A stretch of 64,000 bases of DNA, from the sequence record OZ035795.1. The stretch is one strand, 5' to 3'. Source of the stretch: Krischvirus LF73P4. The stretch's first letter is position 1; the number at the start of each line of letters is the position of its first letter. Below are positions 1-64,000 of this stretch, piece after piece. The position numbers and the translations under genes were made by a program. The notes under the pieces are model-generated. The model searched no databases. It worked only from the letters and a program-made list of their open reading frames with translations, and had not been told where the DNA came from.

Positions 1-168
1 GCGACCACTCAGTTTGTAGAGGAAAACTCTATCGAATATGGTCACTATCAGAAATATATTCCGGTGTCCATTATTGACAAGATCACACAAGAATGTATAG
101 TAAATAGAACGCTCAGGAAGGGAGTGATCGACGAACCGACCAACACTCTCGATATTTAAGGGGTATGT

Positions 169-849
169 ATGATCAGAAACCGTCTTCCTCCAGATCCAGA
201 TATGCGAATTAATGCTAAATCTGTGTATATGTTATATTGCATGATGAAAGCTCACATGAACGGGCGTTATGATTGCGTAAAATACAATTGGAGGATGCGG
301 TTGTCTGATGCCGCATTCAATAAACGCAGAGATAAGTATTATTTCGCAAAATTAGCGGAAAAGTACAATCTAAGAGAATTATACTTCCTATTCCTAAGCA
401 ATCTGGTAGCTAATACCGATGCATGGGTAGGTGAAATCACTGATGTTGACGCATACGGCTTTTATATGGAATACATAGGAAAGATAACCGATGCAGCAAC
501 ACGATTTGACGATGACATTAAAAGTCTGGTATACTTCTCCGAGAAACGCGGGGTTACTCTTAAAGAGCTAATTACATACAATCCCACAACCGAAACAAGC
601 GGTATCTTTAAACTACTGCAAAATCGGATTATATCGTTTGAGTCGTTTATGTTGTTAGATAGCTTTCTAAATATAATCGACGAACACGACAAGGTAGCCA
701 AAGACTTGATTTGGCAAACTTATAGTGTTAAAATGAAGGCGTACAAGAAACTACTTGTTATTGACGCCGCAAAAGCAAGAGCATTATTTGTTAAAGTAGT
801 TAAAGAGTGTAAAGAAATATCTCAATTAAAAGCCGAAACAAATAGTTGA
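169..849 (+). CDS. 59: helicase-loading protein gp59
   Basis: 226 aa; near-collinear with T4 gp59 (KSVYxLY, HMNGxYD, IKYNW, RRDKYxFxKL, LVANxDAW, FKLLQxxIISFExFxLLDSFLNIID); directly upstream of gene 32 as in T4. Confidence 0.85.
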   Translation: MIRNRLPPDPDMRINAKSVYMLYCMMKAHMNGRYDCVKYNWRMRLSDAAFNKRRDKYYFAKLAEKYNLRELYFLFLSNLVANTDAWVGEITDVDAYGFYMEYIGKITDAATRFDDDIKSLVYFSEKRGVTLKELITYNPTTETSGIFKLLQNRIISFESFMLLDSFLNIIDEHDKVAKDLIWQTYSVKMKAYKKLLVIDAAKARALFVKVVKECKEISQLKAETNS

Positions 850-873
850 CAAGTAAATTTAAATCTGTATAAT
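846..873 (+). promoter_or_regulatory. sigma70-like early promoter (TTGACA-16-TATAAT) upstream of gene 32
   Basis: TTGACA at 846-851, TATAAT at 868-873, followed by AAGAAGGA Shine-Dalgarno and start at 910. Confidence 0.6.
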
Positions 874-909
874 AGTCTAGTAAATTAATCAAAAGAAGGA
901 ATAGTGAAT

Positions 910-1878
910 ATGTTTAAACGCCAAGATTCTTCCAAACTGCAAGCTCAACTGGCCTCACTGAAAGGTGGCAACGGTTTCTCCAAAGAAGATCCGAAAGAGT
1001 GGAAGATTAAGACTGATGCAGCAGGTAACGGTGAAGCCCTGATTCGCTTCCTGCCGTCTAAGACAGAAGACGGTCTGCCGATTGTGAAACTGGTAAACCA
1101 TTCCTTCAAAGTTAATGGCAAATGGTATTGGGAAAACTGCTCCAGCACCCACGGTGATTTTGATTCTTGCCCTGTGTGCAAATATATTAACGAAAAAGAC
1201 CTGTACAATACCGATAAAACCGAATGGCAACTGATTAAGCGTAAAGCGTCTTACTACGCAAACATTCTGGTACTGAAAGATCCTCAAGCACCAGAAAATG
1301 AAGGTAAGGTATTCAAATTCCGCTTCGGTCAGAAAATTTATGATAAGATCGTTGCAATGGTGAACGTGAATACCGATATGGGCGAAGTTCCGGTAGATGT
1401 AACTTGTGTGTTCTCCGGTGCTAACTTCCTCCTGAAAGCTAAGAAGGTTGATAAACACCAGAACTATGATGATTCTCGTTTCATGCAGCAATCACAGCTT
1501 CCGAAAATTGAAGACGAAGCATATCAGAAATATCTGATGGAAAACATGGTTGATCTGGGTGAGATTGTAGCGCCTAGCCAGTTTAAACCGTTCGATGAAC
1601 TGGAAACCAAATTTAAGAAAACTATGGGCGTTTCTATGGTAGCTGGTGCTGCGGCTTCCAGTGCTGCGGCAGCGATTAACAGTCAGCTTGACGATTTTGA
1701 CGCACAGATGAATGCATTCGACTCTGGTATTACCGCAGCTAGCACTGTAGTTGGTATTAACGCAGCTAGCACGGCGTTAGATTCTTCCGCTGATGACCTG
1801 ATGGCATCGCTGGATCTGGGTGGCGGTACTTCCTCCGCTTCTGATCTGGATGACCTGGACTCACTTCTGAATCTGTAA
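910..1878 (+). CDS. 32: single-stranded DNA-binding protein gp32
   Basis: ATG at 910 (track ORF opens with GTG at 904); LIRFLPSK, FKxNGKWY, zinc site STHGDxDSCPVC, [25 protein letters not shown], Ser/Asp-rich acidic C-terminal tail; collinear with T4 gp32. Confidence 0.95.
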
Positions 1879-1887
1879 TGAATTTTT

Positions 1888-1914
1888 AAAGCCTTCCTTC
1901 GGGGAGGCTTTTTA
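1888..1914 (+). terminator. rho-independent terminator after gene 32
   Basis: GC stem GCCTTCC/GGGAGGC with TTCG loop followed by T-run. Confidence 0.6.
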
Positions 1915-1940
1915 TTGCCTAAAATTTTATGAAAAAGGTG

Positions 1941-1968
1941 TTGACATGCTGATGTGGTAATGTATAAT
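1941..1968 (+). promoter_or_regulatory. sigma70-like early promoter
   Basis: TTGACA 1941-1946, TATAAT 1963-1968, then conserved leader ACACATCGAAAC...GAGAGGATTATATTATG. Confidence 0.6.
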
Positions 1969-1999
1969 ACACACATCGAAACAAAGAGAGGATTATATT

Positions 2000-2329
2000 A
2001 TGTGGACTGTAGAACAAATCGTAAACGACTCAACCGAAATTATCTCATGCGGCACTATTGAAGAATGTCTTAAAGCCGCTAACCGTGAATGTATTACGGT
2101 TTATGAATCACGTCGCGGTGATGGCAGCTTGATTCAAAGCGATTACCGCTACACCGCAAATAAAATTATCTTCCGTTTCTGGGAAAATGGTGTTAATGTT
2201 GGTGTCAGCCTACTGAAAATGTGGCGTGATTATTCCGAACGCTATTATGTTTCTCCTGATGTTGGTAATGAGTTTAAAACCGAGATCACAGAAGAAAACG
2301 TTAACGAAAACTATCTCAAGCTGGTTTGA
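2000..2329 (+). CDS. hypothetical protein
   Basis: 109 aa ORF, ATG preceded by conserved GAGGATTATATT initiation module and promoter; no recognised motif. Confidence 0.5.
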   Translation: MWTVEQIVNDSTEIISCGTIEECLKAANRECITVYESRRGDGSLIQSDYRYTANKIIFRFWENGVNVGVSLLKMWRDYSERYYVSPDVGNEFKTEITEENVNENYLKLV

Positions 2330-2344
2330 TAGGAGATTTATATT

Positions 2345-2926
2345 ATGATTCAATGTGTATTTGCGATTGGTGACACTAAAATGTCGGATGAAAATTGGGC
2401 TTTTGGTTTTAAAGGCGGTTTACCGTGGGGTCGTCCAATCAAAAAGGACATGGAAAACTTTAAAATGCGCACTATGGGAGATGTTGATCTTGCGGCGGTT
2501 GTAATGGGACGCAATACCTTTGAAAGTCTTCCTAAAGCACTGGAAGGTCGTGTGAATGTGGTTGTTAGTACCGATACCAGTAAGCCAGCACCGAAAGCAA
2601 AAAACGGCGAACAACCTGATGTGTATACCGCGATTACTAATGATGGTGGATTGAAGGAATTATTAGAAGTCATAGAGAAATTGCAAGGTTTGGTAAGCGT
2701 TATCGGCGGACCTTCCCTGATTGAAAAAGCGGTTGACTTTGCGGACCGTATTGTGTTAACGTATGTTCAACGTTCAGGGGTCAACGATCCATTTGAATAT
2801 GATGTTGGTATCTCTAAGGAAATGATTCAGGAATTATATTTTGATTTTGCAACAAAAGAAGAACATAATTACTTCCTTGATGATTACCTGATCAGCGAAC
2901 AAATTTTAGAACGTAAGAAGGCGTAA
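2345..2926 (+). CDS. frd: dihydrofolate reductase
   Basis: 193 aa; DHFR signatures (GxGLPWG, VVMGRNTFESLP, VIGGxxL) and T4 frd position between 32 and td. Confidence 0.9.
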   Translation: MIQCVFAIGDTKMSDENWAFGFKGGLPWGRPIKKDMENFKMRTMGDVDLAAVVMGRNTFESLPKALEGRVNVVVSTDTSKPAPKAKNGEQPDVYTAITNDGGLKELLEVIEKLQGLVSVIGGPSLIEKAVDFADRIVLTYVQRSGVNDPFEYDVGISKEMIQELYFDFATKEEHNYFLDDYLISEQILERKKA

Positions 2927-2927
2927 C

Positions 2928-3020
2928 ATGAAAATTCTGACAGATTATGAGTGCAAACATTGTGGTGAATCTTTGATGTTTGCTGGTAGTCGGTGTTTAC
3001 ATTGTGGACGGGAACAATAA
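2928..3020 (+). CDS. small zinc-ribbon protein (30 aa)
   Basis: CxxC...CxxC in 30 aa; start overlaps frd stop; below the ORF-track size cut-off. Confidence 0.3.
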   Translation: MKILTDYECKHCGESLMFAGSRCLHCGREQ

Positions 3021-3289
3021 TGAAAATAACCATTATTCAATTATGGTCAGCTACCAGTGAAAACTACGCAGTAGCCGTAGATTATTACGGGTTACAATAT
3101 CTCTATGATGAAGCTAAAGCGTCATGGCTTCCAGTACAGGAAAATAGCGACATTTCAAGACCTGTTACTGTATTCGATCCGGGCGTTGTCTTTATCGATA
3201 TTGACGAGACAGTAGCAAAACTGCGTAAGAAAGCAATCAATAAGAAAAAGGTGAAGTGGGATGAAAGAATATTTGAAACTGTTGCGTGA
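3020..3289 (+). CDS. hypothetical protein
   Basis: 89 aa from internal ATG of track ORF 2993-3289; overlaps td start by 29 nt. Confidence 0.35.
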   Translation: MKITIIQLWSATSENYAVAVDYYGLQYLYDEAKASWLPVQENSDISRPVTVFDPGVVFIDIDETVAKLRKKAINKKKVKWDERIFETVA

Positions 3290-4484
3290 TGTTCTTGATA
3301 ATGGTTGGCCTCGTGAAGACCGCACGGGGGTAGGTACGCTCTCTAAATTCGGCGCAGAGATGCGAATTGATTTAAGCAAGGGTTTCCCCTTACTGACCAC
3401 TAAAAAGATGGCTACAGCCTCTGTAATTGGCGAATTGCTATGGTTTATGGAGGGATCACTTGACCGCCGTCGTTTACAGGAAATTACACGCGGTAAGTTT
3501 GACGAAGAAGCCTTCGACATTTGGCGCGGTAACTGTCTTGATATGAAAGAAAAGAATCCTTTGCGATTCAATGGTTATAATGTCGGTAATATGTATGGTA
3601 TGGCATGGCGACGCAAACCGATTCATCCACACGGTGAAATCAAAATTAAGCGCGTTAAGAGCAAATATACACATACATTTAAGCACCCGTGGGTAGAAGA
3701 CTTTACGCCAACTAACGACACAGAAGACCGTTTATGTGCTATCTGGCGTGGTATGCGTTATGAAGAGTTTGATTATATTCTGGTAGCAGACCACTGGAAG
3801 ACTCAATCTAATTTTGTTAATGATGCATATTGCTTGTGGGGATTCCAGGAATGGGTAGATGATGGTTATTTCGGTTATCTGCTTGATAATGAATATCTGG
3901 GCGGTGACATTTTAGCACCGGATACCACGATCTTTGTTAGTATGGACGTAGACACATCAAGCCCTAAAGACGATGAAGAATATGTCTATCGCCAGAAGAT
4001 CTGGGAAGACCAGTTACAAAAAGTTATTGACATGATCAAGAATGATCCATATAGTCGTCGTATTATCATTGATTCATGGAACGTACAGGAAACGCATAAT
4101 GCTGTGTTAGGTGTATGTCATCCGATGGTACAGTTTTATGTTTCCAACGACAACAAATTGAGTTGTTTATTTTTCATGCGTTCGAATGATCTCTTTTTAG
4201 GGAATCCGTTCAACGTAGCGAGCTATGCACTGTTAACGCATATCATCGCGAAGATTTGCGGGTTAGAAGTTGGCGAACTGGTTTATCAGTGTGGGGATTG
4301 CCACATTTACAAAAACCATTTTGATCAAGTTATGGAACAGTTAAGCCGTGTTCCGTTTGATAAACCAACAATTGAGTTGCCGGAATTTAAATCTTTAGAT
4401 GAGGTATTGACAAAGACTCCGAAAGACTTTAAAATTCACAACTATCAAAGCCATCCAGCAATCACCGCTCAAATGGCAGTATAA
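3261..4484 (+). CDS. td: thymidylate synthase with large internal insertion, intron-less
   Basis: 407 aa; TS signatures DRTGVGT, GFPLLTTKK, catalytic-Cys region VLGVCHPMVQFYV, FLGNPFNVASYALLTHIIA, DCHIYKNH; ~120-130 extra residues relative to T4 Td between the WRR and DPYSRRII segments. Confidence 0.9.
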   Translation: MKEYLKLLRDVLDNGWPREDRTGVGTLSKFGAEMRIDLSKGFPLLTTKKMATASVIGELLWFMEGSLDRRRLQEITRGKFDEEAFDIWRGNCLDMKEKNPLRFNGYNVGNMYGMAWRRKPIHPHGEIKIKRVKSKYTHTFKHPWVEDFTPTNDTEDRLCAIWRGMRYEEFDYILVADHWKTQSNFVNDAYCLWGFQEWVDDGYFGYLLDNEYLGGDILAPDTTIFVSMDVDTSSPKDDEEYVYRQKIWEDQLQKVIDMIKNDPYSRRIIIDSWNVQETHNAVLGVCHPMVQFYVSNDNKLSCLFFMRSNDLFLGNPFNVASYALLTHIIAKICGLEVGELVYQCGDCHIYKNHFDQVMEQLSRVPFDKPTIELPEFKSLDEVLTKTPKDFKIHNYQSHPAITAQMAV

Positions 4485-4490
4485 ACAAAT

Positions 4491-4508
4491 GCGGGGAGAA
4501 ATCCCCGC
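4491..4508 (+). repeat. GCGGGGA-GAAA-TCCCCGC hairpin (promoter-less copy of the PeSL stem-loop)
   Basis: same stem-loop as in the promoter repeats at 7093-7109, 7986-8002, 36353-36369; no T-run; lies just upstream of the ribosome-binding site of the 4521 ORF. Confidence 0.6.
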
Positions 4509-4520
4509 TAGGAGTATCAA

Positions 4521-4838
4521 ATGAAAATATGCCGCGTTGTAAACAAGTACAATAGCGATTTTGATGTTAACATTCAGCGTGGTACTATGTGGGGAAATCC
4601 ATACACCGCCAAAGAATACGGACGCGAGAAAGCTATTGCATTATACAAAGAGTGGTTGTATAATAAGATTCGAAATGGTGAGATAACACGAGCGCATTTA
4701 GAAGTATTAAGACATATGCGCTTAGGTTGTACTTGTTACCCTAAGAAATGCCACGGTGAAGTATTGGCGGATCTCGTTAATAGAGTTTTCGGCGATACTC
4801 CAGAAAATACGCTTGATATATTAAGTGAGGTAATATGA
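4521..4838 (+). CDS. DUF4326-like protein
   Basis: 105 aa; MWGNPY ... CxCxPxxCHGEVL pattern as remembered for DUF4326 family proteins. Confidence 0.4.
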   Translation: MKICRVVNKYNSDFDVNIQRGTMWGNPYTAKEYGREKAIALYKEWLYNKIRNGEITRAHLEVLRHMRLGCTCYPKKCHGEVLADLVNRVFGDTPENTLDILSEVI

Positions 4839-7078
4839 TTAAAAATGTTGTTAAGTCTTCCGGTCTGACTGTTCCGTTTGAAAAAGAAAAAGTAATGAAA
4901 ATTCTGGAAGCGGCAGCCGAAGGTCATAACGTTGATCCATATGAATTGTTTGATATGGTTGAACCACTTCTGACAGAAGGTATGTCTACCAATGATATCC
5001 AGAAAGTATTGATTAAGGTCGCCGCAGATAACATCACGGTAGAAACTCCTGATTATCAATATGTAGCAAGTAACCTTGCAATGTTCGCGCTTCGCAAATC
5101 AGTATACGGTCAATTCCAACCGATTGATTTTTACAGCCATATTGAGCGTAATATTGCAACCGGAAAATATGATCGCGAAATTCTGCAAAAATATTCCCGT
5201 GAAGAAGTGGAATATCTGGAGAAATTCATCGACCATAAACTTGATTTTAAAATGACCTATGCTGGTGCGATGCAGTTAAAAGAGAAATATCTTGTTCAAG
5301 ATCGCAGCACCAAGAAAATCATCGAAACACCGCAATTTGCGTATATGCTGATCGGTATGTGCTTGCATCAAGAAGAGACAGAAAATCGACTTGAACATGT
5401 GATTGATTTTTATAATGCGGTTGCGAATAAGCAAATCTCTCTGCCTACTCCGATTATGGCAGGTGTGCGTACCCCAACACGCCAATTTAGTTCGTGTGTG
5501 GTGATTGAAAGTGATGACTCATTGCAGGGTATTAATGAAACCGCAAATGCAATCATCAAGTATATTAGCAAGCGTGCTGGTATCGGTATCAACGCTGGCA
5601 TGATTCGCGCGGAAGGATCTAAGATCGGGCATGGTGAAGTTCGTCATACTGGAGTTATCCCATTCTGGAAACATTTTCAGACTGCCGTTAAGTCATGCTC
5701 ACAAGGCGGTATTCGTGGCGGGGCAGCGACACTCTATTACCCAATGTGGCATTTAGAGTTTGAAAGTCTGATTGTGTTAAAGAACAATAAGGGCGTGGAA
5801 GATAACCGCATTCGTCATCTTGATTACGGCGTACAGATTAATAACCTGATGGTAGAGCGATTCCTTAAACGGGATTACATTACTCTGTTTAGTCCAGATG
5901 TTGCGGGTGGCTTGTTGTGGGATCTGTACTTCCGAGACGAGGAAGGTTTCCGCCAACTTTACGAAAAACTGGAAAAAGATCCGAGTGTTCGTAAAACTCG
6001 TGTTAAAGCCGAAGACCTGTTTTTAGCGGTGGCAATTGAACGTTTTAACACTGGTCGAATCTACCCAACGTTCACAGACAACATGAACAATCACGGGGCG
6101 TTTATTCGTAATGTAGCACCGATTAAACAATCTAACCTGTGTTGTGAAATTGCACTGCCTACTAAACCGATGGGTCGTGATGATTCAGAGATCAGCCTAT
6201 GCACTTTGGCAGCATATGTTTTAGGTAATTTCGATATCGAAAACATGGAAGAAGTAGAACGCATTGCTATGGTTATGGTGCGTGCACTTGACAACCTGTT
6301 AGATTATCAGGATTATCCTGTAGAACAAGCTCTGACAGCAAAAAAACGTCGCTCTCTGGGCGTTGGTGTTACTAACTTTGCATCATATCTCGCGGATAAT
6401 TTCTTCACATATGAAGACGCTAACGAGTTTACGCATAAAACGTTTGAACGCTTGCAATATGCTCTGATTAAGGCTAGTGTGCAACTCGCAAAAGAGAAGG
6501 GTGCTTGCGAACTGATGCACGAAACACGCTACGGTCGCGGTGAACTTCCTATCGACTGGTACAAAAAGACAGTAGATGAACTGGTTGATCCGGTGTATGA
6601 GATGGATTGGGAAGAACTGCGCGAAGACCTGAAAAAATATGGCATTCGTAACAGTACGCTTTCGGCTCTGATGCCTTGTGAGTCGTCTTCTCAGGTATCT
6701 AACAGCACAAACGGTATTGAACCGCCTCGCGGGATTGTATCGGTTAAAGGATCGAAAGAAGGGCAATTTAATCAGGTTATTCCGAACGTAGAGAATAATG
6801 CTGATGTTATTGACCTGCTTTGGACACTGATCAAGAAAGGTAACAAGCCTTATCTGACACTTGCAGCGATCATGCAGAAGTTTGTAGACCAGGCGATTAG
6901 TTCCAACACATCCTACGATCCAAGCACTTATAAGACTGGTAAAGTCGATATTGCTGATGTGTTAGATGATATGTTGTTCGCTCAACATTACGGTCTGAAA
7001 ACCCTGTATTATGCGAACGTTCGCGACGGTGCAGATGGTACGGAAGACGCTAGCGAGTGTTCATCCTGTAAGCTGTAA
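4835..7078 (+). CDS. nrdA: aerobic ribonucleotide reductase large subunit
   Basis: 747 aa; N-terminal ATP-cone, class I RNR active-site region (NLCCEI, PCESSS), C-terminal CxxC tail; T4 order td-nrdA-nrdB. Confidence 0.95.
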   Translation: MIKNVVKSSGLTVPFEKEKVMKILEAAAEGHNVDPYELFDMVEPLLTEGMSTNDIQKVLIKVAADNITVETPDYQYVASNLAMFALRKSVYGQFQPIDFYSHIERNIATGKYDREILQKYSREEVEYLEKFIDHKLDFKMTYAGAMQLKEKYLVQDRSTKKIIETPQFAYMLIGMCLHQEETENRLEHVIDFYNAVANKQISLPTPIMAGVRTPTRQFSSCVVIESDDSLQGINETANAIIKYISKRAGIGINAGMIRAEGSKIGHGEVRHTGVIPFWKHFQTAVKSCSQGGIRGGAATLYYPMWHLEFESLIVLKNNKGVEDNRIRHLDYGVQINNLMVERFLKRDYITLFSPDVAGGLLWDLYFRDEEGFRQLYEKLEKDPSVRKTRVKAEDLFLAVAIERFNTGRIYPTFTDNMNNHGAFIRNVAPIKQSNLCCEIALPTKPMGRDDSEISLCTLAAYVLGNFDIENMEEVERIAMVMVRALDNLLDYQDYPVEQALTAKKRRSLGVGVTNFASYLADNFFTYEDANEFTHKTFERLQYALIKASVQLAKEKGACELMHETRYGRGELPIDWYKKTVDELVDPVYEMDWEELREDLKKYGIRNSTLSALMPCESSSQVSNSTNGIEPPRGIVSVKGSKEGQFNQVIPNVENNADVIDLLWTLIKKGNKPYLTLAAIMQKFVDQAISSNTSYDPSTYKTGKVDIADVLDDMLFAQHYGLKTLYYANVRDGADGTEDASECSSCKL

Positions 7079-7086
7079 AATAACTG

Positions 7087-7115
7087 TTGACGCGGGGAGA
7101 AATCCCCGCTATAAT
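7087..7115 (+). promoter_or_regulatory. PeSL-type promoter copy A (TTGACG-17-TATAAT, hairpin in spacer)
   Basis: TTGACG 7087-7092; spacer CGGGGAGAAATCCCCGC is a perfect hairpin; TATAAT 7110-7115; 32-nt identity with copy at 7977-8008. Confidence 0.7.
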
Positions 7116-7133
7116 GTGAGGTGAATTGTAAGA

Positions 7134-7983
7134 ATGAATTATTACAATGAGTGGGATAAAGGCGCGGCTAACTGGTTACGTGAACTTATAGCAAACAAAT
7201 TAATTCCTTATGGGTATGTCGATGAAAGATCAATTACAGAAGTCACCCCTAGAGATCTGGAAGGATTTACACAATGTCACTTCTTCGCGGGGATTGGGGG
7301 GTGGTCAAGAGCATTGCAACTCGCTGGAGTACCAGAAACAACAAGGCTATGGGCCGGATCGCCACCATGTCAACCATTTTCAAGAGCCGGAAAGCAAAAA
7401 GGAAAGTTCGACGAAAGACACCTTGCACCGACATTTCTTAAACTCGTGTCAGCGTGCAAACCTCCAATGCTCTTTGGGGAACAGGTTGCAAAAGCTATCG
7501 AAACCGGGTGGTTGGATGATCTTCACGAGGAATTGGAAAGAGAAGGTTACAGTGTCGGGGCTGCGGTATTATCATGTGATATCGTCGGTGCGCCGCACAA
7601 GCGGGACAGACTTTTCTTCGGGGCTATTAACGAGTTGGCAAACACCTACTGTAACGAATATATCAGCAAGATCGCCGGGCAATGCAACGGAGAATGGAAG
7701 CGAGACTTGCAACGGGGAGGAAATCACTAGCGCCGGGAAATTTATCAGAACAAGTGAAGATGTATTACGGTTTTGGGACAGTGGAACAGAGTATCTATGC
7801 AGAGACGGGAAAAAACGAATTGTTGAACCCACGATTCCCTTGTTGGCTGATGGGGTATCCTCAACAATGGGACGATTGCGCGGTTATGGCAATGCGATAG
7901 TTCCTCAAGTCGGAGCACTTTTTATAGAAAGTTTTGTAGGTGCTTACATTGATGCTTGCGATGGATTGTCAAATAGCTGTTGA
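7134..7983 (+). pseudogene. disrupted DNA (cytosine-5)-methyltransferase (motifs spread over three frames)
   Basis: frame of 7134: FAGIGGW (motif I), PPCQPFS (IV), FGEQV (VI-like), HKRDRLFFG (VIII), stop at 7730; frame of 7682: NPRFPCWLMGYP (motif IX-like), stop at 7900; frame ending 7983: RLRGYGNAIVPQV (motif X). At least two frame changes are needed for a full-length enzyme. Confidence 0.7.
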
Positions 7984-8008
7984 CGCGGGGAGAAATCCCC
8001 GCTATAAT
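7980..8008 (+). promoter_or_regulatory. PeSL-type promoter copy B (identical to copy A)
   Basis: TTGACG 7980-7985 (overlaps the TGA stop of the methyltransferase frame), hairpin spacer, TATAAT 8003-8008. Confidence 0.7.
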
Positions 8009-8039
8009 ACAACCATCAAAAACAAGTGAGGATTTTATT

Positions 8040-8207
8040 ATGACCAAATTAAAATGTGTTGCTGTAGATTTTGAACTAGCTGATAGCTTTGTTGTTGGTG
8101 ATGAATATGATGCTCGACATGATGGGACTTGCTACTACGTCGAGGATGAATACGGTGTAGAATGGGCGATTCTTCCTGATGATAAATGTTTTGAGGTTGT
8201 CGGATAA
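8040..8207 (+). CDS. hypothetical protein
   Basis: 55 aa from ATG after GTGAGGATTTTATT initiation module; acidic. Confidence 0.4.
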   Translation: MTKLKCVAVDFELADSFVVGDEYDARHDGTCYYVEDEYGVEWAILPDDKCFEVVG

Positions 8208-8380
8208 TGGCTACTGTATGGTTATTGATTGCAATAAGCAATTCAATGTATAATTACGGAAATATGTCAAGCATTGAGTTTGCAACAAAGCAGGATTGCG
8301 TTAAAGCTCGCGAGATTATCCGCGAAGACAATAAACGCTTTATGAATCTATATTGCGTTGAAAAACAAAAGGTGAACTAA
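8207..8380 (+). CDS. small protein, tandem paralogue 1 (MATVWLLIAIS...)
   Basis: 57 aa; hydrophobic N-terminus; start overlaps previous stop (TAATG); similar to the next ORF. Confidence 0.4.
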   Translation: MATVWLLIAISNSMYNYGNMSSIEFATKQDCVKAREIIREDNKRFMNLYCVEKQKVN

Positions 8381-8547
8381 TGGCTACATTATGGTTATTG
8401 CTTTCCGTTAGCGTAGGCGTATATAATAAAGGAACTGTTACCAGCGTAGAGTTTTCATCATATCAAAATTGTTTTGAAGCTGTGCAGGAATTGCAGCAGG
8501 ATAGCGAAATAAACAGAAATACTAAGTTCTTTTGTGTTAAAAAGTGA
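8380..8547 (+). CDS. small protein, tandem paralogue 2 (MATLWLLLSVS...)
   Basis: 55 aa; same architecture as 8207-8380; start overlaps previous stop. Confidence 0.4.
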   Translation: MATLWLLLSVSVGVYNKGTVTSVEFSSYQNCFEAVQELQQDSEINRNTKFFCVKK

Positions 8548-8562
8548 TAGTGAGGTGAATTA

Positions 8563-9726
8563 ATGAGCGTATTTAACCGCGAACATGTTGATATTATGAA
8601 CGAACCGATGTTTCTGGGTAGTGGGTTGGGTATCGCTCGCTATGATATTCAGCGTCATCAAGTATTTGAAGAATTAATTGAAAAATCTCTGTCATTTTTC
8701 TGGCGTCCAGAAGAGATTTCACTTGCAACCGACCGCATTCAATATCTTAATATGGGTGACGTTGAAAAGCGTTTCTTTACCGAAAACTTGAAGTATCAGA
8801 CATTACTTGATTCTATTCAAGGTCGCGCACCGTCCGCAGCATTTGGTCCAATTGTATCTGATCCAACTCTCGATACATGGTTGCAAACATGGACATTCAG
8901 CGAAACGATTCATAGCAGAAGCTATACACACATTATGCGTAACTGTTTCATTGATCCGGCTAGTGAGTTCGACCAGATCATCGATAACCCTGCTATCATG
9001 AAGCGAGCGGAATCTATCGGGAAATATTATGATGATGTTCTGGTGAAAATCCGTGAATACGAGGACGCTAAAGAAAGTTTTAGTCGTTCTTCTGAAAATG
9101 AATTTGACCTTGATGCATATTCTGATAGCATTTCGTACGTGGAAGAAACTAAACGCAATCTGATGGAATCACTCTATCTGTGTATGCATTGCGTTAATGC
9201 ACTGGAGGCAATCCGTTTTTATGTGTCCTTTGCATGTACTTTCAGCTTTGCCGAACGTGGTTTACTGGAAGGTAACGCGAAGATCATGAAATTTATTGCG
9301 CGTGATGAACAACTTCACTTAAAAGGCACACAATACATTATTCGTCAATGGCAAACGGGGGTTGATGGTGATGAGTGGAAACAGATTGCGGAAGAACTTG
9401 AAGGCGAAGCAACGAAAATCTTTCTGGATGTTGTCGAGCAAGAAAAAGAATGGGTAGACCACCTATTCGCAATGGGGTCAATTCCTGGCTTGTCACCGGA
9501 AATTCTGAAAACTTATGTAGAATACCTGGCAGATTCCCGTATGCGTGCTGTCGGACTGAAAAGCCCGTTTAGTGTTCGTCGTCATCCTTTACCGTGGATG
9601 CGTAAGTGGTTAAACTCTGACGAAGTACAGAATGCAGCGCAAGAAGTAGAGATTATGTATCTGGTATCTCAGGTTAATACCGATTTAACAGACGATGACT
9701 ACAACCGATTCGGGAAATATCTATGA
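8563..9726 (+). CDS. nrdB: aerobic ribonucleotide reductase small subunit, intron-less
   Basis: 387 aa; collinear with T4 NrdB (MNEPMFxGSGLGxARYDIQRH, FFWRPEE, SETIHSRSYTHI, FIARDEQLHLKGTQYII). Confidence 0.95.
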   Translation: MSVFNREHVDIMNEPMFLGSGLGIARYDIQRHQVFEELIEKSLSFFWRPEEISLATDRIQYLNMGDVEKRFFTENLKYQTLLDSIQGRAPSAAFGPIVSDPTLDTWLQTWTFSETIHSRSYTHIMRNCFIDPASEFDQIIDNPAIMKRAESIGKYYDDVLVKIREYEDAKESFSRSSENEFDLDAYSDSISYVEETKRNLMESLYLCMHCVNALEAIRFYVSFACTFSFAERGLLEGNAKIMKFIARDEQLHLKGTQYIIRQWQTGVDGDEWKQIAEELEGEATKIFLDVVEQEKEWVDHLFAMGSIPGLSPEILKTYVEYLADSRMRAVGLKSPFSVRRHPLPWMRKWLNSDEVQNAAQEVEIMYLVSQVNTDLTDDDYNRFGKYL

Positions 9727-10199
9727 TATATTTTGTCGATTTAGATTTTACGATCACAGATCCAACGCATCGACTAGCAAAGATGCCAACCGAAAATCTT
9801 GATAAAGTCGAGTCATGGATCGAATATAACAAAGCATGTGGGGGAGATTCCCCCATTTACGATGTAATTCGTGTTATTAATGCTCTTTCCGACAACGGGC
9901 ATTTGATTTACATCCTCACAGGACGAAGTTCACATGCTTACATGGAAACAATTGATTGGTTAATTTCTAACGGGGTGTGTTTTGATAAAATCTTTATGAG
10001 AGGCCGTACCGATTCCCGTAAAGACTATCACATCAAATTAGAGGTAATTAAATCCTTTGATAAAGATGAAGTTGTCGGAGTCTTTGAGGATAACCCAGAA
10101 GTGATTAAAGTTTTGCGTGAAAATGGTTATCGTGTCTTTGACGTAGGAAATCACAAAGATAAGACGCGAGCGGATATTGCAAATCACGGTCATGATTAA
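9723..10199 (+). CDS. HAD-superfamily phosphatase-like protein
   Basis: 158 aa; N-terminal FVDLDFTITD (DxDxT nucleophile motif), later Asp-rich motif; start overlaps nrdB stop. Confidence 0.5.
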   Translation: MIYFVDLDFTITDPTHRLAKMPTENLDKVESWIEYNKACGGDSPIYDVIRVINALSDNGHLIYILTGRSSHAYMETIDWLISNGVCFDKIFMRGRTDSRKDYHIKLEVIKSFDKDEVVGVFEDNPEVIKVLRENGYRVFDVGNHKDKTRADIANHGHD

Positions 10200-10211
10200 T
10201 GTTTGTTCAAA

Positions 10212-10236
10212 GTCGCCCATAGTGGCGACTTTTTTG
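10212..10236 (+). terminator. rho-independent terminator
   Basis: GTCGCC/GGCGAC stem followed by TTTTTT. Confidence 0.6.
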
Positions 10237-10246
10237 TTATTGGGTG

Positions 10247-10275
10247 TTGACAATCTGATCTTGCCATAGCATAAT
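10247..10275 (+). promoter_or_regulatory. sigma70-like early promoter
   Basis: TTGACA 10247-10252, 17-nt spacer, CATAAT; leader CACATCGAAACGGAGGAACATATG. Confidence 0.55.
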
Positions 10276-10299
10276 ACGCACATCGAAACGGAGGAACAT

Positions 10300-10518
10300 A
10301 TGGAAACAGAAGAACAAGTCATTGCATATTTTCATCGTAAAAAGATGAAACTTAGAATCGAAAAGCAGTACATCAATCACTACATTGACCGAGTTCACTT
10401 AACAAGTACACCTTACCTATTCCGGTTGATAAACCCTAGAAAACGGTGGGAGAAGTTGGATAGAAACACAAAAATAATTGATAAGCTCACCCAATGGTGG
10501 AATGAATACAACAAGTAA
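10300..10518 (+). CDS. hypothetical protein
   Basis: 72 aa basic ORF behind promoter and GGAGG ribosome-binding site. Confidence 0.5.
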   Translation: METEEQVIAYFHRKKMKLRIEKQYINHYIDRVHLTSTPYLFRLINPRKRWEKLDRNTKIIDKLTQWWNEYNK

Positions 10519-10525
10519 AAAGTAG

Positions 10526-10554
10526 TTGACACTGAATAACGGGGGTAGTAAGAT
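10526..10554 (+). promoter_or_regulatory. PeSL-type promoter (hairpin GGGGGTAGTAAGATACTCCC spanning -10)
   Basis: TTGACA 10526-10531, 17-nt spacer, TAAGAT -10 inside the palindrome; leader CATCGAAACGAAAC + AAGGAGAATCAAAATG. Confidence 0.65.
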
Positions 10555-10587
10555 ACTCCCATCGAAACGAAACAAAGGAGAATCAAA

Positions 10588-10806
10588 ATGAAATTTACTT
10601 GCACCGACTCTATCAGCAAACACTTTGTAGTAGGCGAAGTATACGAATCTACTACCATTCGCCAGCGTGACCTGATGGGTCGCCTTTACAATCAGCCAGT
10701 ATTCATTATTGGCGAAGAATTGTTCTACATTGAAAACCGTCCGTGGGTTGCTTTCAATAAACGAGGACGCAAGGTAGCAAAATTCGAACTTGTCATTAAA
10801 AAGTAG
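10588..10806 (+). CDS. hypothetical protein
   Basis: 72 aa ORF behind PeSL promoter and AAGGAG ribosome-binding site. Confidence 0.5.
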   Translation: MKFTCTDSISKHFVVGEVYESTTIRQRDLMGRLYNQPVFIIGEELFYIENRPWVAFNKRGRKVAKFELVIKK

Positions 10807-10835
10807 TTGACAGCATGAAACGGGGGTAGTAATAT
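10807..10835 (+). promoter_or_regulatory. PeSL-type promoter
   Basis: TTGACA 10807-10812, palindrome GGGGGTAGTAATATACCCCC across -10, conserved leader. Confidence 0.65.
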
Positions 10836-10873
10836 ACCCCCATCGAAACGAAATACACTTTAAGGAGAATCAA

Positions 10874-11023
10874 ATGAACAACTTTGACGCGGTACTGAAA
10901 ATGGCAATCGAAACTTACGCGGAGATCTCCGGCGAGAAAGTAGAGGACATTATCAAAGAATGTCAGAACTTTGAAAGCCAGACAGCCAAGAATGTTCAAA
11001 TGTTGATGTTTGCGGTTGCATAA
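10874..11023 (+). CDS. hypothetical small protein (49 aa)
   Basis: ATG behind AAGGAGAATCAA module; below track size cut-off. Confidence 0.4.
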   Translation: MNNFDAVLKMAIETYAEISGEKVEDIIKECQNFESQTAKNVQMLMFAVA

Positions 11024-11031
11024 AAAAGCAG

Positions 11032-11060
11032 TTGACAGCATATCACGGGAGTAGTAAGAT
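11032..11060 (+). promoter_or_regulatory. PeSL-type promoter
   Basis: TTGACA 11032-11037, palindrome GGGAGTAGTAAGATACTCCC, TAAGAT -10. Confidence 0.65.
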
Positions 11061-11093
11061 ACTCCCATACCAAAACAACTAAGGAGTATCAAG

Positions 11094-11492
11094 ATGATTA
11101 AATTTCAAACTCGCAAAGATGTTCTGGACTTCGTTAAAGTTTTCGGTTACGCTGCATTGCAACATGCAATGGACAAAATGGCCATCTCCCCAGATCAGAC
11201 TATGCTGATCCGTATGGTTAAAGCAACCGCCTACAAAAACGACATTACCCTCTCAGAAATCAACGACGGTAATACTGTTCGCGAGGTAATTGTTTCTTTC
11301 GAATCACCGAAAATTGGCGGTTTTCATACCACGATGTTAGGTGAAATCACTGTCACTGTATACGGGCAAGGTGGCGGAGTGTTTACCGTCAAAGAAGCAA
11401 TGGAAAATGGAACGCTGAACAAAGAAAAACTGGAATTTGTCCTGAAAATCATCAAGGAGCGTAACGAAGCTCGCGATATTCTGGAAAGTTAA
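11094..11492 (+). CDS. hypothetical protein
   Basis: 132 aa ORF behind PeSL promoter and AAGGAG ribosome-binding site. Confidence 0.55.
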   Translation: MIKFQTRKDVLDFVKVFGYAALQHAMDKMAISPDQTMLIRMVKATAYKNDITLSEINDGNTVREVIVSFESPKIGGFHTTMLGEITVTVYGQGGGVFTVKEAMENGTLNKEKLEFVLKIIKERNEARDILES

Positions 11493-11498
11493 TAAGGT

Positions 11499-11522
11499 GG
11501 GCGGGAGAAATCCCGCCTTTGT
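11499..11522 (+). terminator. hairpin GGCGGGA-GAAA-TCCCGCC + T-run
   Basis: same GAGAAATC loop family as the PeSL hairpins, followed by TTT. Confidence 0.45.
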
Positions 11523-11542
11523 TGTGACGTGAGGAAAGGATA

Positions 11543-12004
11543 ATGATTAATGAGCTAATAGAAAACTATGGATTCGTTAAATATTCATGTTTAGAGTGTA
11601 AAGATGGTGATGTGATTCTGCCGCCTCAGAAGAACCGTTTAAATGTTCTTTACGCTATTGTTGTTGATGATGAACTGGTATACATTGGTCAGACTGTCAA
11701 TCTCAGAAAGCGGATCAATTATTACCGGACTAGCATTAACAGACAAACACCAACAGCGGATACTCGCAAGAGTAAGAATATTCATAAGGCGCTAGAGGAA
11801 GGTAAGACAGTAACATTCTATTACCGCCAGTGTTTTGAGTTGTACATCGAGAATCCAACGGGTAAGGATATTATAAGCACTGCCGATATCGAAGAACCTG
11901 TTTTGATCACCAAATTTAAACCAGAATGGAACACAAATTATGTCAACAAAAGAAAACAACAAAAAAGTTTTAGCATTGTTCAAAAATCTGATGGCACTAT
12001 GTGA
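11543..12004 (+). CDS. GIY-YIG nuclease-domain protein
   Basis: 153 aa; LYAIVVDDELVYIGQT...RKRINYY matches the GIY-(x10)-YIG + conserved Arg core; 3' end overlaps rnlA start by 65 nt. Confidence 0.6.
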   Translation: MINELIENYGFVKYSCLECKDGDVILPPQKNRLNVLYAIVVDDELVYIGQTVNLRKRINYYRTSINRQTPTADTRKSKNIHKALEEGKTVTFYYRQCFELYIENPTGKDIISTADIEEPVLITKFKPEWNTNYVNKRKQQKSFSIVQKSDGTM

Positions 12005-13109
12005 CGGATCTGATACGTTCTATTACAAAGATGAAATTACGGCGATGCAAACTCGTATGCGCATTTTTAGCTATCTGTACTTGAGCAAACCGGAAATGTG
12101 GAATAAACCAGATGCGTTAGAGTGTCGCGGGATCATGTTTGAAATTGACGATAAAGGTCGTCCGGTCCGCATTGCATCTCGTCCTATGGAGAAGTTTTTT
12201 AATTTAGGCGAGAATGATCGCGCTCGCTTTAAGCCGGAAGATGTGGAAATGGTCATGGACAAAATGGACGGTAGTCTAGTAAGCACATACATTGATAACG
12301 GCTATGTTCAGTTGAAGTCTAAAGCGGCCTTGTACTCAAGCCAGGCAGAGAGAGCAAACGGTCTTCTGTATTCAGAGAAGTATGCGGATCTACGCGCTAA
12401 GATTGCTGATATTGGGTCTGATTATACTTTCAACTTTGAATATACAGCGCCCAGCAACCGAATTGTTGTAGAATATTCTGAACCGTCGCTAACACTTCTG
12501 AATGTACGCCATAACGTCACAGGAGAGTACGTACCGCATCAAATGCTATTTGTTGACGCAATCCTACGTCCTCATCTGGTAAATGCGTTACAGGTTGATT
12601 CAGCGCGTTTTGGCAATATTCTTGACGAAGTTCGGACCGCAGAAGGTATCGAAGGAATTGTTGCACGCACTAAAGACGGTCAAATGTTCAAAGTGAAGAG
12701 TGAATGGTATATTGGTGTGCATAACATTAAAAACACATCGATGTTTCCTAATAACCTGATCTACTATGTCGTAGAAAGCGAAACCGATGATTTGCGTGCT
12801 GCATATGAAGGCGAACCGGAAGCACTGGAACGAATCGAGCTATTCGAGGAAGCATTCAGGTCTATTCTTCGCAATGCCTTCACGACAGCAACAGAATTTT
12901 ATAGCGCACACGCGGGAGAAGACAGAAAGACATATGCATCAAATGCGACTATCGAATCACGTAAACATGGTGATGCACAAGCATATATTTTCATGTGTCT
13001 GATGATTGCATTTGATGGTCTTGATTATGACCGTATTCTGGATTCAATGAAAACTTACTATCTACGGAATTATAAGAAACTTATTCCGGCTGATAAGATT
13101 GATTGGTAA
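11940..13109 (+). CDS. rnlA: RNA ligase 1
   Basis: 389 aa; collinear with T4 gp63 (FKNLMALC, RIFSYxY, PDALECRGIMFE, VRIASRPMEKFFNL, DGSLVSTY). Confidence 0.9.
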   Translation: MSTKENNKKVLALFKNLMALCDGSDTFYYKDEITAMQTRMRIFSYLYLSKPEMWNKPDALECRGIMFEIDDKGRPVRIASRPMEKFFNLGENDRARFKPEDVEMVMDKMDGSLVSTYIDNGYVQLKSKAALYSSQAERANGLLYSEKYADLRAKIADIGSDYTFNFEYTAPSNRIVVEYSEPSLTLLNVRHNVTGEYVPHQMLFVDAILRPHLVNALQVDSARFGNILDEVRTAEGIEGIVARTKDGQMFKVKSEWYIGVHNIKNTSMFPNNLIYYVVESETDDLRAAYEGEPEALERIELFEEAFRSILRNAFTTATEFYSAHAGEDRKTYASNATIESRKHGDAQAYIFMCLMIAFDGLDYDRILDSMKTYYLRNYKKLIPADKIDW

Positions 13110-13115
13110 TAATAA

Positions 13116-13138
13116 GCGGGGCTAGTTCCCCGCCTTTT
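13116..13138 (+). terminator. rho-independent terminator after rnlA
   Basis: GCGGGG/CCCCGC stem + TTTT. Confidence 0.6.
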
Positions 13139-13154
13139 GTCGTTGGGGGGTAAT

Positions 13155-13478
13155 ATGTCAAAGCTGATATACATTGTTATCATATCTGTATTGCTGGGGG
13201 TAGGTGGCAATATGTGGTGGGAAAATAAAAAGGAGGTAGATCGACTGAATCAGGAATTTACAGAATATAAGAAAAAGACAGATGAGAAGATGAAGATTGT
13301 AGACTCGCTGCAAAAGGAGATGTACGGAATAAGAACTAAGTTTGCAGAAGAACAAAACAAAGCAATGAAAGACGCTACACGAGGCGATGTAGTAGCACAA
13401 AAACCCAAGTTGGTAGAGAAACAGCTTAATGACTCATTTAAGGAGTTTACCGAAGAATTAAGGGAGGCTACTAAATGA
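13155..13478 (+). CDS. putative i-spanin-like protein (N-terminal TM + coiled coil)
   Basis: 107 aa; single N-terminal TM helix then charged helical region; adjacent to pseT, where T4 carries its spanin genes (pseT.3/pseT.2). Confidence 0.45.
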   Translation: MSKLIYIVIISVLLGVGGNMWWENKKEVDRLNQEFTEYKKKTDEKMKIVDSLQKEMYGIRTKFAEEQNKAMKDATRGDVVAQKPKLVEKQLNDSFKEFTEELREATK

Positions 13479-13927
13479 GCATAGAAATATTTCCTACACA
13501 AGAGCAGATAAGCAATTTTAATCTGGTTGATTATCTGTGGATAGGTGCAAGCATTATTATCCTGATGGTGTTTTCAATTTTCGTGATACACTGGATGTTT
13601 AAGAAAGCACATAAGAATTTTCAGACCGCCATAATCCATGTCTTCGCTGTGCCTATTGTATTTGCGCTTTCTTCGTGTACAATGGACCATTATTCACAGG
13701 AACCGAAATTACATCCTCCACTACCAGCACCAATAGAAAAAGTTGACATTGACCTGAAAGTTGATACAATAGACGGTAAACCTAGAGTTTCTATGTCGTG
13801 GGAGGACTCCCAAAAATTCAGAGTCTGGCTTGCGGATATTAAGAGATATACACTTGAAAGTAAGTTGATCATGTGTTATTATCGAAAAGAACTTAATGAG
13901 GAACGGTGCAAACCGAAGGAGAAATAA
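13475..13927 (+). CDS. putative o-spanin-like lipoprotein / membrane protein
   Basis: AGGGAGG ribosome-binding site, ATG overlapping upstream stop; hydrophobic segment ending in lipobox-like ALSSC, Pro-rich region; product may start at internal Met (13595). Confidence 0.4.
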   Translation: MSIEIFPTQEQISNFNLVDYLWIGASIIILMVFSIFVIHWMFKKAHKNFQTAIIHVFAVPIVFALSSCTMDHYSQEPKLHPPLPAPIEKVDIDLKVDTIDGKPRVSMSWEDSQKFRVWLADIKRYTLESKLIMCYYRKELNEERCKPKEK

Positions 13928-14805
13928 TGCCGAAATGTGAAGTGATTTTAACCGTTGGTTGTTCTGGGTCTGGTAAAACTACATGGGCGATGGAAACATG
14001 TAAACGGTTTAGTAATTATCGTAATGTGAATCGTGATGATCTTCGTCTTATGTTGTTTGGTGTTGACTCACATTTGAAATACAAGTATACTAAGGAAAAA
14101 GAAAAACTGGTGGAGTCTATTCAGAGAATGATTGCTCGTGAGACTCTATCACGCGGATTGAGTATCATTATCTCTGATACCAACCTGAAAGAAAAACATC
14201 GTGTATTCTACAAAGAACTTGCAAAAGAATTTAACGCGGTGTATACTGAACAAGTGTTCAATGAATCATTTGAGACACTAAAGAAACGTAATTTCTATCG
14301 CGGCGAGAAAGCAATTCCACTTTCTCATTTGCGCAACCAATTTTATCTGATGCAGGAATATATGGGTCAAGAAGTATACAAACCGAATACCATGCTGCCA
14401 AAGGCAGTGATCTTTGATATTGATGGAACATTAGCGGATAAGGGCGGTCGTCATCCGTTTGACTGGACAAAGGTCAAAGAAGATAAACCGCGTCCGCAAG
14501 TGATCGAAATGCTTAAACTGTATCGTGATAATGGCTATCGTATCATTACATGCTCAGGGCGTGAGGATGTTTGCGAAGAAGATACTCTGCAATGGCTGCG
14601 TGAACAAGGTATTGAACCTAGTGATCACTTTCAACGTGAAACTAATGATCGTCGTCCTGATCATGAAGTGAAGAAAGAGATTTTCTTCTCTGAAATTGCA
14701 CCGCGTTATCATGTTGTTTTGGCGGTAGATGACCGTGATCAAGTGGTTGACATGTACCGCTCAATTGGTGTAGAATGTTTTCAGGTTAACTACGGAGAAT
14801 TTTAA
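13927..14805 (+). CDS. pseT: polynucleotide 5'-kinase / 3'-phosphatase
   Basis: ATG 13927 after AAGGAG; P-loop GCSGSGKTTWA, phosphatase DxDGT (IFDIDGTLA), collinear with T4 PseT to the C-terminal GVECxQV. Confidence 0.9.
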   Translation: MPKCEVILTVGCSGSGKTTWAMETCKRFSNYRNVNRDDLRLMLFGVDSHLKYKYTKEKEKLVESIQRMIARETLSRGLSIIISDTNLKEKHRVFYKELAKEFNAVYTEQVFNESFETLKKRNFYRGEKAIPLSHLRNQFYLMQEYMGQEVYKPNTMLPKAVIFDIDGTLADKGGRHPFDWTKVKEDKPRPQVIEMLKLYRDNGYRIITCSGREDVCEEDTLQWLREQGIEPSDHFQRETNDRRPDHEVKKEIFFSEIAPRYHVVLAVDDRDQVVDMYRSIGVECFQVNYGEF

Positions 14806-15008
14806 TGTTTACCGATAAACTCAAGCAATTAGGCGAAGCACTTGCTAAACGTGGTTTTAGTGTTGATATTGAACCAGCGCCAGTTATGCCGTTTAGCGAT
14901 GAACGTCGCAGTGTATATGTCATCATGAGAAATAATCATGGTGTGAATACATTCAATGTAAAACAGTATAGCGACGGATCAGTAGAATACTTTCGCGTAT
15001 ACGGTTAA
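14805..15008 (+). CDS. hypothetical protein
   Basis: 67 aa; start overlaps pseT stop. Confidence 0.4.
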   Translation: MFTDKLKQLGEALAKRGFSVDIEPAPVMPFSDERRSVYVIMRNNHGVNTFNVKQYSDGSVEYFRVYG

Positions 15009-15029
15009 TTACTATGTGAGGATTATATT

Positions 15030-15536
15030 ATGTTGTCACAAACTTACATGCAGATCGCCTATCTGATCGCAAAGAACTCTAAATGTGTTTCGTGGAAGGT
15101 AGGCGCACTGATCGAAAAAGACGGGCGAATCATTTCTACTGGATTTAACGGAACTCCAGCAGGGCAAGTAAATTGTAGCTGTCATGCACATAAAAACGGT
15201 TGGCTGGATGATGACGGCAAAATGATCCCAGAAAAACGACCAGAGCATAGTGCATGGTCACAGAAAAACGAGATCCATGCTGAATTAAATGCTATTTTGT
15301 TTGCTGCCCGTAGCGGTGTATCGATTGAAGGCGCTAGTATGTGGTGTACTGCTTCACCGTGTCCAGATTGCGCTAAAGCAATTGCAAACAGTGGTATTAA
15401 ACATCTATACTATTGCGACACATATGATCGAAATGGTGGGCGTGATTGGGCTGATATTCTGAATAATGCAGATATTACGATCACGCGTATTCCAAAAGCA
15501 TTATTGACTGATTTGAAGGGTATTGATAATGACTGA
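15030..15536 (+). CDS. cd: dCMP deaminase
   Basis: 168 aa; cytidine/dCMP deaminase zinc motifs HAELNAI ... PCPDCAKAI. Confidence 0.85.
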   Translation: MLSQTYMQIAYLIAKNSKCVSWKVGALIEKDGRIISTGFNGTPAGQVNCSCHAHKNGWLDDDGKMIPEKRPEHSAWSQKNEIHAELNAILFAARSGVSIEGASMWCTASPCPDCAKAIANSGIKHLYYCDTYDRNGGRDWADILNNADITITRIPKALLTDLKGIDND

Positions 15537-15843
15537 ACAAGTTGATAATATCGCACTTCGTGAAGCACTAAAGAAAATGTTTTCGGTCGGTACTCACTCT
15601 TTGCAGTTTACTAAGAAAGATGGTACTGTCCGTGAGATGATCGCCACGCGAGATCCGGCACTGATGCCGTTTGAAACATACGAAAAGTGGTTAGTTCCGA
15701 ATGTTGAAAAACCGCGTAAAGAATCAGAAACATCTTTGCCAGTATATGAAATTACAGTTGAAGGTTTCCGTAGTTTTGGGCTTGATAGTCTGATTAATGT
15801 AGATGGGCTGACTCCAGCGCAGATCGTCGAAATTTATAAATAA
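15529..15843 (+). CDS. hypothetical protein
   Basis: ATG 15529 overlapping cd stop; 104 aa. Confidence 0.4.
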   Translation: MTEQVDNIALREALKKMFSVGTHSLQFTKKDGTVREMIATRDPALMPFETYEKWLVPNVEKPRKESETSLPVYEITVEGFRSFGLDSLINVDGLTPAQIVEIYK

Positions 15844-15884
15844 TTCATCATTAAACTGTATTGATTTGAAGAGGTAATAAAATT

Positions 15885-16208
15885 ATGACCGTTAAAACTC
15901 CTAAAGCACTTGGTGATTATGTAATTATCGAAGCTAAAGCAGAAAGCGCAGGGACCGAAGTAAAAAGCTCTATGGGGATCATTATTGAGCAAAAGCGCAC
16001 TATGGGTGAGATTCCGCTGGTAGGTAAGATTATTGATATTGGCGAGACGGTAGATAAAGAATTGCTGGGTAAAACTGTTTTACTGCCACATGGAAAGATG
16101 AATAAAGTTCCTCATCCAGACGTTATTAACGGCGTTAAGAAGGAAGAAGAGATCGACCTGAAATGGACTGTAACGCACAAACAGAATATTGTGGTAGTTT
16201 ACGGTTAA
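15885..16208 (+). CDS. 31: co-chaperonin gp31 (GroES-like)
   Basis: 107 aa; pattern shared with T4 gp31 (GDYVIIE, SxGIIIExKR, GEIP, VPHP). Confidence 0.75.
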   Translation: MTVKTPKALGDYVIIEAKAESAGTEVKSSMGIIIEQKRTMGEIPLVGKIIDIGETVDKELLGKTVLLPHGKMNKVPHPDVINGVKKEEEIDLKWTVTHKQNIVVVYG

Positions 16209-16219
16209 TGATTTTAAAC

Positions 16220-16248
16220 GGCGGGAAATAATCCCGCCTATATTTTGG
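16220..16248 (+). terminator. rho-independent terminator after gene 31
   Basis: GGCGGGA/TCCCGCC stem + T-rich tail. Confidence 0.55.
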
Positions 16249-16444
16249 CTATATGATTTTGTAAGTTATTGATTATTAAGGAATTTTATTATGAAAACTA
16301 TGAATGTAAACATCCACGAAATCCATACCGAAGTATTCACCGAAGAAGACCAGTTTGGTGTATGGGTAAATCCTCATTCGATTACTATCGATATTCCTAA
16401 TGACGATTATGATCCGTTCTCTCTGATTAGCGAGATTAGTTTCA

Positions 16445-16924
16445 ATGACTTCTGAAATTGATATCTATGCGGGTGGACCTTATCCATCGGGTGAATTGAG
16501 CAATTTCAATAAAAGACCATTCCGTCTATTTGGTTGCGATATTAACAGCACAGAAGGATTTTTACAGGGGCTAAGATTTAAGAACCCTCAGAGACAAAGA
16601 GAAATCTTTTTGATGCACGGTGGCAAAGCAAAAAGAACCGGAAGAACTGAAAAGATTGAGAATCACATGTTATATTTTCAGGGTCGCCCGATTCATCGAA
16701 TGAGTGAGCATTATTACAGACTGGTACATCTGGCATTTGTTACGATGGCACGGAATAACCCAGAATTTTGTAAAGCATTACTCGCTACCGGAAATAAGAA
16801 ATTGCGTCATAGCATAGGTGGAACTGATCCGTTAAAGACTATATTGACTGAATCGGAATTTTGTAGTATCCTCAATGATATTCGTGAACGTTTAACAAAA
16901 CGAGGTGAAAATGTCAATTCTTAA
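16445..16924 (+). CDS. NADAR-family (YbiA/DUF1768-like) protein
   Basis: 159 aa; ELSNF, TEGFLQGLRF, GGKAKRTGR, LLATGNKKLRHSIGG match NADAR-domain conserved positions. Confidence 0.55.
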   Translation: MTSEIDIYAGGPYPSGELSNFNKRPFRLFGCDINSTEGFLQGLRFKNPQRQREIFLMHGGKAKRTGRTEKIENHMLYFQGRPIHRMSEHYYRLVHLAFVTMARNNPEFCKALLATGNKKLRHSIGGTDPLKTILTESEFCSILNDIRERLTKRGENVNS

Positions 16925-18407
16925 TATCATTAATCAGCTTGCAGCGACCGACAAAACATCGCTGAAAGAAAAGATCCTGAAAGAATCCGCAAGCAATGAA
17001 ACTCTGAAAGAATGCTTTTATCTGGCATATTGCAAACAGGTTACGTTTGGCGTAAAGAAATACGATAAACCATCTCGCTATTCGTCTGTATTGTCTTTAT
17101 CCGGTGCATTGCAGGTCTTTAAAAATAAACTTGCCACGCGTCAAGTAACTGGTAACGCAGCATTACAGCTAGTTACCGATACTCTGACTTGCTTGTCAGA
17201 AGATGATGCTAAAGTTGCAATGATGGTCCTGAATCGTGATCTGGAATGTGGTTGTTCCGCTACTACTGCAAACAAGGTATGGAAGAAACTGATCCCCCAG
17301 CAGCCGTGCCACCTTGCATCGTCATGTTCTGATAAGACTATTGCTAATATCAAGTATCCGGCGTATGCACAACTTAAAAGCGATGGCGCTCGTGGTATGG
17401 CTGATATTGACGGGGAAACATTAGCAATCTATACCCGCTCAGGTAATACCTATCAAGGACTTGATGATTTGTTTGCGGTTTTAGAGCGTCTACGAGGCCG
17501 TGGAATTGTTCTAGATGGCGAATTGGTATATATGCCTACCCTTTCGCAAACACCAGCGCAGAACTTCGTTGAAAGCGTTTATGATGGTACTCTGTCATGG
17601 ATATTTGAAGAAGAGGAAATGCCATTAACGCCAGTAGCGGAAGCAGTGAAAGAATCCGTTGTTGCAGATCGTCAGACCGGAAATGGTATCCTCAACAAAT
17701 CACTTAAAGGAACTATTCCAAAAGAAGAAGCCCAATGTATTGTTTATACTGTCTGGGATGTTATCGACCGTGATGTGTATTACGGAAATGAGAAAGCAAC
17801 GAAGCAATATAAAGATCGATTCGAAGAACTAAAACAGATTGTTGAAGAACTTAACGATCCTCGTGTTCAGATAATCGAAAACACTGTAGTTAACAATATA
17901 GATGAAGCTCGCGAAGTATATCATCGCTATGTAAACATGGGCTTAGAAGGTATTATCCTTAAAAATTTACATGGTGTATTTGAAGATCGCCGTAGTAAAG
18001 ATCAGGTTAAATTTAAAGAAGTGATTGACTTCGACGCGGAAATTGTTGATGTATATCCGCATAGTAAAGACCCCAATAAGGTAGGCGGTTTTACTGTCCG
18101 TAGTGCGTGCGGACGAATGATGACTAACACCGGATCGGGATTGACCGACACCACAACCGAAAAAGGCGATGATGGTATTGAACGTGTGATTCCGTTTGAC
18201 CGTCGAAATGAACTTGACCGAGAAATGTTATGGGCTGACCGTCATAACCTGATTGGAAAAGTTATTGAGATGACATGCAACGGGTATATCCGCAGCAAAT
18301 CACGTAAAGAAGATGAACCGGAGTTCTCTTTATTTCTCCCAATCATCAAACGTATTCGCTACGACAAGACCACTGCAAATACAGTAAAAGAGGTATTCGA
18401 TGTGTGA
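16911..18407 (+). CDS. 30: ATP-dependent DNA ligase
   Basis: ATG 16911; adenylation motif KSDGAR (KxDG), LDGELVY, EGIILKN, C-terminal FLPIxxRxRxDKTxANT as in T4 gp30. Confidence 0.9.
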   Translation: MSILNIINQLAATDKTSLKEKILKESASNETLKECFYLAYCKQVTFGVKKYDKPSRYSSVLSLSGALQVFKNKLATRQVTGNAALQLVTDTLTCLSEDDAKVAMMVLNRDLECGCSATTANKVWKKLIPQQPCHLASSCSDKTIANIKYPAYAQLKSDGARGMADIDGETLAIYTRSGNTYQGLDDLFAVLERLRGRGIVLDGELVYMPTLSQTPAQNFVESVYDGTLSWIFEEEEMPLTPVAEAVKESVVADRQTGNGILNKSLKGTIPKEEAQCIVYTVWDVIDRDVYYGNEKATKQYKDRFEELKQIVEELNDPRVQIIENTVVNNIDEAREVYHRYVNMGLEGIILKNLHGVFEDRRSKDQVKFKEVIDFDAEIVDVYPHSKDPNKVGGFTVRSACGRMMTNTGSGLTDTTTEKGDDGIERVIPFDRRNELDREMLWADRHNLIGKVIEMTCNGYIRSKSRKEDEPEFSLFLPIIKRIRYDKTTANTVKEVFDV

Positions 18408-18873
18408 TAATGAAGGGGCGAAAGCCCCTAAACCTAAAAAATTGTCAAAGAAAGAGCAACGCCAGATCCTGAAAATGAAATATGGTGGACGTTGTGCCTA
18501 TTGTGGCGAGGAACTAGGGGATCGCTGGCACGCAGACCACATCAAACCAGTATTGCGACGCTCAAAGGTAGTCTATGATGAAAATGGACGAATTGCCCGT
18601 AATGATGATGGATCGTGGAAGTATAAGGTTGTAGGAATGCATAAACCGGAACATGATATACTTGATAACATGAATCCGGCGTGTGTGCAATGCAATCTTT
18701 ATAAAAGCTGTATGGGCTTAGAATACTGGCGTAAGTGTATACGCGAGAACTTCCAGAAGTACATTCAGCGCAATATGGGATTGCGAGCGGCTAAACGCTT
18801 TGGCTTGCTGTCAATTCATGACCAGCCAGTAGAATTTTATTTCGAAAAGTACGAGCGCGAAAATAAGGAGTAA
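18400..18873 (+). CDS. HNH endonuclease
   Basis: 157 aa; CAYCGE...HADHIKP...CVQCN (HNH core with zinc-binding cysteines); start overlaps ligase stop. Confidence 0.7.
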   Translation: MCDNEGAKAPKPKKLSKKEQRQILKMKYGGRCAYCGEELGDRWHADHIKPVLRRSKVVYDENGRIARNDDGSWKYKVVGMHKPEHDILDNMNPACVQCNLYKSCMGLEYWRKCIRENFQKYIQRNMGLRAAKRFGLLSIHDQPVEFYFEKYERENKE

Positions 18874-18880
18874 CCATTAT

Positions 18881-19225
18881 ATGTTCTTTCTGTTTATCTA
18901 TATCCTTTTTGTTTTCCTGGTAGGCATGTACGCAAGCCGTTTAAACCGTAGCGTTATCGGTTATGTTATCCTATCATTGATCATTAGCCCGTTGATCACC
19001 TTTATCATTTTGTTGGTGTTGGGTCCAACGAAATCATATGAACAGGAACAAGCAGACAAGCTAAAAGCCGAGATGGTAGAGAAACAATTTGTTCAACTGT
19101 ATCTAGAAAACCCAGATTTTGAGGAAGTTTCCACCCTTAAGCGAATGTATGACGATCTAACACGATACCCTAACTATCGAAATGTGCTGGCTATGGAAGA
19201 AGCCATTAAGCTCATGAAAAAATAA
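18881..19225 (+). CDS. hypothetical membrane protein
   Basis: 114 aa; two N-terminal hydrophobic helices. Confidence 0.45.
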   Translation: MFFLFIYILFVFLVGMYASRLNRSVIGYVILSLIISPLITFIILLVLGPTKSYEQEQADKLKAEMVEKQFVQLYLENPDFEEVSTLKRMYDDLTRYPNYRNVLAMEEAIKLMKK

Positions 19226-19238
19226 TTCAAAAAAGTTG

Positions 19239-19267
19239 TTGACAGGGGATCACGTATCCCCTATACT
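19239..19267 (+). promoter_or_regulatory. PeSL-type promoter (hairpin GGGGATCACGTATCCCC in spacer)
   Basis: TTGACA 19239-19244, 17-nt hairpin spacer, TATACT 19262-19267, conserved leader + AAGGAGAATCAAAATG. Confidence 0.65.
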
Positions 19268-19309
19268 ACACACATCAAAACGAAACACACTTTCTTAAGG
19301 AGAATCAAA

Positions 19310-19588
19310 ATGAGCAACCTGTCTTTCGCTAAAGTAGAAATTTCTAAAACTCGCGGTGGCTTTAAAATCAAAACTTCCAATATCACTTCCTGCCGTGGTT
19401 GCGTCCGGTTTGCGTTCGACTTGGCAGCGAAGCTGGGTATTAAAACCTTTACCGTTGAGAGCGGATCTAACTGGACCACTCTGATTGTTACTGCCGCTTG
19501 GATTAATGGCGAGTATGTGGAAAAAGCATACTTTGACATTTTCTATGACTATGAAGAAAAATGCTTTTATGCACTGCAAGACATGTAA
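19310..19588 (+). CDS. hypothetical protein
   Basis: 92 aa behind PeSL promoter. Confidence 0.5.
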   Translation: MSNLSFAKVEISKTRGGFKIKTSNITSCRGCVRFAFDLAAKLGIKTFTVESGSNWTTLIVTAAWINGEYVEKAYFDIFYDYEEKCFYALQDM

Positions 19589-19598
19589 GGAGGATAAC

Positions 19599-19907
19599 GT
19601 GACAACACAAGATATTGTTAATGTGCTTTATATCTGGACTACTGGTGCAATGATCTCGTATCTAGTATTCTGCTTGTACGCCAGATTCGACAAGGACACC
19701 AAAGAGGTCGATACAGGAGCATTTTGTATTGCTGCAATCGTATGGCCTATAACGTGGACCGTGGTTGATATTGTTATGTGTTATAAAGGATTGAAATGTT
19801 TTGGTTTGATGATTGCTGGTAAACCGGAAGCGAAGCCGCGCAAGCATAAAGGATTTACTCCAAAACAAGAAGACGACGGTCGATATAAACCGGAAGAAGA
19901 TTTTTAA
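19599..19907 (+). CDS. hypothetical membrane protein
   Basis: GTG start after AAGGAGG; two TM segments; C-terminal basic tail. Confidence 0.4.
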   Translation: MTTQDIVNVLYIWTTGAMISYLVFCLYARFDKDTKEVDTGAFCIAAIVWPITWTVVDIVMCYKGLKCFGLMIAGKPEAKPRKHKGFTPKQEDDGRYKPEEDF

Positions 19908-19912
19908 AACAG

Positions 19913-19941
19913 TTGACATGAAAATGCGGTTATCCTATAAT
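19913..19941 (+). promoter_or_regulatory. PeSL-type promoter (hairpin GCGGTTATCCTATAATAACCGC spanning -10)
   Basis: TTGACA 19913-19918, TATAAT 19936-19941 inside hairpin. Confidence 0.65.
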
Positions 19942-19975
19942 AACCGCATCAAATGAACGATGTGAGGATTATATT

Positions 19976-20284
19976 ATGTTTATCTCTTCTGCTACTCCAG
20001 TTAAAGTTTACGGCGAAACTGTGTATCTTCCGGCTGGCTATCGCTATGTTATCGTTGACCGTCACGGTGTAGTGTATGCTTTTAAAGGCCGTCCGGTTGA
20101 GATTGATTCTGAATATGGCACATGGGGATATAAAGCCGCATACATGGATATTCCTGATTTGGGAGTACGTTTAGGAAGATTTGATAATGATGTTAAACCA
20201 TGCTTGATTAAGTATGCATCCTATGGTAAAACTGTTAAACCAAATAGCGTCGGCTGGATTGATGACGGCGTTAACGTGAAATAA
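19976..20284 (+). CDS. hypothetical protein
   Basis: 102 aa; GAGGATTATATTATG initiation module. Confidence 0.5.
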   Translation: MFISSATPVKVYGETVYLPAGYRYVIVDRHGVVYAFKGRPVEIDSEYGTWGYKAAYMDIPDLGVRLGRFDNDVKPCLIKYASYGKTVKPNSVGWIDDGVNVK

Positions 20285-20298
20285 TGTGAGGTGAATTT

Positions 20299-20592
20299 AT
20301 GCTGTCTACTCGTAAAATGGTTGTTGGTGTCGCTGAAAATGCTTTAGAAATCGCTGATGAGGCTTTGACCGTCGCTTATGTTCGACGTGAAGAATTGCTA
20401 TTGAAACACGCGGATCTATTGGTTGAACGGAAAGAGACTATGAAAGCTGGTAAAAGCACGCTCGCGATTGCCATTAAACTATCTGATAGTGAAGATGAGA
20501 TCGTGGAGATCCACACTAAGATCAAGGAAGTAGAAAAATACTCTGAAATGCTGCGACATAATCTTGATGAATTAGGGGTAAATCATGGCTAA
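20299..20592 (+). CDS. hypothetical protein
   Basis: 97 aa; GTGAGGTGAATTTATG ribosome-binding site. Confidence 0.5.
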   Translation: MLSTRKMVVGVAENALEIADEALTVAYVRREELLLKHADLLVERKETMKAGKSTLAIAIKLSDSEDEIVEIHTKIKEVEKYSEMLRHNLDELGVNHG

Positions 20593-20806
20593 GTTACGAT
20601 CTGGACGAGTTTTAACGCTGGCTGAACTGAAAGAAAAAGGTTTAGACCCTGATTCTGTAGGTATTAGACCTATTAATTACATTCTGTTTCTAGAGGGTAA
20701 ACTCTTTACTAATGCTCATCCAGCATTAAATGCACCACATTTTTATAAGTGTAATGACTTTAACGGTTATATCGTTCCAGAATATTTCTTAGAATTTGAT
20801 GATTAG
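20585..20806 (+). CDS. hypothetical protein
   Basis: 73 aa; start overlaps upstream stop. Confidence 0.4.
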   Translation: MAKLRSGRVLTLAELKEKGLDPDSVGIRPINYILFLEGKLFTNAHPALNAPHFYKCNDFNGYIVPEYFLEFDD

Positions 20807-21092
20807 TATAAAACACTCACCGACCGGAAAGGGGTCGGTGATCTTCAATGACGATAAACCGTTAATCTTGATTCGTAATGGTGACTGGACATTGCATGAT
20901 ACCCGTGTTACTATCCATTCACCGCCTAAAGAGATTCAACGGGAATTGGTTAGGATCGCCCTAACCGATAAGCATAAAGAGGCGGTAGGCTATTCTCTTC
21001 TGAAATTAGGTGTTGACTTTCCTTTCGAGTATACGCTAACATTCAGAGAGCAGTCAGTGAAGCTAACAGAGATTCTATTCTCTGAGATATGA
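20796..21092 (+). CDS. hypothetical protein
   Basis: 98 aa; overlaps upstream ORF end. Confidence 0.4.
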   Translation: MMISIKHSPTGKGSVIFNDDKPLILIRNGDWTLHDTRVTIHSPPKEIQRELVRIALTDKHKEAVGYSLLKLGVDFPFEYTLTFREQSVKLTEILFSEI

Positions 21093-21102
21093 GGATTATA
21101 TA

Positions 21103-21534
21103 ATGGTTTATCCAACTCCTAGTAAGATTTACATTGACGATACTCATTTTCTTGTTGAAATTATGGGTATAAAGTTTAGTGGTAATGTTAAAATTGTAGA
21201 ATGGGAATTGCACGGTCAACCTGTAACCGATTATGACAATTATATCCCTTTCGGTGGCGATGATAACTTTGTTTCATTCGACCATGAAGGTTACATGAAC
21301 TTTGAGCAAGACGATGTACCTTTGTATCTGGCAATGATGGATATTCCTACCAAAACAGAATATACAGAGGGTGATTGCGATTGTTGCGGATACTACAGCG
21401 TAACAGATATTAAGCTGCCATCCGGTAAAGAACTTTACAAAGAGGATCATTTCGGAAACTGCAATTTTCCGTGTGATTGGCAAGAATTTTTTGAACTGGT
21501 AGAGATTGAGCGAACTTATTTGAGGAAGGGATAA
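21103..21534 (+). CDS. hypothetical protein (Cys-rich C-terminal half)
   Basis: 143 aa; CDCCGYY...CNFPC; ATGAGGATTATATAATG start context. Confidence 0.5.
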   Translation: MVYPTPSKIYIDDTHFLVEIMGIKFSGNVKIVEWELHGQPVTDYDNYIPFGGDDNFVSFDHEGYMNFEQDDVPLYLAMMDIPTKTEYTEGDCDCCGYYSVTDIKLPSGKELYKEDHFGNCNFPCDWQEFFELVEIERTYLRKG

Positions 21535-22346
21535 TGAAGAAAGCATTAGGTTTAATTCCCTATACGGGCAATAAGGAAAAGTTATTGCCTGGTGTTAGTA
21601 AGTATTTCCCTAAGCACTATAACCGCTTTGTCGATGCCTTTTGTGGCGGTTTGAGCGTGTCTCTGTACGTCGAAGGGGATGTTCTGGCTAATGACTATGA
21701 TCACCGCTTAATTGATGCTTACAAAGCGATTGACGAGTGTCCTGATCCGGTTTTTATGATCAAGCGGATTATTGCCGAAAATGGTTTGTCTCGTGATGAT
21801 AAAGATGCTTACATGGCATTCCGTAAGAAGTATAATGAGAATCCAGATCCGCTATCTCTGTTTGTTCTGATTCAGCACAGTTTTAGCAACATTAACCGCC
21901 ATAACCGGAAGGGCGAATTTAATGCTAATTTTGGTCGCCGGACTTTTAACGAAAACGCGGTAGAGCGTGTCCTGAATTTTAAGGAAGAAAACAAAGACGG
22001 TCGAATCAATTTTACGTCTGGTCGTTATGACGAGATCGAGATCTTGCCCGGTGATTTCGTTTATTTGGACCCGCCGTACCTTATCACTTCTGCGGAATAT
22101 AATAAGTTCTGGAGTGACGAGGAAGAGATTAAATTCTATCAGTGGGTGGAATCTATTATGGCGCGTGGTTTTCAGTTTGGTATCAGTAATGTCACGCATC
22201 ATAAGGGAAAGGTAAATGATCATCTTCTTGACTTTATCAAGCGGAATGATCTAAACTGCGTCCTGTTGAATAAGACCTATTGCCTAGATCGTTCAGGTGG
22301 CAAGTCTTCTGATACGCAAGAAGTTTATGTAACTAACGTAGATTGA
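21534..22346 (+). CDS. dam: DNA adenine methyltransferase (Dam)
   Basis: 270 aa; PYTGNK, FxKHYNRFVDAFCGGLSV (AdoMet motif), DPPY catalytic motif, collinear with T4 Dam. Confidence 0.85.
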   Translation: MKKALGLIPYTGNKEKLLPGVSKYFPKHYNRFVDAFCGGLSVSLYVEGDVLANDYDHRLIDAYKAIDECPDPVFMIKRIIAENGLSRDDKDAYMAFRKKYNENPDPLSLFVLIQHSFSNINRHNRKGEFNANFGRRTFNENAVERVLNFKEENKDGRINFTSGRYDEIEILPGDFVYLDPPYLITSAEYNKFWSDEEEIKFYQWVESIMARGFQFGISNVTHHKGKVNDHLLDFIKRNDLNCVLLNKTYCLDRSGGKSSDTQEVYVTNVD

Positions 22347-22354
22347 GGTATAAT

Positions 22355-22636
22355 ATGGTAGAAATTTTTGGTTTTGAAGGTTACAACTGTAAGTATTGCC
22401 AGAATGCAAAGCGCCTTTGTGAATCGCGTAAGATCCCTTACATCTACATTCCGGTTAATGATGGTGTAGACGAAAACGGTCGTCCGGTAAAGATTGATTC
22501 TATCATTGCCGACATTCAGGATCGCGCAGGGGTAGAAGTTATTGCCACCATGCCGCAGATTTTCTATAATGGTGATTATATAGGTGGTTTTGATGAGTTC
22601 AGATCCTTTGTAGTCAAAAACAAGATTAATGGTTAA
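22355..22636 (+). CDS. nrdC: glutaredoxin/thioredoxin-like protein
   Basis: 93 aa; CKYC active-site motif near N-terminus, PQIFxNGxYIGGFDE C-terminal glutaredoxin signature; assignment to nrdC is by position/size. Confidence 0.6.
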   Translation: MVEIFGFEGYNCKYCQNAKRLCESRKIPYIYIPVNDGVDENGRPVKIDSIIADIQDRAGVEVIATMPQIFYNGDYIGGFDEFRSFVVKNKING

Positions 22637-22660
22637 ATACCTTCTTTGGAGGGTGAATTT

Positions 22661-23134
22661 ATGTTACTGACTGCTAAGAGTGCTAAAGAGTACAAACAAG
22701 AACTATTCGAAAAACAGGGGGGCATTTGCCCCCTTTGTCAATTGCCCCTTTTTGAGGATATGAGCAAAAACCATCTTGACCACGACCACGATCTAGATGG
22801 GAAAGGTCAAGGCCGTGTAAGGGGATTGCTTCATTCGTGTTGCAACCGCCTAGAAGGATCGTTGACCGGAGACTTTAAGCGGTTTGGAGTTGGTGCTTTA
22901 GGTGCTGATTTCGTTGTTTGGGCTACAAACTATGTTAATTACATCAAAGGAGACTACACCAACAATCATTTACATCCTCAATATGCTGTTGATAAAGTAA
23001 AACGATTTTCACGCTTGACACGCGCGGAGATGGTTGCTATTATGGACGCAGAAGGTTTCGATTACTGCGACGCTGATACACGAGAAGAAATCACGAAGAA
23101 GTATAAGAAACAATTTATACAAAGATTAAGATAG
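22661..23134 (+). CDS. 49: recombination endonuclease VII
   Basis: ATG 22661 after GGAGGGTG; collinear with T4 endo VII (CxLCQ, NHLDHDH, GxVRGLL, CNxxEG, SRLxxxEM). Confidence 0.85.
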   Translation: MLLTAKSAKEYKQELFEKQGGICPLCQLPLFEDMSKNHLDHDHDLDGKGQGRVRGLLHSCCNRLEGSLTGDFKRFGVGALGADFVVWATNYVNYIKGDYTNNHLHPQYAVDKVKRFSRLTRAEMVAIMDAEGFDYCDADTREEITKKYKKQFIQRLR

Positions 23135-23137
23135 TGG

Positions 23138-23166
23138 TTGACAATAAGAAATGGGAGTAGTAAAAT
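23138..23166 (+). promoter_or_regulatory. PeSL-type promoter
   Basis: TTGACA 23138-23143, palindrome GGGAGTAGTAAAATACTCCC, TAAAAT -10. Confidence 0.65.
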
Positions 23167-23197
23167 ACTCCCATCTAATCAAGAAGGAGAATCAACA

Positions 23198-23470
23198 ATG
23201 CGTAAGATGTTTAAAGCTGGTGTGGCCTATGTTTTTAAATCTGAGCAAGCACGTAAAGACTTCTTAGAGGACGACTACGAAGGTCTGAAAGATACCTACG
23301 AAGCAATCAAGAATGGATTTACTGTTCTTAAAGTGTCACCTATTGGTTATGTAAGTGAAATCTCGGTTGATGGGAAAACCTACACCGCTAAAGACTTTGA
23401 TCCGCGTTGGGAATTTATGCTGCTTCCATGTGACCGCATTCTGTTTCGTGCTGTTCAATTAGTGAAATGA
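23198..23470 (+). CDS. paralogue-family protein, one module
   Basis: 90 aa; shares the GFxVLKV...G.V.EI.VDGxxYTAxDF module with following ORFs. Confidence 0.55.
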   Translation: MRKMFKAGVAYVFKSEQARKDFLEDDYEGLKDTYEAIKNGFTVLKVSPIGYVSEISVDGKTYTAKDFDPRWEFMLLPCDRILFRAVQLVK

Positions 23471-23484
23471 TAGAGGATTATATT

Positions 23485-24051
23485 ATGGTACAGAAAACGT
23501 ATAAATTGTATCCGGCTAAGTCTTCAAATGATGCTGTTTTTGAACGAGGTCGTTATTACACTTTCCGTAATGCTGAGTCCGCAGTGGAATTTGTTAAACG
23601 CTATCCACAACATAACAAATTCCTGCATGATGTGCTTCGCAATGGCTTTAAAGTTCTGACGGTTAATGTTATGGGTAAAGTGTATTTGGTAGAAACTCAT
23701 GATTATGAGGGCGCGTCAATAATGATTGATGCAAGCGAGCGAAAATACTTTAAACGCATCACTAAAAAGCAGTTTGAAGAAATGAAACCAGTTAAGAAAG
23801 AAGAATCTCTGGAAGACCTGATTAACTTGTTTGCGAAGTCTTCTTTGGTGTCATTGACGCTGGAAGATTTTAGCTTTGATAATCAGCTATACTTTAAAAA
23901 TGCAGATGACTTGAAAGATTTTCTGATTGAGAATAAACCTAAGCTAGAAACCTATATCAAAGGTGAGCTTAAGCGCATGGAACATCAAGCAAAATATAGC
24001 GCCGATAAAGTAGCTGAACTGAAAGAGATCCAAAAGTCATTTAACGCTTGA
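23485..24051 (+). CDS. paralogue-family protein, one module + helical tail
   Basis: ATG after GAGGATTATATT; module YYTFRN...GFKVLTV...ERKYFKRITKKQFEEM. Confidence 0.55.
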   Translation: MVQKTYKLYPAKSSNDAVFERGRYYTFRNAESAVEFVKRYPQHNKFLHDVLRNGFKVLTVNVMGKVYLVETHDYEGASIMIDASERKYFKRITKKQFEEMKPVKKEESLEDLINLFAKSSLVSLTLEDFSFDNQLYFKNADDLKDFLIENKPKLETYIKGELKRMEHQAKYSADKVAELKEIQKSFNA

Positions 24052-24076
24052 CATGATGAAACGGGAGTAGTAAGAT
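24048..24076 (+). promoter_or_regulatory. PeSL-type promoter
   Basis: TTGACA 24048-24053, palindrome GGGAGTAGTAAGATACTCCC, TAAGAT -10. Confidence 0.65.
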
Positions 24077-24107
24077 ACTCCCATCTAAACAACGAGAGGA
24101 TTATATT

Positions 24108-25286
24108 ATGGCTAAATTCTTTGAAGGTCATTACTATGCATTCCGTGAAGGCGGTAAAGATGAGTTTCTAGACTTTTCTCGCTATTCAATTATTCTGACC
24201 GATGCTTCGCGCCGTGGTCATATTCGGGTTGCTGAAATCGTAGAAAAGGGCTTTAAAGTATTAGAAAAAGATGACCACGGTCATGTTATTACTATTGAAG
24301 CTGGAGATGTAGTTTATTCCGCTAATGATATTGTTGATTATTGGGCTACTATGATTATGAACAATGAGCGCAAATACTTTAAACGTATCTCAAAAGAGGC
24401 ATACGAAGCGATGAACAAGAAAGAGGATGCAATGCCGACTTACTTTGAAAAAGGTAAATGTTATTCGTTTACCCCAGAAGGTTTGCAAGAATTTAAGCGA
24501 TTCTGGGGAGAGCATGACCCAGAGCACAAAGAAGCTATGAAACTTGTTGATTTTGTCGAATATGGCTTTTTAGTTGAAGAAGAATTGCACGGATCAGCTA
24601 CCATGATCACCGCGAAAGGTGAAACTGTTAAGGCAGATCGTTTTTGTGACCAATGGAATTGCTTGTTTGACGGTAGCGAATTTGAATACTTCGCGGAAAT
24701 CACGCGAGTTGAATATGTCCGTATGCAGGAGCGTGGTCAGAGATTTAAAGTAGGCGAACGCTACAAACCAAATCCACATAATTTGCCTCATTGGTTTAAC
24801 ACTGAAACCGTATCCAGTCATGTTATTGAAATTGTTCAAAAGCTGGAACATGGATTTAAGGTAACTAAAGTAGATTCTTTCGGAAGTGTTGACGCGGTTG
24901 AAATTGATGGTGTAGAATATACACCGAAATCTTTCGGGCTTTGCTGGTATCACTTGATCAGCAATGATGAACGTTATAACTTTGTTGAACTGCCATCTGA
25001 ACCGGAAGAAGCACTAGAAGATCATGATCATCTGTCTGAACTGGTTAAGCTGTTTGGTGATCTGCCGGATGGTGTGGGTGTTGCGGTAATGGGTGAAGGT
25101 ACTGTTATTCGCAACCTGAAAGACCTTAAAAAGTTCTTGATCGACATGCTTCCTAAACTCGATGAGAATCTAGATACAGATATTCAGAATCGCAAAGAAA
25201 TTGTTAAAGAGACTGAAAAAGAGATCGAAGAGATTCGAGCAATTCGCCAGAAGGTGAAAGCAGTAAAGAAAAAAGTTAGTGTTTGA
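24108..25286 (+). CDS. paralogue-family protein, about four modules + helical tail
   Basis: 392 aa with internal repeats (YYAFRE.../CYSFTPE.../RYKPNP...), each ending in an (E/D)RKYF / EFEYF / ERYNF motif. Confidence 0.6.
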   Translation: MAKFFEGHYYAFREGGKDEFLDFSRYSIILTDASRRGHIRVAEIVEKGFKVLEKDDHGHVITIEAGDVVYSANDIVDYWATMIMNNERKYFKRISKEAYEAMNKKEDAMPTYFEKGKCYSFTPEGLQEFKRFWGEHDPEHKEAMKLVDFVEYGFLVEEELHGSATMITAKGETVKADRFCDQWNCLFDGSEFEYFAEITRVEYVRMQERGQRFKVGERYKPNPHNLPHWFNTETVSSHVIEIVQKLEHGFKVTKVDSFGSVDAVEIDGVEYTPKSFGLCWYHLISNDERYNFVELPSEPEEALEDHDHLSELVKLFGDLPDGVGVAVMGEGTVIRNLKDLKKFLIDMLPKLDENLDTDIQNRKEIVKETEKEIEEIRAIRQKVKAVKKKVSV

Positions 25287-25310
25287 CATGCGAAGGGAGT
25301 ATGCTATAAT
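25283..25310 (+). promoter_or_regulatory. PeSL-type promoter
   Basis: TTGACA 25283-25288, palindrome GGGAGTATGCTATAATACTCCC containing TATAAT. Confidence 0.65.
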
Positions 25311-25340
25311 ACTCCCACTTAACAACGAGAGGATTATATT

Positions 25341-25835
25341 ATGTGGGTACAAGATGTTTGGTATACTGTAACTAAAGAAAACCTTGACGCATTCAGCGAC
25401 CAATCTTGCGCTAATAGCTCAATTGCTGGTATACTTACTGATGTGTTTGGTGGTGTTGATAAAATTCGTTTTAAAGTTGTTGTTAGTTCGATGGGGCATG
25501 TGCAAGATCTTTACACCGAAGATAAAGACCTTGATCTTGAACTTCGTCTTCGTATTGAGAATGCAAGTCTAGGTTATTGGTTTGAAGATAACGAGTATGA
25601 ATACTTCACACCAGCAATTAAAGTTTTTGCAACTAAACTGGAAGCTGTACTAAATCTCCGACCAATTAATGTTGACGGTTACATTATCAAAAATATTCAG
25701 GAGTGGGATTCATATCTAGATCAGATTATCCGAAATAGTAAGCAGGAAGCCGCTAATAAGAAGCGACAAGAGATCAAACAACTGAAAGCTGAACTGGAAG
25801 CGGCGGAAAAAGAATTAGCAGAACTGGTAAAATAA
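25341..25835 (+). CDS. hypothetical protein (possible divergent family member, coiled-coil tail)
   Basis: 164 aa; EYEYFTPAIK motif and C-terminal KQLKAELEAAEKELAEL. Confidence 0.5.
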   Translation: MWVQDVWYTVTKENLDAFSDQSCANSSIAGILTDVFGGVDKIRFKVVVSSMGHVQDLYTEDKDLDLELRLRIENASLGYWFEDNEYEYFTPAIKVFATKLEAVLNLRPINVDGYIIKNIQEWDSYLDQIIRNSKQEAANKKRQEIKQLKAELEAAEKELAELVK

Positions 25836-25844
25836 CTATCAACG

Positions 25845-25867
25845 AGCGGGAGAAATCCCGCTTTTTC
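25845..25867 (+). terminator. rho-independent terminator
   Basis: AGCGGGA-GAAA-TCCCGCT hairpin + TTTTT. Confidence 0.6.
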
Positions 25868-25879
25868 ATAGGTGATACA

Positions 25880-27742
25880 ATGGAAAAACTAATCAAAGAC
25901 ATTACAGAGATCGCAACGGGTAAAGAAAACGAAGTAAGCAAAGAGAACGCGAACAAAGACGCGCGAACATTCCCGACACGTCGAGATCTGATTGCTGGTG
26001 CTGTGTCTAAACAGATTGCTAAAACCGTGTTACCTGAGCACATCTATAAAGCGCATGTAGACGGTGACATTCATTATCATGATATGGATTATGCACCCGC
26101 TATGCCGTTTACTAACTGCTGTCTTGTTAATCTCAAAGACATGTTAGAGAATGGTTTTAAATTGGGTAGCGCACAAATCGAAAGTCCGAAATCAATCGGC
26201 GTTGCTTGTGCTGTAACCGCTCAAATTATCGCACAGGTGGCAAGTCATCAATATGGCGGGACCACAATTGCAAACATCGATCAGGTTTTAGCGCCATACG
26301 TTGAGAAAACATATCATAAACACCTTGCTGATGCCGAAACCTACGGAATCAAAGCGGATACTCTCTATGCACAAGAGAAGACAGAAAAAGAAACGCTAGA
26401 CGGGTATCAAGCGTTGGAATATGAAATCAACACTTTGTTCTCCACCAACGGTCAAACACCTTTTGTGACTTTAACATTTGGTATGGGTACTAGCTGGGAA
26501 GAAAAACTGATTCAGAAAGCGATCCTGAACGTTCGAACTAAAGGTTTAGGTAAAGATGGTATCACTCCGGTGTTTCCTAAGCTGGTGATGTTCTTAGAAG
26601 AAGGATTAAACCTTAAACCGGAAGATCCGAACTACGACATTAAGCAACTTGCATTGGAATGTTCTAGTAAGCGTCTTTACCCTGATTATATCTCTGCGAA
26701 GAATAACCGTAGTATCACCGGATCTAGTGTTCCGGTTAGCCCGATGGGTTGTCGTAGCTTCCTGGGTGTGTGGCATAATGAGAAAGGCGAAGAAGTATTA
26801 GACGGACGTAATAACTTAGGTGTTGTGACTCTGAATCTTCCGCGTATTGCCCTTATTGCCGCTCGTCGTGCTGGTAAAGCGTCTGTAATGCGCAGAATTG
26901 AGCTATTCGAACAAGAGCTAGCTAATCGTATGCCTATTTGCTTTGATGCGCTCATGAGTCGCGTAGACGCTTTAAAAGGGGCTAAAGCCAATGTTGCTCC
27001 GGTGCTGTATACAGAAGGTGCATTTTTCCGTATTCATCAAAACGATGAAATTTTGGAAGTGCTGAAAGATGGTCGCGCTAGTATCTCTCTTGGATATATT
27101 GGTTTACATGAGGTATTGAGCGTCCTGTTTGGTGTTCATCCGTTTGATTCGGAAGATGCGCAGCGATACGGTAAACATATTCTTAAGATCTTGCGTCATT
27201 ATACTGAAAAATGGAAGGACGAAACCGGACTTGGGTTTAGTCTTTACGGTACTCCAGCCGAGAGCCTTTGCTATCGATTTAATCGACTGGACCGAGAGCA
27301 ATTTGGTATTGTTAAGGGTGCTACCGATAAAGACTGGTACACCAACTCATTCCACCTTGACGTAGACCGGAAAGTCACACCGTTTGAGAAAATCGACTTT
27401 GAGAAAGATTATCACTGGCTGGCGTCCGGTGGCATGATCTCTTATGTTGAGTTCCCAGACATGAAAAACAACCTGAAAGGTCTTGAAACTGTAGTAGACT
27501 ATGCAATGGATAAATTGCACTACTTCGGTGTTAATACTCCTTCTGATGTATGTCATGTATGCGGATCTAATAAGGAAATGAGAGCGACCGAGTCTGGTTT
27601 TGTTTGCCCTGATTGCGGCAATGACAATCTGGAAAAGATGAATGTTATCCGTCGCGTTAGTGGATATCTTGGATCTGTTGATCTGCGTCCATTTAACCAC
27701 GGGAAACACTCCGAGATGGTAAACCGCGTTAAGCACATGTAA
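25880..27742 (+). CDS. nrdD: anaerobic ribonucleotide reductase, intron-less
   Basis: 620 aa; class III RNR features incl. C-terminal zinc ribbon CHVCG...CPDCG and glycyl-radical motif RRVSGYLG. Confidence 0.9.
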   Translation: MEKLIKDITEIATGKENEVSKENANKDARTFPTRRDLIAGAVSKQIAKTVLPEHIYKAHVDGDIHYHDMDYAPAMPFTNCCLVNLKDMLENGFKLGSAQIESPKSIGVACAVTAQIIAQVASHQYGGTTIANIDQVLAPYVEKTYHKHLADAETYGIKADTLYAQEKTEKETLDGYQALEYEINTLFSTNGQTPFVTLTFGMGTSWEEKLIQKAILNVRTKGLGKDGITPVFPKLVMFLEEGLNLKPEDPNYDIKQLALECSSKRLYPDYISAKNNRSITGSSVPVSPMGCRSFLGVWHNEKGEEVLDGRNNLGVVTLNLPRIALIAARRAGKASVMRRIELFEQELANRMPICFDALMSRVDALKGAKANVAPVLYTEGAFFRIHQNDEILEVLKDGRASISLGYIGLHEVLSVLFGVHPFDSEDAQRYGKHILKILRHYTEKWKDETGLGFSLYGTPAESLCYRFNRLDREQFGIVKGATDKDWYTNSFHLDVDRKVTPFEKIDFEKDYHWLASGGMISYVEFPDMKNNLKGLETVVDYAMDKLHYFGVNTPSDVCHVCGSNKEMRATESGFVCPDCGNDNLEKMNVIRRVSGYLGSVDLRPFNHGKHSEMVNRVKHM

Positions 27743-27747
27743 TTTTC

Positions 27748-27774
27748 AGCCGATCCGAAAGGGTCGGCTTTTTC
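27748..27774 (+). terminator. rho-independent terminator after nrdD
   Basis: AGCCGATCC-GAAA-GGGTCGGCT hairpin + TTTTT. Confidence 0.65.
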
Positions 27775-27785
27775 GTTTTGGGGTG

Positions 27786-27813
27786 TTGACAACCTGATTA
27801 GCTAATGTATAAT
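27786..27813 (+). promoter_or_regulatory. sigma70-like early promoter
   Basis: TTGACA 27786-27791, TATAAT 27808-27813, conserved leader CACATCGAAAAC. Confidence 0.6.
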
Positions 27814-27842
27814 GCTCACATCGAAAACAACGAGAGGACAAC

Positions 27843-28385
27843 ATGATGATGATGTTTTGTGTACTGAGCAAAGAAGTTAAACTTCGTAAACTGGAAATTG
27901 GCGATGGTGTTGTTGTTAAAATGCACGCTAGCACATTGGCTAGTTTTAATTTAAAGGAAAGTTTTTTTATTAGAGGAACGGTGGTTAATATCTGCTGGAG
28001 TCAAGGCGAAGGAATCCGTAGCTTTTGCGTAATTGACGATGATAATAACCTGTATGTGATTCGCTATCATAATAATTCTGTATTGGTCTATACCGACAAT
28101 TCACGAGAATTATATACTCTTGAATTTGTTAAGCGTACTGATTGCGACCGATTTGTTCGTGCTTATGAAGAAGATGGCTGTTTTGCGACTGAAACAGAAA
28201 CAAATGAATATGTTCCTATGGAAGTAGGGGCAGAAATTAAACACAAGATCACGGATCGTATTTTTAAGGTTGTGGCGGTTGCTCATACTCAATTTGTAGC
28301 GCAAGCGCCGGATGAAGAATTTATTATCTACAATATTGGTAATGCAAGTTCTCATTTTCATAATGTACTATATCGCGACCTTTGA
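27843..28385 (+). CDS. hypothetical protein
   Basis: 180 aa; no recognised motif. Confidence 0.5.
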   Translation: MMMMFCVLSKEVKLRKLEIGDGVVVKMHASTLASFNLKESFFIRGTVVNICWSQGEGIRSFCVIDDDNNLYVIRYHNNSVLVYTDNSRELYTLEFVKRTDCDRFVRAYEEDGCFATETETNEYVPMEVGAEIKHKITDRIFKVVAVAHTQFVAQAPDEEFIIYNIGNASSHFHNVLYRDL

Positions 28386-28402
28386 TAATGTGTGAGGTGA
28401 AT

Positions 28403-28930
28403 ATGAAATCATTAAACCGTAAGCGTAAAGCACAACGACACAAAGAACGAGCTAAAAAGATTGCTATTGAACTGGTTGAGCGTGAGGATAGCTATTTGTC
28501 TACGGGTCGTTTGTATACATTCCATGCATTGATTGATGGTAAGCTAGTGTTGCATAATCATGATTGTTTGGCACTGTTTCACGAGATCGAACCAATCCAT
28601 CGTGAATGGGATGACAACAAAGCAAAAGGACAATATTTCCTTACTTGTTCGTGTGGTCATGCTGGATGTGCTGGATATTGGGAACCTGTTACTATCCGTG
28701 AGAAAAATGATACCATTCAATGGGTCGCCCGTACCCGCGATGGTTATGATAAAGGTGCTGATGGTACTGGCGATAACGTAGTTTACTTTAATCGTGATTG
28801 GTATTATATGGCGCGATGTATGATCCTGTTTTATCTTGACTCGATGCCGTATGAATATTTCAGTTTCCAGAATGGGACCGAACTGACAGGGAAGGAATGG
28901 TCTGACTACATTCGAAAAAATTTAAAATAA
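28403..28930 (+). CDS. hypothetical protein (basic N-terminus, CSCGHAGCAG)
   Basis: ATG 28403 after GTGAGGTGAAT; 175 aa. Confidence 0.5.
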   Translation: MKSLNRKRKAQRHKERAKKIAIELVEREDSYLSTGRLYTFHALIDGKLVLHNHDCLALFHEIEPIHREWDDNKAKGQYFLTCSCGHAGCAGYWEPVTIREKNDTIQWVARTRDGYDKGADGTGDNVVYFNRDWYYMARCMILFYLDSMPYEYFSFQNGTELTGKEWSDYIRKNLK

Positions 28931-28934
28931 ATGC

Positions 28935-28963
28935 TTGACGGGGATCGCGAGATCCCCTATACT
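28935..28963 (+). promoter_or_regulatory. PeSL-type promoter (hairpin GGGGATCGCGAGATCCCC in spacer)
   Basis: TTGACG 28935-28940, 17-nt hairpin spacer, TATACT. Confidence 0.65.
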
Positions 28964-29005
28964 ATATTCATCAAGACGAGATACAACTTTACAGGAGAAT
29001 CAAAT

Positions 29006-29158
29006 ATGTGGACTTTACTGATTTGGGAAACTGAAAACGCACAAGTAGAAATCCGTGAATACGAATACCTAAGCCCAGCTTATCTATTGGCATCTCGCGG
29101 TGGTTACTATAAAGCGCAGATTGTAAACGAGTTCGGGGTAATTGAATATGAGTTCTGA
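29006..29158 (+). CDS. hypothetical small protein (50 aa)
   Basis: ATG after AGGAGAATCAAAT; internal start of track ORF 28931-29158. Confidence 0.4.
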   Translation: MWTLLIWETENAQVEIREYEYLSPAYLLASRGGYYKAQIVNEFGVIEYEF

Positions 29159-29651
29159 TACATACGGAAAACTACGCTATGCCGATATTAAAGATTGTGA
29201 TATGGTTAACGGTGAGGGAGTGAGAGTCTCCCTTTACGTTACCGGATGTTCACACGCATGTGATGGTTGCTTTAATGCTAGCCTACTCAATCCTAAGAAC
29301 GGGGAACCATTCACCGATGATACAATGGGATTGATTCTGGATCTGCTTAGACCTGATTTTATTCAGGGGCTAACATTCTTAGGTGGCGATCCACTGTATA
29401 AACGCAATTTAAAGGGTGTACAGCGGATCATCGATGAAGTAAAATCATGGATGCCAAATAAAGATATTTGGCTATGGTCCGGTTATACCCTTGACCAATT
29501 GAATGATGAGCAAAGAAAAATCGTAGAATCAGTTGACATGTTCATCGATGGGCGTTATATTAAAGATATGCCAACGAAGAAGCCGTGGCGGGGGTCTGAC
29601 AATCAAGTACAATACAAGATTGTTAATAGTATTCCAGTAAAAATTATTTGA
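29148..29651 (+). CDS. nrdG: anaerobic RNR activating enzyme (radical SAM)
   Basis: CSHACDGC (CxxxCxxC) cluster, GLTFLGGDPLY, DIWLWSGY, KKPWRGSDNQ as in T4 NrdG. Confidence 0.85.
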   Translation: MSSDTYGKLRYADIKDCDMVNGEGVRVSLYVTGCSHACDGCFNASLLNPKNGEPFTDDTMGLILDLLRPDFIQGLTFLGGDPLYKRNLKGVQRIIDEVKSWMPNKDIWLWSGYTLDQLNDEQRKIVESVDMFIDGRYIKDMPTKKPWRGSDNQVQYKIVNSIPVKII

Positions 29652-29661
29652 GGTGATTGCT

Positions 29662-30150
29662 ATGAAATGGGAATTGGGTAAGATGTACACTCTTGATGGT
29701 GATGAGAAGAAAGCAGAATTTACCAAATCTGAACTGTCAATCAACCGTCAAGTTGCTGAGTTTCTTGATGGACGTCCTTTTACAGTCGAGGTTATGAGTA
29801 ATGAGGGTCATGTTCTTGAAATCTCGTTAAGTGATGGTAAATGTATTTCTGTTCGAGACACTCCAATTGGTGCGCACGGTGCATGGTTTTGGGCTGGTGA
29901 ACGTCGATTCTTTAAAGAAGTTAAAGAACCAGATCTAACTTTAGAACGTCTGGGTCTGCTTATGGAAGCCTACGACATTCAGTTAATCGATAAGACGGGG
30001 TTACAACATAGTATTGCCAAAATTACTACCCTAGAAGGTATTAAGAGCGTTCTAAATGGTATGCCTAGCCGGATTGGTGCTATCCGCGAATACAAGCAAA
30101 CGCGAGACCGTATGATCCAATTAGAATCACGTATCAAAAATGAGAGATAA
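29662..30150 (+). CDS. MKWE-family paralogue 1
   Basis: ATG 29662; MKWELGKMYT...RPFTVEV...GERRFFKEVKE module + helical tail. Confidence 0.55.
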   Translation: MKWELGKMYTLDGDEKKAEFTKSELSINRQVAEFLDGRPFTVEVMSNEGHVLEISLSDGKCISVRDTPIGAHGAWFWAGERRFFKEVKEPDLTLERLGLLMEAYDIQLIDKTGLQHSIAKITTLEGIKSVLNGMPSRIGAIREYKQTRDRMIQLESRIKNER

Positions 30151-30154
30151 TATT

Positions 30155-30640
30155 ATGAAATGGGAAGAAGGTAAGACCTATGCGTTGGTTGGCGAATACG
30201 AAAAGCGTATTTTGCGTGATTGTTGGAGTTACGAACAAAGACCTAATATTGATGGTATGTTTACATATCTAGATAAACCATTTACTGTCGCTACGGTAGA
30301 CCGTTGGGGTAATGTGCGTTCAATCTATAATCACGAAGGGGATTATATTAGTTCTATCGATATTGGTGATAATATATGGTTTTCCGATGGTGACCGAGCG
30401 TGCTTCAAAGAAGTTTTATTACCTGGTCATGAATATGATCTAATAGACCTTCTCAAATTGGCGATGGATAATTATAAAATCCGCTTTGAATGCAAATCAC
30501 ATGCGGCTATCGGTGCTAACGCCTTGCGTCATATCTCCAGTTTTGAAGAGTTGAAAGATTTTCTTGACAAAATGCCGGAAAGGGTGCAAGCTATACAGGA
30601 AGCAGAGAAAGCATTAAACGAACTTGATAAAATCGGTTAA
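30155..30640 (+). CDS. MKWE-family paralogue 2
   Basis: MKWEEGKTYA...KPFTVATV...GDRACFKEVLL module + helical tail. Confidence 0.55.
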   Translation: MKWEEGKTYALVGEYEKRILRDCWSYEQRPNIDGMFTYLDKPFTVATVDRWGNVRSIYNHEGDYISSIDIGDNIWFSDGDRACFKEVLLPGHEYDLIDLLKLAMDNYKIRFECKSHAAIGANALRHISSFEELKDFLDKMPERVQAIQEAEKALNELDKIG

Positions 30641-30652
30641 GGGGAATATATT

Positions 30653-31477
30653 ATGAAATGGGAAATTGGTAAAACTTACACTTGGAAAGATGAAAACGCT
30701 AAAACTGAGTTTATTACTAACGGAGAAGGTGTTCTTTCTCCACTTAACAGCGATATTAGTGCATCTATTGGTGACAAGCCATTTACCATCATCGAGATCG
30801 ATGGCAACGGTTGGATTAATGCAATAGAGCTAGACGGTGTTTATCATACGGCGAAAACTGCTACAGGAAAAGACATTTGGACTGCAACATATTTCTTTAG
30901 TCCATTCGATAGAAAATTCTTTCGTGAAGTTGAAGAAGTTCCCCAGAAATGGGAAGTTGGTAAAACTTATACTTGGAAAGATGTGAATGCTATGACAGAC
31001 TTCTGCCATTATGCTGAAAACGTATCTAACCTTAATTATGTTATTGCACGAGCAATAAATTATAGACCTTTTACTGTTAAAAATGTTAGTCCATGTGGGC
31101 AAATTGATGTAATTGAAATTGATGGTAAAGACCATACTCTAATGAGCGCAACCGAAGATAGAGACCATAAAGGAACTAGCTGGTTTATTGATTCTGATAG
31201 AAAATTCTTTCGTGAAGTAGAAGAATTGGAAGTTATAACCACTGATTCTAAAATCGTTGGACAGTTGAAACGTCTGTTTAGTAGTCGTTACGGCCTGACA
31301 ATGGTTAAATTTGGCGAAGCAAATGAAGGTAAAACCTTTGAACGTTTCGATGATTTCATCGCAGCACTTGACAAGATGGACGAAATAATGCAAGATCGCC
31401 AGAAGATTAAAGACCTTCAAGAAGACATTAAACGTCGTGAAGTTGAATTTTTGATTGGTAAAGAGCGAGGATGGTAA
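30653..31477 (+). CDS. MKWE-family paralogue 3 (internal duplication, two modules)
   Basis: MKWEIGKTYTWKD...FDRKFFREVEEV then QKWEVGKTYTWKD...SDRKFFREVEELE; near-identical DNA repeats at 30657/30948 and 30908/31198. Confidence 0.6.
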   Translation: MKWEIGKTYTWKDENAKTEFITNGEGVLSPLNSDISASIGDKPFTIIEIDGNGWINAIELDGVYHTAKTATGKDIWTATYFFSPFDRKFFREVEEVPQKWEVGKTYTWKDVNAMTDFCHYAENVSNLNYVIARAINYRPFTVKNVSPCGQIDVIEIDGKDHTLMSATEDRDHKGTSWFIDSDRKFFREVEELEVITTDSKIVGQLKRLFSSRYGLTMVKFGEANEGKTFERFDDFIAALDKMDEIMQDRQKIKDLQEDIKRREVEFLIGKERGW

Positions 31478-31478
31478 T

Positions 31479-31958
31479 ATGTTTGTTGTTGGTATGACCT
31501 ATCAGTGGAAAAACGATCGAGCGCGGAAAGCCTTTGCAACCAGTGTTGCAAATGATGCAATAGCAGACTTTATCGGTGACCGTACATTTAAAGTTATCGC
31601 TTTTGAAAAAATTGCGTCAGATATCGAATATGTTTCTGCGATTGAAATTGATGGAAAAACATACACCTGTCGAGATGTTGATGATGTACGGGAATACGCG
31701 CACAACTGGTTTTTGCAATCAGAAGAACGTTATTTTAAAGTGGTGTCGTCAGAACTGACTACTGATGCAATGTTGGAACAATTTTTCAACAACTACGAAG
31801 TTTCTGTACGTCGCTATGGCGAAGAAGAAGTGTTTAAAATCGATGATTACAATCAGTTTAAACGAGTATTCGCCACTAAGTTGCAGCGTGACTTTGAACG
31901 TGACCAACGGATCAAGGAACTGGAAGAAGAATTGGAAAGATTAAAGGCTGAGAAATGA
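31479..31958 (+). CDS. MKWE-family paralogue 4 (divergent)
   Basis: MFVVGMTYQWKND...EERYFKVV module, C-terminal coiled coil RIKELEEELERLKAEK. Confidence 0.5.
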   Translation: MFVVGMTYQWKNDRARKAFATSVANDAIADFIGDRTFKVIAFEKIASDIEYVSAIEIDGKTYTCRDVDDVREYAHNWFLQSEERYFKVVSSELTTDAMLEQFFNNYEVSVRRYGEEEVFKIDDYNQFKRVFATKLQRDFERDQRIKELEEELERLKAEK

Positions 31959-32224
31959 TCGAGATATACGGTATACCGAAAGAGGCTTATCATTGTTATG
32001 GTTGTATTAGTGCAATGAAGCTACTGGATGATCTGGGTATTCCGTATACACTTAAACCAGTATTCAAGCAGGTCGGGGTTGACATTATTCCCGACCGTGA
32101 TATGATTGAAGAACTGGCGGGGAGGCTAAACTCAAAGAGCCTCCGGTTTGTATACCCCCAGATATTCATTGACAACGAGCACATTGGAGGCTATAAAGAA
32201 CTGAGGGCGATTTATGATTATTGA
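31955..32224 (+). CDS. nrdH: glutaredoxin-like protein (NrdH-like)
   Basis: 89 aa; CYGC active site, PQIFIDNEHIGGYKEL glutaredoxin-type C-terminus; assignment to nrdH is tentative. Confidence 0.55.
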   Translation: MIEIYGIPKEAYHCYGCISAMKLLDDLGIPYTLKPVFKQVGVDIIPDRDMIEELAGRLNSKSLRFVYPQIFIDNEHIGGYKELRAIYDY

Positions 32225-32372
32225 GAATTTAGTTTCGGTGTTCATTATTGCTTTATTTGCTATAATGGCTTTACCGTTGAAGAAGTGTAAACACTGTAAC
32301 GGAACAGGATTGCGTGGTGATGGGTGTTGCGCTCATTGTCACGGATCTGGTAAAGTAAGTATCATTAAGTAA
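32214..32372 (+). CDS. small membrane/zinc-ribbon protein (52 aa)
   Basis: N-terminal TM helix then CKHCNGTG...CCAHCHGSG (DnaJ-like CxxCxGxG repeats); below track cut-off. Confidence 0.35.
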   Translation: MIIENLVSVFIIALFAIMALPLKKCKHCNGTGLRGDGCCAHCHGSGKVSIIK

Positions 32373-32393
32373 TTCTTGAGTGAGGAATATATT

Positions 32394-32681
32394 ATGTTAG
32401 TACACAATGCAATCGCACACATGGTTTATTCTCGATTTGGGCGCATGGAAGAAATCAATATTACCGATGCAGATTTAGATCTGATGCAAGTCGAAGGCCA
32501 GACATATCTGAAAAATAACGGCGTGAATATCGGTAAAGCGCGTGTGCGTGAATTGTTGGTTGAATATATTCTCTCTGAATTTGGCATTAGTGCTTTCGGT
32601 GTGAAAGAGATTGCACCTAAGCGCGAAATTTCTGATAAAATGATCAAGAAATGCCAGAAAGCACGACGTAAGGGTTTCTAA
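32394..32681 (+). CDS. hypothetical protein
   Basis: 95 aa from ATG after GAGGAATATATT module. Confidence 0.45.
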   Translation: MLVHNAIAHMVYSRFGRMEEINITDADLDLMQVEGQTYLKNNGVNIGKARVRELLVEYILSEFGISAFGVKEIAPKREISDKMIKKCQKARRKGF

Positions 32682-34150
32682 TGAAGATTGAAACATTAAT
32701 CGCATTGCCAGCGGCGGGGAAAACTGATGCTATACTTTCCCACGTCCTAGAGACAAAAGAAAAAGCGGTTATTGCTTCGCCATCTCGTGTTTTAAGTGAA
32801 CAATCTTACAATAAGTTTAAAAGAATGGGCGGTCGTGCTGTCTTGATTGATAGCACCAGACTAAGAAGCCTTAAGACAGTGCAAGCGTCGATAATGCAAT
32901 CAGTTAAAGACGGTGCTGATGTGATATTCATTACACATACAGCGTTATCTAATATGGAACGTTCAAAAATGTTTGGTGATTATGCTCTTTACATTGATGA
33001 AGTTCCTCAACTGGTTGAATTTAATGAGTATCCGTTTAAGTCTAATCTTGAACTTATCACGAAGCATTGCGAACCAATCGCCGACGAATCGGAATGCCTA
33101 CAGAACTTAGTTCTAAAAGACTCTGAGAAGGCCGCTATCAAAGAAAAGATAGAAAGTGCAAAGGATGGTACTGATATGATCGATTCTTCTCTTAGAGGGC
33201 TTTATGAGGCGTTATTAGAGAAGAAAATCAACGTTATGGTAAAACATAACGAAGGACACCGGAAGAATGGGTCGAAAATTGTTTTCTTGAACGATAACAA
33301 ACACGGTACGTGGGGAGACTTTAAAAAAGTTACGATAGCATGTGCAAATCTCTTTGATACATATAGTGGGAAGTATCTACGATACTATGCAAATTGCGAT
33401 TTTGTTCCGAGTGCGCTAGAATCCAGACTATATTTCAAAGAGTATAAAAATACAGATAGAGTTAACATCATCCTTATGACGGACTCCGAACGATGGTCGC
33501 GTCACCAGTCAGAAACAAACAATACCTTTGAACGTCTTGTTGATATGGTTAAAAATGAATGTGGTGATGACTTCATTTATACCGTGAATCGGGACCGTGA
33601 AGCGTGCACAAATGGTATTGGTGAGCGGATACCTTACGGATCTTATGGTCTTAACTCTTACATTCATCATAAAAATGTTGCTGTGATGTTCAGCTTTAAC
33701 CCTCAACGATGGGAGATTGATATTTTAAAAGGTCTTGCTAATAGTTGTGATCTCCCGACAAACGAGTTTTTGAAAGCGCGTCATGTGTCTGATTATCTGG
33801 AACCAGCATTTCAATTATGTTTGCGTTGTAACCTGAGAGACAACGAGAGCAAGGAGAATGTTAATCTATATGTTCCTGATTGGGCGTTGGTGGATTATCT
33901 AAAAACGTTTCTACCTAATGCCAATGTAATAACAGACCGAATGATTCCGCTAGAATGTGGTGAGCGTAAAGGGAGAAAATCATTTAAAAAGATGTTCGAC
34001 TTTAACGAGCAAGAGAATGCAAGATTTAACGGATTTAAGTATCGCATGAAGAAAAAAGGAAAAACTCTTGATCCGTCTGACGGCGAATCTGTAGAGATGG
34101 TTAGAGTGTGGATAACTAAGCAAAGAAAGTATAATGGCAATGGGGAATAG
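32681..34150 (+). CDS. P-loop NTPase (helicase-like N-terminal domain) of unknown function
   Basis: 489 aa; Walker A ALPAAGKT at residues 9-16, PSRVLSEQ (motif Ia-like), Walker B LYIDEV; Cys-containing C-terminal half without recognised motif. Confidence 0.45.
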   Translation: MKIETLIALPAAGKTDAILSHVLETKEKAVIASPSRVLSEQSYNKFKRMGGRAVLIDSTRLRSLKTVQASIMQSVKDGADVIFITHTALSNMERSKMFGDYALYIDEVPQLVEFNEYPFKSNLELITKHCEPIADESECLQNLVLKDSEKAAIKEKIESAKDGTDMIDSSLRGLYEALLEKKINVMVKHNEGHRKNGSKIVFLNDNKHGTWGDFKKVTIACANLFDTYSGKYLRYYANCDFVPSALESRLYFKEYKNTDRVNIILMTDSERWSRHQSETNNTFERLVDMVKNECGDDFIYTVNRDREACTNGIGERIPYGSYGLNSYIHHKNVAVMFSFNPQRWEIDILKGLANSCDLPTNEFLKARHVSDYLEPAFQLCLRCNLRDNESKENVNLYVPDWALVDYLKTFLPNANVITDRMIPLECGERKGRKSFKKMFDFNEQENARFNGFKYRMKKKGKTLDPSDGESVEMVRVWITKQRKYNGNGE

Positions 34151-34190
34151 CCCGAAAGGGTTATTTCCTAAATAATAGCGAGGGTGCGAA

Positions 34191-34724
34191 GTGTCTGATT
34201 ATGTAAACAATAAAGAGCTTTACGAAGAAATTTGCCGTTGGAAACAACGAATTGCAGCAGAAGGTCGGCAAGTGCCAATGAGCGATCAAATCGGCCTGGC
34301 AATTATGCAAATCTCTAAAAATCTATCACGGCGTTTTAACTTTTCTGGCTATAGTCAAACATGGCGCGAAGAAATGATCGACGATGGAATCGAAGCGGCG
34401 GTCAAGGGTTTGATTAATTTTGACGAGACAAAGTATAAAAATCCTCATGCTTACATCACGCAAGCGTGCTTTAATGCTTTTGTACAGCGCATTAAAAAAG
34501 AGAGAACAGCGACAGCCGCAAAATACAAATATTTTGTGCATCATGTATATGACGAACGCGACGCTGATATGTGCCAGATTGCTGATGAGGCATTCATACA
34601 GGACATTTACGATAAAATCAACAACTACGAGGAATCGGTCAATAAACCGAAAGCGCCAAAGGTTGAAGATGTATTGACCGAGGAATTGCCTAGCTTGGAC
34701 CAATTTTATGAGATTGAAAATTAA
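34191..34724 (+). CDS. 55: late sigma factor gp55
   Basis: GTG start; YVNNKEL, [21 protein letters not shown], [28 protein letters not shown] nearly identical to T4 gp55. Confidence 0.9.
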
Positions 34725-34941
34725 CATTTCCCGTTTGCTGGAAGAAGCAGAGTTTGAAACTGACCTTGTGCCGTATTTCGCCAAATTATTTTTGAGAGAT
34801 TGCGGCGTTCCGGTGATTATCGATCCGTGCAATATCAAATCACCGGATCTTGAGGTCTTGACGGGTACAATCTCACATAGCTATAATGTATCAGAAGATG
34901 AATTTTCTTTAATCATCGACTATATCCCAGAAGGAAAATAA
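34708..34941 (+). CDS. hypothetical protein
   Basis: 77 aa; overlaps gp55 end. Confidence 0.4.
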
Positions 34942-34942
34942 C

Positions 34943-35230
34943 ATGACTTACGATGAACAGCATGACCAGATTGCAGTGAATGAAGTAGACAAAGTACAAG
35001 CAGAACTAGAGGCTAAAGCCGCTAAGAAAGCGGAAAAGATCTTGCGTAAGAACTCGCGAGAGATTGCACGCCTTAAGCGGTGGGCGGAACAAGCTATCAT
35101 CGATGATAATCGTGATGCGTATATCTACGCTATCGGAAAGTTACGTGATATCTACAAACAGCCACACACGCCAGAACTGCTTTCTGCTATGTGGATTAGT
35201 ACACGGCAAACGGTATTAAGTATGCTGTAA
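34943..35230 (+). CDS. hypothetical protein
   Basis: 95 aa; charged/helical. Confidence 0.45.
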   Translation: MTYDEQHDQIAVNEVDKVQAELEAKAAKKAEKILRKNSREIARLKRWAEQAIIDDNRDAYIYAIGKLRDIYKQPHTPELLSAMWISTRQTVLSML

Positions 35231-35320
35231 TGGCTTTATAAGGGAGACTCTGAAAGGGGTTTCCCTTTTTATTTTTCTGTGATATAGTGAGAGCATCGAA
35301 AACGAAGAGAGGAAGAGACT

Positions 35321-36346
35321 ATGAAAATTTTGCTTTTAGGTGATCTGCATACTGGTATCGGTGGCGATGATCCGTGGGTGCATGAGTATATTCTTGATAC
35401 CATCAAGAAAGCGGTTGAATACTCCAAAGAGCATAATATTAAGACATGGATTCAAACAGGGGATTGGTTTGATTGCCGAAAAGCAATTACCCATGAAACC
35501 ATGAAATTTAACCGTACTAAGGTCATCCCGTTACTGGAAGAGGCTGATATTACTTGTTATATCACGGTCGGGAATCATGATATGTTTAAACGAAACAAGA
35601 TCCAGCCTAACGCACCGCGCGAAGTGTTAAGCCAGTATGATTGCATTAAGGTTATCGATAAACCGGAAACAGTTACCTTTGATGGTGTATCATTTGATCT
35701 GTTCCCGTGGTTTTGTGATGACAATAAATCAGAGGTTTTAGAGTTTATTCAAAACTCATTCAGCGAATATTGTGTAGGCCATTGGGAATTGTCCGGTTAC
35801 TATTTCTATAAAGGGCTAAAATCCGAAGGTTATAGCTCGGACTTCCTCAAGAAATACCGTGAAGTGTTTTCGGGTCACTTTCATACTATCAGTGATGGCG
35901 GTAACGTAACGTATATTGGTACACCATACACACTAACGGCGGGTGACGAAAACGATCCGCGTGGTTTTTGGGTATTCGATACCGATACACACAAAAAAGA
36001 GTTTATTCAGAATGACAAAACTTATCATGTGCGTATCACTTACCCGTCAGATGATAAAATCGATGTAGAACGCTTTAAAGGGCTTAGTGTGCGTCTTATC
36101 GCAACGGTCGCTGATAATGGATTAACTAAGTTAGAAAGCGCGTTAGAGGCCGTTGTACACAAGCTAAAAGTGGTCCATAAACTGGAGAGTAGCGCATCAC
36201 AGGAAACAGGTGTTATTGAAGTTAAAAGCACTATTCAGATGGTCTATGAATATCTGGAAGAACAAAACCTAGAACCGGAAGAACTTGCGGCGGTCAAGCG
36301 TATTTCTGATGAACTTTTAGCCGAAGTAAATAACGCAAAAAGTTAG
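35321..36346 (+). CDS. 47: recombination nuclease subunit gp47 (Mre11-like)
   Basis: 341 aa; calcineurin-like phosphoesterase motifs LGDLH, GDWFD, GNHD, GHxH. Confidence 0.85.
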   Translation: MKILLLGDLHTGIGGDDPWVHEYILDTIKKAVEYSKEHNIKTWIQTGDWFDCRKAITHETMKFNRTKVIPLLEEADITCYITVGNHDMFKRNKIQPNAPREVLSQYDCIKVIDKPETVTFDGVSFDLFPWFCDDNKSEVLEFIQNSFSEYCVGHWELSGYYFYKGLKSEGYSSDFLKKYREVFSGHFHTISDGGNVTYIGTPYTLTAGDENDPRGFWVFDTDTHKKEFIQNDKTYHVRITYPSDDKIDVERFKGLSVRLIATVADNGLTKLESALEAVVHKLKVVHKLESSASQETGVIEVKSTIQMVYEYLEEQNLEPEELAAVKRISDELLAEVNNAKS

Positions 36347-36375
36347 TTGACGCGGGGAGAAATCCCCGTTATACT
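36347..36375 (+). promoter_or_regulatory. PeSL-type promoter copy C (same hairpin as copies A/B)
   Basis: TTGACGCGGGGAGAAATCCCCG identical to 7087-7108; -10 TATACT; TTGACG begins right after the gp47 stop. Confidence 0.65.
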
Positions 36376-36400
36376 CTCTAAAAATTGATTGGAGGTTGTT

Positions 36401-36652
36401 ATGATTACTAATGCACTGAAAGAAATCAACGAAGGTTTATCGAAATTCACTAAGATCCATGTATTTGAGGTTGTGCGAGATGGTCAGTATATGCTATCAT
36501 TTCGGTCTAACTATGGTTTGTGGACTCATGACGAAATCCCATTTGATCGTGAAAATATCACCAAAGAGGGGCTAACAAACATCGTATCTCGTAAGGTTGC
36601 TGATATTACCCAGAATGTTATTGCTCGTGGGTCTATGGGGTCTGTACGATGA
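36401..36652 (+). CDS. hypothetical protein
   Basis: 83 aa; ATG after GGAGGTTG. Confidence 0.45.
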   Translation: MITNALKEINEGLSKFTKIHVFEVVRDGQYMLSFRSNYGLWTHDEIPFDRENITKEGLTNIVSRKVADITQNVIARGSMGSVR

Positions 36653-36966
36653 AAACACTTGCACAAAAAGTAATGGAATTTAATGCCGCGTTGCCTATGT
36701 TTGCTCGACGCAAGGGGATCTCCGTTGATGTATGGTATTCCAAAGAGCATGAAGAAGTTCGGATGATGGTCGAAAAGCGACTCACCGATACTACTGTTAA
36801 GTGTAAGATTCGCTCTATTCCTCGCGCGGAAATAGAATTTGATGAAAGCTATTACTTTACGCTACGTCATACACTGAAACAAGCAGTGGATGAACTTTTA
36901 GAAGACCTGAAACAATATGAAATTGAACGAGGAACATATTATGAATACGACTATGGTCGCGGCTGA
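36649..36966 (+). CDS. hypothetical protein
   Basis: 105 aa; start overlaps upstream stop. Confidence 0.45.
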   Translation: MKTLAQKVMEFNAALPMFARRKGISVDVWYSKEHEEVRMMVEKRLTDTTVKCKIRSIPRAEIEFDESYYFTLRHTLKQAVDELLEDLKQYEIERGTYYEYDYGRG

Positions 36967-37513
36967 TCCTGATTCGATAGCAATGGAATATTTTATTGAA
37001 TTGGTGCACGCGTACACACTAAAACAATCATATTACAAGAATCCGATCTATGGTTATCTGAAAGCGCGTATTGCTAAAATGTGGGGTCAGCCAGTGGTTA
37101 AGCTGTGGTATGATGACGGCTACCGTCGTTACCTTAAAGTGATTCACCCACAAGAATTGATGGTGACTATGGGCATTGGCGACTTTGTAAAAGACAAAGT
37201 AGAATCCATTATTAAGAGTGTGGTTGGTGAATATAATCCGATTGTATATGGTGCTTTCGTCCAGTGGAAACAATCCAGCAAATATTATTTTCCGAATACT
37301 CCATTGACGCTAACAGGTTGGATCTCTGTCATGCATAGTGGGGTATTCCTGGAAGCGTCAGAGACGATGTATAAAGGGTATATTCTCCCACATCGACTGG
37401 TGAAGTGTGATTATCGCTTGACTGTAGGTGAATTTCGCGATATTCTGGAACAACAAGCGGAAGACCTGCAAGGTGAAATTGAAGAATTTTTAGAGGAACA
37501 TAAACTAAAATGA
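36941..37513 (+). CDS. hypothetical protein
   Basis: 190 aa from ATG after GAGGAACATATT module. Confidence 0.45.
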   Translation: MNTTMVAADPDSIAMEYFIELVHAYTLKQSYYKNPIYGYLKARIAKMWGQPVVKLWYDDGYRRYLKVIHPQELMVTMGIGDFVKDKVESIIKSVVGEYNPIVYGAFVQWKQSSKYYFPNTPLTLTGWISVMHSGVFLEASETMYKGYILPHRLVKCDYRLTVGEFRDILEQQAEDLQGEIEEFLEEHKLK

Positions 37514-37773
37514 TTCTATCGATGACCTACCTTAGACACAGGGTTATAGAAGGTCTTCGCGAATATCTGGCATTGAATAAAGGGATTTATGTTGATCCCT
37601 TTATGACATATGATCCGGCGACACTGGATTATGTGATCATGTTGCCAGATCGCAGAGACACACTAGTTAAAGTGAAGGCGGCAAGTGTTTACAACATTGA
37701 TGAAGATGTGTTAGCATTTAATATTATGGAATGTGTGATTGCGGAGTGGATTAATGGCAAAGTTAAATTTTAA
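37510..37773 (+). CDS. hypothetical protein
   Basis: 87 aa; overlaps neighbours. Confidence 0.4.
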   Translation: MILSMTYLRHRVIEGLREYLALNKGIYVDPFMTYDPATLDYVIMLPDRRDTLVKVKAASVYNIDEDVLAFNIMECVIAEWINGKVKF

Positions 37774-39436
37774 AACCTTGCGCTATCAAAATATAATGAG
37801 CGTGGGTGCTGAACCTGTTGAGATTCAGCTAGACGGATTCAAAAAGACACTAATCACTGGTGTTAACGGTGCTGGTAAATCAACAATGATCGAGGCGCTT
37901 TGCTTTGTGTTGTTCGGTAAACCGTTTCGTAGTATCAAGAAAGGCCAATTGATTAACAGCGTCAACAAAAAGAAACTGTTAGTCGAAGTCTGGTTTGAAC
38001 TGGACGGGAAAGAGTTTTATATAAAACGTGGTCAAAAACCGGAAGTATTCGAAGTGCATCGCGACGGTCAAAAGATCGACGAGAGCGCAAGCACCAAAGA
38101 CTTTCAGGAATATTTTGAAGGTATCATAGGCATGAACCTAGCCAGCTTCAAACAGATCGTTGTTTTAGGCACTGCTGGTTATGTTCCGTTTATGAGTCTT
38201 CCGGCAGCGGGTCGCCGTAAACTGGTCGAGGATTTGCTTGATATTGCTACGCTAGGCGAAATGGATAAACTGAATAAAGCGTATGTGCGCGAGATTACCC
38301 AGAATATCCAAATGCAGGAAATGAAAGCTAATCACGTTCAGCAACAAATCAACACTCATAAAAAGTACATAGAAGACGCTAGCAAGGCGAGTGCCGAGAA
38401 TCTCCAGCGTTTACAGAATATGTATGATAAAGAGGTAGAATCGGCTAAAGCATTTAAAGCCGAAGAAACGCGCTTGACCGATGAGCTATTGGCTGTTGTT
38501 ATGCCGGAAGATCCTAGCGCGGTATTGGCTAAAATTAATACTGCTATCGCACAGATTGGTGCGCAGATCCAGAACTTTGACCGTGTTATCCATATGCACG
38601 AGAAAGGCGGGATCTGTCCTACGTGCACACAACCGATCATTCAGGGTAATGATCAGACTGTACGCGAACAAAAAGCACAAGCGGAACATAAACTGTTTCT
38701 GATTGACGAGAAACGCGTAGAATACGCCGAGAAAGCAAATTCTTTCCAGGCAGCACAAACTAAGGTCTTGGAAATTAAACGCGCTATAGAGTCACAGAGA
38801 GCGAATTTAACGGCATCTGTAGGTCGTGCTAAACAGATCCAGAAAGCAATGCAGGAATTGCAAAAAGAAAGGGTTGACAATTCCGAAGAACTTGCTAAAC
38901 TGGAACACGAACTGGTAGAGATTACTAATGAAAAATCAAAGCTAGTTCTTGAAAAATATCACCGTGGATTTGTAACAGAAATGTTGAAGGATTCCGGTGT
39001 TAAGGCGTCTATCGTCAAGAAATATATTCCATATTTCAATGATCGGATTGCGTATTATCTTGATATTATGGAAGCGGATTATATCTTTACGCTAGATGAA
39101 GAGTTTAACGAAACAATCAAATCACGGGGGCGTGAATCGTTTTCGTATACATCGTTCAGTCAAGGCGAAAAGGCACGTATTGACCTTGCGATGCTCTTTA
39201 CATGGCGTGATGTTGCTGGTAAAGTATCTGGTACTAATATTTCTTTGTTGGTACTCGACGAAATTTATGATGGGGCTACGGACGTTCAGGGCGTAAAAGC
39301 ACTTGATTCCATCATTGACAAGTTAGATGATAACGTGTATATTATCAGCCATCGTGACCATAACCCTGATGATTTTAGCCGTCATCTCAAGATGGTTAAA
39401 CGTGGGCGATTCACTGAAATGAATGTTAACATTTGA
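37754..39436 (+). CDS. 46: recombination ATPase gp46 (Rad50/SbcC-like)
   Basis: ATG 37754; collinear with T4 gp46 (YxNIMSVG, Walker A TGVNGAGKST, zinc hook CPTC, signature SFSxGEKARIDLAMLFTWRD, Walker B LLVLDE). Confidence 0.9.
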   Translation: MAKLNFKTLRYQNIMSVGAEPVEIQLDGFKKTLITGVNGAGKSTMIEALCFVLFGKPFRSIKKGQLINSVNKKKLLVEVWFELDGKEFYIKRGQKPEVFEVHRDGQKIDESASTKDFQEYFEGIIGMNLASFKQIVVLGTAGYVPFMSLPAAGRRKLVEDLLDIATLGEMDKLNKAYVREITQNIQMQEMKANHVQQQINTHKKYIEDASKASAENLQRLQNMYDKEVESAKAFKAEETRLTDELLAVVMPEDPSAVLAKINTAIAQIGAQIQNFDRVIHMHEKGGICPTCTQPIIQGNDQTVREQKAQAEHKLFLIDEKRVEYAEKANSFQAAQTKVLEIKRAIESQRANLTASVGRAKQIQKAMQELQKERVDNSEELAKLEHELVEITNEKSKLVLEKYHRGFVTEMLKDSGVKASIVKKYIPYFNDRIAYYLDIMEADYIFTLDEEFNETIKSRGRESFSYTSFSQGEKARIDLAMLFTWRDVAGKVSGTNISLLVLDEIYDGATDVQGVKALDSIIDKLDDNVYIISHRDHNPDDFSRHLKMVKRGRFTEMNVNI

Positions 39437-39653
39437 CAGAGTAACGCAGCCGGAGTTAGAATTGTATACCTTAATCAATCTATATTCCGGTGAAGAATAT
39501 GTAGTTAGTATGGGGGACATGAAAAACAGCATATACAGCGATGCAGACATAACAAAAATGTTGTCTTGTCGTCATCATGAGTTTATGCTGGTCCCCAAAT
39601 TTGATAAACTTGATTACCCTGATGCTGGGGTTGCAACAAACTTTAGAACGTGA
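39423..39653 (+). CDS. hypothetical protein
   Basis: 76 aa; overlaps gp46 end. Confidence 0.35.
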   Translation: MLTFDRVTQPELELYTLINLYSGEEYVVSMGDMKNSIYSDADITKMLSCRHHEFMLVPKFDKLDYPDAGVATNFRT

Positions 39654-39683
39654 TATACTGATTTTATTTTGGAGATTAATATT

Positions 39684-40061
39684 ATGACTACTTCCGCAAA
39701 CCTGGCTAAAATTACTGTAGCAGACATTCAGAACAAGAAAACCAGCCTCGAATTTGACCGAGCAATGAACAAGATCCGTAAAGCGTGGGTACTGCAAATG
39801 CCGGAAAGCGAGAAAGCTAAAATGAAGGTTATCCCGCAGCAAGCACGCTTTGAACTGTACGCGCATATTGATGATATGGTGCAAAAAGAATGGATCGCTG
39901 CAATGCGCAAGTATTACGATGATTCAATTGCTAAAGGCGCTAAAACTATTCGAGGTAAAGATATTCTCGAAAAGGGTTATCAGATTGACACTGATGAACT
40001 GCTGATTGAAGCCGCTAGCGTAGTAGTAACTCGTCTGATCGCAATTGCTGATGGGAAGTGA
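39684..40061 (+). CDS. hypothetical protein (occupies rpbA-like position between 46 and 45)
   Basis: 125 aa; ATG after GGAGATTAATATT; positional inference only. Confidence 0.4.
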   Translation: MTTSANLAKITVADIQNKKTSLEFDRAMNKIRKAWVLQMPESEKAKMKVIPQQARFELYAHIDDMVQKEWIAAMRKYYDDSIAKGAKTIRGKDILEKGYQIDTDELLIEAASVVVTRLIAIADGK

Positions 40062-40065
40062 TAGA

Positions 40066-40443
40066 ATGAAACGTATGAGCTTAAAAGAACAAATGCTATT
40101 CATCCTACAAAATAGTAAATTATGTCATATTCCGTTTGACTATATCAAAGATAATGATGTAATGAACTACCGTCACGGGATAGAGTGTATTGAGTGGTAT
40201 TTTGTCCTAGATAAATTTGTTGATGATGTGATTCGTCGTAAACTTGCGTTTGATGTTCGTGGTGATCTGGTATATCTCGACGGAAAAAAGACCGCAAAGA
40301 ATCCTGTTACTGTCTATGCTCTGCAACAATACTTGACAGCTTACATTGGATTGAAGTATACTCACTCATCCGATAAGGAAGCCGAGAAAAAATTTATCGA
40401 AAGAATGCTAAAGATTCAAAATGAGCACGAAGTAAACCCGTAA
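40066..40443 (+). CDS. hypothetical protein
   Basis: 125 aa; ATG after GGAAGTG. Confidence 0.4.
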   Translation: MKRMSLKEQMLFILQNSKLCHIPFDYIKDNDVMNYRHGIECIEWYFVLDKFVDDVIRRKLAFDVRGDLVYLDGKKTAKNPVTVYALQQYLTAYIGLKYTHSSDKEAEKKFIERMLKIQNEHEVNP

Positions 40444-40473
40444 TTAATTGATTAACATGATAAAGGTGATTTG

Positions 40474-41160
40474 ATGAAACTGACTAAAGAAACCATTGCT
40501 ACCCTGAAAAACTTTTCCGCTATTAACCCAGGTATCATCCTGAAAAAAGGAAACGTCCTAATCACCAAAAACATGACAAACGTTGTATATGGTGAAGCGA
40601 CTCTGAATCAAGAACTGGAACACGAAATCGGGATCTATGATCTTAACTCTTTCCTGGGCATTCTGAATCTGGTGGGCGATGAAGCAGATATTACGGTTGA
40701 TAACCGCACCGGAAACATTCGTGTGTCTAATGATCGTCTGAAAATTAATTATCCTGGTGCTAGTGCTGCTGCTATCGTATCACCGAAAGGCCGAGTTACT
40801 CCACCTGCAAGCGATGTAGATTACGAACTGAGCAACGACGATCTGAAACAGCTTATGAAAATGAGCAATCAGCTTAAAGTGGATCGCCTTGAATTTCTAC
40901 CGATTGATGGTCGTCTGATGATCAAAGGCTGGGAAGAGATTGACAAAAATAATCCTAATGAGATGTTTTGTCTTGATATGGGCGAATATACCGGAACCGC
41001 AGACTTCCATTTCTTTATTCGTAAAGATAACATGAAACTGGTTGCTACTGACTTCGGCGATTACAAACTGAGCTTCACTCGCCGTAAGGCTGTATGGCTG
41101 GCAAGTGAAACCGTATCTTATATGATCGCGTGTGACCTTGACTCCAGCTACACCGACTAA
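40474..41160 (+). CDS. 45: sliding clamp gp45
   Basis: ATG 40474; MKLTKETIATLKNFSAINPGIILKKG collinear with T4 gp45 (MKLSKDTTALLKNFATINSGIMLKSG), size 228 aa. Confidence 0.9.
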   Translation: MKLTKETIATLKNFSAINPGIILKKGNVLITKNMTNVVYGEATLNQELEHEIGIYDLNSFLGILNLVGDEADITVDNRTGNIRVSNDRLKINYPGASAAAIVSPKGRVTPPASDVDYELSNDDLKQLMKMSNQLKVDRLEFLPIDGRLMIKGWEEIDKNNPNEMFCLDMGEYTGTADFHFFIRKDNMKLVATDFGDYKLSFTRRKAVWLASETVSYMIACDLDSSYTD

Positions 41161-41172
41161 TATAATGTTTGT

Positions 41173-41196
41173 GGGGAGTGTAAATACTCCCCGTTT
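41173..41196 (+). terminator. hairpin GGGGAGT-GTAAAT-ACTCCCC + T-run after gene 45
   Basis: palindrome followed by GTTTT. Confidence 0.5.
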
Positions 41197-41225
41197 TAAT
41201 GATGTAATTTGTGAGAGGTGATTAT

Positions 41226-42200
41226 ATGCTGAGTGTTAATGAAAATGAGTTTCAGTGGGAACAGAAATACCGTCCGAAATCAATTTCTGAATGTATTCTG
41301 CCGGAAGCAGATAAAAAGATCTTCGCGCAGATTGTTAAGCAAGGCCGAATCCCTTCTATGATCCTGCATAGCCCATCGCCGGGTACTGGTAAAACAACCG
41401 TTGCTAAGGCGCTTTGCGAAGATGTGGGTGTTGATTATCTGTTTGTTAACGGCGCAGATTGTAAGATTGATTTTATCCGCGATGAGATTACACGCTTTGC
41501 GCAGAGTGTATCACTCGATGAAGAAAAACGAGAAAAAGGCAAAGTTGTTATTATCGATGAGTATGACCGAGCGGGGTTGGCTGACGCTCAAAGACACTTG
41601 CGTAGTTTCTCTGAGGCATACTCAAACAACGTGACATTCATTATCACAGCAAACGATCTAGAAGGTATTATCCCAGCGTTACGATCTCGATTTGATCCCA
41701 TCACGTTTGGATCTCCGACTAAAGATGATCAGCTTCGCATGATGAAAGAAATGATCGTCCGGTGTAAAGCAATTCTTGATAAAGAAGGTGTGCCAGTAGA
41801 AGAAATGCGCGTATTAGCGGAACTGGTTAAACAGAACTTCCCAGACTTCCGACGCGTAATGAAACTTTTGGACCGCTACGCTAAACATGGTAAAATTGAT
41901 GCTGGCGTATTGAGCATGGTTATCGAAAGTAGCAATACCGAAGTAACCGATGTGGTGGAAGCACTTAAAACTAAACAGTTTGCTAATGTGCGTAAACTTG
42001 CACCGCGATATACCAATACATACGCTCAATTTGTCAAGAAACTTTATAATGAGTTGTATACTCAAGTTAAGCCAGCTTCTATTATTCGTCTGACCGAGAT
42101 TATCGGTGAAAATAATCAGATGTTTGCGCACGCGGCTGATAAAGAGATTCACATTGTCTTTTTGTTAATGCAATTAATGGTTGAATTGGAGTTCGTATAA
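41226..42200 (+). CDS. 44: clamp-loader large subunit gp44 (AAA+)
   Basis: ATG 41226; Walker A SPSPGTGKTT, Walker B VVIIDEYD, sensor ITAN, WEQKYRP N-terminus. Confidence 0.9.
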   Translation: MLSVNENEFQWEQKYRPKSISECILPEADKKIFAQIVKQGRIPSMILHSPSPGTGKTTVAKALCEDVGVDYLFVNGADCKIDFIRDEITRFAQSVSLDEEKREKGKVVIIDEYDRAGLADAQRHLRSFSEAYSNNVTFIITANDLEGIIPALRSRFDPITFGSPTKDDQLRMMKEMIVRCKAILDKEGVPVEEMRVLAELVKQNFPDFRRVMKLLDRYAKHGKIDAGVLSMVIESSNTEVTDVVEALKTKQFANVRKLAPRYTNTYAQFVKKLYNELYTQVKPASIIRLTEIIGENNQMFAHAADKEIHIVFLLMQLMVELEFV

Positions 42201-42778
42201 TGTTAGGTCAATTTTTCGGTGAAGATGATACACAATTAAACGAGCATGAAATTGCATGGCGCTCTCGTGATTGGGAAAAGGTGTCTGAATTAGCTGACAC
42301 ATTCACCGAGAAAACCGACAATGCATTATTTGCTCTGATGGATCATATCACCTTAGATAAACAGCGCGTTAATGTTGGGAACAATTCTGCATATAACCAG
42401 AGATGGATTAATACCGCTCTTTCCCAGCACGCAGATTGCCTATATAGCGCGTATGTGATGAATTTAATCGGTCATGGCCTCCCAGATCAAATGCATTTTG
42501 ATTATCTCTTACAGAGTATTTCTAAGGGGAAACGATACGGTAAATGGGCTAAACTAACAGAAGAATTGGACCAAAAATTGGTTTTAATGGCAGTGGCGAA
42601 AGCATATTGTGTAAATATGGATGACGCCCGGTTTTATCTCGATTTGGCTAATGAAAAGGGATATATGGACAAGTTATTGAAGCACATTAAACCGTATGCG
42701 ACCGATGAACTTTTGGCGGGTGTTACTAAGAATCAGACAGAAAGGAAACGACTTAAAAAGATTATAGAAAGGTGGTAA
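42200..42778 (+). CDS. 62: clamp-loader small subunit gp62
   Basis: 192 aa; LNEHxxAW, GKRYGKWAKL, C-terminal basic tail as in T4 gp62; start overlaps gp44 stop. Confidence 0.85.
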   Translation: MLGQFFGEDDTQLNEHEIAWRSRDWEKVSELADTFTEKTDNALFALMDHITLDKQRVNVGNNSAYNQRWINTALSQHADCLYSAYVMNLIGHGLPDQMHFDYLLQSISKGKRYGKWAKLTEELDQKLVLMAVAKAYCVNMDDARFYLDLANEKGYMDKLLKHIKPYATDELLAGVTKNQTERKRLKKIIERW

Positions 42779-42779
42779 A

Positions 42780-43142
42780 ATGATTGAAATTAATTTGATT
42801 AGTCCTGAAAACTTCCTTAAAATTAAGGAGACTTTAACCCGCTGCGGCATTGCCAACAATCGAGACAAGACGCTGTATCAGTCTTGTCATATTCTCCAGA
42901 AGAAAGGGCGCTATTACATCGTTCATTTCAAGGAGTTGTTGAAATTAGATGGTCGTAGTGTTAAAATGACGTGGGAAGATGAATTACGCCGTAATAACAT
43001 TGCAAAACTTCTGGCGCAGTGGAATCTGTGTACCCTGATTGATAGTGATTTTGAAACTACCGAAGTTAATAATTTCCGTGTATTGTCTTTCAAACAGAAA
43101 GAAGAGTGGACGCTGATCGAGAAATATCAGATCGGACGATAA
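42780..43142 (+). CDS. regA: translational repressor RegA
   Basis: 120 aa; MIEI, FLKxKETLTRxGIANNxDKxLYQSCHILQKKG, NNFRVxSFKQK nearly identical to T4 RegA. Confidence 0.9.
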   Translation: MIEINLISPENFLKIKETLTRCGIANNRDKTLYQSCHILQKKGRYYIVHFKELLKLDGRSVKMTWEDELRRNNIAKLLAQWNLCTLIDSDFETTEVNNFRVLSFKQKEEWTLIEKYQIGR

Positions 43143-43163
43143 GATACTGATGGGATAGGGGTA

Positions 43164-43192
43164 TTGACAAACTAAGTCGATTCCCCTATAAT
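43164..43192 (+). promoter_or_regulatory. sigma70-like promoter upstream of gene 43
   Basis: TTGACA 43164-43169, 17-nt spacer, TATAAT 43187-43192. Confidence 0.6.
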
Positions 43193-43224
43193 GAGTGTCT
43201 TTCGTAAGTGAAGGAGTTTATATT

Positions 43225-45903
43225 ATGTATTTTCTGTCATGTGAGCGAGTGGGTGATAAGATCTACGAGCGTTATATTGATGATGCTGGACAAGAACAAG
43301 AGCGTTACGTTGAATATACGCCAACTTTATTTCATCATGCCGCGCCCGGTATGGTTACGAATTATAAAGATATCTATGGCAAGCCTTGCATTGCTAAAAA
43401 ATTCCCATCTATGAACGAGGCCAACAAATGGCGTAAAAAGATGGGAGAAATGGGGCAGGAGGCACTAGGGATGGATGATTTTATCATCTCCTATCTGTCC
43501 GATACATATAAAGGCGAGATTCGATATGACCGAAATAAAATCCGTGTAGCCTGGGTTGATATTGAGGTCACTGCACCGGAATTTCCTAAACCAGAAGAAG
43601 CGAAATATCCTATCGATGCTATTACGCATTATGATTCCGTACATGATCGTTTCTTTGTATTTGATTTGAAAGGAAAAAACGGTGAAATCTGGGAAGCAAG
43701 CAAGTCTATTCTTCGACCTGATATTGTAGAGCGCGTTGTTTATAACGTCTATGACACAGAAGATGAATTGCTGTTAGAATACATCCGATTCTTTGAGGAA
43801 AACCGACCCGTTGGTTTCACTGGCTGGAACACAGAAACATTCGATATTCCATATATCATTAAACGTATCAGTAATAAGTTCGGAAGTAGAACCGCTAACC
43901 GTCTAAGCCCATGCGGTAAGATTAAATCCCGAATCTCGCAGGATGATTTTGGCAACGAGCGTGAAGCATTTACGATCATGGGGATCGAAAGCCTTGATTA
44001 TATTGACCTGTACAAGAAATTTAGCTTTACGACTCAACCAACATATGCATTAGATTATGTTGCTGAATATGAGACCGGAATCGGTAAGGTTGATTATGAT
44101 GGTCCGTTAAAGAAATTGCGTGATGACAACCATCAACTTTACATCGATTATAACATCGGCGACGTTGATCGTGTGCTGGCGATTGATAAAAAGCGTGGAT
44201 TTATCGATCTTGTGTATAGTCTATGTTTCTATGCAAAGATTAAATTTAACCATGTTTATAACCCGATGAAAGTATGGGATGCTATTATCTTCGGATCTCT
44301 GAAAGCAGAGGGTAAAGTAGTACCGGAAAATAAGATACAGCCTAAGCAGACTTATCCTGGCGCATTCGTAAAAGAACCTGTACCGAATGCTTACCGTTGG
44401 ATGATGAGCTTTGACTTAACAAGTCTGTACCCATCTATTATTCGACAGGTTAATATTTCTCCTGAAACAATCGCTGGATCTTTTGATGCTGCACCGATGC
44501 ACGAGTATATCAATAAAACTGCACCACGTCCGAGTGATGAGTATTCTTGCTCGCCTAACGGATGGATGTATAGAAAAGATATTCACGGTATCGTACCGAT
44601 TGAGATTAAAAAGGTATTCGATCAGCGTAAGCAGTACAAAAACATGATGTTGGCATGTGATCGCAATGCTGAACTCTGTAAAGCGATTCTACACGATGAA
44701 AATCATGTTTATGGGGGAACCATTAGCTATAGCGTTGAAGTGCGTCACGACTTCGATGAAGCGTTTAAATCGATGCTTTCTGAATTGAGCAAAGATGCCT
44801 TAGAGAAATTGCTGGAAGAATGTAAAGACGAGTCGATCTTGTGCAATACAAACCAGCTTTCTCGAAAAGTTTTGATCAACTCCCTTTATGGTGCGTTGGG
44901 GAATCCTAAATTCCGTTTTTATGATCTCCGTAACGCTAGTGCGATCACACTGTTCGGTCAGCTTGCAATTCAGTGGATTGAGCGTAAGATTAACGAATAC
45001 TTAAACGAGCTTTGCGGAACGACTGATTTTGCATATGTTCGTTATTGTGATACTGACTCCGTTTATGTGCTGGTTAACAATGTTATTGATAAGGTTGGCG
45101 GGGAAGACCGTTTCGACGATACCGAAAAACTTGTTGACTTCCTTGATAATTTCGGTAAACATCGAATGGAACCTATTATCGACAAGGGATATCGCGAGTT
45201 ATGCGAGTACATGAACAACTATGAGCACTTGATGTTTATGGACCGTGAGGCAATTGCTGGTCCTCCGTTGAAATCTGCGGGTATCGGTGGATTCTGGACT
45301 GGTAAAAAGCGTTATGCTCTTAATGTTTGGGATATGGAAGGAACGCGCTTTGCTGAACCTAAGCTAAAAATCATGGGCTTGGAAACGCAACGTAGCTCCA
45401 CCCCTAAAGCATGTCAGAAATCACTGAAAGAATGTATTCGCCGTATGTTGCAGGAAGGTGAAGAGTCATTGCAGGAATACTACGGTATTTTTGAGCAAGA
45501 ATTTAGAAAACTTGACTATCTTGATGTTGCTGCGGTATCATCTGCAAACAACCTACAGAAATACAGCGATTCAAACGGGTATCCGATTAAGGGTTGTCCG
45601 TATGCGGTTAAGAGTGTATTGTGTTATAATCGTAATGCTCGAAAATTCGGACTAGACCCGATTCGTGAGGGTGAGAAGGTTATGATTGTACCGCTTAAAG
45701 ACCGAAATCCGTTTGGAGAAATCTGTTTTGGTTGGTTGTCTGGTACTCGTATTCCACCAGAAATTGAATCAGAGGTGTTGAAGTGGTTGGACTGGCCTTT
45801 GTTGTTTAATAAGACTTTCGTCAAACCACTGGAGAACATTACCACGGCTGCAAAGCTGCAATATGAAAAAGTTGCTTCACTGACTGACCTGTTTGACATT
45901 TAA
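43225..45903 (+). CDS. 43: DNA polymerase gp43 (family B)
   Basis: ATG 43225; exo motifs (VAWVDIEV, YNIGDVD), pol motifs SLYPSII, KILINSLYGALG, YCDTDS; collinear with T4 gp43. Confidence 0.95.
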   Translation: MYFLSCERVGDKIYERYIDDAGQEQERYVEYTPTLFHHAAPGMVTNYKDIYGKPCIAKKFPSMNEANKWRKKMGEMGQEALGMDDFIISYLSDTYKGEIRYDRNKIRVAWVDIEVTAPEFPKPEEAKYPIDAITHYDSVHDRFFVFDLKGKNGEIWEASKSILRPDIVERVVYNVYDTEDELLLEYIRFFEENRPVGFTGWNTETFDIPYIIKRISNKFGSRTANRLSPCGKIKSRISQDDFGNEREAFTIMGIESLDYIDLYKKFSFTTQPTYALDYVAEYETGIGKVDYDGPLKKLRDDNHQLYIDYNIGDVDRVLAIDKKRGFIDLVYSLCFYAKIKFNHVYNPMKVWDAIIFGSLKAEGKVVPENKIQPKQTYPGAFVKEPVPNAYRWMMSFDLTSLYPSIIRQVNISPETIAGSFDAAPMHEYINKTAPRPSDEYSCSPNGWMYRKDIHGIVPIEIKKVFDQRKQYKNMMLACDRNAELCKAILHDENHVYGGTISYSVEVRHDFDEAFKSMLSELSKDALEKLLEECKDESILCNTNQLSRKVLINSLYGALGNPKFRFYDLRNASAITLFGQLAIQWIERKINEYLNELCGTTDFAYVRYCDTDSVYVLVNNVIDKVGGEDRFDDTEKLVDFLDNFGKHRMEPIIDKGYRELCEYMNNYEHLMFMDREAIAGPPLKSAGIGGFWTGKKRYALNVWDMEGTRFAEPKLKIMGLETQRSSTPKACQKSLKECIRRMLQEGEESLQEYYGIFEQEFRKLDYLDVAAVSSANNLQKYSDSNGYPIKGCPYAVKSVLCYNRNARKFGLDPIREGEKVMIVPLKDRNPFGEICFGWLSGTRIPPEIESEVLKWLDWPLLFNKTFVKPLENITTAAKLQYEKVASLTDLFDI

Positions 45904-45964
45904 GATAAAGTGTGTATAATGGCGGGTGTTGGGTGACGATACCCGCCAATGTGAGAAATATATT

Positions 45965-46153
45965 ATGAGAGACATTGAAAAGATTAAACGTGAACGTGAG
46001 GAAGGCATAGAGCATTTCAAGAAAGTTCACGGAAATCACAGCAACGAAGTATTTGTGACGATCAATGTTGATGCGATGAAAAAGTTAATTCAAGAGCACT
46101 ACAAAGATCGAATAACAATGAAGCAATTAAAGTATTACGGATTAACTGAATAG
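45965..46153 (+). CDS. hypothetical protein
   Basis: 62 aa; only ORF between gene 43 and uvsX. Confidence 0.4.
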   Translation: MRDIEKIKREREEGIEHFKKVHGNHSNEVFVTINVDAMKKLIQEHYKDRITMKQLKYYGLTE

Positions 46154-46164
46154 AGGTATTAATA

Positions 46165-47235
46165 ATGTCTGTACTGGAAAAACTGAAAAAGAACTCTACC
46201 CTGAAAACTACTGCGGTACTGTCTAAATCCAGCTTCTTTAACGAAAAAACAAATACTCGCACTAAGATCCCGATGCTGAATATTGCGTTTTCAGGTGATC
46301 TTAAAAAGGGCTTTCAATCTGGTCTGATTTTCTTTGCTGGTCCGTCTAAGCACTTTAAATCAAACATGGGATTAACTTGTGTTAGTGCATACATGAAACA
46401 GAATCCTGATGCGGCGTGTTTGTTCTTTGATTCTGAGTTCGGTATTACACCCGCTTATCTTGAATCTATGGGTGTAGATCCTGATCGCGTGGTGCATGTT
46501 CCAATCAAGAACATCGAAGAACTTAAATTTGAAATCATGAACCAGCTTGAGCAAATTACCCGTGAAGATAAAGTGATCATCTTTATTGACTCAATCGGTA
46601 ACTTAGCAAGTAAAAAAGAAGTTGAAGACGCGATTAATGAGAAATCCGCACAGGATATGACGCGAGCTAAAGCACTTAAAGGCTTGTTCCGTATGGTGAC
46701 GCCATATCTGACTATGAATGATATCCCGTGCATCGCTATTAACCACACTTACGAAACGCAAGAAATGTTTAGTAAGACCGTTATGTCCGGCGGTACGGGC
46801 GCGATGTATTCAGCCAATGAAGTTTTCATTATTGGTCGTCGTCAGCAGAAAGAAGGAACCGAAATTACTGGTTATGATTTTATCCTGAATGCGGAAAAAT
46901 CACGAACCGTTAAAGAAAAATCTAAGTTCCCGATTAGCGTAACATTTAGCGGTGGTATCGATCCTTATTCCGGCTTGCTGGAATTGGCTGTAGAGTTAGG
47001 CTGGGTAGTGAAACCGTCAAACGGCTGGTATTCTCGTTCAATCCTAAATACCGAGACCGGAGAGATGGAAACCGAAGAACGCAAGTTCCGTGCTAAAGAA
47101 ACCAATAGCATTGAGTTCTGGAAACCACTTCTGACAAACGATAAGTTTAACGAAGCAATCAACGATCATTATAAGCTGGGGCAAGTGATCAGCGACGAAG
47201 CAGTTGACAAAGAAATCGAAGATATGTTAGCATAA
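46165..47235 (+). CDS. uvsX: recombinase UvsX (RecA-like)
   Basis: 356 aa; Walker A GPSKHFKS, collinear with T4 UvsX (FFDSEFGITPAYLESMGVDP, INHTYETQEMFSKTVMSGGTG, KSRTVKEKSKF). Confidence 0.95.
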   Translation: MSVLEKLKKNSTLKTTAVLSKSSFFNEKTNTRTKIPMLNIAFSGDLKKGFQSGLIFFAGPSKHFKSNMGLTCVSAYMKQNPDAACLFFDSEFGITPAYLESMGVDPDRVVHVPIKNIEELKFEIMNQLEQITREDKVIIFIDSIGNLASKKEVEDAINEKSAQDMTRAKALKGLFRMVTPYLTMNDIPCIAINHTYETQEMFSKTVMSGGTGAMYSANEVFIIGRRQQKEGTEITGYDFILNAEKSRTVKEKSKFPISVTFSGGIDPYSGLLELAVELGWVVKPSNGWYSRSILNTETGEMETEERKFRAKETNSIEFWKPLLTNDKFNEAINDHYKLGQVISDEAVDKEIEDMLA

Positions 47236-47246
47236 CAATGGTAGTA

Positions 47247-47269
47247 AAGGGGCTACGTGCCCCTTTTTC
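47247..47269 (+). terminator. rho-independent terminator after uvsX
   Basis: AAGGGGC-TACG-TGCCCCTT hairpin + TTTT. Confidence 0.6.
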
Positions 47270-47290
47270 ATATCTAGAGAGGATTATATT

Positions 47291-47608
47291 ATGGATAAGA
47301 AACCAACAAGTTTAGAAGAAGCACACAGCTTGATTCAAGAAGCAATGAAGACAGTTATCCAGGAACTGATAATTGTTGATGAAGAGGGAGAACATCATAT
47401 TGTCTATATTCATAATGTTGAATACGATCCAGACACTAAAGGTATTATGGTCGACTACTCCACGCCGTCAGATCGTGATGTGGTATATCCACACGTCATT
47501 AAGGCGTTAACCGCGCAGATCAAAGAAGCAGAAGAAAAGTTGAAAAAAGAAACTTTCTGGTATAAACTCAAGACCTTTGTTATGCGTGTAGTTGGGGGCT
47601 ATGTATGA
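47291..47608 (+). CDS. hypothetical protein (gene-40 position)
   Basis: 105 aa; GAGGATTATATTATG start; positional only. Confidence 0.4.
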   Translation: MDKKPTSLEEAHSLIQEAMKTVIQELIIVDEEGEHHIVYIHNVEYDPDTKGIMVDYSTPSDRDVVYPHVIKALTAQIKEAEEKLKKETFWYKLKTFVMRVVGGYV

Positions 47609-49017
47609 TTAAAACTATCTTTTCACAGTTGATTTACAATGGCGCATTCTTTACGAATGTATGGCCTCACCTTAAAGCGGACTACTTCACCGAAGACGAA
47701 GAAAAACTGATTTATAAGCTGATTAAAAAGCACGTAGACGAATATTCCAATATTCCTACGCCAACAGCATTACAGATTGCTTTAGACAAGGAGAGAGGCA
47801 ATCAGACAACATATGAAGGGGCGAAAACTCTTCTTGATTCGCTTGAGAATACACCGGAAGACCTTGATTGGTTAATGAAGGAAACCGAAAAATTTATTCG
47901 TGACCGCGCTATGTATAATGCAATGTCACGGGCGCTAGAGATTCAGGCGAACGCACAACTACCAAAAGAGAAACAGAATAAGAAATTGCCTAGTGAGGGC
48001 GCTATTCCTGAAATTATGCAGGAAGCACTATCCATTACGTTTGATTCTGATGTAGGTCATGACTGGTTTAATGACTTTGAAAAACGATTCTTGCTATATC
48101 AGACTAAGGCGAATAAGATCCCATTTAAGCTGCCGATGTTGAATAAAATCACGAAAGGAGGGGCGGAAAGAAAAACGCTAAATGTGTTGCTTGCTGGTGT
48201 AAACGTTGGTAAATCGCTTGGATTGTGTTCTCTTGCTGCGGATTATATGGAATGTGGTTATGATGTATTGTATATCTCAATGGAGATGGCAGAGCATGTC
48301 GTAGCCAAACGTATCGACGCAAACTTGCTTGACATTACATTAGATGAATTGGATAATGGTAATGTTTCTTTTGCGGAATATTCCGCACGCATGAAGCGTG
48401 TTAAGAATAAGAAGATCGGGGATCGTCCGGTTGGAAAATTGATGATCAAGCAGTATCCGACTGGTGGCGCGAACTCCAATCACTTTGAGGCGTTAATGAA
48501 TGAATTGCGACTCAAGAAACAGTTTAAACCTGATGTTGTGATTGTTGACTATCTTGGGATTTGCGCATCGTCTCGCTTGCGTGTATACTCTGAAAATAGT
48601 TACACACTAGTTAAGGCGATTGCGGAAGAACTGCGAGGATTTTTTGTTAAGTGGGATGTTGTTGGTTGGACTGCGGCACAGACTACCCGCGCTGGTTGGG
48701 ATGCTTCCGACCTTAACATGAGTGATACCGCTGAATCAGCAGGTCTTCCGGCTACAGCCGACTTTATGTTGGGTGTTATCGAAACCGAAGACCTGGCTAA
48801 AATGGGCGTCCAACTCATGAAGCAGATCAAGTCTCGTTACGGTGATAAGAACTATTATTCACGGTTTAACGTTGGTGTGAAGAAAGGCAATCAGCGTTGG
48901 TATGAAGTACCAAACCAGATCGCAGATCAGGAGAACGCACAAGTTAAACCACAAAGCGCACAGCAAGCCGAGAAACGCGAAAAACTCGACGAGCTAGCAA
49001 ATACCATGACTTTCTAA
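47605..49017 (+). CDS. 41: replicative DNA helicase gp41 (DnaB-like)
   Basis: 470 aa; Walker A AGVNVGKS, Walker B DVVIVDYLG, DnaB-family architecture. Confidence 0.9.
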   Translation: MIKTIFSQLIYNGAFFTNVWPHLKADYFTEDEEKLIYKLIKKHVDEYSNIPTPTALQIALDKERGNQTTYEGAKTLLDSLENTPEDLDWLMKETEKFIRDRAMYNAMSRALEIQANAQLPKEKQNKKLPSEGAIPEIMQEALSITFDSDVGHDWFNDFEKRFLLYQTKANKIPFKLPMLNKITKGGAERKTLNVLLAGVNVGKSLGLCSLAADYMECGYDVLYISMEMAEHVVAKRIDANLLDITLDELDNGNVSFAEYSARMKRVKNKKIGDRPVGKLMIKQYPTGGANSNHFEALMNELRLKKQFKPDVVIVDYLGICASSRLRVYSENSYTLVKAIAEELRGFFVKWDVVGWTAAQTTRAGWDASDLNMSDTAESAGLPATADFMLGVIETEDLAKMGVQLMKQIKSRYGDKNYYSRFNVGVKKGNQRWYEVPNQIADQENAQVKPQSAQQAEKREKLDELANTMTF

Positions 49018-49067
49018 TAAAATGCGCCCTACGGGGCGCTGGTGAATGATTTGATAGGAGATATAAC

Positions 49068-49703
49068 ATGATCGCTAATGCTTTACCGCCAAAATGGATC
49101 GTAAGTCGCTTTTATACTCTCAAGGAAGGTAACGCACCTGATGGTCGTCCGATCCGAGATCTGTTTCTGGAGATGACTACAGCCGAAGCACAGTTTTATA
49201 ATGATCTGACAGACGATAAGCCATTTCTCGTAAATTCGGTGGACCTCGATGGCAATGTCACATCAATCATCACACATGGTGGGGGAGTGAAAAATATTAC
49301 TTCTCTGCGTGATCACGGTTGGGAAATTGCTTGTGTATTTCCTGCGGATGTACGCGGATTCTTTGATGAGGTATCTGATATTAAAGTAAATGCACTGGAA
49401 CCATATGACGAGATCCCACCACTGAAAGAAGAAAAAGAGTTGACACCGGAAGATGTAGATAGTACACTACACCCCGACCTATTTAAGAAGATTAGCGGTT
49501 TATGGACTGTTACCCTGTATCCAACCGCATTAGGTCTAGAATTGGGTATGCCAACTTATTCTGATATTGATAATTGGACTAAGCATATTGATAAAGATGT
49601 TGAAAAACAGCGAAATAATGCTAAAATGCAACTTAAAGAGAAACGCAAAGATCTTGAACGACAACTGAAAGAAACAAAACGTTTGCTTTCTACATTCGCT
49701 TGA
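49068..49703 (+). CDS. hypothetical protein
   Basis: 211 aa; C-terminal charged coiled-coil. Confidence 0.45.
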   Translation: MIANALPPKWIVSRFYTLKEGNAPDGRPIRDLFLEMTTAEAQFYNDLTDDKPFLVNSVDLDGNVTSIITHGGGVKNITSLRDHGWEIACVFPADVRGFFDEVSDIKVNALEPYDEIPPLKEEKELTPEDVDSTLHPDLFKKISGLWTVTLYPTALGLELGMPTYSDIDNWTKHIDKDVEKQRNNAKMQLKEKRKDLERQLKETKRLLSTFA

Positions 49704-49733
49704 TCTATAATGAAACTCTAAGGAGACTATATT

Positions 49734-50111
49734 ATGAAAAATATGATTACGCCGGAAGATGTAGCATTCAAAACCGCATTCAACGGAGATATTCTTATTT
49801 TTATCGACGGTAAACACGCCGGAATGATTGAACAGGAAGGTCGCTGGGGTGTTGCTGAACTATATAACGTGGCGGGTGTAGAAGGTCATAAAACAGCACT
49901 TGTTTTCTTGTCGGATAAAGATCAAATGCGTCGAAAAATTGCTGCGCTCTATAATGAAGCAGTATATTTCTACGAACCGTTTCATCGTATTAAAACGATC
50001 TCCCGCGTGACTCGAAAAGATGTTAATGCTTGTGTTATCAAGATTGTAGAGAATCAGGATAAACTGACGAAAGACCAGATTGTTGACTTACTGAAAGAGA
50101 TTATTCTATGA
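49734..50111 (+). CDS. hypothetical protein
   Basis: 125 aa; AAGGAG ribosome-binding site. Confidence 0.45.
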   Translation: MKNMITPEDVAFKTAFNGDILIFIDGKHAGMIEQEGRWGVAELYNVAGVEGHKTALVFLSDKDQMRRKIAALYNEAVYFYEPFHRIKTISRVTRKDVNACVIKIVENQDKLTKDQIVDLLKEIIL

Positions 50112-50284
50112 TTGGATTTAAACAGTTTGTTGAAGAAAATAAACTCAAAGAAGATATGACCGCTGGCGATGCTGGCGGCAATCCTGAGAAGATCGCAGCA
50201 GGTGAAACGAGCGGATCTATTACCAATCGTGGACCTAGTGTAGCGGGTAAAGAAAAACGCAAAAAGGAGAAAGACGGTGCTTAG
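50108..50284 (+). CDS. hypothetical small protein (58 aa)
   Basis: start overlaps upstream stop; Gly/charged-rich. Confidence 0.3.
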   Translation: MIGFKQFVEENKLKEDMTAGDAGGNPEKIAAGETSGSITNRGPSVAGKEKRKKEKDGA

Positions 50285-50435
50285 TATCATCATGTTTATC
50301 GTTGGCTTGCTGTCCGCTATTATCGGTGTTGTTATTTTCGGATTATCTGGACACAAAACAAAAACAGAAAAGTTATCCGAGATCACAATGTATGTTGGTG
50401 TAGTTCTCATTCTGTTGTCGGTGGCGCTTAAATGA
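50277..50435 (+). CDS. hypothetical small membrane protein (52 aa)
   Basis: GTG after AAGGAG; two hydrophobic helices. Confidence 0.3.
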   Translation: MLSIIMFIVGLLSAIIGVVIFGLSGHKTKTEKLSEITMYVGVVLILLSVALK

Positions 50436-50635
50436 TTACGATGAAATGTCTTAAAAGCACATATGCACTTTTTGAAGCCGGAAAAGAATATGAATTTACA
50501 GAACTTGACCCGGTAGGCCGTTTTCGTGTATTCTCTTACACATCGCCAGATGGTAGTGTCTACAAATTTGGATTAGATGAGAACGGAGAGAATGAAAATG
50601 AAAGTGTAGGAACTTTCATGAAATTTGAGCTATAA
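50432..50635 (+). CDS. hypothetical protein
   Basis: 67 aa. Confidence 0.35.
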   Translation: MITMKCLKSTYALFEAGKEYEFTELDPVGRFRVFSYTSPDGSVYKFGLDENGENENESVGTFMKFEL

Positions 50636-50644
50636 GAGGTTATT

Positions 50645-51673
50645 ATGATTTACTACGCAGATTATGAAATAGCGGAAAAAGCCATATACGGCGAACGAAA
50701 TTTTAAACGGTTGCATACTAGCTCATTTACGCTGGTCTGTAGTTGTCCGATCTGCGGTGACTCAAAGAAAAATCATACTCAAGCGCGATTCCGTATCTAT
50801 ACCTATAAGGATAGTTTGCGTTGTGGTTGTTTCAACTGTAACTACAATCAGCCGTTAGGTGAATTTCTCAAACAGTATAAACCGGACCTATTCAGGGAAT
50901 GGCTTATGGAGAGACGGAAGGAACAAGGCGACCACAAGAACACCACGTTCAAGCCACTGAAAAAGGTAGAAAAGCCGGAGATTAAGAAAGTGCAAACATT
51001 GCCTTTCTGCGAGAGATTAGATACTCTTCCGGCTAATCATCCTATAATAAAGTATGTCAGTGATCGTTGCATCCCTCACGATAAATGGGATCTTCTGTAT
51101 TTCACGAGAGAATGGCAAAAGGTAGCAAATCACATTAAGGCTGATACTTTCAAGAACCCACAACCTGAACCGCGTTTAGTGATTCCTATCTTTAACCGCG
51201 AGAACAAGATAGAATCCATTCAGGGGCGAGCATTGAGAAAGGATTACGGAAAGACCAAATATATGACGATTAAAACTCATGAGTTAGCGAGTAAGGTCTA
51301 TGGTCTTGAACGCGCCGATCCGAGTAAGCCAGTGTATTTCTTAGAAGGTCCGATCGATTCATTGTTTATTGATAACGGGTGTGCAATTACTGGCGGTACT
51401 TTGGGATTAGATGAAATACCTTTCCCAGACCAGCGAGTGTTTGTACTTGATGCGGAACCACGGTCTGCCGATACAATGCACCGACTGGAAAAGTTTATCA
51501 ATGCAGGGGAAAAGATTGTATTGTGGGACCGTTGCCCGTGGCATTCTAAAGACGTTAACGCCATGATTCAGGACGAGGGCGCTACACGCGACCAGATCAT
51601 GGAATATATCAAAGAGAACACCGTACAAGGTCTGATGGCTAAAATGCGGTTTATGAAATATTGTAAATTTTAA
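50645..51673 (+). CDS. 61: DNA primase gp61
   Basis: 342 aa; N-terminal zinc ribbon CSCPICGDSKKN...CGCFNC, central Toprim-like acidic motifs; same size as T4 gp61. Confidence 0.85.
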   Translation: MIYYADYEIAEKAIYGERNFKRLHTSSFTLVCSCPICGDSKKNHTQARFRIYTYKDSLRCGCFNCNYNQPLGEFLKQYKPDLFREWLMERRKEQGDHKNTTFKPLKKVEKPEIKKVQTLPFCERLDTLPANHPIIKYVSDRCIPHDKWDLLYFTREWQKVANHIKADTFKNPQPEPRLVIPIFNRENKIESIQGRALRKDYGKTKYMTIKTHELASKVYGLERADPSKPVYFLEGPIDSLFIDNGCAITGGTLGLDEIPFPDQRVFVLDAEPRSADTMHRLEKFINAGEKIVLWDRCPWHSKDVNAMIQDEGATRDQIMEYIKENTVQGLMAKMRFMKYCKF

Positions 51674-51687
51674 TTAATGAGGTGAAT

Positions 51688-52206
51688 ATGTCAGAATTTA
51701 ATTCTTGTGCTGGTCTGGTTAACGAAAAAGATATTAACGCGGCTATCGCCGCATATCATCACGCTATTGCAGAAGGTAAAGATCCGTTTCAGGTGATGCT
51801 CGAAATGCAAACTGGTTTGCAGGTTGCATTATCCGAAAAATTTGATTGGGTCCCAAATCCAACTAAGCTAGAGACTTGCGGTGAAATGCTGGATTGGATG
51901 CAACGGATGGATGACGCTATCGCAGACGAAACACGAGAGCTTTACACATCGCTGGGTGGAATGTCCAATGGTAAAGATGCAAGTGCAATCTGGAAAATGT
52001 GGAAAAAGAACCACGGAGAAGCGCGAGCGCGTAAATTCTCTGAACTGTCACCGGAAGATCAGCTTGAAGTGAAATTTGAATTTGTGGACGCGATCCACTT
52101 CATTCTGTCAAAGATGATCCCGCTGGGTATTGACGCTCAAGAACTCTTTATTCTGTACTATCTGAAAAATGCTGAAAACTTCGCCCGTCAAGAACGCGGC
52201 TACTAA
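51688..52206 (+). CDS. 56: dCTPase/dUTPase gp56
   Basis: ATG 51688; collinear with T4 gp56 (DPxQVMLxMQ, PxKLETxG, SPEDQLExKFExVDxxHFxL, LYYLKNxENFARQxRGY). Confidence 0.85.
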   Translation: MSEFNSCAGLVNEKDINAAIAAYHHAIAEGKDPFQVMLEMQTGLQVALSEKFDWVPNPTKLETCGEMLDWMQRMDDAIADETRELYTSLGGMSNGKDASAIWKMWKKNHGEARARKFSELSPEDQLEVKFEFVDAIHFILSKMIPLGIDAQELFILYYLKNAENFARQERGY

Positions 52207-52213
52207 AAATTAG

Positions 52214-52242
52214 TTGACACTAATCTATAATGGTTTTATTAT
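52214..52242 (+). promoter_or_regulatory. sigma70-like promoter followed by hairpin + U-run
   Basis: TTGACA 52214-52219, 17-nt spacer, TATTAT 52237-52242; hairpin GCCTCC...GGAGGC 52243-52266 and T-run before ATG 52276. Confidence 0.5.
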
Positions 52243-52275
52243 GCCTCCCGTCGAAAGATTGGAGGCTTTTTTATT

Positions 52276-52779
52276 ATGCAATTTACACCAGAAGAACTTA
52301 ACATCATTGATGAAGTGATGAACTCTAAAGAAAATATCGATATGTCGATCCTTAATGGATTGATCGAAAAGACTGAGCGGTTAGTGCATCATGAAGCCTT
52401 GTATCGCGGTGTGAGCAAAAGAGAAGGCCGTAAGCTGGATACCTTAATTGTAGGTGATTCTTTCGTTGTAGAGCGTCCTATGAGCTTTACGCCACTGAAA
52501 TCAACAGCAGAGGACTTTGCAACCGATGTTTATGCAACAGGAAAGATTATTGCAATAAAACCTACCAAGCCTTGCATGAATTATTACGAACATGCTATTG
52601 ACCGAGTGGTGTCTAAAGAGTATGACAATCCGACTACTCGACTGTCTTTGTATGCTATGTTGGCAGATGAGCGCGAGTGCATATACAAGACAGGGACGAC
52701 CATGATCCTTGATGAGATCGAGGAAGTTTACGCGTGTAATGGCGAGCTGATAGAGATTTACAAATTTTCTTTAATTTAA
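52276..52779 (+). CDS. putative mono-ADP-ribosyltransferase (Mod/Alt-like)
   Basis: 167 aa; R-S-E triad pattern: LYRGV (Arg), SFTPLKST (S-T motif), DERECIYKTG (ExE-like). Confidence 0.45.
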   Translation: MQFTPEELNIIDEVMNSKENIDMSILNGLIEKTERLVHHEALYRGVSKREGRKLDTLIVGDSFVVERPMSFTPLKSTAEDFATDVYATGKIIAIKPTKPCMNYYEHAIDRVVSKEYDNPTTRLSLYAMLADERECIYKTGTTMILDEIEEVYACNGELIEIYKFSLI

Positions 52780-52782
52780 GTG

Positions 52783-52812
52783 TTGACAGCACAAACCAGA
52801 TAGACAATAATA
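52783..52812 (+). promoter_or_regulatory. sigma70-like early promoter
   Basis: TTGACA 52783-52788, A/T-rich -10 near 52806-52812, leader + AAGGAGAATCAATTATG. Confidence 0.5.
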
Positions 52813-52840
52813 CACACATACCAACTAAGGAGAATCAATT

Positions 52841-53596
52841 ATGAAACTGTTTGCTTTTAAATCTAACGAAGAATTGGCGCTGGTTGTTTTCCGGCTGAAC
52901 TCTATCATGGCTGGTGCTTCACGTCGCAACAAAGACTTCTCTATGAGCTTAGTCACTGTGCGTAACATTTACCGACAGACTCATTGCGCCTATTCCGGTG
53001 AGGCTTTCGGTGAAGGTGATGATGGACTCTCCTTAGAGCGCATTGATTGCAATCTAGGATATGTTGATGGCAATGTAATTCCGGTTAAACTGAAATACAA
53101 TTCTTTCCGTGGCAATCACACTATCGAATCTCTTAAAGAGATCCAGGAACTAGGAACTAACGGTAAACTTTCTGATGATGAAATTGCCCTACGTGCGAAG
53201 TACATCGAGTGGATCGAACTTAACGAGAATCGCATCAAAAATCAGGAACTGGCAATCGAAGAAAAGAAATTAGCAATCGAGCGCCACAAAAAGCACAACG
53301 AACCTGAGAAAGCAGAGGCAGTCGAGCGAGCTATTAAAAATACTCTCTTCCGTATGGAAGAACGTTATCAGAAAATTGCAGATCTCAAGCAAGCCCTTAG
53401 CGAAATCAACAAGAAAGAAGAAAAACTTAAGGCTATTGCAAACAATACCGAAGTCGTGCTAAAATATACCAGCGTTTTGATTGAATCTCTTTCTAAGTAT
53501 GAGAACTTAACGCCAGCACAAAAAGAACGCGTGAAATACGGGCTTCCGATTGATGCGTCGTGGATTGAATTGATGAAAGCGAAGGTAGGTTTATAA
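52841..53596 (+). CDS. hypothetical protein (C-terminal coiled coil)
   Basis: 251 aa; no firm motif. Confidence 0.5.
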   Translation: MKLFAFKSNEELALVVFRLNSIMAGASRRNKDFSMSLVTVRNIYRQTHCAYSGEAFGEGDDGLSLERIDCNLGYVDGNVIPVKLKYNSFRGNHTIESLKEIQELGTNGKLSDDEIALRAKYIEWIELNENRIKNQELAIEEKKLAIERHKKHNEPEKAEAVERAIKNTLFRMEERYQKIADLKQALSEINKKEEKLKAIANNTEVVLKYTSVLIESLSKYENLTPAQKERVKYGLPIDASWIELMKAKVGL

Positions 53597-53910
53597 TGCA
53601 TGTATTTGCTGTATGTTATCGTGATAAAGACGGATTCTTTCAATACTCAGTGGACGCGAAGGGTCGCGTCCTAACTTGCGAAACACATGATGCTGCGTTA
53701 GCGTCAATGTGTGATCAGATAGATTATTGTGAGAGTCTATTGGCAGGTGAACCGAAATACAAGGTTGTACCTAAACGAAAATTTGGCATAATCCGGTCTT
53801 CTGAAATTGTTCGGGATGGTATCGAATATAAAATTCCTGAATATGAAAAAGAACGGGTACGGCGAGAACTCAATACTATCTGTGTTCGCAAGGTGAGGAT
53901 TTTAGGATAA
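53596..53910 (+). CDS. hypothetical protein
   Basis: 104 aa; start overlaps upstream stop. Confidence 0.4.
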   Translation: MHVFAVCYRDKDGFFQYSVDAKGRVLTCETHDAALASMCDQIDYCESLLAGEPKYKVVPKRKFGIIRSSEIVRDGIEYKIPEYEKERVRRELNTICVRKVRILG

Positions 53911-55301
53911 TGAGCAGAGTATTAACTTTCGATATGTTAACAGACGGGCAAAAACATGCTTTTGATGTTCTAATGAAACGCATTGAACAAAAGAAGCATA
54001 CAACTGTCCGTGGTGCGGCGGGTACTGGTAAAACCGCAATGATGAAATTCATTGTTCAGGAAATGGTCCGCCGTGGTGTAACTGGTGTGGTTTTGGCAAC
54101 GCCTACCCACCAGGCTAAAAAAGTTTTGAGTAAAGCGGTAGGTCGTCAAGCATTTACTTTACATGCACTACTGCGACTAAACCCGACCAACTATGAAGAT
54201 ACTCAAGTATTTGAGCAAAAAGATACTCCTAAGCTAGATGATGTTCAGATCATCATTGTTGATGAAGCGAGTATGGTCGATAAGAAACTATTTGATATTC
54301 TCATGAAGAGTATCAACGGTCGAATTGTTGTTATTGCAGTTGGCGATCCGCACCAGTTACGACCAGTTGATCCGAGCGGTGCAACGTCGATCTCTCCTTT
54401 CTTCACGGATGAAAATTTTCAAAACGTGGAGTTGACAGAAATTAAACGATCTAATGCACCGATCATTGATGTGGCGACCGCTGTCCGTAATGGTAAATGG
54501 GTATTCGAAAAGCAGTGCGGCAACGAGGGTGTATTCCATAGCTCAACTCTGCCGGAGTTTATGAAGCATTATTTCGAAACCGTTAAAACGCCGGAAGACC
54601 TGCTAGAAAACCGTATTCTGGCCTACACTAACAAGAGCGTCGAAAAACTCAATGAAATTGTGCGTAAGCGCGTTTATAACACCGATGAACCAGTGATTGT
54701 AGATGAAATTCTGGTTACTCAGGAACCATTGATCGAATATCTGCGAGATGAACGCGGGAAGAAGATTCCCAATGTTATTTTTAACAATGGTGAGATGATC
54801 CGAGTTAAAGAGGTCATCCCGCGCGAATTTACATTACGTTGCACGGGGGTAGATCCGCAACCAGTTTTAGGCTATACTCTGAAAGTGGAAAGCGTCGATG
54901 ATGACGAAGACAAAGAAATCCTAAATCAGAAAGTCGGTTTAGATGCAGTCGGAATCACTACAGATAAACCAGATTTAGTAGAAATCAACATTCTGACAGA
55001 ACAACGTCAGAAGAACATTTTCTCTATCTATCTGAATACGGTCGCCGGACAATATCGCGAAATGAAGAAAGAGAATCCAAAATTTAAACCAGATTGGGAT
55101 TCCTTCTGGACGATGAAGCGTATGTTCTTGAATGTAAAAGCATTACCAGCTTGCACCATTCATAAGTCACAAGGGATCAGCGTAGACCGCGTGTTCCTGT
55201 ATACTCCTTGCATGTGTACAGACAATGTTGACTTTGAATTGGCAATGCAGTTATTATATGTGGGTGTTACCCGTGCGCGGTATCGAGTAGACTATATTTG
55301 A
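53910..55301 (+). CDS. dda: SF1 DNA helicase Dda
   Basis: 463 aa; Walker A GAAGTGKT, Walker B IIVDEASM, collinear with T4 Dda (KRSNAPIIDVATxVRNGKW, LLYVGVTR). Confidence 0.95.
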   Translation: MSRVLTFDMLTDGQKHAFDVLMKRIEQKKHTTVRGAAGTGKTAMMKFIVQEMVRRGVTGVVLATPTHQAKKVLSKAVGRQAFTLHALLRLNPTNYEDTQVFEQKDTPKLDDVQIIIVDEASMVDKKLFDILMKSINGRIVVIAVGDPHQLRPVDPSGATSISPFFTDENFQNVELTEIKRSNAPIIDVATAVRNGKWVFEKQCGNEGVFHSSTLPEFMKHYFETVKTPEDLLENRILAYTNKSVEKLNEIVRKRVYNTDEPVIVDEILVTQEPLIEYLRDERGKKIPNVIFNNGEMIRVKEVIPREFTLRCTGVDPQPVLGYTLKVESVDDDEDKEILNQKVGLDAVGITTDKPDLVEINILTEQRQKNIFSIYLNTVAGQYREMKKENPKFKPDWDSFWTMKRMFLNVKALPACTIHKSQGISVDRVFLYTPCMCTDNVDFELAMQLLYVGVTRARYRVDYI

Positions 55302-55311
55302 GGAAATTATT

Positions 55312-55479
55312 ATGATTATGCGAAGTATCCCAGAATTTAATGATGTGACGGTAAGCCGTCACAATGGAACTGTTACCATGTGCTTTAGATGGGGTCTATA
55401 CGGCTGGAACGTGTCCGGCGATAGTGAAGCTGCATGTATCAATAAAATGATCGAGCATTTCACTAAGCGAGGGTTTTGA
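55312..55479 (+). CDS. hypothetical small protein (55 aa)
   Basis: below track cut-off; ATG after GAGGAAATTATT. Confidence 0.3.
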   Translation: MIMRSIPEFNDVTVSRHNGTVTMCFRWGLYGWNVSGDSEAACINKMIEHFTKRGF

Positions 55480-55480
55480 T

Positions 55481-55723
55481 ATGGTTGTTATTAATAATGT
55501 GGCTAATGTAATACATCTACAATCAATTGTCGCGTGGAACCGTCAAAAGATTCATTGTGACTATGCACAACATGTAATGAATTTTAACAACAAAGTACGC
55601 GCATACATGGCAACGGAACGACTGTTAACCGATAATTACGGTAACGGGATTATTGATTGTAGCGGTTTCATTCTGGATAAAAACGATCTGGAGTTGTTCC
55701 GGCATATCGCGGAGGATATTTAA
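55481..55723 (+). CDS. hypothetical protein
   Basis: 80 aa. Confidence 0.4.
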   Translation: MVVINNVANVIHLQSIVAWNRQKIHCDYAQHVMNFNNKVRAYMATERLLTDNYGNGIIDCSGFILDKNDLELFRHIAEDI

Positions 55724-55724
55724 A

Positions 55725-56393
55725 ATGCTTCCAGTGGATTTAATGATTGACTTTGAAAGTTTAGGTTATCCGCCCGATGGGGCGGTTATCAATATGGCGG
55801 CAATCGGATTTAAAGAAGATCCGCACAATCCACCTACATTTAAAGAACTGGTCGACAATTCCTTTCTGGTAAAATTTGATATTCCTTCCCAGAAAGGTGT
55901 AAGGGTGTTTGATCATGGTGTGGTTGAATGGTGGAAGAATACCGCCTCAGAAGGTATGAGAAAGCAATTAATCACAAATGGTACGGAAGTATCAACTAAA
56001 GAAGGTTTAGCGCGTTTTAACGCATTCTGTGAAGCCGTAGGGGTAGATCCGGTTAAATCCGTAATGTGGTCACGCGGTAATGCGTTTGATATTCCGTTAC
56101 TAGTTGATATGATCCGCCGTGCACACAATACACGAGAGACGTTCAGCCTTGAACCTGTGCGATTCTGGAATATCCGAGATGTTCGCACCGCCATTGAGCG
56201 TACATTGATGCATCGCGGGATGTGTGAGTGTCCGTTACCAATGGGTACGCTAGATGGTTTTATCGCACATGATGCAATTCATGATTGCGCTCGCGATATT
56301 CTTATGCTAATCTATGCACAACGTTATGCTATGGGTCTGGAAGACCTACCAGAAAATCCAGATCCAAATTCAGTTAAGAAACAAAGGGGATAA
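55725..56393 (+). CDS. dexA: exonuclease A (DEDD family)
   Basis: ATG 55725; collinear with T4 DexA (IDFExxG, SQKGxRxF, EWWKN, FDxPxLVDxIR, LEPxxFWNxRDxRT, GTLDGFxAHDxIHDCAxDIxML, YAMGLED). Confidence 0.85.
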   Translation: MLPVDLMIDFESLGYPPDGAVINMAAIGFKEDPHNPPTFKELVDNSFLVKFDIPSQKGVRVFDHGVVEWWKNTASEGMRKQLITNGTEVSTKEGLARFNAFCEAVGVDPVKSVMWSRGNAFDIPLLVDMIRRAHNTRETFSLEPVRFWNIRDVRTAIERTLMHRGMCECPLPMGTLDGFIAHDAIHDCARDILMLIYAQRYAMGLEDLPENPDPNSVKKQRG

Positions 56394-56394
56394 T

Positions 56395-56568
56395 ATGCCA
56401 TTATACGATTATTCTTGTGAAGAACACGGTCAATTTCAGAAAATCCGCAAAATTTCCGAGCGTGAAAAGGCAGAATGCCCTGAATGCGGTAAAGAATGCA
56501 AACAGGGATTGACTGCCCCGCGCGGGATTAATGGCGGGTACTATGATAAAAATGTGCGCGTGTCATGA
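56395..56568 (+). CDS. small zinc-ribbon protein (FmdB-like CxxC...CxxC)
   Basis: 57 aa; YDYSCEEHG...CPECG. Confidence 0.4.
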   Translation: MPLYDYSCEEHGQFQKIRKISEREKAECPECGKECKQGLTAPRGINGGYYDKNVRVS

Positions 56569-56666
56569 GTCATATACTTGACAATCACTCAATTTTAATA
56601 TGATTGTTGCAGCCGTCTTTGTGGCGGTTGCAGTAAGTTATGGTTATGTTATGAAGAGGTTTAATA

Positions 56667-58490
56667 ATGAGTGAGTTTCGCATTTTATCTGATCGTGAGC
56701 ATGTCCTTAAGCGTGCAGGAATGTATATAGGATCAACAACTTACGAAGAACATCAACGTTTCCTGTTCGGTAAATGGACAAAAATTTCATATGTTCCTGG
56801 ACTGGTGAAAATCATTGATGAGATCATCGACAACTCTGTAGACGAGGCGATTCGCACTAATTTTGAATTTGCCAATGTGATTAGCGTCGATATCCAAAAC
56901 AATATTGTTACGGTAACAGACAACGGTCGCGGTATTCCTCAACATATGGTTACTACCCCAGAGGGCACGCAGATTCCGCAACCTGTAGCCGCATGGACAC
57001 GAACAAAAGCAGGGTCTAACTTTGATGATACCAATCGATTAACGCAAGGGATGAACGGTGTAGGGTCGTCGTTGTCAAATTTCTTTAGCGATTGGTTTAC
57101 TGGTGTGACCTGTGACGGCGAAACAGAAATGACCGTTCAATGTACAAACGGTGCTGAAAATATCACATGGTCATCGAAACCATCAAAATTGAAGGGAACA
57201 AAGGTTACATTTTGCCCAGACTTCGACCACTTCGAAGGTTATATGATGGACAACTCTGTTTTAGATATTGTTCATGATCGTCTGCAATCATTGAGCGTAA
57301 TATTTCCTAAGATCACGTTTAAGTTTAATGGTAAACGTATTGTTAGTAAGTTCAAGGATTATGCTAAACTATACAATGATGATCCGTTTGTCATTGAAGA
57401 TAAAAACTTTTCACTTGCCCTAGTTCCTGCGGTCGAGGGAGAAGGTTTTAAATCAGTATCCTTTGCTAATGGTCTGTTTACCAAAAACGGGGGAACACAC
57501 GTAGACTACGTGACAGATGATCTTTGTGAAGAGATTGTAAAACGAATCAAGAAAGAATATAAGGTTGATGTTACTAAAGCTGCGGTTAAATCTGGATTGA
57601 CCTGTATTCTTATTGTTCGTGAATTGCCTAACCTTCGTTTTGATTCACAGACAAAAGAACGATTGACTAATCCAACTGGTGATATCAAGCGTCATATTGA
57701 TCTTGATTTTAAAAAGCTGGCTAAAGTCATTGCGAAGAAAGAAAACATTATCATGCCTATTATTGCTGTAGTCCTGGCACGCAAAGAGGCAGCAGATAAA
57801 GCGGCAGCGACTAAGGCAGCAAAGGCAGCGAAACGGGCTAAGGTAGCAAAACACGTTAAAGCTAACCTTATTGGAACTGACGCAGAAACTACCCTGTTTT
57901 TGACGGAAGGTGATTCCGCGATCAACTATCTGATCTCTGTACGTGATCAAGATTTACATGGCGGTTTCCCGTTGCGAGGCAAAACTCTTACAACGTGGGA
58001 ACAACCGGAGGCAAAGATCGTTAAGAACGCCGAAATTTTTAACATCATGGCGATCACTGGCTTGCAATTTGGTGTTGATGCATTGGAAGTTATGCAATAC
58101 AAAAATATTGCGATTATGACAGACGCTGATACTGACGGGATCGGGTCTATTAAACCTAGTCTGATCTCTTTCTTTGCTCGTTGGCCTGAATTGTTCGAAG
58201 ATGGACGAATCCGGTTTATCAAAACACCTATTATCATTGCGGAACCAAAGAAAGGTGATGATGTTCGATGGTATTATGACCTAGAAGATTTTGAGAACGA
58301 CCGAGATAATATCAAAGGTTACAACATTCGATATATCAAAGGTTTAGCATCGCTCACAGAATCAGACTATCATCGCGTGATCAACGATCCTGTCATGGAG
58401 ATCATCACGTTACCGGAAAACTATAAAGAGCTATTCGATTTGCTCTATAGTGAAGATTCAGACATGAGGAAGGCATGGATGGCGTCATAA
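56667..58490 (+). CDS. 39: topoisomerase II ATPase subunit, gp39 fused to gp60-like C-terminal region
   Basis: 607 aa; GHKL ATPase motifs (DNGRGIP, GxNGVGSS), collinear with T4 gp39, C-terminal Toprim-like TDADTDG region corresponding to the separate T4 gene 60. Confidence 0.85.
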   Translation: MSEFRILSDREHVLKRAGMYIGSTTYEEHQRFLFGKWTKISYVPGLVKIIDEIIDNSVDEAIRTNFEFANVISVDIQNNIVTVTDNGRGIPQHMVTTPEGTQIPQPVAAWTRTKAGSNFDDTNRLTQGMNGVGSSLSNFFSDWFTGVTCDGETEMTVQCTNGAENITWSSKPSKLKGTKVTFCPDFDHFEGYMMDNSVLDIVHDRLQSLSVIFPKITFKFNGKRIVSKFKDYAKLYNDDPFVIEDKNFSLALVPAVEGEGFKSVSFANGLFTKNGGTHVDYVTDDLCEEIVKRIKKEYKVDVTKAAVKSGLTCILIVRELPNLRFDSQTKERLTNPTGDIKRHIDLDFKKLAKVIAKKENIIMPIIAVVLARKEAADKAAATKAAKAAKRAKVAKHVKANLIGTDAETTLFLTEGDSAINYLISVRDQDLHGGFPLRGKTLTTWEQPEAKIVKNAEIFNIMAITGLQFGVDALEVMQYKNIAIMTDADTDGIGSIKPSLISFFARWPELFEDGRIRFIKTPIIIAEPKKGDDVRWYYDLEDFENDRDNIKGYNIRYIKGLASLTESDYHRVINDPVMEIITLPENYKELFDLLYSEDSDMRKAWMAS

Positions 58491-58491
58491 T

Positions 58492-59055
58492 ATGAAAAGT
58501 GCGAAATTTTGGAATACTGAAATTCAAGAGGAATTAAAACGAAGATTTGGACACACGGAAGGTGTTCTATATCACAAAACAAATAGTCCGTCTTTTAATG
58601 GTCTGCCAGAGGGATATTTCTACCAAGTCGGTGATAAAGTAAAAACAAAAAAGTTAAATTACGGTCATTTGGCAATAGATGTTTACAATAAGGTTAAAAA
58701 GAGAACATCTACATATCTTGTACATAGAATTGTCTGGTTTCTTGAATATGGAACACAGGTTAAGGTAATAGACCACATAGACGGGAATCCAGAAAACAAC
58801 AATCCACCAAATTTACGGGAGGCAACACAACAACAAAACATGTACAATAAAAAGAAAATGGACGGGTGCACGAGCATATATAATGGTGTTACTCATCGCA
58901 AAGGATCTAGCAAAAGACCGTGGCAAGCACAAATAAGGATAAACGGATACAGAAAATACATAGGATCGTTTGCTACTCAGGAGGAAGCCGCTAGAGCATA
59001 TGATGAATATGCAAAAATTCATCATGGGGAGTTTGCATCTTTAAATTTTAGTTGA
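58492..59055 (+). CDS. HNH homing-endonuclease-like protein with AP2 DNA-binding domain
   Basis: 187 aa; HRIVW...IDHIDGNPENNNPPNLR (HNH_3-type) then YNGVTHRK...WQAQIRINGYRKYIGSFATQEEAARAYDE (AP2-like); AT-rich, AGA/AGG/ATA-rich codon usage unlike neighbours. Confidence 0.7.
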   Translation: MKSAKFWNTEIQEELKRRFGHTEGVLYHKTNSPSFNGLPEGYFYQVGDKVKTKKLNYGHLAIDVYNKVKKRTSTYLVHRIVWFLEYGTQVKVIDHIDGNPENNNPPNLREATQQQNMYNKKKMDGCTSIYNGVTHRKGSSKRPWQAQIRINGYRKYIGSFATQEEAARAYDEYAKIHHGEFASLNFS

Positions 59056-59079
59056 CACACAAGGGAGATTCTCTATAAT
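59052..59079 (+). promoter_or_regulatory. PeSL-type promoter (hairpin GGGAGA...TCTCCC spanning -10, then U-run)
   Basis: TTGACA 59052-59057, TATAAT 59074-59079 inside palindrome, TTTTCTTTT downstream. Confidence 0.6.
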
Positions 59080-59113
59080 GGGAGTCTCCCTTTTCTTTTA
59101 TGAGGATTTAACG

Positions 59114-59413
59114 ATGAGCAAAAAGAATAACATGATGATGAGTATGGCAAAGTTCATGGAAGCAGACCTGATCAAAAATACAGTACAGCATGAACGCCAG
59201 CGAGAAGCCGCAGTGATTGCAGAACAAGGTTTTCAGGTTATCCGCAATCCACCTAAAGATACGATTAAATCGAAATACAGAGACGATCTGAAAGACCATG
59301 AAGTACGGGAACTGGTTAATGATCTGCGTGACATTGCCATCAAATATCATGGTTATCAGTGCTTACGAGAACTGATCGCAGAGCGAGTAATGGATGCCCT
59401 GAAAAAAGATTAA
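59114..59413 (+). CDS. hypothetical protein
   Basis: 99 aa from ATG after GAGGATTTAACG. Confidence 0.45.
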   Translation: MSKKNNMMMSMAKFMEADLIKNTVQHERQREAAVIAEQGFQVIRNPPKDTIKSKYRDDLKDHEVRELVNDLRDIAIKYHGYQCLRELIAERVMDALKKD

Positions 59414-59420
59414 AAATCTG

Positions 59421-59449
59421 TTGACGCTGGATCGGGGATATATCATAAT
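59421..59449 (+). promoter_or_regulatory. PeSL-type promoter (hairpin GGGGATATATCATAATGTCCCC spanning -10)
   Basis: TTGACG 59421-59426, 17-nt spacer, CATAAT 59444-59449, conserved leader CATCGAAAAC. Confidence 0.6.
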
Positions 59450-59479
59450 GTCCCCATCGAAAACAAAAGGTTGACTTAT

Positions 59480-59674
59480 ATGAAACCGTTTAAGAATGAA
59501 GAAACTCAAAAATTTTGTGAAAAAATTGCAGAAATCTACTTGACAGGGGAAAAGGAAAAAGCTAATATTATGTTCAAAGAGTCGGTTTCTATGATGAAAG
59601 TAGCACGCTGGGAACTGATCGCAATGCAAGACCAAATTCGTTATCTAGTAACAAAGGAGAATCAAAATGCGTAA
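59480..59674 (+). CDS. hypothetical protein
   Basis: 64 aa. Confidence 0.4.
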   Translation: MKPFKNEETQKFCEKIAEIYLTGEKEKANIMFKESVSMMKVARWELIAMQDQIRYLVTKENQNA

Positions 59675-59861
59675 CCATTACATCGAACTGGCAAGCCGTA
59701 AAGTTTCAGACCTGAAAGGCGTAATTGCTTACTATGAAGAAGTCCTGAAAAACGAAATTGCGGAGTGGGAACGTAAAGAATACAGCAAGTGCTTAGAGAA
59801 AAGCCGCGCTGAACTGGTTGACGCAGAAGCCCATCTGCAATGGGTGATTGAAAATGTATAA
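59667..59861 (+). CDS. hypothetical protein
   Basis: 64 aa; AAGGAGAATCAAAATG start. Confidence 0.45.
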   Translation: MRNHYIELASRKVSDLKGVIAYYEEVLKNEIAEWERKEYSKCLEKSRAELVDAEAHLQWVIENV

Positions 59862-59871
59862 GGAGTAGAAA

Positions 59872-60129
59872 ATGAGTCGAAGTTTTGATTTTCTGATCGC
59901 CAAGTGTCATCGAGAAAAGAAATCGATGGACCTGTTTATGAAATGTTTGAGGTATGAATATGCACACCTTCGTAAACACAAAATTGATCCGCAAGTTTCC
60001 TACGAAAACATCAAGAAATATGCGAAAGAAGTGATTGACAACGATTGCACCGTGACATATAATGCGTTTATTGATTTATGGGCGTGGGATGTAATCTACG
60101 CAGAGATGGACAAAGAAGATTTTAATTAA
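59872..60129 (+). CDS. hypothetical protein
   Basis: 85 aa; AAGGAG ribosome-binding site. Confidence 0.45.
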   Translation: MSRSFDFLIAKCHREKKSMDLFMKCLRYEYAHLRKHKIDPQVSYENIKKYAKEVIDNDCTVTYNAFIDLWAWDVIYAEMDKEDFN

Positions 60130-60143
60130 GTGAGGATTATATT

Positions 60144-62252
60144 ATGAAAATGCATATCGATAATGAAGAAGTATTTGGCAGTGACCTGAGCGGTGCGGTT
60201 GATTTTTCACTGAAAGCAAGTAGCAAGGCTTTTATGGTGCTTTCTAAGAACACTTATCAATATTGTGAGCGTGCTTGCGTCCGTGAGTATTCGTGCAATG
60301 CTACCGACACTCACAAAGAAGCCGGAACCTTAGATCGTCCGTTTGATATTCATTTACCGACTGCAATCGAACCGTATTTTTCTGTGCGTGATTATGGTAC
60401 GGGTATTCCGTCTAAGAAAGAATTAGAACAACTGTTTACGGTTTACTTTGAATCAACAAAAGACCAGACTAATGATTATATCGGATCTTTTGGTTTAGGT
60501 GCGAAGTCTGCTTATAGCTATACTGACACCTTTACAATCGTAAACTACTACAATGGTCGCGCTTATGGCTTTACTGCATTTGTGCAAAACTCTATGCCGA
60601 AAATGGTGCAGATTTTCGACGAACCGACCTATGAAGACAACGGTCTGAAAATCACTATTCCGGTGAAAGAAAAAGACATTCAGACATGGCATCGAGAAGC
60701 ACAATTTGTACTTCGTCATTTTGGGGAACACAAACCTAATATCAATGCAATCGAAATTAATTATTTCCCTAGCTTTGATAATTATTATGTTTGCAATGGG
60801 CGTGATAACGATTCCTATGTAGTATATGCAATCATGGGTAAGATCCAGTATCCGATCCCGTATGAATATGTTCGCGGAACATGGTTAGAAGCTGTAAACC
60901 GCCAGCACCAGACCATTTACATTAATTTTGATTTGGGTGATCTGGACCTGATGCCATCGCGCGAAGAAGTTCACTTGTCAATCGAGACTAAAGCGAACAT
61001 CGAAAAACGTATTGCAGAAATCAATGAAATGATGTTGGAAAAGGTTAAAGAAAAGATCGCCAACATTAAAACAGAGCGTAAACTTGCGCAATTTATGAGC
61101 GAGTATTCATCGACTCAACGCAATATTATTAGCAAGATGGGTAAGATCGGGCAGTGGGATGATCCGGTAGCAATCTATAATAAGTTTGTGAATGCGGGTA
61201 AAGATTCGCCTAGTGACGTAGAAGGTCAGGTGTATACTCTGTATCGTACTCGTCACACAATCAGTAAATTGCGCCCTGCTTTCGTTAGCAGTCAATACAA
61301 CATTACGCATTTTGTATGGATGCATAAAGAAGATATTCTGTGTGTAATTGATGATACCGATAAACCGAAACTGCGTGCACTGACTCTTAACGGCATGGTC
61401 CAGGAATACGGAATCAATAAAAAGGTACTGGTGTTCCGTCAGCGCAACGAAAAACATATGGAGACTTTCGAGTACATCAAACAGTATTATGATGAATCTG
61501 AAATGACCGTGATTAAGGTATCAGAGGCCGATGATCTGCGTGCTAAAGCAGTTAAACCGGAAAAGACCGAGCGTACACAACGTGAAGCGACTCCCAAGCT
61601 GCCTAACGTGTATATCATGGAAAAGATTGGTGACAGTTGGCATAAAACCAGCCATCACATGAAAGCGGCAGAGATTCGCGAGTTATCAGGCTTGCACATG
61701 TTCCGCGTAGGTGATGCATTCGAAAGCCGTAGTCGTAAATCGATCTATAGTGAAAATACATTACACACGGCGCTTGACTACTTCGGGGTAACAAAGTATA
61801 TTATTACTCGAAACGAGACACAAAAATATCTCGTTGACGAACAATTGGAATGTGCGCTAGAATTTGTTCGCGGTAAGCTGGCTGGTCTGGCTAAGAAGGT
61901 TAAGACCAATCATCTGGGGTATGGCGAATATCTGGGTGTGATCACTATGTTGTTTCATGACGATGAACTAGAACGCTGTGTTCCAGAATTTATTGACAGA
62001 CTGTACGGTCGTCATTATAATAAAGAGGTTTCCAAGTTACTCCTTCGTACTCGTTGGATTATGGACGAAGAAACTAAAAAGATCTGTGATGAAAAATTCA
62101 CGGCAGCAAACGAACGAATTAAAGCAGTTTGTGCGAAGTTTAAAGAGAATAGCCCGTTACTGTATGATATTGTAGATAACTGGTATCGTATTCTGCATAA
62201 CGACAAACGCGCACAAGACTTTATGAAACTGGTTAAGAATGTTAAATTTTAA
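60144..62252 (+). CDS. rIIA: rIIA-like membrane-associated protein (GHKL ATPase-like domain)
   Basis: 702 aa; DYGTGIP...GSFGLGAKS ATPase-like motifs; size and position immediately upstream of rIIB as in T4. Confidence 0.7.
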   Translation: MKMHIDNEEVFGSDLSGAVDFSLKASSKAFMVLSKNTYQYCERACVREYSCNATDTHKEAGTLDRPFDIHLPTAIEPYFSVRDYGTGIPSKKELEQLFTVYFESTKDQTNDYIGSFGLGAKSAYSYTDTFTIVNYYNGRAYGFTAFVQNSMPKMVQIFDEPTYEDNGLKITIPVKEKDIQTWHREAQFVLRHFGEHKPNINAIEINYFPSFDNYYVCNGRDNDSYVVYAIMGKIQYPIPYEYVRGTWLEAVNRQHQTIYINFDLGDLDLMPSREEVHLSIETKANIEKRIAEINEMMLEKVKEKIANIKTERKLAQFMSEYSSTQRNIISKMGKIGQWDDPVAIYNKFVNAGKDSPSDVEGQVYTLYRTRHTISKLRPAFVSSQYNITHFVWMHKEDILCVIDDTDKPKLRALTLNGMVQEYGINKKVLVFRQRNEKHMETFEYIKQYYDESEMTVIKVSEADDLRAKAVKPEKTERTQREATPKLPNVYIMEKIGDSWHKTSHHMKAAEIRELSGLHMFRVGDAFESRSRKSIYSENTLHTALDYFGVTKYIITRNETQKYLVDEQLECALEFVRGKLAGLAKKVKTNHLGYGEYLGVITMLFHDDELERCVPEFIDRLYGRHYNKEVSKLLLRTRWIMDEETKKICDEKFTAANERIKAVCAKFKENSPLLYDIVDNWYRILHNDKRAQDFMKLVKNVKF

Positions 62253-62263
62253 GAGGTGATATT

Positions 62264-62395
62264 ATGACTAAACTGACCGCTATCCAGAAAGAAACCATCC
62301 GTAAACAATACGCTCGCGGCTTGACTAAAGGCGAACTGGCACGAATCTATAATGTATCAGACCGCACAATCCGCAAGGTTGTAGAAGCAAAATAA
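62264..62395 (+). CDS. small helix-turn-helix protein (43 aa)
   Basis: LTKGELARIYNVSDRTIRKV helix-turn-helix-like; GAGGTGATATTATG start; below track cut-off. Confidence 0.3.
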   Translation: MTKLTAIQKETIRKQYARGLTKGELARIYNVSDRTIRKVVEAK

Positions 62396-62457
62396 TTCTG
62401 GTATAATGATGTGAATCGGGCGGCGATAGTCGCCCAACTAATAGAGGAATGAATACT

Positions 62458-63450
62458 ATGACTAAAGCAAAAATCACCGTCTCTGACCGTAACGTTCAAT
62501 GCCTGGATTCTGCGAAACAAATCAAACTGGCTAAACAGTGGGGCGAAGGTAAGTTTACTACCCGCGAAGCACTTGCGGCAGCATTTGGTGTATCTCGTCG
62601 CACTGCCTCCCGTGTATTACTGATTCAGAAAGACGCAGTAGCGGAAGGTCGCAAGGCACTAGAAAAACGTAAAGCACGCCGTAAAACCAGTAAAGGAAAA
62701 GGCGGTGAACGCGCAAAAAAGCCCGTGACTACTTCCTCAAAAATCGTAGCCATAGCCTCAACTAAGTTTATTACTATTACATGTGGTGACATTGTTTATA
62801 CTGCTGATCCATCACATGTTAACTTTAATGAAGCACTGGAAGCGATTAAACATAATGATTTCATCAAAGCTATTACGCTGATTGACATTAAGAAAGCGGT
62901 TGAAGTATATTATCACGGCGCTTTCCGTATCGAAAATGGTATTGTGTATTATCATAATATTGTTCTTGATAATAATCTGACTCGTCGAGTTGTGGAGTCG
63001 ATTAAAGAGAATAAGCCATATACGCACTATCTGAACTTCTTTGAGAAGTGCAAGAAAAACCCTAGCCGTAAGGCCGTAGATCGTCTATTTGACTTCTTAG
63101 AGCACAACGACATTGAGATCGTGGAAGATGGTTGTTTCTATGCATGGAAACGTGTTGATGTTGATTATAAAGATTTCTTTACGCATACGTTTGATAATAG
63201 CCCAGGTCGCACGGTTAAAATGAAGCGTAAAGACGTGGACCCAGATGATGATCGCACTTGCTCTAATGGCCTCCACGTTGCAGCGAAACACTATATTCCG
63301 CACTATGGCGGTGGACGAGGCCGAATCATTAAATGTAAAGTTGATCCGCGTCACGTTGTAAGTATCCCGAAAGATTATGCGAATGCCAAAATGCGCTGTC
63401 ATCGTTACTATGTGGTTGAAGATGTAACCGAAGGTTTTAGCCATTACTAA
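62458..63450 (+). CDS. rIIB: rIIB protein
   Basis: ATG 62458 after AGAGG; collinear with T4 rIIB (SRKAVDRLFDFLxxNDIEIxEDGxFYAWK, CSNGLHV, KVDPRHVVSIPxDYxxAKMR, YxVVEDVTE). Confidence 0.9.
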   Translation: MTKAKITVSDRNVQCLDSAKQIKLAKQWGEGKFTTREALAAAFGVSRRTASRVLLIQKDAVAEGRKALEKRKARRKTSKGKGGERAKKPVTTSSKIVAIASTKFITITCGDIVYTADPSHVNFNEALEAIKHNDFIKAITLIDIKKAVEVYYHGAFRIENGIVYYHNIVLDNNLTRRVVESIKENKPYTHYLNFFEKCKKNPSRKAVDRLFDFLEHNDIEIVEDGCFYAWKRVDVDYKDFFTHTFDNSPGRTVKMKRKDVDPDDDRTCSNGLHVAAKHYIPHYGGGRGRIIKCKVDPRHVVSIPKDYANAKMRCHRYYVVEDVTEGFSHY

Positions 63451-63464
63451 CAGAGGAATTAATT

Positions 63465-63791
63465 ATGGTTGATATGAAAGTTACTTGCGAAAGTGCACAT
63501 GTTGAAGTTGAAAGTAGCCAATATTCATTGCGTCCGTCCGGTCGTGTTACTGTGACTATGGATGATGTTGATTTGGTTAATAATGTTAGTGTTGAAGATA
63601 TCGTTAATGAGTATGATCATAGCGAACTGCTAGACGCAATTCCTGAACATGTTGTTATCCAGCACGTAGTAAGCAATAATGATCCATCGACTTTCATTAA
63701 AGAATATGGCGCTGATGAAATGCTCGATGAAATTGGCGAAAAGATTGTTATTGCATGGCTTGAAAACAACGGTTATACTGTAGAACAATAA
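63465..63791 (+). CDS. hypothetical acidic protein
   Basis: 108 aa. Confidence 0.45.
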   Translation: MVDMKVTCESAHVEVESSQYSLRPSGRVTVTMDDVDLVNNVSVEDIVNEYDHSELLDAIPEHVVIQHVVSNNDPSTFIKEYGADEMLDEIGEKIVIAWLENNGYTVEQ

Positions 63792-63799
63792 TCAACATA

Positions 63800-63822
63800 G
63801 GCCGCTTTGCGCGGCCTTTCTT
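63800..63822 (+). terminator. rho-independent terminator
   Basis: GGCCGC/GCGGCC stem + TTTCTT. Confidence 0.55.
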
Positions 63823-63836
63823 AGAGGGAATACATT

Positions 63837-64000
63837 ATGACAGTCACGGTTATTACCAAATACGACGACGAAAATGTGATTTACGGTGATGTGGTTGTTG
63901 TTCACGGTCGTAGCATGAAAGTTACTGGCAATTGTAAAGATGGTGCTATTATTTGCGGTGAATTGGTGAGAACAGTCAATCCTATCACCGACGAACAAAA
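63837..64000 (+). CDS. hypothetical protein (3' truncated by window end)
   Basis: ATG after GGGAATACATT; open to the end of the window. Confidence 0.3.
   Translation, partial: MTVTVITKYDDENVIYGDVVVVHGRSMKVTGNCKDGAIICGELVRTVNPITDEQ

Follow-up and report, generated by a model that had tools for sequence, protein, structure and literature searches.

Promoter-early stem-loop (PeSL) cassettes in the DNA of an RB49-type Krischvirus

Results

The recurring combinations of an early promoter and a hairpin in this DNA are almost certainly the promoter-early stem-loop (PeSL) cassettes of RB49-like Krischvirus. PeSLs are already known from the RB49 phage group: Arbiol et al. (2010, Genome Biol Evol 2:140, PMC2839356) defined these elements in RB49 and phi1 and tested them there; the observation is thus correct but not new. 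The elements of the window, by which we mean the whole analysed stretch of 64,000 nucleotides, display all published sequence-level features of PeSLs (PMC2839356, PMC4122927). They lie between genes and point the way early transcription runs; the promoter is near-perfect (TTGACA-N17-TATAAT), the tract upstream of it is A-rich and contains the stop codon of the preceding gene, a Gn-loop-Cn stem-loop takes one of five positions, and the 3' end carries a Shine-Dalgarno sequence plus ATG.

The window is ~96-99% identical to RB49 (Escherichia phage, Krischvirus) over its whole length and similarly close (96-99%) to ~58 further Krischvirus records. Most blocks aligned with RB49 and phi1 show ~97-98% identity, and one block ~89%. 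Judged from these alignments, the source is an RB49-type T4-like phage and close kin of coliphage RB49, which together with the features listed above supports the assignment to RB49-type PeSL elements made in an earlier, sequence-only reading of this DNA.

Promoters were searched for with the pattern TTGACA-N16-18-TATAAT at a cut-off of at least 11 of 12 matches, with 100 dinucleotide shuffles as the null. The plus strand holds 33 such matches, where 1.13 +/- 0.95 are expected from shuffling, and 10 of them are perfect (12/12; 0.06 in shuffles); the same scan of the window found no match at this cut-off on the minus strand. Twenty-two promoters, all on the plus strand, are intergenic and have a Shine-Dalgarno sequence and ATG 25-45 nt further on. 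The claim of more than 20 sigma70-type promoters is thereby confirmed. The RB49 early promoter consensus fits the 5'-end mapping of early transcripts (PMC1524935). The promoter-bearing and promoter-like sites are as follows.

846-873, +: gene 32 early promoter (12/12) without hairpin, annotated as 'early RB49 promoter' in NC_005066; homing-endonuclease (HNH) insertion here in relatives
1888-1968, +: PeSL, UUCG-loop terminator hairpin (1888-1911), then 12/12 promoter (1941-1968)
7087-7115, +: PeSL, spacer hairpin GCGGGGAGAAATCCCCGC; left copy beside the cytosine-methylase cassette
7980-8008, +: PeSL identical to the 7087 copy; right copy beside the cytosine-methylase cassette
10209-10275, +: PeSL, canonical terminator hairpin (10209-10232) with T-run, promoter at 10247-10275
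10526-10560, +: PeSL, -10-spanning hairpin GGGGGTAGTAAGATACTCCC with one G-T pair
10807-10841, +: PeSL, -10-spanning hairpin GGGGGTAGTAATATACCCCC, a compensatory variant
11032-11066, +: PeSL, -10-spanning hairpin
19239-19267, +: hybrid PeSL, spacer hairpin (19244-19262)
19913-19949, +: PeSL (12/12), -10-spanning hairpin ATGCGGTTATCCTATAATAACCGCAT
23138-23174, +: PeSL, -10-spanning hairpin
24048-24082, +: PeSL, -10-spanning hairpin
25283-25316, +: PeSL (12/12), -10-spanning hairpin GGGAGTATGCTATAATACTCCC
27748-27813, +: PeSL, GAAA-loop terminator (27748-27769) with T-run, 12/12 promoter (27786-27813)
28935-28963, +: PeSL, spacer hairpin GGGGATCGCGAGATCCCC
36347-36375, +: PeSL, spacer hairpin GCGGGGAGAAATCCCCGT
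41138-41192, +: promoter-like site in the 3' end of gene 45, then terminator hairpin (41173-41192)
43155-43192, +: PeSL (12/12) 5' of DNA polymerase gene 43, hairpin over -35 and spacer; roughly equivalent to a 'hypothetical early promoter' of NC_005066, the transferred coordinate being ~11 nt off owing to indels
45893-45948, +: PeSL (12/12) 3' of gene 43, 12-bp hairpin (45920-45948) after the -10
47204-47266, +: promoter-like site in the 3' end of uvsX, then terminator hairpin (47246-47266)
52214-52266, +: PeSL 5' of modB, terminator-like hairpin with T-run in its own leader, GGAGG in the 3' arm
52783-52811, +: intergenic early promoter without hairpin
59052-59092, +: PeSL (12/12), 13-bp hairpin across the -10 with T-run
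59421-59455, +: PeSL, -10-spanning hairpin GGGGATATATCATAATGTCCCC

A stable GC-rich hairpin is present in 20 of the 22 intergenic promoter cassettes, the census finding none at 846 and 52783. Local folds of -11 kcal/mol or lower occur in 20 of 22 cassettes; among random windows the share is 43% (Mann-Whitney p = 8e-6). With a strict definition of a GC-rich hairpin, 16 of 22 cassettes show an overlap, the background being 10% (p = 4e-12). Hairpins lie in the spacer (5), across the -10 (9-10), across the -35 (1), upstream (3) or downstream (1-2), which bears out the proposal that most promoters carry a GC-rich palindrome in the spacer or at the -10. The motif GGGAGTAGTAAGATACTCCC has exact copies at 11047-11066 and 24063-24082, one mismatch at 10541-10560 (GGGGGT...) and 23153-23172, three mismatches at 10822-10841, and no match in shuffled sequence. 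CGGGGAGAAATCCCCG occurs exactly at 4492, 7093, 7986 and 36353 (0.03 in shuffles), and GGGGATCACGTATCCCC is located at 19245-19261. Motif coordinates given in the sequence-only reading were correct overall, apart from a one-base slip (11048-11067 for 11047-11066) and the mismatch at 10541-10560. Its suggestion of a motif scan was followed here over the whole window, and both promoters and hairpin motifs proved enriched over shuffled sequence. By contrast, the claimed conserved 14-mer leader CATCGAAACGAAAC did not hold up, with only 3 copies at two or fewer mismatches, a number equalled by 8 of 100 shuffles; the leader is poorly conserved in its exact form, and only the shorter core CATC[GA]AAA is repeated (8 of 22 cassettes). 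Ribosome-binding modules are present, though as two distinct ones (GAGGATTATATTATG and GGAGAATCAAAATG) rather than the single one proposed.

Hairpins also occur without a promoter, those starting at 4491, 11499, 16220 and 25844 having been recognized before.

4491-4508, +: copy of the GCGGGGAGAAATCCCCGC hairpin without promoter, AGGAGTATCAAATG ribosome-binding module directly after
11499-11518, +: stand-alone gene-end hairpin, T-rich tail
13116-13133, +: stand-alone gene-end hairpin 3' of rnlA
16220-16238, +: stand-alone gene-end hairpin 3' of gene 31
25844-25863, +: stand-alone gene-end hairpin 5' of nrdD
35240-35267, +: stand-alone terminator hairpin, 7 T within the next 8 bases

All 31 intergenic hairpins, promoter-bearing or not, begin 2-37 nt past a stop codon. 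This placement, at least nine hairpins standing alone and two promoters lacking one would suit a model in which promoters and hairpins are independent, being early promoters and gene-end terminators of the ordinary kind that overlap only because intergenic spaces of T4-type phages are very short, the cassette being no unit of mobility or recombination. We regard this model as very unlikely. Promoter and hairpin repeat as a unit, as is evident from a 29-mer that is identical at 7087 and 7980 and near-identical at 36347, and from a five-member family at 10526, 10807, 11032, 23138 and 24048.

A U-rich tail is found on about 8-10 of the 31 hairpins. Since just 1-2 T are present among the 8 bases that follow the -10-spanning hairpins, these are not canonical intrinsic terminators, and any effect of theirs on read-through would be extrapolated from one tested spacer-type element. 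We infer that hairpins without a U-tract act on RNA and not on DNA. If the palindromes were instead operators or cruciform-extruding sites in duplex DNA, a dimeric phage or host protein could use them to shut early promoters; most of them lack a U-tract, and a repressor bound at the spacer or -10 would stand in the way of RNA polymerase. The likelihood of this explanation is nevertheless close to negligible, given that at least five unrelated stem sequences offer no common recognition sequence, that loops vary freely in length and sequence, and that hairpin-to-promoter position spans five classes, with identical hairpins found also without promoter. Moreover, stems differ between families, and compensatory substitutions within them (GGGAGT/ACTCCC to GGGGGT/ACCCCC; GGGGATAT/ATATCCCC to GGGTGTAT/ATACACCC; GCGGGG..CCCCGC to ACGGGG..CCCCGT) preserve pairing, not sequence, and pairing is what is conserved in the stems. 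In a formal covariation count on sequences picked for forming hairpins, 98.8% of cells were paired and both sides had changed in 14, a result reached by none of 500 shuffles. Sense-strand G-T wobbles, relevant to a single strand but of no consequence in duplex DNA, also argue against operators. Non-Watson-Crick stem positions in the intergenic hairpins of the window comprise 13 G-T and no A-C, and among unique promoter-adjacent hairpins G-T is found in 30 and A-C in 5. This excess is compatible with sense-strand folding, and is in part expected from base composition; coding-region hairpins show the asymmetry too (13 versus 4).

The window was compared with ~40 relatives, and insertion/deletion events were assigned to 102 gene boundaries. 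As cassettes occupy 22 of these, the statement that they recur at the boundaries of nearly every accessory ORF was too strong. Breakpoints fall at 10 of 22 PeSL-bearing and 16 of 80 other boundaries (odds ratio 3.3, p = 0.018), or at 7 of 22 and 6 of 80 when homing-endonuclease insertions are excluded (odds ratio 5.8, p = 0.006), a moderate, 3- to 6-fold enrichment that is confounded because PeSLs occupy both longer intergenic gaps and indel-tolerant regions, and in which paired boundaries of a single event are not independent. The suggested comparison with gene-content breakpoints in relatives supports the published idea, taken up in the sequence-only reading, that PeSLs are recombination substrates that build the islands; about half of the indels, however, are PeSL-independent.

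Variable DNA with PeSL copies at either side is found at four sites (1941, 7087/7980, 10807/11032 and 19239). The PeSL at 1888-1968 marks a hot spot of indels: relatives have at least six alternative cassettes there, with repeats of 36-84 nt at the flanks, and RB49 carries a PeSL copy on each side of ORF240. PeSLs 7087 and 7980 have a 32-nt exact repeat in common; the cytosine-methylase cassette between them (7116-7966) is missing in all 14 compared relatives, which have a single PeSL there (42-nt overlap). A 49-aa ORF flanked by PeSLs 10807 (left) and 11032 (right) is absent in seven relatives (95-nt overlap). Single elements form the right edge of a replacement in relative L099 (52214-52266), the right edge of an HNH-AP2 homing-endonuclease gene insertion (59052-59092), the left edge of an ORF missing in relative L102 (59421-59455) and, in the case of the promoter-less hairpin at 4491-4508, the left edge of a window-specific DUF4326 ORF.

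The paired copies and the breakpoint enrichment speak against independent promoters and hairpins, as do PeSL-to-PeSL circles that were obtained by inverse PCR and sequenced, with crossovers between -10 and ATG (PMC2839356). In favor of independence, homing-endonuclease insertions not involving PeSLs account for ~11 of the roughly 24 indel loci, and exact identity between different PeSLs of the window is short (longest 32 nt, typically 12-24 nt), so that efficient homologous recombination cannot be taken for granted. Because about half of the indels are such homing-endonuclease gene insertions, PeSLs are not the sole builders of variable islands.

PeSL 19239 is a hybrid whose left part matches RB49 PeSL211/210 and whose right part matches PeSL071/070. 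Its hairpin is identical to the RB49 PeSL211/210 stem-loop, which is reported as a terminator and lowers lacZ expression to a degree similar to rrnB T1 (PMC2839356). Regions ~80 kb apart in every known relative are adjoined here. The junction is probably an assembly artefact at a repeat; a genuine long-range PeSL recombinant is possible, though less likely.

Discussion

Our analysis documents how the cassettes are built, their enrichment and strand bias, a constraint on their stems to stay paired, and their association with gene-content breakpoints; promoter activity, terminator activity and mini-circle recombination of PeSLs are taken from the literature, where PeSL206/205 drives ~13,000 Miller units of lacZ (PMC2839356). 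Each PeSL cassette occupies ~75-100 bp between two genes on the early-transcription strand, leading from the upstream gene's stop codon in an A-rich tract to a near-consensus sigma70 promoter, a GC-rich stem-loop in or beside it, a short leader, a ribosome-binding site and the next start codon. Host RNA polymerase would use the promoter immediately upon infection. As most hairpins sit in the spacer or over the -10, they are absent from transcripts begun at their own promoters; they would be transcribed solely by polymerases coming from upstream, whose transcripts they may end, attenuate or stabilize. Each small gene or gene group might thereby become a self-contained expression unit. Exchange between many similar, like-oriented cassettes by the phage recombination system could delete, insert or swap the intervening genes while promoter and terminator stay intact.

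Intercistronic regions of T4 contain intrinsic terminators along with tetraloop hairpins of high stability (C(UUCG)G, GNRA), as reportedly described by Tuerk et al. in 1988. The hairpins of the window resemble these in being GC-rich, in their UUCG, GAAA or UACG loops and in lying a few bases past stop codons, whereas the -10-spanning and spacer classes differ in being promoter-embedded and without U-tract.

PeSL and PmSL elements of T4/PST and KVP40/nt-1 (Comeau et al. 2014, PMC4122927) share the composite promoter-terminator architecture, and their proposed role is likewise the modular shuffling of hyperplastic regions. By contrast, their promoters are weaker (TTTACW..TAYWAT and TTGYVH..TAWWAT), their stems are of other types (AGNA-loop-TCNT and A3-4G3-loop-C3T3-4), and their stem-loops mostly lie upstream of the promoter (PMC4122927).

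The PeSLs of RB49 and phi1 (PMC2839356) belong to the same genus and to nearly the same DNA, and do not differ in kind from those described here. Common to both are the promoter, the A-rich tract, the five positional classes of the Gn-loop-Cn stem-loop, the Shine-Dalgarno sequence plus ATG at the 3' end, the position upstream of ORFans, the association with indels and a gene 43 bordered by PeSLs at either side (PMC2839356). Particular to the window are the cytosine-methylase cassette between identical PeSLs, the DUF4326 ORF behind a promoter-less hairpin and a PeSL joining two regions that are distant in all relatives.

Relationship to RB49 and sampling of relatives

By sequence, the window is closely related to Escherichia phage RB49 of the genus Krischvirus: RB49 and about 58 related genomes share 96-99% identity with the entire window in a megablast search of 50,697 phage records. 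None of these records is identical to the window, and vB-Eco-KMB43 is among the closest for both of its halves. The + strand of the window corresponds to the minus strand of the RB49 record and carries early and replication genes. Relatives were found via exact-protein look-ups, and 41 related loci covering positions 300-60,300 were gathered; scans of IMG/VR and JGI metagenomes with NrdB yielded just two to three Krischvirus loci.

Early promoters are confined to one strand

Promoters were scored as matches out of 12 to TTGACA-N16-18-TATAAT, separately for each strand and against dinucleotide shuffles. At a threshold of at least 11/12, 33 sites are present on the + strand and none on the - strand (shuffles, 1.13 +/- 0.95), and 10 perfect 12/12 sites were observed where 0.06 are expected in shuffles. 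A loose-threshold scan showed no excess (65 sites versus 54 +/- 6.5); the excess, which such a scan hides, is visible because the threshold is stricter and the strands are separated. This strand-separated pattern scan confirms the family of sigma70-type promoters proposed in the sequence-only reading.

At a threshold of at least 10/12, 22 promoters are intergenic, eight of them perfect, and all 22 are located on the early-gene strand (+). A consensus tAAAAAGT.G directly abuts TTGACA, and the stop codon of the upstream gene lies 0-63 nt 5' of the -35 box, within an AT-rich tract as in the promoter-early stem-loop elements (PeSLs) of Arbiol et al. (2010). At the 3' end of the cassettes there is a Shine-Dalgarno sequence with ATG, the start codon being located 25-45 nt past the -10 box in 20 of 22 cases. 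The conserved leader and ribosome-binding module that had been claimed to follow the promoters were recovered in part: the exact 14-mer leader is not significantly repeated, but its core CATC[GA]AAA recurs in 8 of the 22 cassettes, and two ribosome-binding modules, GAGGATTATATTATG and GGAGAATCAAAATG, are recurrent. The statement that the elements mark the boundaries of nearly every accessory ORF was too broad, as cassettes are present at only 22 of 102 gene boundaries.

Roughly half of the 33 near-consensus sigma70 sites are located within coding sequence, all in the sense orientation (for example at 4027, 13743, 23015, 29533, 39315, 40333, 48329, 60035, 61993, and 62882). These intragenic promoter-like sites are strongly enriched, being far more numerous than the 1.1 expected.

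Hairpins behave as structures

A stable hairpin is located within or beside the promoter in 20 of the 22 intergenic cassettes, and all five positional classes described by Arbiol et al. (2010) are represented.

Position of the hairpin in the intergenic cassettes (start of promoter or cassette; strand)
7087, 7980, 19239, 28935, 36347; +; hairpin in the spacer
10526, 10807, 11032, 19913, 23138, 24048, 25283, 59052, 59421; +; hairpin across the -10 box
45893; +; hairpin touching the -10 box
43164; +; hairpin across the -35 box
1941, 10247, 27786; +; hairpin upstream of the promoter
52214; +; hairpin downstream of the promoter
846, 52783; +; promoter without hairpin

With a strict definition, hairpins overlap 16 of 22 cassettes compared with a background of 10% (p = 4e-12), in agreement with the earlier claim that most of the promoters carry one. 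Local folding energies of the cassettes are below those of random windows and of intragenic promoter-like sites. The individual palindromes that had been singled out are also present. GGGAGTAGTAAGATACTCCC occurs exactly at 11047-11066 (one base off the previously reported 11048-11067) and 24063-24082, with near copies at 10541, 10822, and 23153 and a chance expectation of none; CGGGGAGAAATCCCCG occurs exactly at 4492, 7093, 7986, and 36353. All promoter-less hairpins were retrieved (4491-4508, 11499-11518, 16220-16238, 25844-25863).

The hairpins behave as structures, not as sequence motifs. Their stems are of at least five unrelated kinds, their loops differ in length and sequence, and compensatory stem changes are found among orthologues and paralogues of about 40 relatives. 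In a formal count for the 8-bp stems spanning the -10 box, 98.8% of the cells pair and 14 cells are changed on both sides, which was matched by no shuffle or slid register, the sequences having been preselected for forming hairpins. An operator or cruciform was considered as an alternative and rejected on account of the unrelated stems, the variable loops, the preservation of pairing by compensatory changes, the varying position relative to the promoter, and the occurrence of identical hairpins where no promoter is present.

At non-Watson-Crick stem positions read on the sense strand, the intergenic hairpins of the window contain 13 G-T and no A-C combinations, and in a wider set G-T was found in 30 hairpins versus A-C in five. 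This asymmetry, which was corrected for confounding through chance stem extension, fits folding of the sense strand; we count it as moderate support because base composition and hairpins in coding regions lean likewise.

All 31 intergenic hairpins start 2-37 nt past a stop codon. Those of the upstream and downstream classes and most stand-alone hairpins are followed by a U-rich tail (four to seven T in the next eight bases) and mostly look like intrinsic terminators. By contrast, hairpins spanning the -10 box have one or two T within the next eight bases and no U-tract; judged from the literature, they may affect read-through. A hairpin in the spacer or at the -10 box precedes the transcription start of its own promoter and would therefore act only on transcripts arriving from upstream. 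The leader of modB has a terminator-like hairpin with a T run immediately 5' of the ATG (52243-52276), the 3' arm of whose stem contains the sole GGAGG. This arrangement hints that modB may be controlled by attenuation or at the level of translation.

PeSLs as probable preferred sites of exchange

Indels of at least 25 bp between the 41 related loci and the window fall into 31 event clusters distributed over about 24 loci. Breakpoints occur at 10 of 22 PeSL-bearing boundaries and at 16 of 80 others (odds ratio 3.3, p = 0.018) or, without events encoding homing endonucleases, at 7 of 22 and 6 of 80 (odds ratio 5.8, p = 0.006). The comparison is limited by the location of PeSLs in longer gaps and change-tolerant regions. 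A more specific signature, namely variable DNA between two PeSL copies where a genome without that DNA aligns to both flanks, was seen at four places.

Variable sites flanked by PeSLs
1941; +; at least six different cassettes in relatives, overlaps of 36-84 nt
7087/7980; +; PeSLs identical, overlap of 42 nt
10807/11032; +; overlap of 95 nt
19239; +; hybrid PeSL at a junction

The intergenic region that separates gene 32 from the next ORF (1920-2003) is a hot spot, in which relatives carry inserts of 348-1431 bp of at least six kinds, each between PeSL copies; they include CapR-domain and DUF4379-domain proteins and RB49 ORF240. Exact identity among different PeSLs is short, usually 12-24 nt and at most 32 nt. 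A transposon-like miniature element (MITE/IS) was rejected, since all copies have one orientation, target duplications are absent from the indel edges, and the flanks are PeSL copies.

The association of PeSLs with breakpoints is not exclusive, as homing-endonuclease events are equally common. At about 11 indel loci, a gene of the HNH, NUMOD, or endonuclease-VII type has been inserted; most of these loci belong to the replication module, and PeSLs are not involved.

Presence/absence differences, many of them homing-endonuclease genes (HNH_3-AP2, NUMOD3/4, endonuclease VII)
838-905, 8547-8563, 15836-15862, 22339-22341, 35320-35324, 44415-44427, 50635-50645, 56653-56736, 58492-59055

The homing-endonuclease gene of the window itself is located at 58492-59055, and one relative has such a gene within DNA polymerase gene 43. 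Of the proposal that PeSLs are the recombination substrates that build the accessory islands, the data support a role as preferred exchange points, as published, but do not make PeSLs solely responsible for the variable regions. How T4-type phages can gain, shed, and exchange small accessory genes while transcription stays intact is explained by PeSLs; this question was opened and partly answered in the same phage group between 2010 and 2014. What is added here, based on about 40 relatives, is that the breakpoint enrichment at PeSLs is moderate and non-exclusive.

A clean example of foreign cargo is the C-5 cytosine DNA methylase cassette (7116-7966; Pfam PF00145, E = 5e-19) located between two identical PeSLs. 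It is present in just three of about 58 Krischvirus records, and homologues are found in Salmonella and Cronobacter phages at approximately 75% nucleotide identity and, more remotely, in other coliphages. The coding region in the window is divided between two frames (7134-7730 and 7682-7900), which reflects a frameshift or a sequencing error. An ORF of 257 aa at 7210-7983 is spurious, the true gene being the cytosine methylase in another frame. A further ORF, encoding a DUF4326 protein of 105 aa (4509-4838), is located between td and nrdA and is lacking in each of the 14 relatives compared; upstream of it, a promoter-less copy of a PeSL hairpin is fused to a PeSL-type ribosome-binding module.

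The junction at PeSL 19239

The window is collinear with no known relative. Positions 1-19313 correspond to RB49 142853-123217 and positions 19229-62252 to RB49 43041-1, and the two alignments overlap exactly at PeSL 19239 (junction region 19219-19313). The joined regions (RB49 123217 and 43041) are about 80 kb apart in all of the approximately 58 known Krischvirus genomes, and the missing DNA contains the complete module for head, tail, and baseplate. PeSL 19239 is a hybrid of two elements: PeSL211/210, the RB49 element between ORF211 and ORF210, corresponds to the left part with the hairpin loop, and PeSL071/070, located between ORF071 and ORF070, corresponds to the ribosome-binding site and ATG. 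The crossover lies somewhere within a 41-nt stretch identical in both parents, the same zone in which published mini-circle crossovers fall (PMC2839356).

It is possible, if improbable, that the junction is a real long-range recombinant of PeSL211/210 and PeSL071/070. The native arrangement was found in 20 of 20 flanking-gene contexts retrieved and in 58 of 58 phage records, and the junction was not found in IMG/VR or GTDB genomes. Of Logan contig ERR12949693_9 (run ERR12949693), 6,405 bases (12881-19285) were retrieved, and these match the window at 100% identity; the coordinates in its record place the contig at positions 7979-19285, beginning at PeSL 7980 and ending in the 41-nt stretch. 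Since a unitig-type assembler halts only where a sequence has more than one context, this stretch would have had more than one in the sample. No second copy is present within the window, and we infer one elsewhere in the sample of ERR12949693. A two-copy repeat leads to a figure-eight assembly graph with an 84-kb loop that can be reported as a contig, and for this reason the junction is most likely an assembly artefact, i.e., a mis-join at a repeat.

The practical warning is that PeSL repeats of 30-90 bp break assemblies of such phages and can mis-join them. A true recombinant would take the form of an 84-kb derivative or circle retaining genes for replication, nucleotide metabolism, recombination, and tail fibres and devoid of head, tail, and baseplate genes. 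In that case PeSL exchange would work across genome-scale distances, beyond neighbours, and could yield helper-dependent defective genomes.

Comparison with published PeSLs

No match at gathering score was obtained with Rfam 15 anywhere in the 64 kb. Motifs of this kind were described by Arbiol et al. (2010; PMC2839356), about 51 of them in RB49 and 52 in phi1, and named PeSLs. They consist of a promoter of sigma70 consensus with AT-rich DNA upstream, a polyG/polyC stem-loop with five positional subclasses, and a 3' Shine-Dalgarno sequence plus ATG; they favour hyperplastic regions and sites 5' of ORFans, and gene 43 is bordered by them at either side (PMC2839356). The consensus for RB49 and phi1 is TTGACA-N17-TATAAT with a Gn-loop-Cn stem (Comeau et al. 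2014; PMC4122927), and the RB49 early consensus accords with 5'-end mapping of early transcripts (PMC1524935). Several of these RB49 promoters are already annotated in GenBank.

The sequence-only reading, which had named PeSLs, is confirmed in its observation and supported in its interpretation, which was, however, overstated in three places. The stem-loop of PeSL211/210 is reported to lower lacZ expression to a degree similar to that of the rrnB T1 terminator (PMC2839356), and the stem-loops of the window are putative terminators or attenuators. The feature as such has been described before in this phage group; only the junction and the methylase cassette go beyond the literature. The elements of the window share every sequence-level property of the PeSLs of Arbiol et al. 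(2010) and come from the same genus as RB49, and the hairpin at 19244-19262 is base for base the PeSL211/210 stem-loop of RB49, which supports their assignment as PeSLs.

What the first reader, a model, noticed from the sequence alone, without database searches (positions are those of the whole stretch)
3615..4010. Thymidylate synthase carries a ~120-130 aa in-frame insertion and has no intron
Compared with T4 Td as recalled (286 aa), this Td (407 aa) has an extra segment inserted after the conserved ...MYGMAWRR and before ...LQKVIDMIKNDPYSRRIIIDSWN. This is the variable small-domain position where some bacterial enzymes also carry insertions. The insert has no intein boundary residues and no homing-endonuclease motifs, and the gene lacks the group I intron found in T4 td.
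Basis: partly seen in the sequence, partly recalled or inferred. Interest (0 to 1): 0.4.

Follow-up and report, generated by a model that had tools for sequence, protein, structure and literature searches.

The report
Dead homing-endonuclease domain inside thymidylate synthase
The phage's thymidylate synthase carries, in one surface loop, a folded 131-residue domain that is the stripped-down, inactivated remnant of a homing-endonuclease-like module, which many other phages carry full-length and in frame at the same spot in the enzyme.

Summary
The td ORF (3261-4484, 407 aa) is a complete ThyA with one block of 131 extra residues (aa 119-249, nt 3615-4007) between the YG.xWR motif and the DQ helix. 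There is no intron and no intein. The window is a Krischvirus (RB49/JSE type), and all 58 Krischvirus records carry the insert.

Two parts of the interpretation need correcting. The site is not the Lactobacillus-type small-domain position; it is the next loop downstream. The insert is also not an anonymous domain. A profile built from longer inserts (170-270 aa) at the same ThyA site scores it at 70 bits. Those longer inserts match phage "HNH endonuclease" families, ICP1 gp59 (the IPA-HNH homing-endonuclease family) and free-standing genes next to nrd genes.

The Krischvirus copy keeps the hydrophobic core of the module. It has lost the N-terminal submodule, the C-terminal DNA-binding part, the invariant D-K-D/Y/C/N signature and the basic charge (pI 4.75). 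AlphaFold models it confidently as a knob on a two-stranded stalk, and dN/dS is about 0.2.

My reading is a nuclease-dead, retained relic on an active enzyme. In-frame modules of this kind in ThyA are common and, as far as I could find, undescribed.

The parts
3261..4484 (+). td (thyA) gene, 407 codons plus stop, uninterrupted
   Evidence: The catalytic set is intact in the alignment: R21, E58, W88, R266/R267, C286-H287, R307-S308-D310, N318, H348-Y350.
3261..3614 (+). N-terminal ThyA core (aa 1-118), ending in MYGMAWRR
   Evidence: Aligns to PDB ThyA residues 3-90; motif coordinates.
3615..4007 (+). The insert, aa 119-249 (131 aa), overall pI 4.75
   Evidence: Folds alone with pLDDT 93 and pTM 0.85.
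3612..3650 (+). Stalk strand 1 (aa 118-130) within a basic linker (aa 119-152, pI 9.9)
   Evidence: DSSP strand E118-130 in the AlphaFold model; charge.
3654..3992 (+). Region homologous to the central part of the gp59-type (IPA-HNH) module (aa 132-244; profile positions 78-199 of 250)
3885..3893 (+). D209-N210-E211, the degenerate form of the family's invariant D-K-D triplet
   Evidence: In the family, D/K/D are 100% conserved in free-standing members and 97-99% in long ThyA inserts. Here K is N and the second D is E. The family Tyr is L218, the Cys is T223, and the helix Asn is Asp.
3981..4010 (+). Stalk strand 2 (aa 241-250, YVYRQKIWED), predicted to pair with strand 1 and lead into the DQ helix
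   Evidence: DSSP strand E241-250. The V.RP.I..DQ motif is conserved across all insert-bearing ThyA.
4008..4481 (+). C-terminal ThyA core (aa 250-407) with catalytic Cys286 (nt 4116-4118)
   Evidence: Aligns to E. coli ThyA 110-264. Foldseek TM-score 0.93 (normalised to the target) against E. coli ThyA.

Best explanation
The Krischvirus Td is an ordinary, presumably active, dimeric ThyA. Its surface loop between the YG.xWR motif and the DQ helix holds a fossil of a homing-endonuclease-like gene inserted in frame. The ancestor was a complete module of about 250 aa of the ICP1-gp59 type (the 'IPA-HNH' family): an N-terminal beta-hairpin submodule, a core with the motifs W..M..RCY / VC.RW..F..F..D / LDKD..Y..TC.F...N, and a C-terminal helix-turn-helix (HTH), NUMOD-like or AP2 DNA-binding part. 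This module still sits, apparently intact, at the same loop in many other phage ThyA proteins. It is not spliced out at RNA or protein level. It is translated as part of the enzyme and projects from it on a two-stranded beta stalk. In the lineage leading to Krischvirus the module was cut down to its central ~110 residues, lost every signature polar/Cys residue and its DNA-binding parts, and became acidic. It can therefore no longer bind or cut DNA, or home. What remains is a well-folded knob kept under purifying selection, most likely because an unfolded or partly deleted insert in this loop would damage an enzyme the phage needs. Shown: the insertion, its homology, the lost residues, the fold prediction, the selection, and the nesting within a long-insert clade. 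Inferred: the direction of change (long to short), absence of nuclease activity, and the present role as a passive structural passenger.
For: The single 131-aa block sits at one loop. A profile of 19 long inserts scores it at 70 bits. Long inserts hit phrog_2081/953/374/3377 'HNH endonuclease' at E 1e-14 to 1e-46, and ICP1 gp59 scores 77 bits against the same profile. Free-standing homologues sit next to nrd genes and carry PF22083 (I-HmuI NUMOD-like) or AP2 domains at the C-terminus; one ThyA insert (P0045) contains PF22083 above the gathering score. The family signature is conserved 88-100% in 40 free-standing proteins and 75 ThyA inserts but replaced in the window. Long inserts mostly have pI 8-9.5, against 4.75 here and 4.05 for the globular part. 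AlphaFold gives pLDDT 96 and pTM 0.93 for the whole protein and 93/0.85 for the insert alone. Structural neighbours in BFVD are insert-bearing phage ThyA and homing-endonuclease-like proteins. dN/dS in the insert is 0.08-0.28 across 8 Krischvirus genes, mostly 0.15-0.25. In an NJ tree of 196 ThyA cores the window lies inside a 26-member clade in which every member carries an insert; most of the other members listed have much longer inserts. A 51%-identical Td with the same short insert sits in a distant T4-like contig with the same frd-td-DUF4326-nrdA synteny. GC content of the insert equals that of the flanks.
Confidence: 0.75

Rival explanations
1. The origin is the same, but the relic has been exapted. 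On this view the acidic knob is a functional surface, for example for docking Td into the T4-type dNTP-synthesising complex, binding another phage or host protein, or regulating the enzyme.
For: Purifying selection acts on the insert (dN/dS mostly 0.15-0.25). The insert is retained in all 58 Krischvirus records and in relatives down to 51% identity. The orientation to the core is confidently predicted as fixed (pTM 0.93). The charge has shifted markedly to pI about 4.
Against: The constraint is about ten-fold weaker than on the core. The residues conserved among the short inserts are mostly hydrophobic-core positions shared with the parent module. A 4-codon indel is tolerated within the genus. 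No partner or phenotype is known.
Confidence: 0.2
2. The insert is still an active mobile element, a homing endonuclease expressed as part of Td.
For: It is homologous to homing-endonuclease-like genes. A sharply bounded divergent patch starts about 20 nt downstream of the insert, which resembles a co-conversion tract.
Against: All family-invariant polar/Cys residues are replaced, and the DNA-binding and N-terminal submodules are missing. The domain is acidic. It is fixed in every Krischvirus, so there are no empty sites to home into. No alternative-frame ORF longer than 41 aa is present on the + strand.
Confidence: 0.02
3. The insert is removed before the enzyme functions, either as an unusual intein or as an intron that happens to be open in frame.
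For: None beyond the precedent that T4 td has an intron and phage ThyX genes carry inteins.
Against: There is no Hint/intein Pfam hit. The boundary residues are K119/P120 and E249|D250, not Cys/Ser ... His-Asn|Cys/Ser/Thr. There is no Rfam intron hit. Selection acts at the protein level. The insert is predicted to fold as a domain joined to the core by a beta ribbon.
Confidence: 0.01
4. It is just an ordinary ThyA small-domain length variant like that of Lactobacillus casei or S. aureus.
For: ThyA loops in this region vary in length (5-34 residues between WR and DQ among 92 insert-less homologues).
Against: The loop is a different one from the Gram-positive small domain. The length distribution is bimodal, with nothing between 34 and 127 residues. 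The insert has significant homology to a free-standing protein family.
Confidence: 0.02

Closest known systems
IPA-HNH homing endonuclease genes (ICP1 gp59 type; Barth et al. 2023, PMC10448857), equivalent to PHROG 2081/953/374 'HNH endonuclease'
   Same: The sequence family is the same. gp59 scores 77 bits against the ThyA-insert profile, with the same GVGY.G, W..ML.RCY, VC.EW and LDKD motifs. Free-standing members sit beside nrd, polymerase and exonuclease genes and end in AP2 or NUMOD-like DNA-binding domains.
   Different: Those are separate genes. Here the module is inside another protein's reading frame and, in Krischvirus, is reduced to its central third with every signature residue lost. 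The paper never mentions thymidylate synthase and states that T4 lacks this family.
Long in-frame modules in other phage ThyA proteins (e.g. Klebsiella phages phiKp_21/KP13-7, Escherichia phage UE-S1, Vibrio phage D181, Bacillus phages Kioshi and 015DV002)
   Same: They occupy the same insertion loop, and the ThyA sequence resumes at E. coli residues ~107-110 in nearly all of 75 clusters. They share the same stalk motifs (..IKRK.. and V.RP.I..DQ) and the same module core.
   Different: They are 170-270 aa, mostly basic, and have an intact D-K-D/Y/C/N signature plus HTH or NUMOD-like parts. The window's copy is a derived, shortened, dead version.
ShiLan domain in actinobacteriophage DNA methylase (Arsenault et al. 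2025, PMC11855218)
   Same: It is a homing-type insertion in a phage enzyme gene that is neither intron nor intein and is read through in frame, looping out of the host protein.
   Different: In ShiLan the HNH endonuclease is encoded out of frame within the insertion. Here the module is in the host's own frame and no alternative-frame ORF exists.
T4 td group I intron with I-TevI
   Same: The host gene is the same, and both are cases of a homing-endonuclease element invading td.
   Different: The T4 element is an RNA-spliced intron at another site, carrying a GIY-YIG enzyme. The window has no intron, and its element is translated.
Small-domain insert of Gram-positive ThyA and the eukaryotic insert
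   Same: These are length variations on the same face of ThyA.
   Different: The Gram-positive insert is upstream of YG.xWR. The eukaryotic insert is, from my recollection of the human sequence, at about this loop but only ~12 residues long. Neither is related to the module.

Membership tests
Thymidylate synthase ThyA (PF00303) | Full-length match to the family profile | tested here: met
   PF00303 positions 1-266 of 266, E 7.5e-84, 281 bits against a cut-off of 24.3; phrog_160 at E 5e-100.
Thymidylate synthase ThyA (PF00303) | Catalytic Cys and dUMP-binding residues (E. coli C146, R21, R126'/R127', R166, S167, D169, N177, H207, Y209, E58) | tested here: met
   C286, R21, R266/R267, R307, S308, D310, N318, H348, Y350 and E58 are all present; most are invariant across the 31- and 50-sequence alignments and the rest are at least 90% conserved.
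Thymidylate synthase ThyA (PF00303) | ThyA fold | tested here: met
   The AlphaFold model matches E. coli ThyA structures with a TM-score of 0.93 normalised to the target.
Thymidylate synthase ThyA (PF00303) | dUMP to dTMP catalytic activity | not testable with these tools
   Requires an enzyme assay or complementation of an E. coli thyA mutant.
gp59-type IPA-HNH homing-endonuclease module | Significant sequence homology to the module profile | tested here: met
   70 bits, E 7e-24, over aa 132-244. It is the only hit in the window's six-frame translation.
gp59-type IPA-HNH homing-endonuclease module | Invariant signature residues R-C-Y, D-K-D, Tyr, Cys and Asn (the presumed active or metal site) | tested here: not met
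   The Cys of RCY is deleted; DKD is DNE; Tyr is Leu; Cys is Thr; Asn is Asp.
gp59-type IPA-HNH homing-endonuclease module | N-terminal beta-hairpin submodule (F..TG, GVGY.G) and C-terminal DNA-binding domain (AP2 / NUMOD-like / HTH) | tested here: not met
   Profile positions 1-77 and 200-250 have no counterpart in the window. No AP2, NUMOD or HTH hit.
gp59-type IPA-HNH homing-endonuclease module | His-Me finger (HNH) fold | tested here: inconclusive
gp59-type IPA-HNH homing-endonuclease module | Site-specific DNA cleavage and homing | not testable with these tools
   I found no biochemical data for any member of the family.
Intein | Hint splicing domain, and Cys/Ser at the first residue with His-Asn followed by Cys/Ser/Thr at the C-terminal junction | tested here: not met
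   No Hint or intein Pfam hit even at E<=10. The junction residues are R118|K119 and E249|D250.
Group I intron (as in T4 td) | Intron RNA structure interrupting the reading frame | tested here: not met
   The ORF is continuous. No Rfam match in 2500-7500 at E<=1 other than two chance hits outside td.
Gram-positive ThyA small-domain insert | Extra ~50 residues between IWDEW and LGPVYG, i.e. upstream of the WR motif | tested here: not met
   In S. aureus ThyA (4dq1) the WR-to-DQ distance is about 10 residues and the extra residues lie at positions 95-157. The window's extra block lies after WR.
ShiLan-type insertion (out-of-frame HNH inside a read-through insertion) | A homing-endonuclease ORF in another frame of the insertion | tested here: not met
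   The alternative-frame ORFs overlapping 3615-4010 are at most 41 aa on the + strand and at most 70 aa on the - strand, where the longest one mostly lies outside the insert.

The most novel reading that the evidence does not exclude
The full-length relatives of this insert may be an unrecognised class of mobile element: a gp59-type homing endonuclease that lives in frame and unspliced inside a surface loop of ThyA. On this reading it is expressed as part of the enzyme, possibly uses the obligate ThyA dimer to bring two nuclease modules together, and spreads to (or excludes) insert-less thyA alleles of co-infecting phages. The Krischvirus domain would be its fossil, showing the end point of the life cycle when precise excision is not available.
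Probability: 0.35. Interest if true: 0.8.

Novelty: new variant of a known kind. Interest (0 to 1): 0.55.

Why it matters
Homing endonuclease genes are thought to survive inside essential genes only when an intron or intein removes them, or else to sit between genes. Here a module of a homing-endonuclease-like family is simply translated as a guest domain in a tolerant loop of a conserved enzyme. This is not a one-off: at least 75 protein clusters (at 50% identity) of phage ThyA carry it at the same loop. Related Enterococcus phages differ by its presence at a neighbouring site, with near-identical flanks. The Krischvirus copy shows what happens afterwards. The nuclease decays, but the fold is kept under selection for a long time. 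That gives a concrete, clonable system (coliphages RB49 and JSE) for asking how enzymes tolerate and domesticate large insertions. It also flags an annotation problem, because such ThyA proteins are variously labelled 'HNH endonuclease', 'hypothetical protein' or plain 'thymidylate synthase'.

Tried and rejected
- The insert alone against Pfam, PHROGs and NCBIfam gave nothing.
- A word-indexed homology search with the insert alone gave nothing, an index limitation. The same search with the insert alignment gave only 16 hits. The exhaustive profile search was needed.
- A PDB sequence search with the insert profile gave no hit at E<=10.
- hhalign of the insert profile against a canonical HNH-3 protein (ICP1 gp80) was not significant. 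ICP1 gp115 and gp116 do not match the module.
- The Foldseek PDB search with the whole model returned only thymidylate synthases and told me nothing about the insert. The afdb50 library was unavailable.
- A search for flanking direct or inverted repeats, or a hidden alternative-frame ORF, found nothing meaningful.
- The window holds no other copy of the module.
- Literature searches for a description of the ThyA insert found none. The thymidylate synthase inteins reported in actinophages are listed under InterPro IPR003669, which I recall as the ThyX family, and look unrelated. F-CphI uses an Endo VII catalytic motif and looks like a different family; I did not compare the sequences.
I therefore could not measure where the knob sits relative to the active site or the dimer interface.

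Full report
**What the window is and what is at the site.** The region reads frd (2345-2926, DHFR_1), a small ORF (2993-3289), td (3261-4484), a DUF4326 ORF (4521-4838) and nrdA (4835-7078). The td DNA is 88-98% identical over its full length to 58 Krischvirus records (RB49, Phi1, JSE, GEC-3S and others), so the window is a T4-type coliphage of that genus.

The 407-aa product matches Pfam Thymidylat_synt from profile position 1 to 266. Solved ThyA chains align to it in two blocks, residues 1-88 and 250-407, with residue 250 equal to E. coli residue 110. In multiple alignments, 131 residues (K119-E249) separate the R of MYGMAWRR from the D of DQLQ, where E. coli has 9.

The reading frame is uninterrupted and Rfam finds no intron. 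There is no intein domain, and the junction residues are not those of an intein. GC content does not differ from the flanks.

**Position.** In S. aureus ThyA the residues following WR run straight into DQ ('RDWVDKDGNHFDQL'), and the Gram-positive extra segment lies before that, between chain residues 95 and 157. The window's insert is after WR. It is therefore not the Lactobacillus-type small-domain site but the next loop. Among 92 insert-less homologues this loop holds 5-34 residues; among 36 others it holds 127-274, with nothing in between.

**What the insert is.** The insert alone hits nothing in Pfam, PHROGs or NCBIfam. A search with the whole protein, however, found many ThyA proteins of 400-553 aa with an insert at the same loop. 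The long inserts (170-270 aa) share three parts:
- a beta-hairpin part ('G.Y.V.GK ... F..TGS', 'GVGYLG');
- a core reading 'LY..W..M..RCY ... V.VC.RW..F.NF..D ... LDKDYYG..YS..TC.F...N';
- often a helix-turn-helix.

They match phrog_2081, 953, 374 and 3377 ('HNH endonuclease') at E 1e-14 to 1e-46. One of them (P0045) contains Pfam I-HmuI_NUMOD-like above the gathering score.

A profile built only from 19 long inserts scores the window's insert at 70 bits (E 7e-24). It aligns insert residues 14-126 to profile positions 78-199 of 250, which is the central part only. Plain tblastn with the window's insert also reaches jumbo-phage ThyA proteins (E 5e-12) and the ThyA of Vibrio phage D181 (E 1e-6). 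That D181 protein is a 477-aa ThyA with an insert, but the record labels it 'HNH endonuclease'.

tblastn with a long insert finds 1,823 phage records. Most are free-standing genes annotated as HNH (homing) endonuclease that lie next to nrd, exonuclease or polymerase genes. One example is Bacillus phage SPG24 gp030, 248 aa, between nrdB and a thioredoxin gene; it covers the whole length of a long insert. Free-standing homologues end in AP2 or NUMOD-like domains.

ICP1 gp59 is one of the founding members of the 'IPA-HNH' homing-endonuclease family defined by Barth et al. 2023 (PMC10448857). It scores 77 bits against my ThyA-insert profile, whereas gp80 (HNH-3) and gp115/116 do not match.

An exhaustive profile search of 1.84 billion cluster representatives gives 25,782 hits at E<=1e-3 and 6,102 at E<=1e-10. 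Of the top 147, 75 are ThyA proteins carrying the module, and in nearly all of them ThyA resumes at E. coli residues 107-110. The rest are free-standing proteins of 169-300 aa or proteins with two tandem modules.

**State of the Krischvirus copy.** I aligned 40 free-standing members, 75 ThyA inserts and 7 Krischvirus-like inserts to the profile. The family-invariant positions are W, R-C-Y, W, F, D, D-K-D, Y, C and N, conserved 88-100% in both the free-standing and the long ThyA-embedded groups.

The window keeps the hydrophobic and structural positions (W162, W179, F185, L, G, F, W, Y, L). The signature positions have changed: the RCY Cys is deleted, DKD has become D209-N210-E211, Tyr has become L218, Cys has become T223, and Asn has become Asp. 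The N-terminal submodule and the C-terminal DNA-binding part are absent.

Long inserts are mostly basic (pI 8-9.5). The window's insert has pI 4.75, and its globular part has 5 K/R against 17 D/E (pI 4.05). It can hardly still bind or cut DNA.

**Fold and selection.** AlphaFold with a 50-sequence alignment gives pLDDT 96 and pTM 0.93 for the whole protein. Strands 118-130 and 241-250 are predicted to form a two-stranded stalk that carries a helix-rich knob (helices 153-168, 177-189 and 195-200; hairpin 206-209/224-227). The insert alone folds at pLDDT 93. Its nearest predicted viral structures are 491- and 564-aa phage thymidylate synthases and small homing-endonuclease-like proteins. The core superposes on E. 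coli ThyA with TM 0.93, and all catalytic residues are present.

Across eight Krischvirus td genes the insert has dN/dS of 0.08-0.28, mostly 0.15-0.25, against 0.01-0.03 for the core within the RB49 type. The insert is constrained, though less so than the enzyme.

**History.** In an NJ tree of 196 ThyA cores (104 with an insert, 92 without), presence of the insert needs 9 changes under parsimony, against about 66 when labels are shuffled. It is therefore mostly inherited vertically, but it is not monophyletic. The window lies inside a 26-member clade in which every member carries an insert, and most of the other members listed have much longer inserts, so the short form looks derived by reduction. 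Sampling is biased, so these numbers are indicative only.

A Td only 51% identical, with the same short insert, lies in a 169-kb T4-like metagenomic contig with the order gp32 ... frd-td-DUF4326-nrdA-nrdB. The relic is therefore old.

Direct evidence that the module moves comes from two Enterococcus Schiekvirus phages. The thyA of vB_EfaM_A2 encodes 491 aa with an intact module, while the thyA of EFP01 encodes 319 aa without it. The flanks are nearly identical, and a replaced patch surrounds the insertion. There, the module sits just upstream of the LGKAYG motif, a neighbouring but different site. Bacillus phage Kioshi carries a module in a divergent ThyA-like gene whose nearest core relatives (Acinetobacter phages Ab5/Ab7, 55% identity) lack it.

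**Interpretation.** The best-supported reading is a nuclease-dead, DNA-binding-dead fossil of an in-frame gp59-type module on an otherwise normal ThyA. It is most likely retained because the loop must stay well folded. An exapted role for the acidic knob cannot be excluded from sequence alone. Active mobility, splicing and an 'ordinary small-domain variant' are all contradicted by the tests above.

The closest published parallel for a non-intron, non-intein homing insertion read through in frame is the ShiLan domain of actinophage methylases (PMC11855218). There, however, the endonuclease is out of frame, and no such ORF exists here. I found no paper describing the ThyA insert, in Krischvirus or elsewhere.

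**Verdict.** The feature is a new variant of a known kind: a homing-endonuclease-derived domain carried in frame in an enzyme. For this window it is a relic, which lowers the interest. The widespread full-length versions it points to raise it.

Noticed in passing
window 4029-4328: There is a sharply bounded divergent patch inside td. The window (like KFS-EC and the JSE type) differs from RB49-type phages at about 89 of 300 nt here, while the DNA on both sides (3261-4028 and 4329-4484) is nearly identical. The patch covers the catalytic Cys286 to H348 region and starts about 20 nt after the insert. It looks like a recombination or gene-conversion tract from an unknown relative (aa identity 76% to RB49, 72% to P0003).
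   Followed up: partly
window 3741-3788: A 4-codon indel (SEYN) with a cluster of substitutions lies inside the insert. RB49, KFS-EC, SFHK24, ECD7 and Brandy have it; the window, G2248 and kvi lack it. Its distribution does not follow that of the 4029-4328 patch, so td is mosaic within the genus.
   Followed up: partly
window 4521-4838: A 105-aa DUF4326 ORF (E 7.5e-23) lies between td and nrdA. RB49 has only a 68-nt gap at that position, but a distant T4-like contig (L013) has the same td-DUF4326-nrdA order, so RB49 probably lost it.
   Followed up: partly
window 2993-3289: A 98-aa ORF with no family match overlaps the td start by 29 nt. The same overlap is annotated in RB49 (ORF236c) and other Krischvirus records.
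   Followed up: no
L010:1584-3059 vs L011:2090-3049: The thyA of Enterococcus phage vB_EfaM_A2 (491 aa) carries an intact module just upstream of the LGKAYG motif. The syntenic EFP01 thyA (319 aa) lacks it, and the flanks are nearly identical. This is a presence/absence polymorphism at a second site in the ThyA family, with a replaced patch around it.
   Followed up: partly
L012:2138-3571 (Vibrio phage D181); also LC768484 phiKp_21 and OP557969 ph0011: ThyA proteins with the module are annotated as 'HNH endonuclease' or 'hypothetical protein' in public records. The label depends on which half of the protein the annotation pipeline picks up.
   Followed up: yes
P0133, P0136-P0138, P0146, P0155, P0172 and others: Many non-ThyA proteins of 400-720 aa contain two tandem copies of the module. 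This would fit a module that works as a dimer.
   Followed up: no
L002:2054-3700 (Bacillus phage Kioshi); L010/L011: These insert-bearing 'thymidylate synthases' are divergent ThyA-family members whose catalytic Cys sits in 'ECAW' or 'PCVWATHW' rather than 'PCH'. They may be another pyrimidine-modifying enzyme of the family rather than a true thymidylate synthase.
   Followed up: no

Follow-up and report, generated by a model that had tools for sequence, protein, structure and literature searches.

Phages RB49 and phi1 carry PeSLs, i.e., promoter/terminator cassettes that lie beside variable genes and recombine, deleting or inserting genes via mini-circles (Arbiol et al. 2010, PMC2839356), and these elements have also been treated by Comeau et al. 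2014 (PMC4122927). Among C5-methyltransferases, M.EcoHK31I is a heterodimer: the gene for its alpha chain also contains, in a different frame, the coding sequence of a beta chain that bears motif IX (PMC2836561). With regard to cytosine modification, RB49 DNA contains ordinary cytosine and lacks hydroxymethylase and glucosyltransferase (PMC4041780), and a 2026 study found Krischvirus genomes to be without homologues of 5hmdCMP synthase and glycosyltransferase (PMC13390438).

Here we describe a locus in a window of 64,000 nucleotides (the whole stretch of DNA that was analysed) from Krischvirus LF73P4 (sequence record OZ035795.1), a Krischvirus, i.e., an RB49-like T4-type coliphage. Overall, we consider it likely that the locus is a PeSL-borne cassette with a C5-methyltransferase gene that is natively encoded in two frames, and that this gene has been knocked out by one 2-bp deletion together with the substitution T74A. 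The PeSL cassette and the pseudogene represent a known mechanism and are the ordinary part of the locus. The main interest is the two-frame encoding across the methyltransferase family, which a few GenBank records show in the form of overlapping CDSs; in a literature search on Mte8 and on phage cytosine methyltransferases with overlapping or alternative frames, we came upon no paper that describes the architecture. The window also contains a non-colinear join at 19.2 kb, which casts some doubt on the deposited assembly.

The cassette is flanked by two exact copies of the 32-nt sequence CTGTTGACGCGGGGAGAAATCCCCGCTATAAT (7084-7115 and 7977-8008; 0 mismatches, with 0 copies expected from shuffles), and the likeness between the two sites reaches 42 nt at 95% identity (7074-7115 against 7967-8008). 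The sequence-only reading had described them as identical promoter-hairpin repeats, and re-examination bears out both parts of that description. Each copy contains a PeSL promoter match, TTGACG-17 nt-TATAAT, that agrees with the sigma70 consensus at 11/12 positions (7087-7115 and 7980-8008), and between its -35 box and its -10 box there is a stem-loop, GCGGGGA-GAAA-TCCCCGC, with a 7-bp G+C stem and a centroid energy of -15.1 kcal/mol (z -2.9). The AT-rich TGTAAAATAA, which includes the stop of the preceding gene, lies 5' of both copies, and an SD and ATG lie 3' of each (GAGG...ATG at 7134 and GTGAGG...ATG at 8040). In sequence, the flanking elements are PeSLs as these have been defined. We predict that the left PeSL acts as an early promoter of the methylase cassette and as a terminator or attenuator against read-through from nrdA, and that the right PeSL is the promoter of the downstream ORF233c homologue. 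The 22-nt core of the repeat, TTGACGCGGGGAGAAATCCCCG, is found again elsewhere in the window, and the elements and their neighbouring gene are listed below.

7074-7115, plus strand: left PeSL, with the nrdA stop, TGTAAAATAA, -35 box TTGACG (7087-7092), stem-loop (7092-7109) and -10 box TATAAT (7110-7115).
7967-8008, plus strand: right PeSL, with -35 box, stem-loop and -10 box as in the left copy; identical to the lone PeSL of the RB49 empty site.
8040-8207, plus strand: homologue of RB49 ORF233c, the first gene 3' of the cassette; in cassette-less genomes it comes directly after the lone PeSL.
36334-36375, plus strand: third PeSL with the same type of stem-loop, core at 36347-36368, -10 box TATACT; 3' of the gene 47 homologue.
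4491-4510, plus strand: the hairpin alone (fourth copy, GCGGGGAGAAATCCCCGC), lacking a -35 box; situated between td and an ORF with DUF4326 that has been inserted there.

The third copy had been taken to support repeat-mediated shuffling; it does reveal a family of PeSLs, but does not directly show that shuffling took place here.

The insert is 893 bp long (7116-8008), comprising leader, methylase gene and one PeSL, and it lies between nrdA and the ORF233c homologue. When the interval was compared among the 82 phage records that match window positions 6900-8200, only three contained the insert (KMB43, Delraymugoa and Aragogtheria), and most of the records, RB49, Phi1 and JSE included, had one PeSL and no insert, in the order nrdA, PeSL, ORF233c. 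Two PeSL copies flank the cassette because it sits in the nrdA/ORF233c intergenic PeSL. This topology fits the published PeSL model, in which the cassette would have been gained, and could be lost, by homologous recombination between PeSLs along the mini-circle route. Early transcription of the methylase would start from the left PeSL. The sequence-only reading had likewise proposed an insert moved by recombination: the insert is absent from most relatives, in keeping with the PeSL mechanism (PMC2839356), and the recombination itself is what we infer. The divergence of the cassette from KMB43, compared with that of its flanks, gave no clear sign of recent transfer, and no Krischvirus copies of the cassette were found in IMG/VR. 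The nearest relatives of the cassette protein are found in unrelated phages, namely Seunavirus (68% amino-acid identity) and Kagunavirus (60%).

The gene carried by the cassette encodes an orphan phage DNA C5-cytosine methyltransferase from a very large family, and its product has the C5-MTase fold. Its Dcm-type identity, proposed from motifs, was confirmed by the PF00145 profile, which matched the product of the 7134 frame at 69.4 bits (cut-off 22) over motifs IV-VIII only (profile positions 64-166). The 7134 frame contains motifs I (FAGIGG), IV (PPCQPFS), VI (GEQV) and VIII (HKRDR), motif X (GNAIVP) is in the frame ending at 7983, and LMGYP is in the 7682 frame; the motifs are indeed spread over three frames, as had been claimed. 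The parts of the two reading frames, alpha (the annotated frame) and beta (the +1 frame), are as follows in the window.

7134-7730, plus strand: alpha ORF, truncated, with 182 native residues, 16 out-of-frame residues and a stop (from PF00145 and the alignment to KMB43 and Delraymugoa).
7284-7301, 7362-7382 and 7596-7610, plus strand: alpha motifs I, IV and VIII, respectively, by reading of the sequence.
7679-7983, plus strand: alpha C-terminal part, which includes the low-complexity linker, the segment CRDGKKRIVEP and motif X (7888-7905, GNAIVP).
7222-7678, plus strand: beta N-terminal part, starting at ATG 7222 (MKDQL...), +1 to alpha and, owing to the deletion, joined to the C-terminal part of alpha.
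7679-7900, plus strand: beta C-terminal part in the frame of 7682, with what remains of the target-recognition region and the putative motif IX; stop TAG at 7898-7900.
7677-7680, plus strand: site of the 2-bp deletion, GCCGG^GCAATG, where all intact relatives have GCCGGAAGCAATG; it hits both alpha and beta.

Across the family, alpha runs through motifs I, IV, VI and VIII into a low-complexity linker and then CRDGK.R..EP...GNAIVPQ. The linker is predicted to be disordered, the AF2 model of alpha having pLDDT < 50 over residues 169-254. A segment resembling motif II/III, YNEWDK...VDERSI, lies 5' of motif I; going by a 10-residue likeness to HhaI and the AF2 strand order, the alpha N-terminus may be a permuted motif II/III, and a profile of residues 1-46 gave only chance-level matches against PDB sequences. 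At the other end of the gene, the last two codons and the stop of the alpha C-terminal ORF lie inside the right PeSL.

The beta frame is a property of the family. In a two-frame set of 40 members (KMB43, Cronobacter phage Csp-D17 and 38 IMG/VR loci), two long overlapping ORFs were present in 40/40 members from diverse phages, with beta ORFs of 220-421 codons that extend from approximately alpha codon 19-36 to just within the GNAIVP codons. The putative motif IX was found in the +1 frame in 18/18 and then in 40/40 members, as LNP....WLMG[YF]P..W(D)DC just before motif X; beta-frame stretches of this kind include ...LNPAHSR / WLMGYPPEWDDC.... In many members the beta ATG comes immediately 3' of an in-frame stop, and SD-like sequences precede it as judged by eye, weakly so in this cassette. 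Following a poorly conserved segment, beta consists of SL..RL...GS..Y.LTWK.K.TP.G...L.AS..RT, one to six W-[PAL]-T-P..D modules and motif IX. Length variation in the family is variation in the number of these modules, the target-recognition region spanning 56-242 codons. Despite their kinship, the 40 genes have target-recognition regions that vary in length and in content.

Beta motif IX resembles the canonical R.LTP.E..RLQGFP..W by eye and is invariant in beta; it gave no profile match and has low AF2 confidence. For a beta homologue, AF2 predicts disorder at residues 1-81, is confident over 82-131 (helix and hairpin) and has low confidence at motif IX. In the window, the beta N-terminal part holds the conserved SL..RL...G..(I/Y)....WK.K.T..G region together with the first W-x-T-P-T module (7636-7650), and motif IX (7823-7870; LNPRFPCWLMGYPQQW / LNPRFPCWLMGYPQQWDDC) is now cut off from the beta start. 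PHROGs places the two ORFs in separate families, phrog_363 (alpha) and phrog_1008 (beta). Both carry annotations in K1ind1, as "C-specific methylase" and, nested in it, "Mte8-like protein", and also in fTaEco03; beta is annotated in place of alpha in Xanthomonas phage FoX4 and in an epsilon15-like phage. The family occurs in Kagunavirus, Seunavirus, Vequintavirus, epsilon15-like, P2-like, Xanthomonas, Rhodobacter and Krischvirus phages, and the two-frame architecture was also seen in the epsilon15-like, P2-like and Xanthomonas phages.

Both frames are kept open, and which of them is under selection changes along the gene. When the 40 genes were aligned by alpha-frame codons, position 3 was the most variable over residues 1-165 and again from 247 on, and position 1, which is the beta wobble position, was the most variable over residues 232-251. 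In the beta-frame alignment, beta position 3 was the most variable at residues 143-185 and 207-226 (the W-x-T-P region and motif IX), and upstream of the W-x-T-P region the alpha wobble position dominated; the first ~80 beta residues evolve under alpha constraint and look disordered, which gives no reason for beta to begin at such a distance upstream. Stop codons tell of the same: with expected counts taken from synonymous-codon shuffles, the beta frame over alpha residues 36-160 had 0 stops in 40/40 genes against 2.6 expected per gene, and the alpha frame across the beta target-recognition region had 0 in 40/40 against 1.5-11 expected, where 40/40 does not stand for 40 independent trials since the members are phylogenetically related.

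The conserved open frame, together with its start codon, suggests that beta is translated as a separate chain. In that case alpha would supply the large, catalytic domain (motifs I, IV, VI and VIII), the disordered linker and motif X. Beta would supply the small domain, with its folded helix-hairpin region, the W-P-T-P..D modules (likely for target recognition) and motif IX. The active enzyme would be put together from these two separately made chains, on the pattern of M.EcoHK31I. To the wider proposition that the whole family is an obligate two-chain enzyme we give an even chance. It would comprise an overlap of ~0.7-1.2 kb, among the longest known same-strand overlaps in phages, an unannotated +1-frame beta with modular W-P-T-P target-recognition repeats and motif IX, and ~50 codons that specify folded segments in both proteins.

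Against this family background, the state of the window gene can be traced to a single lesion. Alignment with KMB43 and Delraymugoa DNA, whose cassettes have an intact methylase gene (annotated 283 and 279 aa, respectively), shows AA to be missing between 7678 and 7679, in addition to two substitutions. Adding the two bases back yields a 283-aa protein equal to the KMB43 enzyme except for T74A (codon 7353-7355), T74 being invariant among 36 diverse family members, and public assemblies hold nine distinct intact variants of the cassette protein, of 279 or 283 aa. The deletion falls in alpha codon 183 and in approximately codon 153 of beta, counted from ATG 7222, and leaves three products: the alpha N-terminus (7134-7730), a chimera of the beta N-terminus and the alpha C-terminus (7210-7983), and an orphan beta C-terminus in the frame of 7682-7900. 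The chimera, a 257-aa ORF (P0129), exists only given the deletion and is on record in the NCBI contig and in the Logan assembly of ERR12949693; an exact look-up of the 198-aa truncated product returned no match. The scatter of motifs over three frames is explained by a native two-frame gene in which one 2-bp deletion has cut both ORFs. The sequence-only reading was right that the gene is disrupted in this genome, but its picture of decay across three frames gives way to one lesion. Because the deletion and T74A truncate alpha after motif VIII and sever beta, the methylase is very probably dead; its loss is recent. Expression of the window copy as split subunits was considered and set aside: over 7679-7840 the alpha C-terminal frame lacks a start codon, and no SD is evident before ATG 7682, so rescue by fragment complementation is unlikely. 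Possibly, loss is favoured on hosts with methylation-dependent restriction (McrBC/McrA), whether in the laboratory or in nature.

Several other explanations have to be weighed against the reading of a two-frame gene with one real lesion. We regard it as decidedly improbable that the gene of the real phage is intact and that the deletion is a sequencing or assembly error. Such an error would agree with the intact gene of relatives at 98-99% identity, and the window join at 19229-19310, absent from 58/58 related records, does suggest an assembly problem. However, a separate Logan assembly has the deletion and T74A as well: the 921-bp contig ERR12949693_12 is identical to window 7086-8006, although it possibly comes from the same reads as the deposited genome, in which case a systematic read error is formally possible. 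The site itself (GGAAGC to GGGC) has no long homopolymer, the deletion is accompanied by a unique substitution at an invariant residue, and it is the sole out-of-frame indel within a CDS across the ~14.5 kb aligned to KMB43. Reproduced in the Logan assembly and without a second out-of-frame CDS indel over that distance, the deletion is very probably real. The LMGYP frame could also have been put down to chance, there being one indel against the intact relatives and no Pfam match, and this candidate was overturned by the conservation of the +1 frame in the family.

The remaining alternatives concern how the two frames are used. The sequence-only reading had offered two recoding events, and its family-wide form, which we hold to be unlikely, is a single polypeptide made by two programmed ribosomal frameshifts, from alpha into +1 beta after motif VIII and back into alpha before motif X, the window copy being a variant that needs different recoding. 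Selection does follow the order alpha, beta, alpha along the gene, splicing the frames restores the canonical VIII-TRD-IX-X order at normal spacing, and a T-rich CTT TTC TTC G lies near the first junction. However, such a product leaves unexplained why beta is stop-free for ~125 codons before the shift and why alpha is stop-free through 56-242 target-recognition codons, in 40/40 members in each case; both frames stay open for hundreds of codons past the putative junctions, in a way not expected of a frameshift gene. Inspection found no conserved slippery site at the second (IX/X) junction, beta starts at an ATG of its own that an in-frame stop immediately precedes, and the extra frame change in the window is a plain deletion against intact relatives, the LMGYP frame being part of the native overlapping beta ORF. 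Furthermore, alpha FWVA(D) and beta GWPTP share nucleotides, and a single chain cannot hold both. Least probable, and to our minds very remote, is that motif IX in the +1 frame is a non-functional relic or a by-product of nucleotide conservation, with alpha as the whole enzyme and the window copy a frameshifted single-chain gene. The alpha ORF is indeed open and complete, and ends in a C-terminus of its own, L-A-x-G-[IV]-P...GNAIVP; gene callers have produced only 36 proteins of beta type (0/36 with PF00145) against at least 7976 of alpha type, and there is no Pfam family for beta. A relic would not account for divergent members that change the beta motif conservatively (FHPIMARQIMGFPPEW, LNPEFSCWLMGYPPAW) where the alpha reading of the same bases diverges, for the beta wobble being the most variable position over motif IX, or for a beta frame that stays open as added W-P-T-P modules take the target-recognition region from 56 to 242 codons; the predicted disorder of the alpha linker also speaks against alpha as the whole enzyme.

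In T4, gene 42 and beta-gt are located between gene 43 and uvsX. The window has no gene 42 or beta-gt at this position, gene 43 being followed directly by uvsX and gene 41, and PF00303 found Td only among the ten window ORFs scanned. A C5 methylase had been called unexpected in a T4-type phage on the grounds of hydroxymethylcytosine protection, and this objection falls away, since cytosine in RB49-type phages is unmodified (PMC4041780, PMC13390438). With no hydroxymethylcytosine pathway, a C5 methylase is not anomalous in Krischviruses, and its carriage as anti-restriction cargo is unsurprising in this lineage.

The locus would be a clean natural case of a T4-type phage that gained a foreign, recognisable gene through PeSLs and then recently inactivated it. 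Its scatter of motifs exposes a dual-coding architecture that standard gene callers hide. If the two-chain reading is true, most database entries of the family describe half the enzyme, whose sequence specificity may depend on how many modules beta has. Likewise, if the split enzyme is real, annotation, REBASE-style specificity prediction and expression from the "annotated ORF" alone are incomplete, and the locus becomes a good model for two structured proteins sharing one coding sequence.

In comparison with described systems, the cassette enzyme has the catalytic motifs and fold of the orphan phage Dcm-type C5-methyltransferases (PF00145; PHROG 363). As with these, there is no cognate endonuclease nearby and the early-gene context suggests an anti-restriction role. 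The cassette differs in having both target recognition and motif IX encoded out of frame, and in the motif II/III-like segment before motif I. The PeSL cassettes of RB49/phi1 belong to the same phage group as the window and have the same anatomy, i.e., a stop in an AT-rich stretch, sigma70 boxes with a GGGG...CCCC stem-loop between them, and an SD and ATG; in both, the gene lies between two PeSLs in some genomes where close relatives have one PeSL. The main text of PMC2839356 has no occurrence of 'nrdA', the published cargo is ORFan whereas here it is a recognisable DNA methyltransferase, and the promoter, terminator and mini-circle roles in the window are predicted from sequence.

For the alpha/beta arrangement, M.EcoHK31I appears to be the closest precedent, having an alpha chain with motifs I-VIII as well as X, with motif IX on a nested chain in another frame. 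The assembly of its two chains has been shown experimentally, whereas for the present family we infer it from sequence. M.EcoHK31I beta is ~60 aa long. The beta frame of the family, in contrast, has 220-421 codons, overlaps almost the entire alpha gene and combines apparent target-recognition modules with motif IX. Furthermore, the alpha chain of M.EcoHK31I holds the TRD and its beta is the smaller chain (PMC2836561), whereas here alpha has a disordered linker instead.

The gene order of the window is colinear with none of the 58 related genomes across positions 19229-19310 (flanks 1-19310 and 19229-64000). To the left of this join the sequence (1-19310) matches the 32/frd/td/nrdA...ligase region of the related genomes and to the right (19229-64000) it matches their dam/nrdC/49/nrdD...43 region, two regions which lie ~76-78 kb apart in the other genomes. 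The join falls within ~78 bp comprising a promoter-early stem-loop (PeSL) element and its leader, identical at both loci, and is either a misassembly through the PeSL repeat or a genuine PeSL-mediated rearrangement. With a source record of 163,088 bp, no sequence need be lost at this point.

PeSL elements are found elsewhere in the window. A loose search for sigma70-type promoters (TTGACN-16..18-TANANT) across positions 1-64000 returned 36 matches on the + strand and 0 on the - strand, five of which (7087, 7980, 19239, 28935 and 36347) carry a GGG...CCC hairpin between the promoter boxes, and further PeSL sub-families are present, e.g., at 10516, 10797, 11022, 23128 and 24048. The left and right PeSL copies flanking the methylase cassette in the window are identical over 32 nt. 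In the left copy of KMB43 (L001 1700-1720) 3 bp are inserted in the -10 region (TATAATAAT). Single substitutions occur in the right PeSL stem of Delraymugoa and of Logan contig ERR9805595_100. In Delraymugoa (L002 2560-2580) the alpha ORF, i.e., the annotated methylase frame, stops at a TAA in TGTAAAATAA, a stop and AT-rich box that also follow nrdA. The window (7964-7983) and KMB43 have TGTCAAATAG here, therefore alpha is 4 codons longer in both and extends into the right PeSL, where it stops at a TGA within the -35 box.

Between td and nrdA (interval 4491-4838) the window holds, preceded by another copy of the GCGGGGAGAAATCCCCGC hairpin:
4521-4838, DUF4326 ORF, 105 aa
The same interval in KMB43 has a different hairpin and no ORF, which suggests a further small indel associated with a stem-loop element. 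The neighbouring thymidylate synthase, Td (3261-4484), is 407 aa yet aligns from end to end with all 266 positions of its Pfam profile, thus the ~140 extra residues are internal insertion(s); KMB43 Td is likewise long (1233-nt CDS).

The Krischviruses SAP and TB34 are reported to be 99.96% identical, one fully modified and the other with canonical cytosines, without known pathway genes (PMC13390438). The site between nrdA and the ORF233c homologue is empty in both, so the methylase cassette does not account for this difference.

Annotation of the two-frame family is inconsistent, since some records call only the overlapping +1 frame (beta) and others the reverse. The deposited annotation omits alpha at:
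L056 501-1496, beta frame, epsilon15-like Salmonella phage
L058 519-1244, beta frame, Xanthomonas phage FoX4
In another family member (IMGVR_UViG_3300045988_013548) alpha closes after 82 codons, therefore disrupted copies of the two-frame gene also exist outside the window.

Family-wide, a motif II/III-like segment stands before motif I (FAGIGG) in alpha:
7134-7300, alpha residues 1-56, motif II/III-like segment
This likeness was not statistically supported in a profile search; the AF2-predicted strand order agrees with a permuted N-terminal Rossmann half. The segment reads YYNEWDK... and VDERSI, compared with YSNEWDKYA and GDITQV in the canonical C5-MTase HhaI.
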